Positions 1 to 20,000 are shown, counted from the stretch's first letter. The stretch: 20,000 nt of DNA from an uncultured virus (IMG/VR IMGVR_UViG_3300022602_000089) (IMGVR_UViG_3300022602_000089); one strand, 5' to 3'. Notes: generated by a model not told the origin, from the sequence alone. A program made the numbers and translations.

Positions 1-1143
1 TTTATGCTCTGTCTCGTCAAGCACTTCCATCAAGGCACTTAGTCGTGGCGATACATCGAACTCCACGATATCACGGGTATCTGTGTAGACTGCCCCACCC
101 GAAATCTGTAATAACTTTGTTAACTTGGCTGCGGCGTTAACGGCGCTGATCTTTTCACCTGCCGCCTCAACTAACATCTGCCCTTTAATTGCTCTGTAGT
201 ACTTTAATACCTGCGTTGTAAGTGGTACTTCACGAGTCTGATACATGACAGGTGGTAAATCTAAACACTGCGCTTTCTCAAACCTTATAGCTGGTTGGAG
301 AGCATTATAAACATCTTGCTGTGCGGTAGGTTTAGGTACATATTTAAACCGTGTAATCTGATACATCACCTTATCCTTCCATGCCGTAACGTATTTAGGC
401 ACGTTAGCGGGCGAGACAAGTTTCGCTAGACCGTAAGCATCGACTGGGGATTGAGATGCTGGCGTACCTGTTAGCATCCATAGTCTTGTGTTGGGGGTAA
501 TTAATTTCGCCAACGTCTTCCAGCGCTTTGTCGTAGGGGTTTTATAAGCATTGGCTTCATCGATGACAACTAAATCAAACCCTGCTTTATCTATATCTTC
601 ACGGACAATATTCACTCCATCATAGTTAATGATGACAAACTCATAAATGCCATTAATAATTTTCTTGCGTTTGTTCGCATCTCCGTACGCCACAGCAACG
701 GTGCGGTGCATAGCGGTTTTAAATATATCGGCTTGCCATGCTGAATACATAATTGATAAAGGACAAATTACTAATACCCGTTTTACCAAGCCCTGCGTCA
801 TTAAATAATCTATCGCCCATATCACTGAAGATGTTTTACCTGTACCCGCTTCGTTAAAACAAAACGCGCGTTGATGTAAAGAAAGGAAAGATGCTGTAAT
901 TTTTTGATGAGAGAATGGCGTGTACATACCAGGCCATGAATAATCTTTTTCTATCGGTGAAGGAACTTTTCCATCAAGTATTTTGGTTAGGTGTTGCATC
1001 TCCTCGATGCCCCAATAGACTAACACTTCAGCGTGGTCGCCGTTATCAGTTAATACTTCACTTTTATCTAAGTGGTCTGTAATTAATTTAACTTTACTTG
1101 ACTGAACGATAACTTTTACTGCTTCGTTTTGTACTATTTCCAC
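1..1143 (-). CDS. SNF2-family (SF2) helicase, 3' end runs off the window
   Basis: Not in the ORF track; read by hand from GTG at 1143, which follows an AAAGGA SD: MEIVQNEAVK...HQKITASFL...CFNEAGTGKT (motif I)...VLVICPLS (Ia)...VVIDEAN (II)...MLTGTP (III). Confidence 0.93.
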   Translation of the reverse strand, partial: MEIVQNEAVKVIVQSSKVKLITDHLDKSEVLTDNGDHAEVLVYWGIEEMQHLTKILDGKVPSPIEKDYSWPGMYTPFSHQKITASFLSLHQRAFCFNEAGTGKTSSVIWAIDYLMTQGLVKRVLVICPLSIMYSAWQADIFKTAMHRTVAVAYGDANKRKKIINGIYEFVIINYDGVNIVREDIDKAGFDLVVIDEANAYKTPTTKRWKTLAKLITPNTRLWMLTGTPASQSPVDAYGLAKLVSPANVPKYVTAWKDKVMYQITRFKYVPKPTAQQDVYNALQPAIRFEKAQCLDLPPVMYQTREVPLTTQVLKYYRAIKGQMLVEAAGEKISAVNAAAKLTKLLQISGGAVYTDTRDIVEFDVSPRLSALMEVLDETEHK

Positions 1144-1159
1144 AAATATCCTTTAACTA

Positions 1160-1305
1160 AATTAACAACCCCTTACGGGGGTTAATCGGTTGAACCGAGT
1201 GCAAGGAAAAGTGCCAGCAGGATTAAAGCTAGTCTTAGGGTACACTGTCCAACTGACATGGTTATTTAGAGTCCGCCCACTCATGCCTTACGACGGTTAT
1301 ACCAG
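1160..1305 (-). ncRNA. Candidate structured RNA / 5' leader of the helicase gene
   Basis: Minus-strand stems: GGCAUG/CAUGUC, GUUGGAC-AGUGUA/UGCACU-CG-GUUCAAC, CUAGC/GCUGG and CCCC-GUAA-GGGG (GNRA loop). Several pairs are G-U wobbles only on the minus strand. Confidence 0.5.
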
Positions 1306-1307
1306 CC

Positions 1308-1655
1308 TTACTTTTTCATCTTTATAATCTTGCTCAGTTTCTTCTCTCCGCCTTTTTCTTTCTTAGCGTGTTCAGAAACTAAGTTACCTTTTGAATCTCT
1401 TTTAAATGATCTATTGCCGTGTGCTGATTGAATAAATACACCTGCTTTATTTGAGCCGCCTTTATCTAATGCTTTAACGTGCGCTACGTCTTTGCCTTCA
1501 CGAATATCAGCTTTACCGTTTTTGTTTTTATCTGCAAACTTTTTATCGATCTCACGTCTAGCACGTTGACGTTCTGCACGGCGTGGTTCTTCACCTCTAG
1601 CTTTTTCCTGTTGGTATTCTTTTGCGTATGGTCGGGGTTTATTAACGTATGGCAT
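1308..1655 (-). CDS. Small basic HNH-like endonuclease protein
   Basis: DVAHVKALDKGGSN...NRS resembles the HNH motif; the MPYVNKPRPY start is typical of this phage protein family. Confidence 0.7.
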   Translation of the reverse strand: MPYVNKPRPYAKEYQQEKARGEEPRRAERQRARREIDKKFADKNKNGKADIREGKDVAHVKALDKGGSNKAGVFIQSAHGNRSFKRDSKGNLVSEHAKKEKGGEKKLSKIIKMKK

Positions 1656-2308
1656 TATCTCTCCTTATGAAATTCGCAAGACTTGACTGGACACCAGCCA
1701 CATAACCCAGTAGGGTTTGCTTGCCAAACATCATTTTCGTATGAAAGTGTTAATCTTTCAAGGTGGGGATCAAAAGTTTCCCACAGTTTATCAATATCCT
1801 CACGCCTGTAAACTTCTGTAACAAAAGCATTATTAACAATAAACAACAGCCCAGCTTTGATATTATCTACTTCGGGGAAATGAGCGAACGTCATAAGCGC
1901 CATTAGGGTTAACTGCTTCACGTCAGGGTACTTTGAACTACCCGTTTTGTAGTCGACAATAAATGCTTCTTTACCATCCACGATTAGCAAGTCTACAATC
2001 CCTCGTACCCAATAACCTTTACCGTACGCACATGGTTCTTTCGCTGATGAGAGTGCCATCTGATGCTCAGGGTACTTGACCCCAGGAATAGCCCGTAGAA
2101 TATCGAGCGTATCTTGAAACCTCTCATAGTTTTTTGCAAGAGGTATATCTCTACCGACATAATCTTCGCAAGCCTTATGCACTTCCGTTCCATAGCGCAT
2201 TTGCTCCGTCGGAAACTTGACGTGACGCTTAAGAACCTTAACTTCCTGATACTGCTTAGGACAGTTAATGTAGTCTTTGAGAGAGGAGAATGACCATGTA
2301 AAGTTCAT
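1655..2308 (-). CDS. PD-(D/E)XK exonuclease, Cas4/AddB-like
   Basis: WSFSSL..Y..CP, GTEVH, GIVDLL...IVDYKTG, QL..MAL and C-terminal CGWCPVKSC; the 1+3 Cys arrangement fits an Fe-S staple. Confidence 0.9.
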   Translation of the reverse strand: MNFTWSFSSLKDYINCPKQYQEVKVLKRHVKFPTEQMRYGTEVHKACEDYVGRDIPLAKNYERFQDTLDILRAIPGVKYPEHQMALSSAKEPCAYGKGYWVRGIVDLLIVDGKEAFIVDYKTGSSKYPDVKQLTLMALMTFAHFPEVDNIKAGLLFIVNNAFVTEVYRREDIDKLWETFDPHLERLTLSYENDVWQANPTGLCGWCPVKSCEFHKER

Positions 2309-2336
2309 CTATACATATTACACTAAAATAAATCTT

Positions 2337-2774
2337 TTACAAATCTTTTTTGGTAATTTTTTTAATCCGTGCGGCTTTACGCAAGTCATGGCTATGAAGT
2401 TTTTTACCCACAGACTTAGGTACTTCACCAGCTTTCTCAGCAACTTTCGCCGCTTTTTTGCGGCTAACCACTTCACCGTTTGTCAACTCAAACTCATGCT
2501 TCGAACCTTTAGCTTTCTTGCCCTCTTTAGCAATCAATTCATCATGTGACCATGCCTTGCTAGGTGCTTTAACAATTTTGCCTGACTTCTCTTTAATTGC
2601 AGGGACTTTAACTTCTAGTTTCTTAACCATCTTCTTACCTTTCTTGATTAGTTTTTCATCAGTATATATCGGTATATCATATCCGTCACGCTTGCGCCTA
2701 CTGAACCAAAAGAACTTCATCTTCTTAGTATGCAGTCCGCCCCACGATATCCAACCTATGCGTTTATATTTCAT
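2337..2774 (-). CDS. Lysine-rich basic hypothetical protein (alternative start at 2630)
   Basis: ORF fits the operon. It is very K-rich and has an internal start MVKKLEV preceded by AAAGG. Confidence 0.7.
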   Translation of the reverse strand: MKYKRIGWISWGGLHTKKMKFFWFSRRKRDGYDIPIYTDEKLIKKGKKMVKKLEVKVPAIKEKSGKIVKAPSKAWSHDELIAKEGKKAKGSKHEFELTNGEVVSRKKAAKVAEKAGEVPKSVGKKLHSHDLRKAARIKKITKKDL

Positions 2775-2775
2775 A

Positions 2776-3060
2776 TCATTCTTTTAAAAATGGATTGTCC
2801 TGCTCCATAACTTCCATATGATGTTTTATTCTTTCTATCTCACCACCATATTCTGCATATTTACGTTCGATCATTCTTTGATGGACTAAACTCATGGCAT
2901 GACGCTCAACTCTAAGTTTAGAATACTCAATCTCGTTACGTTCTTCGGCGGTAACAGTAGAATCTGTAAACCCTCTATGTGCTATCAATAGGTGCTTTAA
3001 TCCTCGTTCTAATTCTTTAACTTGTTCTTCAAGTGTTTCTATCCTTTGTTCGGCTTCCAT
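2776..3060 (-). CDS. Hypothetical coiled-coil protein
   Basis: GGAAG before the ATG, overlap with the polymerase end, heptad-like sequence. Confidence 0.75.
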   Translation of the reverse strand: MEAEQRIETLEEQVKELERGLKHLLIAHRGFTDSTVTAEERNEIEYSKLRVERHAMSLVHQRMIERKYAEYGGEIERIKHHMEVMEQDNPFLKE

Positions 3061-4931
3061 TCTTCCATTTCTCCATAGTTGTATCCATAGTGGGCTTCAC
3101 AAGCGACAGGTAGTCCATTAGCCCATTTAGGTGGTGTTGACATGATCTCGACGATCCATGCACAAGCCTCGTCTACGTCATCCTCGGGAACAATACACAC
3201 CGCCGCATCATGCACCGTAAGGACAGGGCGATATCTCTCGTTCAGTTTTAACATCTGCTCACCAACAATAATCCTAGCGAGTGCTTGCACTACGTTTTCT
3301 ACAATCGATCCGCCCCACAAACTTATTGGGCCCTTGCGTGATCTATATTGGTATCCGCTAGTAGTTTCATCAGTATTAAGCTTAAGTTCGGGGTAACGGA
3401 TATATAACCCGTTTGGTAGCTGTATACCATCGCTATACACTTTCACACATCTATTTTTGCCGTAGTAAAAAGGCTTAGTGTTTTTATCCCAATCAGCCAA
3501 AGTCTTCAGCATCCTATCGCCTTCACGCCATAGCTTCACAATCATGTCGTTAGTTTCTCTGTATAGACTAACTATTTCCACACACTTATCTTCTGTGAGG
3601 TCAGCCCCAGGGGGACTTGTCTTTAGCGTGTGCTGTAACTTTAATGCGCCAGTCCCATAACCTAATCCTAAAATGCAAGTTTTACCTACGAACCTTTCAA
3701 CAGGATTTTTCTTAGTGATGTGCTGGTCATATATTTTTGATGCAAACTCTGAGTAAACATCTTCGCCTTTGGCAAATGACTCAACCAAATCATCTTGCCC
3801 TGATAGCCATGCAAGCACCCTAGCTTCAATCTGTGATGAGTCGCAGTTAATAACAACATAACCTTCAGGCGCACATATTGCGTTCTTTAAAGTCTTTTTC
3901 TTTTTGTCACGGCTAGGTAAATTTTGAAAATTAACTTTGTCTGAACCCGCCCATCTACCTGTGTGCGTACCATAATACTTAAGCGGGATGGGTAGTTCAT
4001 GTCTATTCCTAGCACCAATATCTATGAACCTTTGAATCCTACTTTCTTCAATCGTTGACTTCGTTCCCAAACGCACCGCCGCCAGTTGTTGAACAAAAGG
4101 GTCTTCATGCTCTACTAACGCTATAAACCCTTCATCGTTTTTAGCCAGCGCATATGTGGGTTTACCCGTAGTTTTACTTATCTTCATCGGTGTTTCAACA
4201 TTAAACTCTTTGAGGATGCCAGCAAACTGTTTATTACTAGCCAAGCGTTTACGCACCGCTTCTTCATTATCGCAGTCTAGTTTTTCTTTGAGTGTGCCTA
4301 ATAACTGTAACTTCTCATGCTTAAGTTCTTCTAATCTTTCTTCCAATAAATCGTAGTTGGCTCTTAGGATAGGATGAATAAACATTCTTAGTGTCATATC
4401 GATCAGATTTAATTCTTCTTCAGGGAACGCACTAGACAATACTTGGAAAAGTTTAAAAGTTAACTCCACATCGTTTTTGCAATACTCGCCATATTGGGCT
4501 AACTCAGTAGGATTGAAACCAGTTATTTGCTTGCCTTTAGCATCAACTACCTCTGTGCCTTTCTTCCCTAAAGAATATCTTTCTGCAAGGTAAGCTAGTG
4601 ATCCGCCCACATCAACACCATTAGTAGCCCGACCCATACACAAAGTATCAAGGTACATCTTAGGAGTAATACCAAATTTCCATTTAAGGATTGCACCATC
4701 AAACATTGTGTTGTGGCAAAGTAATGCACTGTCATTCCACGGGAACGTGGAAAGGTAATTACGGACTTCGATGTGTGAACCAGAAAACCATTCAACAATA
4801 CCGTCATTAACTTTAACCGCAACTCCGATTACCTCAAAGCGTTTGTCCCTGATATATTCTTCAGTAGTGAGTTTTGTTAATGAGTAGTCTTTAGAATAAT
4901 AGGTCTCAAAGTCCAACGTAATTAGATTCAT
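3039..4931 (-). CDS. polA: Family A DNA polymerase with 3'-5' exonuclease domain (Leu762 type)
   Basis: ExoI LDFET, HN..FD, ExoIII YCKND; motif A DSSQIEARVLA, motif B RFVGKTCILGLGYG, motif C TVHDA. No 5'-3' exonuclease domain. Confidence 0.97.
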   Translation of the reverse strand: MNLITLDFETYYSKDYSLTKLTTEEYIRDKRFEVIGVAVKVNDGIVEWFSGSHIEVRNYLSTFPWNDSALLCHNTMFDGAILKWKFGITPKMYLDTLCMGRATNGVDVGGSLAYLAERYSLGKKGTEVVDAKGKQITGFNPTELAQYGEYCKNDVELTFKLFQVLSSAFPEEELNLIDMTLRMFIHPILRANYDLLEERLEELKHEKLQLLGTLKEKLDCDNEEAVRKRLASNKQFAGILKEFNVETPMKISKTTGKPTYALAKNDEGFIALVEHEDPFVQQLAAVRLGTKSTIEESRIQRFIDIGARNRHELPIPLKYYGTHTGRWAGSDKVNFQNLPSRDKKKKTLKNAICAPEGYVVINCDSSQIEARVLAWLSGQDDLVESFAKGEDVYSEFASKIYDQHITKKNPVERFVGKTCILGLGYGTGALKLQHTLKTSPPGADLTEDKCVEIVSLYRETNDMIVKLWREGDRMLKTLADWDKNTKPFYYGKNRCVKVYSDGIQLPNGLYIRYPELKLNTDETTSGYQYRSRKGPISLWGGSIVENVVQALARIIVGEQMLKLNERYRPVLTVHDAAVCIVPEDDVDEACAWIVEIMSTPPKWANGLPVACEAHYGYNYGEMEEWKPNKG

Positions 4932-5329
4932 TTAAAAATCATTCCTTTTAATGCTCGTAATGCTTCCGCATGTGCATAAATATGCCGACCTGTATTGGCT
5001 AGATCGTTATTGGCTATCGACGAGCGAAGGGGGTACTGTCCACCCATATCCATACCGATCGCTTGATTTAAAAACAACTTTCCCTGCGCACCCGTCGGTT
5101 CGTCCTCTCCTGCTAAATGTTGCATCACACGACCAGTAAAATTCTCTCGGTTTGCTTCACGAATAGCTATAAGAACCGCCTCTTTTTCCGCTTCATTAAA
5201 GTATTCAGCATCTATTATCTCCCTAAGAAAACTTCCCCATTTACTATCGTAAGAGATCGGTGACCCTATTACAAACTCGTCAGGGTGCGTCTTCATACGC
5301 TCTAATATTATTTCTACTCCACCGTTCAT
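4928..5329 (-). CDS. Hypothetical protein, paralog of 7011..7343
   Basis: GVEIILERMKTHPDEF...KW matches GVNIVLARMDTHPEEF...KW in 7011..7343. Confidence 0.8.
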   Translation of the reverse strand: MNGGVEIILERMKTHPDEFVIGSPISYDSKWGSFLREIIDAEYFNEAEKEAVLIAIREANRENFTGRVMQHLAGEDEPTGAQGKLFLNQAIGMDMGGQYPLRSSIANNDLANTGRHIYAHAEALRALKGMIFK

Positions 5330-5607
5330 TTCTCACTTGCCTTTCTTAGTATTGCTCTAGCAAAATCAAACAAATCACCTGTTTCGTAATAAATTGTTTT
5401 TATTTCCTCATTGGTTAATGTCTTTGCTGGATGGGTGTAGAGTGGTACAACACTTCCAACAGGCTCAGTATTTTTTAAAAATATTGGCACATCTTCTTGC
5501 TTAAATAAAAAAGTAGCAGGTTTACCTTCGTAGTACCCAATCCAACCAGCGGGATTTGCGGACTGCTCTATCATTTCTTTCAGCATATCTATGCGTTCTT
5601 GACTCAT
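5326..5607 (-). CDS. Hypothetical protein, modular array member
   Basis: Contains PLYTHP-KTLTNEEI and ends FARAILRKASEK; ATGA overlaps at both ends. Confidence 0.8.
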   Translation of the reverse strand: MSQERIDMLKEMIEQSANPAGWIGYYEGKPATFLFKQEDVPIFLKNTEPVGSVVPLYTHPAKTLTNEEIKTIYYETGDLFDFARAILRKASEK

Positions 5608-5882
5608 TTCTCTTGTGCCTTTCTTAGTATTGCCAAGTCTCTTGCAACCAAAAACTCATTTAAACGGTCTTGTAATTGTTCTATTTCAGCTTCTAATGCT
5701 ACGGCTCTTCGATGTTGTTCTTCCGCAAAGTTTTGAATAAATCTATTTGCGTTTTTTAAATCTTCTATTTCTTGGGCTTGTTGACGTAGCAAAGGTGCTA
5801 CAAATTGTAGTGTTTCCCAACCAATTGATGTATGGTTTTGGTTCATTTGCTCAAGCCTGTTAATTAGGTCATTTAAAGTCAT
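5604..5882 (-). CDS. Hypothetical coiled-coil protein, modular array member
   Basis: MTLNDL...LRQQAQEIEDLK...AILRKAQEK; ATGA overlaps. Confidence 0.8.
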   Translation of the reverse strand: MTLNDLINRLEQMNQNHTSIGWETLQFVAPLLRQQAQEIEDLKNANRFIQNFAEEQHRRAVALEAEIEQLQDRLNEFLVARDLAILRKAQEK

Positions 5883-6496
5883 TCCCCCCTCGCTTTCTTT
5901 ATTTCACGATATTGTTTTAGTTTTACTTTTACATTTAAAATTCTAAGGATTGCTCTTTCAATTGTGTCATTCCATTGCGATGGGTCATAATCAGGTTCAG
6001 CAGGTGCAATTAACTCTTGAACTTCTTTTATACATAAATCAATTATTTCCTCATCAGTAAGTTCACGCATTGGGTGGTCATACAATGCAGTATAGTTAGG
6101 ATGTTTTAGTGCATCAGAACTACAGGTTGTAGTAAACTCAGGTTTATCAAAACCATCAATTTTTACCATCATGGCAACAGGCTTTTGATTAAAGAATGGC
6201 TTGGTGTAAAGAAACTCTCCCTTCTCTCTCGTTTGCCAATCGCTCCCTGAGCCTGAGTCAATATACATATATCCATATCCATCAAAGTCATAACGCATTG
6301 CCACTGGTTCAATTGGGTGTGATTGGGTGTCAGAATGGGTGATGGCTAATTGCTTTAAATACAACTGACGAGTTTCTTCTAAGCGTTCTTTTAACTCTTC
6401 AATTTCTTTGGCTTGTTGACGTAGCATGGCAGAAACTTGTTTACTTTGAGCACAACAAGACCATTCATTTAAATCTGCTAGTTCATTTGCGGTCAT
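5879..6496 (-). CDS. Hypothetical protein, modular array member
   Basis: MTANEL...MLRQQAKEIEELK...two PVAM...LY blocks...ELTDEEI...IKKARGE. Confidence 0.8.
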   Translation of the reverse strand: MTANELADLNEWSCCAQSKQVSAMLRQQAKEIEELKERLEETRQLYLKQLAITHSDTQSHPIEPVAMRYDFDGYGYMYIDSGSGSDWQTREKGEFLYTKPFFNQKPVAMMVKIDGFDKPEFTTTCSSDALKHPNYTALYDHPMRELTDEEIIDLCIKEVQELIAPAEPDYDPSQWNDTIERAILRILNVKVKLKQYREIKKARGE

Positions 6497-6810
6497 TTCT
6501 CACTCGCTTTCTTTATAAGGTCTTTAACCTCACCCATTGATTTTTTAATATGGGCATCGTAGGCTCGTTCCATCATTTCAATCTTTTCTTTATATGGTTT
6601 CAACACTTCTATTTCTTCTTTCAACAAACTAATTTCTTCTCGTAATACACCAATCATATGTCCTGCTTCAGTCAATTCAGCTTCTTGTTGGCGTAGCATA
6701 ATGGCTGATTCTCGGTAAAGAATAATAGCCCTACCTGCTTGCTCAGTTTCTTTACCCAATAATCTAATACTTACACTTTCTAACTTATCTATTAATTCAT
6801 TTGCTGTCAT
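6493..6810 (-). CDS. Hypothetical coiled-coil protein, modular array member
   Basis: MTANEL...MLRQQEAEL...IKKASEK; ATGA overlaps. Confidence 0.8.
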   Translation of the reverse strand: MTANELIDKLESVSIRLLGKETEQAGRAIILYRESAIMLRQQEAELTEAGHMIGVLREEISLLKEEIEVLKPYKEKIEMMERAYDAHIKKSMGEVKDLIKKASEK

Positions 6811-6974
6811 TTCTCAATCCCCTTCTTGCCTTCATAAGCACGTTGGCTCTGTCTGTTTAAACAATGTATGCACTTCCAAATCCTTACCTTTCTGTTCGAT
6901 GTATTCACCAATGAAACTTCACTTGCTGGTCGATATTGTGTACACGCAGAACAGTATTTTTTATCCTCACTCAT
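6807..6974 (-). CDS. Small Zn-ribbon protein (55 aa, below the ORF-track cutoff)
   Basis: MSEDKKYCSACTQY...IWKCIHCLNRQ...GIEK*, two CxxC pairs; GAAGG upstream; ATGA overlap with the next gene. Confidence 0.75.
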   Translation of the reverse strand: MSEDKKYCSACTQYRPASEVSLVNTSNRKVRIWKCIHCLNRQSQRAYEGKKGIEK

Positions 6975-7010
6975 TTCTTTACCTTCAACCTAGTGTTATA
7001 TTTAACTGAA

Positions 7011-7343
7011 CTACCATTTGATTAAATTTTTACGTTTTATTGGCGCACTTCCAAAAGGTAAATTATCTTCCTCGTCATCGTCGTCCTCGTCCTCGTCCTC
7101 GTCCTCATCTTCTTTTTCGATCAGCGTTCGGAATACCATGTTATTAAATTCTTCCATGCGAATCTGTTTAATCTTCTCAAAAATCTGCCCCTTCTGCACT
7201 TCAGTCATGGCATCTCTAAAATATTCTTTATAGATGAATCGCCACTTCTCGCTATCGCCCCAAAATTCTTCGGGGTGCGTATCCATCCTAGCCAATACAA
7301 TGTTTACTCCGTTGCTAATATCGATTTGTTTTTCTTCGCTCAT
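7011..7343 (-). CDS. Hypothetical protein with acidic tail, paralog of 4928..5329
   Basis: AAGGA SD; RMDTHPEEF motif; EDEDEDEDEDDDDEED tract from a (GAGGAC)n repeat. Confidence 0.8.
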   Translation of the reverse strand: MSEEKQIDISNGVNIVLARMDTHPEEFWGDSEKWRFIYKEYFRDAMTEVQKGQIFEKIKQIRMEEFNNMVFRTLIEKEDEDEDEDEDDDDEEDNLPFGSAPIKRKNLIKW

Positions 7344-7377
7344 TTTAAAATCCTTAAATAGTGTGGTGTATAGTTAC

Positions 7378-7413
7378 AAAAAAGGGGAGCGAGGCATAGC
7401 CTTACCCCCCCCT
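7378..7413 (-). terminator. Rho-independent terminator
   Basis: Minus strand reads GGGGGGGTAAGGC-TAT-GCCTCGCTCCCC-TTTTTT directly after the stop at 7419. Confidence 0.7.
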
Positions 7414-7418
7414 ATAAA

Positions 7419-7751
7419 TTAATTACGCTTTAACTGAGAATAAAAACTACGCAGATTAGATGGTAAGCGGTCTTCATCGTAAACACTAAAACGATGTAAA
7501 ATAATAGCCCTTAATGCTTGCTTGTGTTCTACATCTGCATTGACATACTCCATCTGTAAGTTTTCTAAATCACGAACCATTCCATCGTTGTATTGCTCGC
7601 TCTCTTTGAATACTTTATTTTCTACTGCTCGGTACTTTGGCGCAAAGAAGTTATAGCTTGCTAAGTCAAATAAATTTAGCCCTGTGCTAAGTGCAAGTAA
7701 TAAAAACAAAGAAACGATTAGAGTAATAAGTCCTATAAAAAACTCTTTCAT
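7419..7751 (-). CDS. Membrane-anchored hypothetical protein
   Basis: N-terminal hydrophobic helix FFIGLITLIVSLFLLLALS; AGGAGG SD. Confidence 0.85.
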   Translation of the reverse strand: MKEFFIGLITLIVSLFLLLALSTGLNLFDLASYNFFAPKYRAVENKVFKESEQYNDGMVRDLENLQMEYVNADVEHKQALRAIILHRFSVYDEDRLPSNLRSFYSQLKRN

Positions 7752-7752
7752 G

Positions 7753-8241
7753 TTAACCTCCTAATGGAATTGGTGAAACAATGATGCGTGGCTCGATATA
7801 AACGACTCTCGCTTTACCACTCTTAGGGTCTACACATTGAACCCATGTGCCTTCGGCATTCGCTGGAGAATAAAGTCCATTAGGGTCTGCTTGTGGCAAA
7901 AGACTCCAATGCCCTACTTCGTCGTTTTGCATCGCTTGTGGATTAGTGTATTGAGTCGCATAAGGTAAGCCGTAACCCACCGAATTACATAACTTATGAA
8001 GTTCTCCATTCATACCAACAATGTAAGTAGTCGTAGCAACGTCTTGGTCTCGTATCTCAAGAATATCCTTCATCATGCGTTTCTCAGCGAAGTTCACAAT
8101 CGAAGGCATACCTACTTGTTGCACTGCTTGTAGACTTAATTCTTCTTGTTTACGACGCTCGATTTTTGCTGAAGACTCAGGCATTGGTTGACAAGCAGTA
8201 AGGACACCACTCGCTATCATTAATGCGATAATCTTTTTCAT
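7753..8241 (-). CDS. Phage lipoprotein (start revised to 8241)
   Basis: GGAG SD before MKKIIALMIASGVLTAC, a signal peptide with lipobox LTAC; GYGLPY..QYTNP and PQADPNGLY motifs. Confidence 0.85.
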   Translation of the reverse strand: MKKIIALMIASGVLTACQPMPESSAKIERRKQEELSLQAVQQVGMPSIVNFAEKRMMKDILEIRDQDVATTTYIVGMNGELHKLCNSVGYGLPYATQYTNPQAMQNDEVGHWSLLPQADPNGLYSPANAEGTWVQCVDPKSGKARVVYIEPRIIVSPIPLGG

Positions 8242-8242
8242 A

Positions 8243-8671
8243 TTACTTCTCCAAGTTAAAAACTGCACGATTTAAATACCATTGGGCTTTCTTTAGGTTC
8301 TCTAATCTATCCCCTTTATGGTCTGCCCTAGTAATATATTTGACGACGTTACCGAGATGGTAGTCTAACTGTTTCGCTTCGATGAAGTCGATAGTCTCAA
8401 TGCCACCTGTTGTATAGTGCGGTGGGTGGTTGATGTTATCGTTTGTAAAAACTTCATGCAAATGAATCTCGCCATTATCACGAATTTGTATGAGGGGCAT
8501 TTCATTTAAAGTTCCACTACGTTGTGGAGTCTTGTTTAAGTTTCTTATCTTAGACATAATCGTATAGACATAACCAATTTCAATCTTCAACTTCTTAGCT
8601 ATCTCAGGGGCTTTTATATTAGGTCGTTCTTGCATTAACTTCTTTACTGCTTCGGTTTTACTAACTTTCAT
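8243..8671 (-). CDS. N-terminal HTH-like domain plus DUF3310 (SaV / T7 gp1.7-like) domain
   Basis: APEIAKKLKIEIGYVYTIMSK is HTH-like. NINHPPHY...IETID...GNVVKY..RA.HKG...NLKKAQWYL is the DUF3310 signature. Confidence 0.85.
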   Translation of the reverse strand: MKVSKTEAVKKLMQERPNIKAPEIAKKLKIEIGYVYTIMSKIRNLNKTPQRSGTLNEMPLIQIRDNGEIHLHEVFTNDNINHPPHYTTGGIETIDFIEAKQLDYHLGNVVKYITRADHKGDRLENLKKAQWYLNRAVFNLEK

Positions 8672-8873
8672 TTACTTCTCCTTTAAGGGTTACTGCGGTT
8701 ATGCCCATATTGGGCGGTTCTTTTTCGTCACGCACTTTTAGCATCATGTCAGCCAACTCGTAAGAAGCAACTGCTAGTCCTCTCTCACTAAATTGTTTTT
8801 TACCTGACATATAGCCGTTCATAGCAAAGCACGCAATCAAATCTCTTAAATACTCTTTATCTTTATTTTCCAT
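8661..8873 (-). CDS. Conserved small phage protein
   Basis: LRD.IA..AM.G......A..SY.LAD.ML..R pattern, seen in many phage hypotheticals. Confidence 0.8.
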   Translation of the reverse strand: MENKDKEYLRDLIACFAMNGYMSGKKQFSERGLAVASYELADMMLKVRDEKEPPNMGITAVTLKGEVNES

Positions 8874-8888
8874 ATTGAAGCCAGTTAT

Positions 8889-9194
8889 TTAGCATCTCCC
8901 ATCATCTATATCATTAAATAAACCATCTAGCATCGTGTCAATATTATTCTCATCGACCACAACTGCCGTTCCACCATTACGTTGAATGTTCTTCATGTGT
9001 TCAGCCTGTAATGCCGTAGGCTTATTCCCATTAGATTTACACTCTATGCCGTAAAACTTTCCTTGATAACAAACAAGTATGTCAGGCACACCATTCGCAC
9101 CATATCCAGCGGTAAACGGCATTGTGTAATAGATTCCTCTAGCGGCTAAATAGTCTTTAACTTTCTTCTTTACTTTAGCTTCAGGTGTTGCCAT
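8889..9194 (-). CDS. VRR-NUC domain nuclease (putative Holliday junction resolvase)
   Basis: E.KV, GVPDILVC, GIECK, KPTALQ and GG.AVVV motifs. Confidence 0.92.
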   Translation of the reverse strand: MATPEAKVKKKVKDYLAARGIYYTMPFTAGYGANGVPDILVCYQGKFYGIECKSNGNKPTALQAEHMKNIQRNGGTAVVVDENNIDTMLDGLFNDIDDGRC

Positions 9195-9570
9195 TATCTT
9201 CTCCTCTTAGTTTCATTAGTAATGAATATGGCAACACGACAACGAACCAACTATCGCTCGCTTGCCAGCCAACATTTGCCAACTCATTATTCCTCATTAA
9301 CATAAGATTTAAATGTGATATCTCGTCATCACGAACTAACTCATGGTCACTTGCAAGTATCATAGCCATCTTACTTTTAACTTCATCAGGCAAAGTCTTT
9401 TCATCGAACTCTCTGGTATAACCGTCAGCGACATACATCGTGTAATGATCTTTTTCTTTACGCAAAGGTACACGATATAAGTCCCATTTATATGGGTGAA
9501 CAATCGGGCTAAGATTATTTATTACCAAGTTAATTCGATGAGGGACTGGACTGATGTTAAGTATTTTCAT
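9181..9570 (-). CDS. Hypothetical protein (start revised to the ATGA overlap at 9570)
   Basis: ORF lies in the operon; the ATG overlaps the stop of 9567..10508. Confidence 0.7.
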   Translation of the reverse strand: MKILNISPVPHRINLVINNLSPIVHPYKWDLYRVPLRKEKDHYTMYVADGYTREFDEKTLPDEVKSKMAMILASDHELVRDDEISHLNLMLMRNNELANVGWQASDSWFVVVLPYSLLMKLRGEDNGNT

Positions 9571-10508
9571 AGTGTTGGCAAACATGGAACGAATGTCCAA
9601 ACAAAGTCATACACGCTTGGGTGGGCATTATTTATTTGGATGATATCAAGGTCATTTAACAGTCCACTATGGGGTGGAATTAAATTTGCGTGGTATATAG
9701 TATGTCGCCCTTGTTGCTCGTGATATACCTTCTGCATAAGCATGATGGGTTGTAAGTGTTCGTGTTTGTATAAGTTTTTAACTCTAACAAACGGTTCAAC
9801 TATATTAAATTTAAACCCCGACACATCATCTCCAATATGTTTAATTTTACCTACAACTAATTGTCCAAACCCATCAGCACCAATAGCATAAAAGCCACCA
9901 CCAAAAAATCTTTTTATGTCTGCTTTTGCAGTTTCTTTTATTTTATCTAGTTTATTATATTTGTCAAGTATTGTTTTACATTCAGCTAAAATATTTAACT
10001 CAGTAGTTTCCCCTAGTGCATACTTTAATAAGGTGTGTACTTTGTCTACACTTAACGCATCGTCCTTATAAGAACGACCGTGTGAACTTTCTAATGTATG
10101 TACTGCACTAAAAAATGATGCTCTGTAAAAGTGTAAAATTTGTTCTTCATTAGGTATGATGCTATTACGCTTGATTGTTGCTATCAATGTAGATAACTTC
10201 TTACTAAAGAAAGTTTCTTTATCTTCTCTGCTATGCCCTCTATCCTTAATGAAGTAAGGCGAACGAAAATAATATGTTAGGTTTTTACCTGTATCCTCAG
10301 TCCACGCTCTCGCCACCACAAATGTGCCTGTTGCATCGGTAAGAACAATCTCCTGTGGTCGTCGGGTATACATCTCGCCTTTCTGTTCTAACGCTAATAC
10401 TTTTAGCCCAAACTTAAAATTTAGTTCGTATATTAATTTCTTTACTGGTGTGCTTTCAATAGCGTCTATAACATATTGCTCAGTTAATCCATCGATTGCG
10501 TATTTCAT
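9567..10508 (-). CDS. Hypothetical protein (313 aa)
   Basis: Long ORF with GGAGAAG SD; no motif recognised. Confidence 0.85.
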   Translation of the reverse strand: MKYAIDGLTEQYVIDAIESTPVKKLIYELNFKFGLKVLALEQKGEMYTRRPQEIVLTDATGTFVVARAWTEDTGKNLTYYFRSPYFIKDRGHSREDKETFFSKKLSTLIATIKRNSIIPNEEQILHFYRASFFSAVHTLESSHGRSYKDDALSVDKVHTLLKYALGETTELNILAECKTILDKYNKLDKIKETAKADIKRFFGGGFYAIGADGFGQLVVGKIKHIGDDVSGFKFNIVEPFVRVKNLYKHEHLQPIMLMQKVYHEQQGRHTIYHANLIPPHSGLLNDLDIIQINNAHPSVYDFVWTFVPCLPTL

Positions 10509-10509
10509 T

Positions 10510-10851
10510 TCACTTCTCCTTCATTAAAATTTTCGTTAATAAAATATATAACTCTTCATCGTTGAGATACCCATACACGTCCTTGTTGAGATACCCATAC
10601 ACGTCCTTGTTGTTAGAGTCTACTAATTCATACCACAACTTATTATCTTTCATGGGACAAACTTCATATAAACCTGAGTCCTCATTAGAATAAAACAAAT
10701 TACCCATAACTACACTAGCACCGTATCCATTAGGAAACTTATACCTAACACGTCGAGCAATATAGTCAGTAATACGTATTAGGCTTTTGTCTACCTTGTC
10801 CGAAATAATGTATTCCTTGTAGGGCATATCTACTTTTTCTATCTCGATCAT
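10510..10851 (-). CDS. Hypothetical phage protein
   Basis: F.NGYGASVV...GLYEV...DV.GYL pattern; AGGAG SD; internal 8-aa duplication. Confidence 0.85.
   Translation of the reverse strand: MIEIEKVDMPYKEYIISDKVDKSLIRITDYIARRVRYKFPNGYGASVVMGNLFYSNEDSGLYEVCPMKDNKLWYELVDSNNKDVYGYLNKDVYGYLNDEELYILLTKILMKEK
10561..10612. repeat. Perfect 24-bp in-frame tandem duplication
   Basis: GTTGAGATACCCATACACGTCCTT twice, plus GTTG; encodes NKDVYGYL twice. Confidence 0.97.
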
Positions 10852-10859
10852 AATTCTCC

Positions 10860-11903
10860 TTAATATTGTTCAACTTCTTTGCCGTCAACTGTGATAGTCA
10901 AACCCCACTCGCTTTGAGGGAAACGCTTACCCATCGTATACTCTACAGGTTTCATCACCTCGTCATGCCGTTTGTATAATTCTTTATTCAGCTTACGTTT
11001 AATACTAGAGTAAATATACATCGGGTCAATCTCCGCATTTCCATACGCACTTGCATACCCATTATCTAAGGTAGATGATCTTACACGACGATACATATTG
11101 CCAATATCATGTGCGACTGCAAATGCCAACGCTGAGTCTAGTGGTGCTACGTTGATATTCTTGTCTGCCCATGCGATCATATTATCTTTAGTTTCTTTAC
11201 TCAGATAAAAGTTAATTAGTTCATCTTGGTTTGCTAATGACTTTACAGTATCTACCGCAGTATCCATTAGCGTTTTCCAATCTATTGTTTTAAACATTAC
11301 CTCGTTGATTTTATAAAAATCTGCATACTTACTAAGAAACTGCTTCGCATCTTTACGATTGACACGCTTACCAGTTACCTTATAGATAGAAGATTCATGG
11401 GGCATCATAGTATCTAAGTTAACCCGCATACCTTTGAAGATTGGGTGAAAAATATCATTCATTCCTTCCTTATATACCATTCCACCATAACGTGAACTGC
11501 GAAAGAACCATCCTCTACTCCATCTACTCATCAATATATTATCTCCTTGCCCATAGTATTCGCTTGTAAATTCAAACGTGTTGTCTGAACGAATAATACC
11601 TAATTCACGAGGAAAATGAATATAGCTTACATACTTTTTGGTTTCATCTTTTTCCCAATCACGCAGAAAAATATTTTGTTTTTTATTGTTTTGGTCTTTT
11701 TTATATTCTTCCTCTGTGCGGAAAACTTCTTGGTATCTGTAACCATACGTCACAACATAAACAGTTTCATCACCTCGTTCTTCAACATAAAAACATTTAG
11801 TATTATGTTTCCTATCCGCAATTGGATATCTATTTGTTGTGCCACGATACGGCATTTGAGTATTTTTAATCTCGGTAAGTCTATCCCAATGTAATGCTCT
11901 CAT
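10860..11903 (-). CDS. Hypothetical protein (347 aa)
   Basis: Long ORF with GGAGAAG SD; no motif recognised. Confidence 0.85.
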   Translation of the reverse strand: MRALHWDRLTEIKNTQMPYRGTTNRYPIADRKHNTKCFYVEERGDETVYVVTYGYRYQEVFRTEEEYKKDQNNKKQNIFLRDWEKDETKKYVSYIHFPRELGIIRSDNTFEFTSEYYGQGDNILMSRWSRGWFFRSSRYGGMVYKEGMNDIFHPIFKGMRVNLDTMMPHESSIYKVTGKRVNRKDAKQFLSKYADFYKINEVMFKTIDWKTLMDTAVDTVKSLANQDELINFYLSKETKDNMIAWADKNINVAPLDSALAFAVAHDIGNMYRRVRSSTLDNGYASAYGNAEIDPMYIYSSIKRKLNKELYKRHDEVMKPVEYTMGKRFPQSEWGLTITVDGKEVEQY

Positions 11904-11904
11904 T

Positions 11905-12117
11905 TCACTTCTCCTTGTCTAATAAAGTTAATACTGCTTTCCATAGGTTTACTTCTTCTTTACTACTATTCTCGTTAACTACTCTCTCCAACGCATAGAT
12001 GTGTGCCATGTCCCCATGCGTTTGTATCAACAACTCTGCTATGTCGTGCGAAAATTTAGGATTACTCGCATCAGTGCTATACCATTTTTCATACCGTTTT
12101 TCTTTTTCATCAGTCAT
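11905..12117 (-). CDS. Hypothetical protein
   Basis: AAGGA upstream; overlaps the vWA gene end. Confidence 0.75.
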   Translation of the reverse strand: MTDEKEKRYEKWYSTDASNPKFSHDIAELLIQTHGDMAHIYALERVVNENSSKEEVNLWKAVLTLLDKEK

Positions 12118-13393
12118 CCTTTACCATGACTTTCTTACCTGATGGGACTTGTAATGATTTATTCTCAGTAATCATCCACAGGGTAGGGGAAGCGATTGTC
12201 CACTCGATATCATTTTCCACATATCCGTCAGTAAACACGATGACACATTCTGCGTTAATCTTCTTCTGATTGATGTACTTGTTTACACATGAGACCCTAG
12301 TACCGCCACCGCCTAATGGTTTCAATAGCGATGCAATATCTTGGTAATGTTCAGGTTTAAAGTATTGTTCACCATGCACATCGTAATCCCACCATATAAC
12401 TCTTACCGCTTCGGGCGACACCACTTCTACAATCGAAGCCAGTTCCGTAGCAAATTCAGTCAATTCTTTGATACCGATTGAACCTGATGTATCTATCGCA
12501 ACTACTACCTCACCGATTGATTCGTTCTCCATGCTTGGTAAGTAAATGTCATTAGCCATGTGACGCTTATTCATCTTGCGCCATGTGTATTCATCGTTCC
12601 CCTTAGTAGTGGAAGCAACAAATTCTCGCAACACTTCTCGCCAATCTATCTTCGGCTCAAGCAAGTCACTAATCTGTCTAGGCATCTTGCCACCCATGCG
12701 ACCAGCCAACATACCGCCTTCACGCAAAGCCCTATCGATCTTGTCACCCAGCTCTTTACGTTCGTCATCGCTTAGACCTTCAACATACGATTCCCAGTCA
12801 TGCTCATCGAACCCATCGCCACTCATGTCATACTCTTTGCCATTGGCTTTGATCTTGCCATCTCCCGTTCCACCCCCCTGTGGATTGTTAGGCTTACCAC
12901 TTGATCCACTTGGTTGTTTTTGTCGTTGAGGGTTCTCCTTACGGATATAGTTATAGACCTCACGCATCGACCAATTATGAAAGAACGGATCGTACAATGC
13001 ACCATCAGGTAGTTCAACGATAGCCTCGTTACTGTTTGCTATTCTTCCTTTAATATTCTTTATAATGTCATTCACTACAAAGTCCGCCGCCATGTTGGAT
13101 ATCTGCTTATCTTCCTTAAACATATCCTTCCCTCTTGGAATCTGTTTTAATGCAACGTGCAAATTCTCATGCAATACTAAGCCACGCAACTTTGCTTCTT
13201 CTTTGATTTCCTCTATGAATGGTTTAGAATATCTCTTGTTCATGCCATCGGTATAAGCCGTAAACTCTTTATCGATTACTTCGGACTTACCCATCAACAT
13301 CACACCGCTATACAACGCAGTATCGTTGTGTTTCATTAAAGCGATATGTGCTTTCTTCAACCGTATTTCTTGTTTGTGCATCGTCATATCCAT
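12110..13393 (-). CDS. HExxH metallopeptidase plus vWA protein (DUF2201-like); start revised to 13393
   Basis: TAYTDG, LVLHENLHVAL, NMAADFVVN, low-complexity linker, MIDAS DTSGS, GGGGT, VFTDG; GGAGAAG SD before 13393. Confidence 0.92.
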   Translation of the reverse strand: MDMTMHKQEIRLKKAHIALMKHNDTALYSGVMLMGKSEVIDKEFTAYTDGMNKRYSKPFIEEIKEEAKLRGLVLHENLHVALKQIPRGKDMFKEDKQISNMAADFVVNDIIKNIKGRIANSNEAIVELPDGALYDPFFHNWSMREVYNYIRKENPQRQKQPSGSSGKPNNPQGGGTGDGKIKANGKEYDMSGDGFDEHDWESYVEGLSDDERKELGDKIDRALREGGMLAGRMGGKMPRQISDLLEPKIDWREVLREFVASTTKGNDEYTWRKMNKRHMANDIYLPSMENESIGEVVVAIDTSGSIGIKELTEFATELASIVEVVSPEAVRVIWWDYDVHGEQYFKPEHYQDIASLLKPLGGGGTRVSCVNKYINQKKINAECVIVFTDGYVENDIEWTIASPTLWMITENKSLQVPSGKKVMVKDD

Positions 13394-13394
13394 G

Positions 13395-13589
13395 TCACTT
13401 CTCCTGTACAATGATTTCAATAGAGTCGCCGTTGTCAACGACTCTTGCCCTACCGTCTGCTACTTGTTTCAGCCTGAATACTGTAAACTGTTTGAACTCC
13501 TCTGCCTTGTATAATGCCCTTTGCCATAAGACAGTCATAACTATCCCCCATATTATTAAAACTATTTCGCTTGGTGTTATCGTAATCAT
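13395..13589 (-). CDS. Small membrane protein
   Basis: AGGAG SD; one hydrophobic segment (IVLIIWGIVMTVLW); fills the gap between the AAA and vWA genes. Confidence 0.75.
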   Translation of the reverse strand: MITITPSEIVLIIWGIVMTVLWQRALYKAEEFKQFTVFRLKQVADGRARVVDNGDSIEIIVQEK

Positions 13590-13600
13590 TCTTCTTCTCC

Positions 13601-14674
13601 TTAAAATAATTCATGGTTGTTCTTAGCCCACTCTGCGATAGTCGCATTGTTTCTAGCCAGCTTAATTGCCTTCGCATTACGCATCATCATAGTAAAGAAT
13701 ACGGCTTGGACTTCTGAACTAGGAATCTTATTAACGAACTGCATAAATTTAGTCAACTCGTCTTGCGTATCCAACACATCTACTGCTTGAAACATAATCA
13801 TTAACTGTGCAGATATCTCGTCAGGTATTTTTACTGACTCTGGAGCTTTGATAATGTCTTTCACATCGATTAGTGTTTTCTCTAGTGATAAGAAAGCCGA
13901 CATATCAGCAGATGCAGATTGACCGATAGTGCCAGCCAATGCGACCATCGTAGCGTTCTCACCTAAGATATCTCTATGCTTCACAATCACATCGCACTTT
14001 GCTAAGGAACGAGGAGAGCAGAATGATAATGAAGTCATGTTAGGTTTAAAAATGTATGGGTTATCATCTTGATTACCTTCTCTGTATGATGCAAGGACTC
14101 TTGGGAACAACGCAACGAAAGCACGAACAACACGAGAAACACCATTAGCCGATGCCCATTGAAGCCAGTCATTTGCATTTGGTTTACTCATTTCAATCTT
14201 ACATACACGATTACCAGCATGGGCTAACATCGAATCGCCTACACCGTCTGACGCATTGTTTGATGTAGCGAAAACCATGCTTCCACTAGGTAGTGGACGA
14301 TCACCTACCATTCTTTCCAACATCAAGCGAGTAAAGATTACTTGCAATAACTTTGGTGCTTTCATAAACTCATCGAGTAGAATAACTTTAGGTCTTGGAT
14401 CATTGAGGCAGAACAGCGAGGACACATAATATTCTAATGTCTGAGTAGCATGGTTCGGGATTGTCATACCTATGTCTGACATATCTTTTACGGGACAGTC
14501 AACATAGATGTATTGGTAGGCATCGCCAAGATCAGATTCAATCATTTTTAATAGGCTAGTCTTACCGCAACCTGGCTCGCTTGTTATAACAACTGTCAGG
14601 TCTTTACTTACTACGGGAATTAATGTTCTTAGTTCATTGATAGATACTGTTGGGATAAAATTCAGCTTACTCAT
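13601..14674 (-). CDS. MoxR-type AAA+ ATPase
   Basis: Walker A SEPGCGKT, Walker B ILLDE, sensor ATSN, Arg finger GNR, SPRS sensor-2. Confidence 0.93.
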   Translation of the reverse strand: MSKLNFIPTVSINELRTLIPVVSKDLTVVITSEPGCGKTSLLKMIESDLGDAYQYIYVDCPVKDMSDIGMTIPNHATQTLEYYVSSLFCLNDPRPKVILLDEFMKAPKLLQVIFTRLMLERMVGDRPLPSGSMVFATSNNASDGVGDSMLAHAGNRVCKIEMSKPNANDWLQWASANGVSRVVRAFVALFPRVLASYREGNQDDNPYIFKPNMTSLSFCSPRSLAKCDVIVKHRDILGENATMVALAGTIGQSASADMSAFLSLEKTLIDVKDIIKAPESVKIPDEISAQLMIMFQAVDVLDTQDELTKFMQFVNKIPSSEVQAVFFTMMMRNAKAIKLARNNATIAEWAKNNHELF

Positions 14675-14742
14675 TTACTTCTCCTTGTGTATAAAAAATT
14701 AAAAAACTTATGTACGTCACCATGACGTGTATAAAAACTGCA

Positions 14743-15720
14743 TTACTGCATACAACTAAACCCACCAAACCTCGATAAAATATCATCGATCCCTTCCTTG
14801 ACGTTCGACCGCACAGCATCGCTGTCTCGGATGTCCTCTGCACTTACACCGTCTAGGACTTTCTCTAGCGATGCCCTTGCTTGTTCTAGCTCGCTATCAT
14901 GTTTGAGATTAAACACTTTGAAACTGTCACACATATCTAATGCTTTCTGTACAGTCGTGTCGTATATCTTCCTACGCTTGGTTTTCATCTGACCTGTTTT
15001 ATCTAAGCCAATATCGTCAGCACCGCAACAATGAGAGATACTCTGCATTACATCGATAAGCCTTCTACTCTGTTCTTTTGCGATGCTCTCGATAATGTCG
15101 GAACTTTGCTTACTCAATGTCGTAAATAAATCCTCAGCGATATCCTTCGCTATGCCACAACGAAAGTCATTTGTAGGAACTTCTGACACATACAACTGCA
15201 CGTTGAACTTCGATGCAATCTGTTCTCTCGGTGGATAGTCCGCACGGTTAAACATAGTACCTTGCTTGAAAGCCATGTCCGATACGATTGAGTCATAGTC
15301 CATGACTAATGAATCCACTAATTGATGGAACGCTAACTCATGCTCGTGATACTCTTGTTTGAACTTCGGCACATCGATTGATGGTAATAACTGCTGTGAT
15401 TGATTCCACTTGTAAGTCCTACGTTGAAGCCAGTTATAGATAGTCTGCCTGTAATTCACCACCGCTTTGTGCTTGGGATGATTAGCCAATAGATTCTTAA
15501 CATACCTACCCGCACTTTTGTCTGCATTGTGTGACATAGTAACTTCATCGCTGATACCACGATCTTGTTTAGTAGCTGACCATACGCTGATATCCACGCT
15601 GACCAACACCGCACTACTCGCCAATGAGATTAAATGCTCAGGCATCTCTAGGTTTAATTTAGTTTGCTCTACTTCTTCTTGATCGGCAAGGTCTTGCCAT
15701 TCTTCTAAATGTCTGCTCAT
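14743..15720 (-). CDS. DUF3150-like protein (start revised to 15720)
   Basis: GGGAG SD and ATGA overlap at MSRHLEEW. SAVLVSV.ISVW, K.LL and F...DYP...I..KF patterns resemble the DUF3150-like proteins found beside phage AAA-vWA pairs. Confidence 0.7.
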   Translation of the reverse strand: MSRHLEEWQDLADQEEVEQTKLNLEMPEHLISLASSAVLVSVDISVWSATKQDRGISDEVTMSHNADKSAGRYVKNLLANHPKHKAVVNYRQTIYNWLQRRTYKWNQSQQLLPSIDVPKFKQEYHEHELAFHQLVDSLVMDYDSIVSDMAFKQGTMFNRADYPPREQIASKFNVQLYVSEVPTNDFRCGIAKDIAEDLFTTLSKQSSDIIESIAKEQSRRLIDVMQSISHCCGADDIGLDKTGQMKTKRRKIYDTTVQKALDMCDSFKVFNLKHDSELEQARASLEKVLDGVSAEDIRDSDAVRSNVKEGIDDILSRFGGFSCMQ

Positions 15721-15821
15721 GCTACTCTCCCTATAAATAAATCCACTATGACGTGGAACGCTATATAAAAAATACTTAATACTAAAAACAGCCATATAAA
15801 CCACTCTGACTTTTTCATCAT
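15717..15821 (-). CDS. 34-aa membrane peptide
   Basis: MMKKSEWFIWLFLVLSIFYIAFHVIVDLFIGRVA*; AGGGGGG SD; ATGA overlap with the next gene. Confidence 0.65.
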   Translation of the reverse strand: MMKKSEWFIWLFLVLSIFYIAFHVIVDLFIGRVA

Positions 15822-15854
15822 TACCCCCCTGTTAAATTTGTTTCCCTACTAATC

Positions 15855-15902
15855 ATTAGTATAACATAACTTTACATTTAAACATAGTGTCTGCGTAAAG
15901 TA
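15855..15902 (-). promoter_or_regulatory. Repeated 48-bp promoter/operator, copy 1
   Basis: 42/48 identical to 17500-17547; minus-strand TG-T-TATACT extended -10; ACTTTAC-N19-GTAAAGT inverted repeat. Confidence 0.8.
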
Positions 15903-15916
15903 TTTTATGTAAGAAC

Positions 15917-16096
15917 TCATAGGGAATACTCATGTGCTTGGATTACGACCTCATAGCCTAATTGTTTAATTGTGTATATATCCGTTTTAGTTAGCGTAGT
16001 GTGTCTTGCTAACTCTGCTAACAGCTTTGCCGTTTCGCACTTCGGATAGATCATCTCGTTACCATAGACGTTGCGTCTCTCAACTATGATCTTCAT
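15917..16096 (-). CDS. Small hypothetical protein (start revised to 16096)
   Basis: MKIIVERRNVYGNEMIYPKCETAK...; ATGA overlap with 16093..16575. Confidence 0.75.
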   Translation of the reverse strand: MKIIVERRNVYGNEMIYPKCETAKLLAELARHTTLTKTDIYTIKQLGYEVVIQAHEYSL

Positions 16097-16575
16097 AGCC
16101 AGTCCGTTACTATCTGACGAGATGTATATGCCCAGTCCCAATCACCAGTCCCTATTCGCATTTCATCGACATCGTCTAAGTTCTCGCCTAGCCTCACAAA
16201 GACAGCACCTATGTATGGATTAGGATTATCCTTATTGTTAGCCCACTCATCTGCTAGGCTAAATAAACTGTTATGGCACTTAACGTCAAGGAAGTCGGGA
16301 TACCATTTCACATAATCGGCATAGAAGTTAATCTGTAAGTTCTCCTCGTCTATCCGCAGTCCTTCAACCCTCGATCTAAATTCCGATTCCACTAACTCGT
16401 TGAAGCATGGTCGGGTTTCTTCCTTCATTTTCGCTTCCGCTAAGAATGTATAGAATGACTCTCTGCACTTAGCTAGATCAGCTTCTTCTGCATCGCCTTG
16501 TTTCTCGCCACTTGCAACTTGGCTTGCTGTAATAAAGCGTATTGTGTACGCAACCTCAGAACGGTATCCCATCAT
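16093..16575 (-). CDS. Hypothetical phage protein
   Basis: MGYRSEV..., VKWY and FVRLGE..DD motifs, typical of a phage early family. Confidence 0.85.
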   Translation of the reverse strand: MMGYRSEVAYTIRFITASQVASGEKQGDAEEADLAKCRESFYTFLAEAKMKEETRPCFNELVESEFRSRVEGLRIDEENLQINFYADYVKWYPDFLDVKCHNSLFSLADEWANNKDNPNPYIGAVFVRLGENLDDVDEMRIGTGDWDWAYTSRQIVTDWL

Positions 16576-16802
16576 TCACCCCCTAAATATTTTTTAACTA
16601 GATCGATAGCATCGATTGGACACTCGGCACTTAGAACCATTGTCCGTTCAACTCCATTCACAACGTAATTAACTTCATGCAATACTCGTGGCTTAGAATC
16701 ATCCTTCTCTATAGCCCTCGCTTGGAAGTATTCAGCTTTCATTTGTGCATCCTTTCTCTCCTCAATCTCATGCTTCAGGTGTTGTGCAAATGTTTTACTC
16801 AT
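16572..16802 (-). CDS. Hypothetical protein
   Basis: AGGAG SD; ATGA overlap. Confidence 0.75.
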   Translation of the reverse strand: MSKTFAQHLKHEIEERKDAQMKAEYFQARAIEKDDSKPRVLHEVNYVVNGVERTMVLSAECPIDAIDLVKKYLGGE

Positions 16803-16953
16803 GGTGCTTCTCCTTTTTCGGTTGTGGTGTTAATAAATAGAAATACGGATTGCTTGACCTGACTGCCTCGATCTTATCCTTGAACGGTTTATCGCTTAGG
16901 ATTACATTAAGCAACGAGAAGTCATCTTGTTTTTTGATTTTAGTTGTTCGCAT
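16795..16953 (-). CDS. Small hypothetical protein (52 aa)
   Basis: MRTTKIKKQDDF...KEKHHE*; AAGGGA SD; fills the gap. Confidence 0.55.
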   Translation of the reverse strand: MRTTKIKKQDDFSLLNVILSDKPFKDKIEAVRSSNPYFYLLTPQPKKEKHHE

Positions 16954-16982
16954 TTATTTCCCTTTCTTTTCTAGTTCGCTTA

Positions 16983-17204
16983 TCATGTTGTCCTCTTAGG
17001 GTTAAGTTGTTTTAGCTGAGTCAGGTCTGTAATCAGCATATAGTTTGATTTGTTGATAGGTGCAATAGTGTACTTTTTTGACTTGAGATGTGCAACCTCA
17101 TCACCGCAATCTAAGCATAATAAGATTCCTATGCGATAGCGTTGTTCACTATATGTATCACCACACAATTTGCATTGTGGCATAAAAGTTTCATCAACCA
17201 TCAC
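16983..17204 (-). CDS. Small Zn-finger protein
   Basis: CKLC...CLDC, then P.NKSNY...L.QLNPKR. Confidence 0.8.
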   Translation of the reverse strand: MMVDETFMPQCKLCGDTYSEQRYRIGILLCLDCGDEVAHLKSKKYTIAPINKSNYMLITDLTQLKQLNPKRTT

Positions 17205-17401
17205 TCACCCCTCCCGTATTTGTTCTCAAAGAAATCCAACCAGTCCTCGAACTCTTTTTCATACTGCTGTATTGCTTGCTCTGTGTTTTCGAGTCCACTA
17301 AGATGTGGATTGAGATGTGGATTGGACAATTTAAATTCAGAATCTAATTGCTCCCATGCTTGCTCTTGTTCTTCCATTAACATAGCTTTAACTCTACCCA
17401 T
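17201..17401 (-). CDS. Small acidic hypothetical protein
   Basis: AGGAG SD; E/D-rich; contains a 12-bp tandem duplication at 17301-17324 (NPHL twice). Confidence 0.75.
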   Translation of the reverse strand: MGRVKAMLMEEQEQAWEQLDSEFKLSNPHLNPHLSGLENTEQAIQQYEKEFEDWLDFFENKYGRGE

Positions 17402-17499
17402 GATTACTCTCCTAATTGATAAGTGATTCCACGTTTGCGTGGATTGTTAAATAAGTTTTACTGCTGGACAACAACGAAAAACGACTGCCTTACTACACT

Positions 17500-17547
17500 A
17501 TTAGTATAACATAACTTGACATATAAACAAAGTGTTTCAGTAAAGTA
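17500..17547 (-). promoter_or_regulatory. Repeated 48-bp promoter/operator, copy 2
   Basis: 42/48 identical to 15855-15902; extended -10 TGTTATACT; ACTTGAC-N19-GTAAAGT. Confidence 0.8.
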
Positions 17548-17613
17548 GTTAATAGCTAACAAGCGTAATACGGCAGTCGAGGGGTAAGGGTTGGATTGGT
17601 GGGGTAGGTCGGC

Positions 17614-17952
17614 TTATCTCTGTTTGTGGAAACTCTTACGTCTGAACAGGACTTCATCTCTGTCACCGTTTGCATAGCGTAGGGCTAAAGACTCTTTGCT
17701 GATGCCAGTTATTTCTGCCCATTCTTTTAGTGTATGAGTTTCGGGTTTGGCTTTGGCTTCGAGTTTGTACTCTACGAATATGTTGTAGCTGACTGGTATT
17801 TTATTAGGGATTGGTTTCTCTAGTAATGCTTTACCACGCAATCCTTTTTTCCAACGATGGGATAGGACTTGTATGCTGATGCCACTCTTTTCAGCCCATT
17901 CCTTCATTGTGTGTGATTCGTTTCTAAATCTGTATATCTGCTTCGTAAACAT
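17614..17952 (-). CDS. Tandem HTH-repeat DNA-binding protein
   Basis: Two repeats, HTMKEWAEKSGISIQVLSHRWKKG and HTLKEWAEITGISKESLALRYANG; GAGG SD. Confidence 0.8.
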   Translation of the reverse strand: MFTKQIYRFRNESHTMKEWAEKSGISIQVLSHRWKKGLRGKALLEKPIPNKIPVSYNIFVEYKLEAKAKPETHTLKEWAEITGISKESLALRYANGDRDEVLFRRKSFHKQR

Positions 17953-17959
17953 GGATTTT

Positions 17960-18360
17960 CCTCTTTGGTTATGTTCTAGAAAAAATTCTAGTTATTCCAT
18001 TGTATCTTAAAATCTAAGAAGTTTCTAGAATTTTTTTGAGGGGTATTTTAGAGGGGTTAAGTTATTGATTTTATTGTATTATTATTATTATTATTTAATA
18101 GATAGTAGTAGTAGTAGTAAGAAAATTCTAAATTCTACGGTTTTTAAAAAGGATATACCTTATGGCGATGTTTTTTTATTGACGATATTACACTCTCTGC
18201 CACATTGTCGTTCTGTGCAAAAAACGCAATTTAGTAGGTATCCCCCTAAAATCGTTTAGAATTTTAGAACTTTTTTACAGAGTTTAATTAAATCAACAAG
18301 TTACAAGCGAAAAAAATTCTTCAGTTTTCAGGAAATTCTAAATCGTTTTTGGAATTTTTC
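17960..18360. other. Putative replication origin / AT-rich non-coding control region
   Basis: About 400 bp without a credible ORF; many AATTCTA/TAGAATT/TTCTAGA repeats; (TAT)n and (AGT)n tracts; IHF consensus WATCAANNNNTTR at 18058-18070 (-) and 18291-18303 (+). Confidence 0.55.
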
Positions 18361-18361
18361 A

Positions 18362-18505
18362 ATTCCACTAGTAAGTGGATCGTTATTTAAGGTCTTGTCT
18401 GTCATTTAGAATAAAATTAAATGATGCAACGTATAAATCTGGCTATCATTTAGAATAAAATTAAATGACACACTCACGCACTCAAGGATATGTAACTGGT
18501 TTCAA
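18362..18505. repeat. Composite intergenic repeat, copy 1
   Basis: Block 18362-18398 is 34/37 identical to 19301-19337. GTAACTGGTTTCAA at 18492-18505 is identical to 19389-19402. Confidence 0.9.
18402..18468. repeat. Two identical 23-bp palindromic boxes
   Basis: TCATTTA-GAATAAAAT-TAAATGA at 18402-18424 and 18446-18468. Confidence 0.92.
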
Positions 18506-18516
18506 TTTGACAGGCG

Positions 18517-18549
18517 AAAAAAAACCTGATATGCTATCGCATATCAGGT
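18517..18549 (-). terminator. Rho-independent terminator
   Basis: ACCTGATATGC-GATA-GCATATCAGGT followed by a T-run, 10 bp after the stop at 18559. Confidence 0.92.
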
Positions 18550-18558
18550 CTAAAAATA

Positions 18559-19200
18559 TTACTTAAGCCATACTAGATTAAACGCTTTGATCGATTGTTT
18601 TAACTTATCAAGATCAGCAGTTATATCGTCACGTTTTTTGGCACTTCCGCAACGTGCGATCAAACCCGTTTTGCCGTCATTGAATACAGCGTCAACGACT
18701 TCTGTAAAATCTTTTACAGCAGTTCTAGCATTTTCCTTCCCTTCGTTTTGAATCCGTCTTGCTTCCCGCTTGAGATCGTTAATGCGATTACTGCAATACG
18801 TTTGGACTTCCTTCCTGATCTGTTTGACAATCGGGTACATATACGGTTCAGTTTCTTTTAACTTACCAAACACTTGCTGATTAAAGCTAAAGGCAAAATC
18901 AACGCCTATTAGTTTCTTATTACTTGCTTCCTTTAGGTTATTACTATCATTAACCAACAAGTACTTATCATCAATTACAGCGTATTGCTTCGGCGGATTA
19001 TTCTCACTAAAACGTAAACGATAGCCCTCGTTTAACTGCTCAAGAGCTTCTTTCGGTATATCTTCGGGGAAGCCTACTACATTGGATAAACAATATCGAG
19101 CAACCGATTTGACAGTATCTCCTGCCCGAGCTTGTTTATATGCACCATCTTTTAATGATGTAATTACTTCGTTTTGTGTTGCAATATTTTTTGTAGCCAT
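18559..19200 (-). CDS. Early hypothetical protein (213 aa), monocistronic
   Basis: AAAGGA SD; has its own upstream promoter and downstream terminator. Confidence 0.88.
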   Translation of the reverse strand: MATKNIATQNEVITSLKDGAYKQARAGDTVKSVARYCLSNVVGFPEDIPKEALEQLNEGYRLRFSENNPPKQYAVIDDKYLLVNDSNNLKEASNKKLIGVDFAFSFNQQVFGKLKETEPYMYPIVKQIRKEVQTYCSNRINDLKREARRIQNEGKENARTAVKDFTEVVDAVFNDGKTGLIARCGSAKKRDDITADLDKLKQSIKAFNLVWLK

Positions 19201-19260
19201 GATGTTAAATCCTTTATGAAAAGTTAAACTGCTGAAATATGACTAATGAGAATCACTAGC

Positions 19261-19299
19261 CATGTGTTATATATACCCGATTTCCTAATTAAAAAGCAA
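19261..19299 (-). promoter_or_regulatory. Sigma70-like early promoter
   Basis: TTGCTT-N18-TATATA, then TAACACATG; same layout as 19934-19972. Confidence 0.65.
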
Positions 19300-19300
19300 G

Positions 19301-19402
19301 ATTCCACTAGGTAGTGGATCGTTATTTAAGGTTTTGTGACGCACTATTGCATATCCGCCATGCACACGCACCACACACTCGGCGATGAGTAACTGGTTTC
19401 AA
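19301..19402. repeat. Composite intergenic repeat, copy 2
   Basis: Shares the 37-bp block (containing TCCAC-N6-GTGGA), a CA-rich tract and the 14-bp block with 18362-18505. Confidence 0.9.
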
Positions 19403-19419
19403 ACCGGCTTGCGCCGGTT
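19402..19419 (-). terminator. GNRA hairpin, weak terminator or stabilising stem
   Basis: AACCGGC-GCAA-GCCGGTT just after the stop at 19424; short T tract only. Confidence 0.55.
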
Positions 19420-19423
19420 GATG

Positions 19424-19609
19424 TTATCGATACACCACTTCTATCATCGAGTTGCGCTTCAGTATGAACACGCCTACTTTGAAAGCATCAAGCGCTAGGC
19501 TTAAGTTATCAAACCGTTTAATCTTACGGCATATTACATCACCGTCTTTTACAACCGTCTCAGTTACTTTGTAACACTTGGTTACAGGAAATAGTTCTAG
19601 TTGTTTCAT
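19424..19609 (-). CDS. Small hypothetical protein
   Basis: GAGGAG SD; 61 aa. Confidence 0.7.
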   Translation of the reverse strand: MKQLELFPVTKCYKVTETVVKDGDVICRKIKRFDNLSLALDAFKVGVFILKRNSMIEVVYR

Positions 19610-19611
19610 AA

Positions 19612-19692
19612 TTACTTCTCCTCATTGATTGATAAAAGATATACAACGGCTAAGCCTAATACATATACAACTGCTGGAATAATGTAACCCAT
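19612..19692 (-). CDS. 26-aa membrane peptide
   Basis: MGYIIPAVVYVLGLAVVYLLSINEEK*; AGGAG SD. Confidence 0.65.
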   Translation of the reverse strand: MGYIIPAVVYVLGLAVVYLLSINEEK

Positions 19693-19710
19693 GTGATTCT
19701 CCTAAGTGAT

Positions 19711-19726
19711 GGGGGCTTTCGCCCCC
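19711..19726 (-). other. GNRA hairpin between early genes
   Basis: GGGGGC-GAAA-GCCCCC with no U-tract. Confidence 0.6.
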
Positions 19727-19732
19727 GATTGA

Positions 19733-19894
19733 TTACCGTTTGTACTTGATAGCGACCGTCTTACCGAACACGTCAGTCACCTTGATGAACACATCTTCGT
19801 TAGGGTACTTGTATAACCATGATAGTGCTTTACCCTTTGACCACGCTGTGTGCTTTACTTCTTTGTTACCCCATAATACATTGACTGTAAACAT
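19733..19894 (-). CDS. Small hypothetical protein (53 aa)
   Basis: MFTVNVLWGNKEVKHTAWSKGKALSWLYKYP...KYKR*; AGGAG SD. Confidence 0.75.
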   Translation of the reverse strand: MFTVNVLWGNKEVKHTAWSKGKALSWLYKYPNEDVFIKVTDVFGKTVAIKYKR

Positions 19895-19933
19895 ATACTT
19901 CTCCTATTGAATATGAACTGCTTGATTGCTGTT

Positions 19934-19972
19934 CATGTAATATGTATACCTGTTTTTTACCTATAAAATCAA
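19934..19972 (-). promoter_or_regulatory. Sigma70-like early promoter
   Basis: TTGATT-N18-TATACA, then TATTACATG; parallels 19261-19299. Confidence 0.65.
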
Positions 19973-20000
19973 GTATTCTGGGGTAAGTCCCCCCTTACCC

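Follow-up and report, generated by a model that had tools for sequence, protein, structure and literature searches.

Organization of the early operon

The window, the whole 20,000-nt stretch of DNA that was analysed, is the minus-strand early/replication operon of a ~65-kb uncultured freshwater phage. Its early arm (4726–19328, minus strand) contains ten perfect copies of the palindrome TCCAC-N6-GTGGA, the cores of which have roughly symmetric flanks; these are numbered here as dyads 1 to 10 from the first site of the array to the last. Dyad 1 (TCCACTAGGTAGTGGA; 19303–19318) is intergenic and is situated upstream of the first conserved early gene (18559–19200, minus strand), at a distance of ~100 nt. 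That gene lies between dyads 1 and 2, encodes a 213-aa protein that is a predicted homodimer, and has a strong terminator-like hairpin (18551 to 18522) after it. Dyad 2 (18364–18379) is also intergenic and abuts a sigma-70-like match (TTGAAA-N16-TAGAAT, minus strand, 18362 to 18335) located immediately after it. A 66-aa gene has its SD-ATG 26 nt after dyad 3 (17428–17443), which is intergenic, and contains dyad 4 (17294–17309; N-P-H-L-S-G). Dyad 5 (15742–15757) precedes the SD-ATG (15720) of a 325-aa DUF3150-like gene by 21 nt, a position kept in relatives G002, G003, G004, and L011. The same gene contains a relaxed site, TCCA-N8-TGGA with a T-G inner pair (15314–15329; A-F-H-Q-L-V-D), and the homologous place has a perfect dyad in G002, G003, G004, L011, and L079.

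The remaining dyads are all within coding regions. Dyad 6 (14282–14297) is in an AAA ATPase gene (R-P-L-P-S-G), dyad 7 (12869–12884) in a Gly/Ser-rich loop of varying length in a DUF2201/VWA gene, dyad 8 (9663–9678) close to the 3′ end of a 313-aa ORF (I-P-P-H-S-G), and dyad 9 (8513–8528) in a 142-aa ORF, within the linker connecting its HTH-like N-terminal part to its DUF3310 domain. Dyad 10 (4736–4751) is the last site of the array and is 180 nt into polA (S-T-F-P-W), a place that has a perfect dyad in 18 of the 19 TCCAC-clade loci (L001–L016, L076, L079, and L080). Five more 16-bp sites with one mismatch (starting at 8970, 11481, 12175, 12598, and 16388; 8970–16403) are probably degenerate members of the array, their flank scores being 2–4 of 6 where random positions average 1.85.

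A first-pass annotation had listed the ten perfect sites with their spacers and five single-mismatch sites, and had seen none in 1–4735; all of these sites are present, that at 8970 is a sixth with a single mismatch, and the first 4,735 nucleotides are indeed free of dyads. It had also placed seven perfect sites within ORFs, using all three frames. We find six (4736, 8513, 9663, 12869, 14282, and 17294), with 15742 included only if an upstream GTG start is used, and these read in two frames, five as P-x-x-x-G and one as S-T-F-P-W; the near-site at 15314 and perfect sites of relatives supply the third, F-H-x-L-V-D.

The array is confirmed to be non-random and to have a single spacer length. The ten perfect copies compare with none in 200 dinucleotide shuffles, and with a mean of 0.02 (maximum 1) in a second set of 100; with up to one mismatch allowed there are 16 sites in the window against 0.34 expected (maximum 3). 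When spacers of 0–20 between TCCAC and GTGGA are scanned, enrichment occurs at N6 only (10 sites), with N18 found once and no instance at N5, N7, or spacer 0; the everted arrangement GTGGA..TCCAC occurs once, at N20, and TCCAC is the only 5-N6-5 palindrome with more than two copies in the window. The six perfect sites within ORFs compare with a mean of 0.14 (maximum 3) in 2000 codon-preserving shuffles, in which synonymous codons were shuffled within each gene and the proteins confirmed to be unaltered. No further dyads are present in the 7 kb past the window end in G001.

Architecture of the element

The flanks around each core extend the element to ~36 bp, with the form A-N2-TA-N4-[core]-N4-TA-N2-T. 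Across the ortholog groups, 28 intergenic and 35 ORF-internal, A(-9), T(-6), and A(-5) on one side have their mirror images in T(+5), A(+6), and T(+9) on the other, and the ORF-internal copies too have mirror symmetry over ~36 bp. Orientation bias is weak, the upstream flank scoring better in 108 of 160 sites. In the window, seven of the ten spacers begin with TA, as had been noted at first pass; the site polarity drawn from this is weak, the flanks being nearly mirror-symmetric.

It is very improbable that the dyads act as RNA hairpins in early transcripts, either as translational operators, processing sites, or stabilizers 5′ of ribosome-binding sites. Intergenic copies do sit after the stop codon and ahead of the SD, 24-nt folds of perfect sites have energies of -6 to -10 kcal/mol, and the element of the CTGAC clade has an 8-bp stem and a 3-nt loop. 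However, the arms are fixed within each genome with no site-by-site covariation, Watson-Crick pairs in the flanks show no excess over expectation at 13 of 14 positions and no hairpin-type covariation, and the flanks are conserved mirror-symmetrically as sequence. Moreover, 67 of 128 sites are in an open frame, with about half of all sites deep in ORFs, and the G015 element (TTCA-N8-TGAA) has a mismatched inner pair in 9 of 14 sites, eight of these nine folding with only -0.8 to -3.3 kcal/mol and thus having no stable stem. This one clade, with 4+4 arms only and its frequent inner mismatch, forms part of the basis for the idea of a dimer site.

A very unlikely alternative is that the dyads are phage-specific promoters, read by a phage RNA polymerase or a phage-modified host polymerase. 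T7-type promoter sets and N4 hairpin promoters also vary among relatives, and the density of about one per kb, the location in upstream genes, and the clade-specific sequence are like those of T7 class II promoters. Many dyads are 15–30 nt before an SD-start, and the stem and loop of the CTGAC element are stable. Against this, the element is mirror-symmetric rather than asymmetric, flanks included, and no -10-like, -35-like, or SD feature occurs at a fixed offset in at least 20% of 61 intergenic sites; the region has 34 promoter-like matches, compared with 49.2 in shuffles. The T7-like RNAP domain (PF00940) was found in none of five genomes, in a search whose control genomes also had no match and which therefore lacked a positive control, and the large ORFs, of 2248 and 929 aa, have no polymerase match.

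The mirror symmetry, the lack of flank covariation, and the lack of a promoter at a fixed offset favour double-stranded DNA recognized by a sequence-specific dimer, which fits the sequences better than a hairpin or a promoter. We infer, as did the first-pass annotation apart from the polarity of the sites, that the early-region sites serve a sequence-specific DNA-binding protein acting as a dimer, and that they do not reflect a protein motif.

Arm confinement and clade-specific words

In complete relatives the dyads occur only in the first 10–14 kb of the operon, a stretch bounded by the operon start and the 5′ end of polA. G002, G003, and G004, all complete, have 9, 7, and 5 perfect sites respectively, every one in that arm and ending 180 nt into polA, with no perfect dyads in the remaining ~50 kb. 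Other dyad types are likewise confined to the early arm, where other clades have the words TTCAC/GTGAA, TACAC/GTGTA, TTCA-N8-TGAA, GTCGA/TCGAC, CTGAC-N5-GTCAG, and AGCGT-N8-ACGCT. Each genome has one arm word, of seven variants, at ~10–14 copies, and the word switches in concert between clades; in G015, for example, TTCA-N8-TGAA occurs 14 times in the arm and 15 times genome-wide, compared with 1.55 in shuffles. Sequence reaches 10 kb or more upstream of polA in 22 loci; of these, 17 have at least three copies of one dyad type and five have no dyad family. The motif type tracks PolA relatedness, with TCCAC found at PolA identities of at least 77%. Across the set many sites are 15–30 nt upstream of an SD-start, and in G012 and G013 (CTGAC) six of the nine sites in each are 15–26 nt before one.

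Selection on DNA over protein

Conserved residues are overridden to preserve the arms, and selection operates at the level of DNA. At the place of dyad 6 in the ATPase gene, G007 (TTCAC) has TTCAC..GTGAA with P replaced by S and G by E, residues that are kept in six of nine genomes (Pro) and eight of nine (Gly). Conversely, P-L-P-x-G-S is present with other codons and without a dyad in five of nine genomes (G009 and G012–G015). PolA has P-W in the TCCAC clade compared with D-W or N-W elsewhere, and ~140–180 nt into polA three clades have their dyads at three offsets, no more than ~40 nt apart. Clade-specific words kept at the expense of conserved residues would mark a docking-site system for a DNA-binding protein.

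Coincidence with restriction-site depletion

The dyad array and a depletion of restriction-type palindromes start no more than ~100 nt apart and cover much the same stretch. In G002 the first dyad, at 18681, follows the last AGCT, GTAC, GGCC, or CCGG ahead of the arm, at 18611, and the arm contains 11 AGCT against 77.9 expected and 3 GTAC against 57. In G015 GGCC is missing from 5125 to 16253 and the dyads span 5212 to 16890; in G007 GTAC, GATC, and GCGC are missing from 26838 to 41275, and the restriction-free stretch continues ~5 kb beyond the last dyad. In the window GGCC, CCGG, and CGCG are missing from 3330 to 19403.

The overlap in G002, G015, G007, and the window bears on a rather doubtful alternative, in which the dyads are handling sites for the DNA that enters first: an injected protein, or a very early one, would grip them to retain, draw in, gate, or shield the leading 10–14 kb, with no role in gene regulation, as in T5-like first-step transfer or T7-like stepwise entry. 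Tolerance of the sites anywhere, ORFs included, is consistent with this, as are the terminase genes adjoining the operon start, a likely genome end, and the 2248-aa polyvalent virion-type protein encoded by G002. However, the 'DTR' label on relatives refers only to overlapping assembly ends and hence does not prove physical genome ends or entry order, the clade diversification of the handling protein's specificity is left unexplained, the CTGAC-clade sites mostly just before start codons point to gene expression, and in G007 the restriction-free stretch outruns the array. The first-step-transfer DNA of T5, with its injection stop signal, is, in the available text, a leading segment with many repeats and palindromes that is thought to bind protein (10.1101/866236). 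The dyad arm resembles it as a leading segment with special sequence properties, being free of restriction sites. The T5 repeats are in a 1.2–1.7-kb non-coding region and include DnaA boxes, whereas here one dyad is spread over 10–14 kb of coding DNA.

An unlikely further version is a new kind of system for genome entry or for management of the early arm: a fast-diversifying dimer, possibly the unclassified 213-aa protein or an injected virion protein, would grip a 36-bp dyad about every kb of the restriction-site-free first 10–14 kb, gating the rest of the genome as well as the early genes, with the words as a private code. If so, private recognition words would keep co-infecting relatives from interfering with one another.

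The avoided restriction-site sets differ by genome, suggesting different hosts, and raise the possibility, which we regard as very improbable, that a host global regulator or nucleoid protein binds the dyads and that the clade differences reflect different hosts. The failure to find a phage-encoded binder would agree with this, but G002 and G003 avoid different restriction palindromes though both have TCCAC, and the motif type follows PolA relatedness. Neither is there a match to the DnaA box, for which the available text of one report quotes the consensus TTWTNCACA (10.1101/866236). DnaA boxes were rejected on three counts: A follows TCCAC in 5 of 64 cases, C occupies position -3 in 43 of 64, and the CTGAC, GTCGA, and AGCGT clades misfit.

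Candidate binding proteins

No HTH regulator common to all dyad-bearing genomes was found. The 213-aa first early protein, predicted to form a homodimer, is a weak candidate for the dyad binder. Searches of five genomes, four of them complete, gave no match to ParB_N (PF02195), which was matched in 11 of 14 control genomes, and none of the five has a match to integrase PF00589 or to resolvase/serine recombinase PF00239. The absence of integrase, resolvase, and ParB means that nothing points to lysogeny. Recombinase core sites of the lox, dif, or res type, in which inverted arms flank a spacer of 6–8 bp, were rejected, neither a tyrosine (PF00589) nor a serine (PF00239) recombinase being encoded in the five genomes. 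RNA runs led to low-depth contigs only.

The parS sites of ParB and the O_B sites of IncP KorB are dispersed palindromes of similar length, some in genes, clustered, and bound by dimers. The dyads could similarly be centromere-like or replication-organizing sites, where a spreading or bridging protein loads and organizes or positions replicating DNA, and they too are dispersed 16-bp palindromes, many in ORFs, clustered around replication genes; a half-site plus flank, (G)TT-N-CAC, presumably resembles the parS half-site TGTT-N-CAC. Such a role is nonetheless quite unlikely, given the lack of ParB_N in the five genomes. Half-sites of parS and O_B abut, whereas those of the dyads are split by a 6-bp spacer, the position left free in parS is invariant in any one phage genome, and the CTGAC, GTCGA, and AGCGT words are unrelated to parS.

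A putative operator array

The reading that we prefer, with a probability of roughly 0.4, is that the dyads form an operator/roadblock array controlling the early operon. The ~36-bp double-stranded sites would be bound by a sequence-specific homodimer, probably phage-encoded, whose specificity diverged among clades of the phage family. As the protein accumulates, or if it comes from a phage already in the cell, the sites would become occupied; the operon head has promoter-like sequences directly next to two of them and the others are between or inside genes, such that bound protein could both block initiation and obstruct elongating RNA polymerase. The early operon would thereby be shut down or gated as a unit, stoperator-like, as in a lysogen.

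Stoperators of the Cluster A mycobacteriophages L5, Bxb1, and TipsytheTRex are described in the available text of two reports as sites for the immunity repressor: a single short site recurs over 20 times in promoters and short intergenic spaces, halting initiation and elongation, and its motif varies by subcluster and tracks the repressor (PMC9283540, PMC6550527); they are asymmetric and orientation-dependent (PMC9283540). Like the dyads they consist of one short, clade-specific word dispersed through transcribed DNA. However, a stoperator is an asymmetric 13-bp site for a monomer, and such sites occur genome-wide, whereas the dyads are 16–36-bp palindromes confined to the early arm (G002, G003, and G004), often deep in ORFs; stoperators also belong to temperate phages, whereas here integrase PF00589 is absent from all five genomes and no known repressor was found.

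In favour of an operator array, in addition to the non-randomness, arm confinement, concerted words, DNA-level selection, and symmetry without pairing described above, are the direct abutment of dyad 2 on a sigma-70-like promoter match, the placement of most G012 and G013 sites shortly before SD-starts, and the divergence of the motif by clade, which is the pattern of repressor/stoperator pairs in the available text (PMC6550527). Against it are the missing common HTH regulator, the lack of any sign of lysogeny, the setting in which such silencing is known, the palindromic form and weak orientation bias, unlike stoperators, and the five of 22 loci that have enough upstream sequence and no dyad family; the overlap with the restriction-site-free arm suits a role in entry or protection equally well. 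The dyad geometry is N5, N6, or N8 depending on the clade, so one homologous dimer cannot serve all.

Comparison with other repeated elements

The literature searched yielded no account of the dyad array, and to that extent the description of the system as undescribed at first pass stands. Promoter-early stem-loop (PeSL) cassettes of T4-type phages are repeated small elements between early genes in the available text (PMC2839356), each consisting of a strong sigma-70 promoter and a terminator stem-loop. Identity with PeSLs was rejected: the dyads have no fixed-offset promoter (no TA...T/TTG in the 61 intergenic sites), their stems are weak or absent, and more than half of the 128 sites are in an open frame. 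CRP-type operators have 5-bp arms one helical turn apart (5-N6-5) with A/T-rich flanks, and are bound by a DNA-bending HTH dimer. The phage yielded no CRP-like protein; the dyads have the same 5-N6-5 geometry, with different arms that are everted relative to TGTGA-N6-TCACA.

The window and its relatives

The window is an early/replication operon of a tailed phage with every gene on the minus strand. The family-A DNA polymerase gene (polA) is at 3039–4931, an SNF2 helicase and a PD-(D/E)XK nuclease gene lie at the 3′ end of the operon, and the other recognizable products are a VRR-NUC/Hjc-like nuclease, a DUF3310 protein, a DUF2201 metallopeptidase/VWA protein and an AAA ATPase, together with many small ORFs without a known family. 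No nucleotide match was found among deposited phages, and the closest cultured PolA is 35–36% identical. Relatives are found in IMG/VR (611 confirmed stretches, the best 80 of which were kept as loci) and include 64–66-kb genomes that assemble end to end. DNA runs containing the window have freshwater or lake metagenome labels; in three metatranscriptome runs it is present only as short, low-depth contigs (share 0.05–0.07). The window has no Rfam match.

A dispersed dyad in the early arm

The window contains ten perfect copies of TCCAC-N6-GTGGA, exactly those listed in the first-pass annotation, between 19303 (dyad 1) and 4736 (dyad 10, in polA), compared with none in 200 dinucleotide-preserving shuffles. 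Allowing one mismatch gives 16 sites (0.34 expected, maximum 3), including all five imperfect copies listed previously and a further one at 8970. Among spacers of 0–20 bp, N6 is represented by ten sites and N18 by one, and the N5 and N7 forms proposed as controls do not occur. The everted arrangement of the half-sites is present once, and every other 5-N6-5 palindrome in the window occurs twice at most. Seven of the perfect sites had been assigned to ORFs; six are within genes, and the other (15742) is 21 nt upstream of an SD-preceded ATG at 15720. The excess within genes withstands the suggested codon-preserving control: synonymous codons were shuffled within each gene, with the encoded proteins verified as unchanged, giving a mean of 0.14 in-gene sites and a maximum of 3 in 2000 trials.

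The four remaining dyads are intergenic. Dyad 2 runs directly into a promoter-like match (TTGAAA-N16-TAGAAT; 10/12 positions), and SD-associated starts are located 26 nt beyond dyad 3 and 21 nt beyond dyad 5, the latter arrangement (15742 before the 15720 ATG) being repeated in relatives. In the CTGAC genomes (clades are named by the arm word of their dyad), six of nine sites in each are 15–26 nt ahead of starts. Over all clades there are 128 distinct sites, 61 intergenic and 67 in a reading frame free of stops for 60 nt to either side.

Distribution and re-coding of the dyad

The complete genomes G002, G003 and G004 contain 9, 7 and 5 perfect sites, all within one stretch extending from the early-operon head, which adjoins the divergent terminase/structural genes, to a site 180 nt into polA; there are none in the other ~50 kb of these genomes. 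A further relative, G001, has 63% of the window k-mers in common and reaches 7 kb past its right end; it has nine sites, eight with spacers identical to those of the window, and none beyond the first site. Among the best 80 of 611 stretches, 19 loci have a perfect TCCAC dyad. PolA is at least 77% identical to that of the window in 19 of these 80, and 18 have a perfect dyad, with a one-base variant in L016; the remaining locus with a perfect dyad, L036, has a single site.

De novo searches of other clades identify TTCAC-N6-GTGAA, TACAC-N6-GTGTA, GTCGA-N6-TCGAC (observed in loci only), CTGAC-N5-GTCAG (really ACCTGACA-N3-TGTCAGGT) and AGCGT-N8-ACGCT in the same arm. In the whole records searched (G007–G014) each dyad type is restricted to a ~5–10-kb stretch upstream of polA. 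Another relative, G015, has TTCA-N8-TGAA 14 times in the arm and 15 times genome-wide (1.55 in shuffles), and the relaxed 4+4 form gives higher counts, with 11 in the window, 12 in the G003 arm and 10 in G009. At least 10 kb of sequence upstream of polA is available in 22 loci; 17 of these have at least three copies of one dyad type and the other five (L036, L047, L048, L052 and L061) have at most one, with nothing returned by de novo dyad search. It is thus a common but not universal system in the phage family. No comparable dyad was found in 39 kb of the cultured relative KPP25, whose PolA is 35% identical.

Comparison of orthologous codons indicates that selection on the half-sites acts at the level of DNA, not protein. 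The ATPase has a conserved stretch, G-D-x-P-L-P-x-G-S, of which P-L-P-x-G-S is specified by other codons, without a dyad, in five genomes. The site is xxT-CCA-CTA-CCx-xGT-GGA in the window and G002, and GTT-TCA-CTA-CCA-CGT-GAA in the TTCAC genome G007, which has Ser for a Pro kept in six of nine genomes and Glu for a Gly kept in eight of nine. The dyad-encoded residues in a Gly/Ser-rich loop of the VWA protein are P..G, S..E or T..V depending on clade, and PolA has P-W (CCG-TGG-A) in the TCCAC clade versus D-W or N-W in other clades. Relative to the TCCAC clade, the polA dyad is 26 nt upstream in TTCAC loci L017 and L018 and 37 nt upstream in the G015 clade, and a site at the start of polA has been arrived at in three independent ways. 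Sites also turn over, the ATPase dyad being missing in G003.

Anatomy of the element

Sites were aligned in gene orientation and grouped by orthology into 28 intergenic and 35 ORF-internal groups. The upstream flank has A at −9 (0.82 intergenic, 0.78 ORF-internal), T at −6 (0.75, 0.82) and A at −5 (0.77, 0.77), and this is mirrored downstream in both classes by T at +5, A at +6 (0.65, 0.77) and T at +9. The full element is therefore an imperfect palindrome of ~36 bp. A flank score of at least 4/6 is found at 9/10 perfect window sites versus 7% of random arm positions. The polarity previously ascribed to the sites is weak, as conservation of the upstream half exceeds that of the downstream half by little (108/160 sites).

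An extended hairpin was rejected because the flanks pair no more than base frequencies predict; nine of the 14 G015 sites have a mismatched inner pair, and the majority of folds there are near zero. RNA hairpins are the lowest-ranked reading and very improbable. Promoters have little probability: the 61 intergenic sites have no −10-like, −35-like or SD word at a constant offset, and a fixed promoter geometry was thus rejected. The symmetric flanks, lack of excess pairing, G015 mismatches and absence of a fixed promoter word together favor a double-stranded DNA element that would be recognized by a symmetric protein. We consider it about 80% probable that the dyads are double-stranded protein-binding sites and evolve in specificity together with a trans-acting factor.

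The dyad arm is depleted of restriction-type palindromes

Restriction-type 4-bp palindromes are nearly absent from the dyad arm and common in the remaining genome. Those avoided are AGCT, GTAC, GGCC and CCGG in G002, GTAC, GATC and GCGC in G007, and CCGG, CGCG and GGCC in G003. The G002 arm has 11 AGCT (77.9 expected), 3 GTAC (57.1) and no GGCC (7.8). GGCC, CCGG and CGCG are absent from the window from 3330 to 19403, GTAC, GATC and GCGC from G007 from 26838 to 41275, and GGCC from G015 from 5125 to 16253, where dyads extend from 5212 to 16890. In G002 the first dyad (18681) follows closely on the last such palindrome ahead of the arm (18611). The palindrome-poor arms are delimited as 3330–19403 (window), 18612–22487 (G002), 26839–41274 (G007) and 5126–16252 (G015).

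Handling of a first-entering arm through the dyads is ranked second among the functional readings, possible and on balance unlikely. An array of operators or roadblocks controlling the early operon is ranked first, tentatively and somewhat short of an even chance. Dispersed arrays of a single site word are known, including stoperators, parS and KorB operators. The dyad array is set apart by its palindromic 36-bp form, its confinement to a restriction-site-free early arm, its being written through conserved codons, and the repeated re-coding of its word in a family without sign of lysogeny; no description of such an array was found in the open-access literature searched, although absence there is no proof. 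Stoperators are the closest analogues, and their motifs diverge between phage clades as the dyads do (PMC6550527; PMC9283540); however, the dyads lack several of their defining features.

If a dimer binds, abundant, lytic-looking lake phages would have a whole-operon control or handling system with a specificity that has changed on several occasions, each time at a dozen sites together, and at some of them by overriding conserved residues. Such phages would then offer a natural collection of orthogonal protein/DNA-site pairs, a clear example of DNA-level selection prevailing over protein conservation, and an entry point to management of the first-entering restriction-site-free arm.

Candidate binding proteins

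No DNA-binding-annotated family common to the dyad-bearing genomes was found. The early ORFs that the TCCAC genomes have in common encode products of 213, 73, 64, 70, 134, 313 and 347 aa and a DUF3150-like protein. Host-factor sites have a low probability. The first conserved early gene (18559–19200, minus; 213 aa) is located in the space separating dyads 1 and 2. A strong intrinsic-terminator-like hairpin (18522–18551, minus; 13-bp stem, T-run) immediately after it makes it a separate unit there. All six compared genomes with TNCA-type dyads have the gene, as does G014; the two CTGAC genomes lack it and have an unrelated first gene. The product is predicted as a symmetric homodimer with an ipSAE of 0.79 (three runs) versus 0.00 for the best of three controls, at least 91% of contacts agreeing between runs and partner pLDDT of at least 84; the dimer mark is reached by 20/30 solved homodimers and 1/23 solved monomers, a calibration that is rough here as a custom alignment was used. 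The models support a putative homodimeric pairing.

The 213-aa protein has no Pfam or PHROG family, and none of its 40 homologues has a Pfam domain. Its AF2 model has a pLDDT of 87.3 (78.4 for the N-terminal domain alone), and a Foldseek search against PDB returned nothing at E ≤ 0.001; the best Z in a VIA-wide comparison is 5.9 (3.8 for the N-terminal domain alone), and the nearest named Atlas cluster, 'phage repressor c', scores too low (0.75) to be counted. It was rejected as a recognizable DNA binder, as no DNA-binding fold is recognized by structure search. This, and the identity of the window copy to those of G003 (28%, both TCCAC) and a TTCAC genome (37%), argue against it as the specificity determinant.

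Three other candidates were rejected: a 73-aa zinc-ribbon protein (Atlas lead zf-dskA_traR 0.90, weak at 157 shared features); a 61-aa sigma-70 region-4/Cro-like HTH protein encoded just after polA in G002–G004 (L084:14714–14899; G002 34714–34899) and absent at the covered position in the window and G001; and a 112-aa ORF (17614–17952, minus) with two HTH-like repeats (HT-x-KEWAE-x-x-GIS), with a homologue in none of the compared relatives. A T7-like RNAP was not found in five genomes, in a search without a positive control. The dyads could provide a centromere-like organization, which is unlikely. Integrase, resolvase and ParB_N domains were not found in the five genomes searched (four complete).

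A 2248-aa protein of G002 combines an LPD38 'polyvalent protein' domain with an HExxH motif and is encoded beside a 929-aa Gln/Gly/Ala-rich protein (L085:2591–9337; G002 42591–49337; minus); the two are probably carried in the virion, as injected or internal proteins.

Other features of the operon

Several non-coding elements are located near the operon head. A conserved GGTATATATAAC box (19266–19277) is ~26 nt past dyad 1 in the window and G002, and a conserved AT-rich imperfect palindrome (CATCATTTA..TAAATGA type; 18399–18424) in the interval from dyad 1 to dyad 2 is shared by the window, G002, G003, G004, L009 and L079. The promoter-like match of dyad 2 is followed by ~390 nt of AT-rich DNA free of ORFs (17953–18340, minus) with five TAC and six AAT repeats, a fold z-score of −2.41 and no Rfam match. 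Within coding DNA, a tandem duplication at 17294–17330 (ATCCACATCT(C/T) twice, peptide NPHLNPHL) places an additional half-site beside dyad 4, and a 113-aa ORF (10510–10851) contains NKDVYGYL twice. A cluster of small coiled-coil ORFs at 5337–6810 has similar C-terminal ends (...ILRKASEK, ILRKAQEK and IKKASEK). The summed contig depth here reaches ~12,000 in one lake DNA run, compared with 10–130 elsewhere, and there are many internal joints, which suggests a hypervariable, recombining cassette region common to many phage variants.
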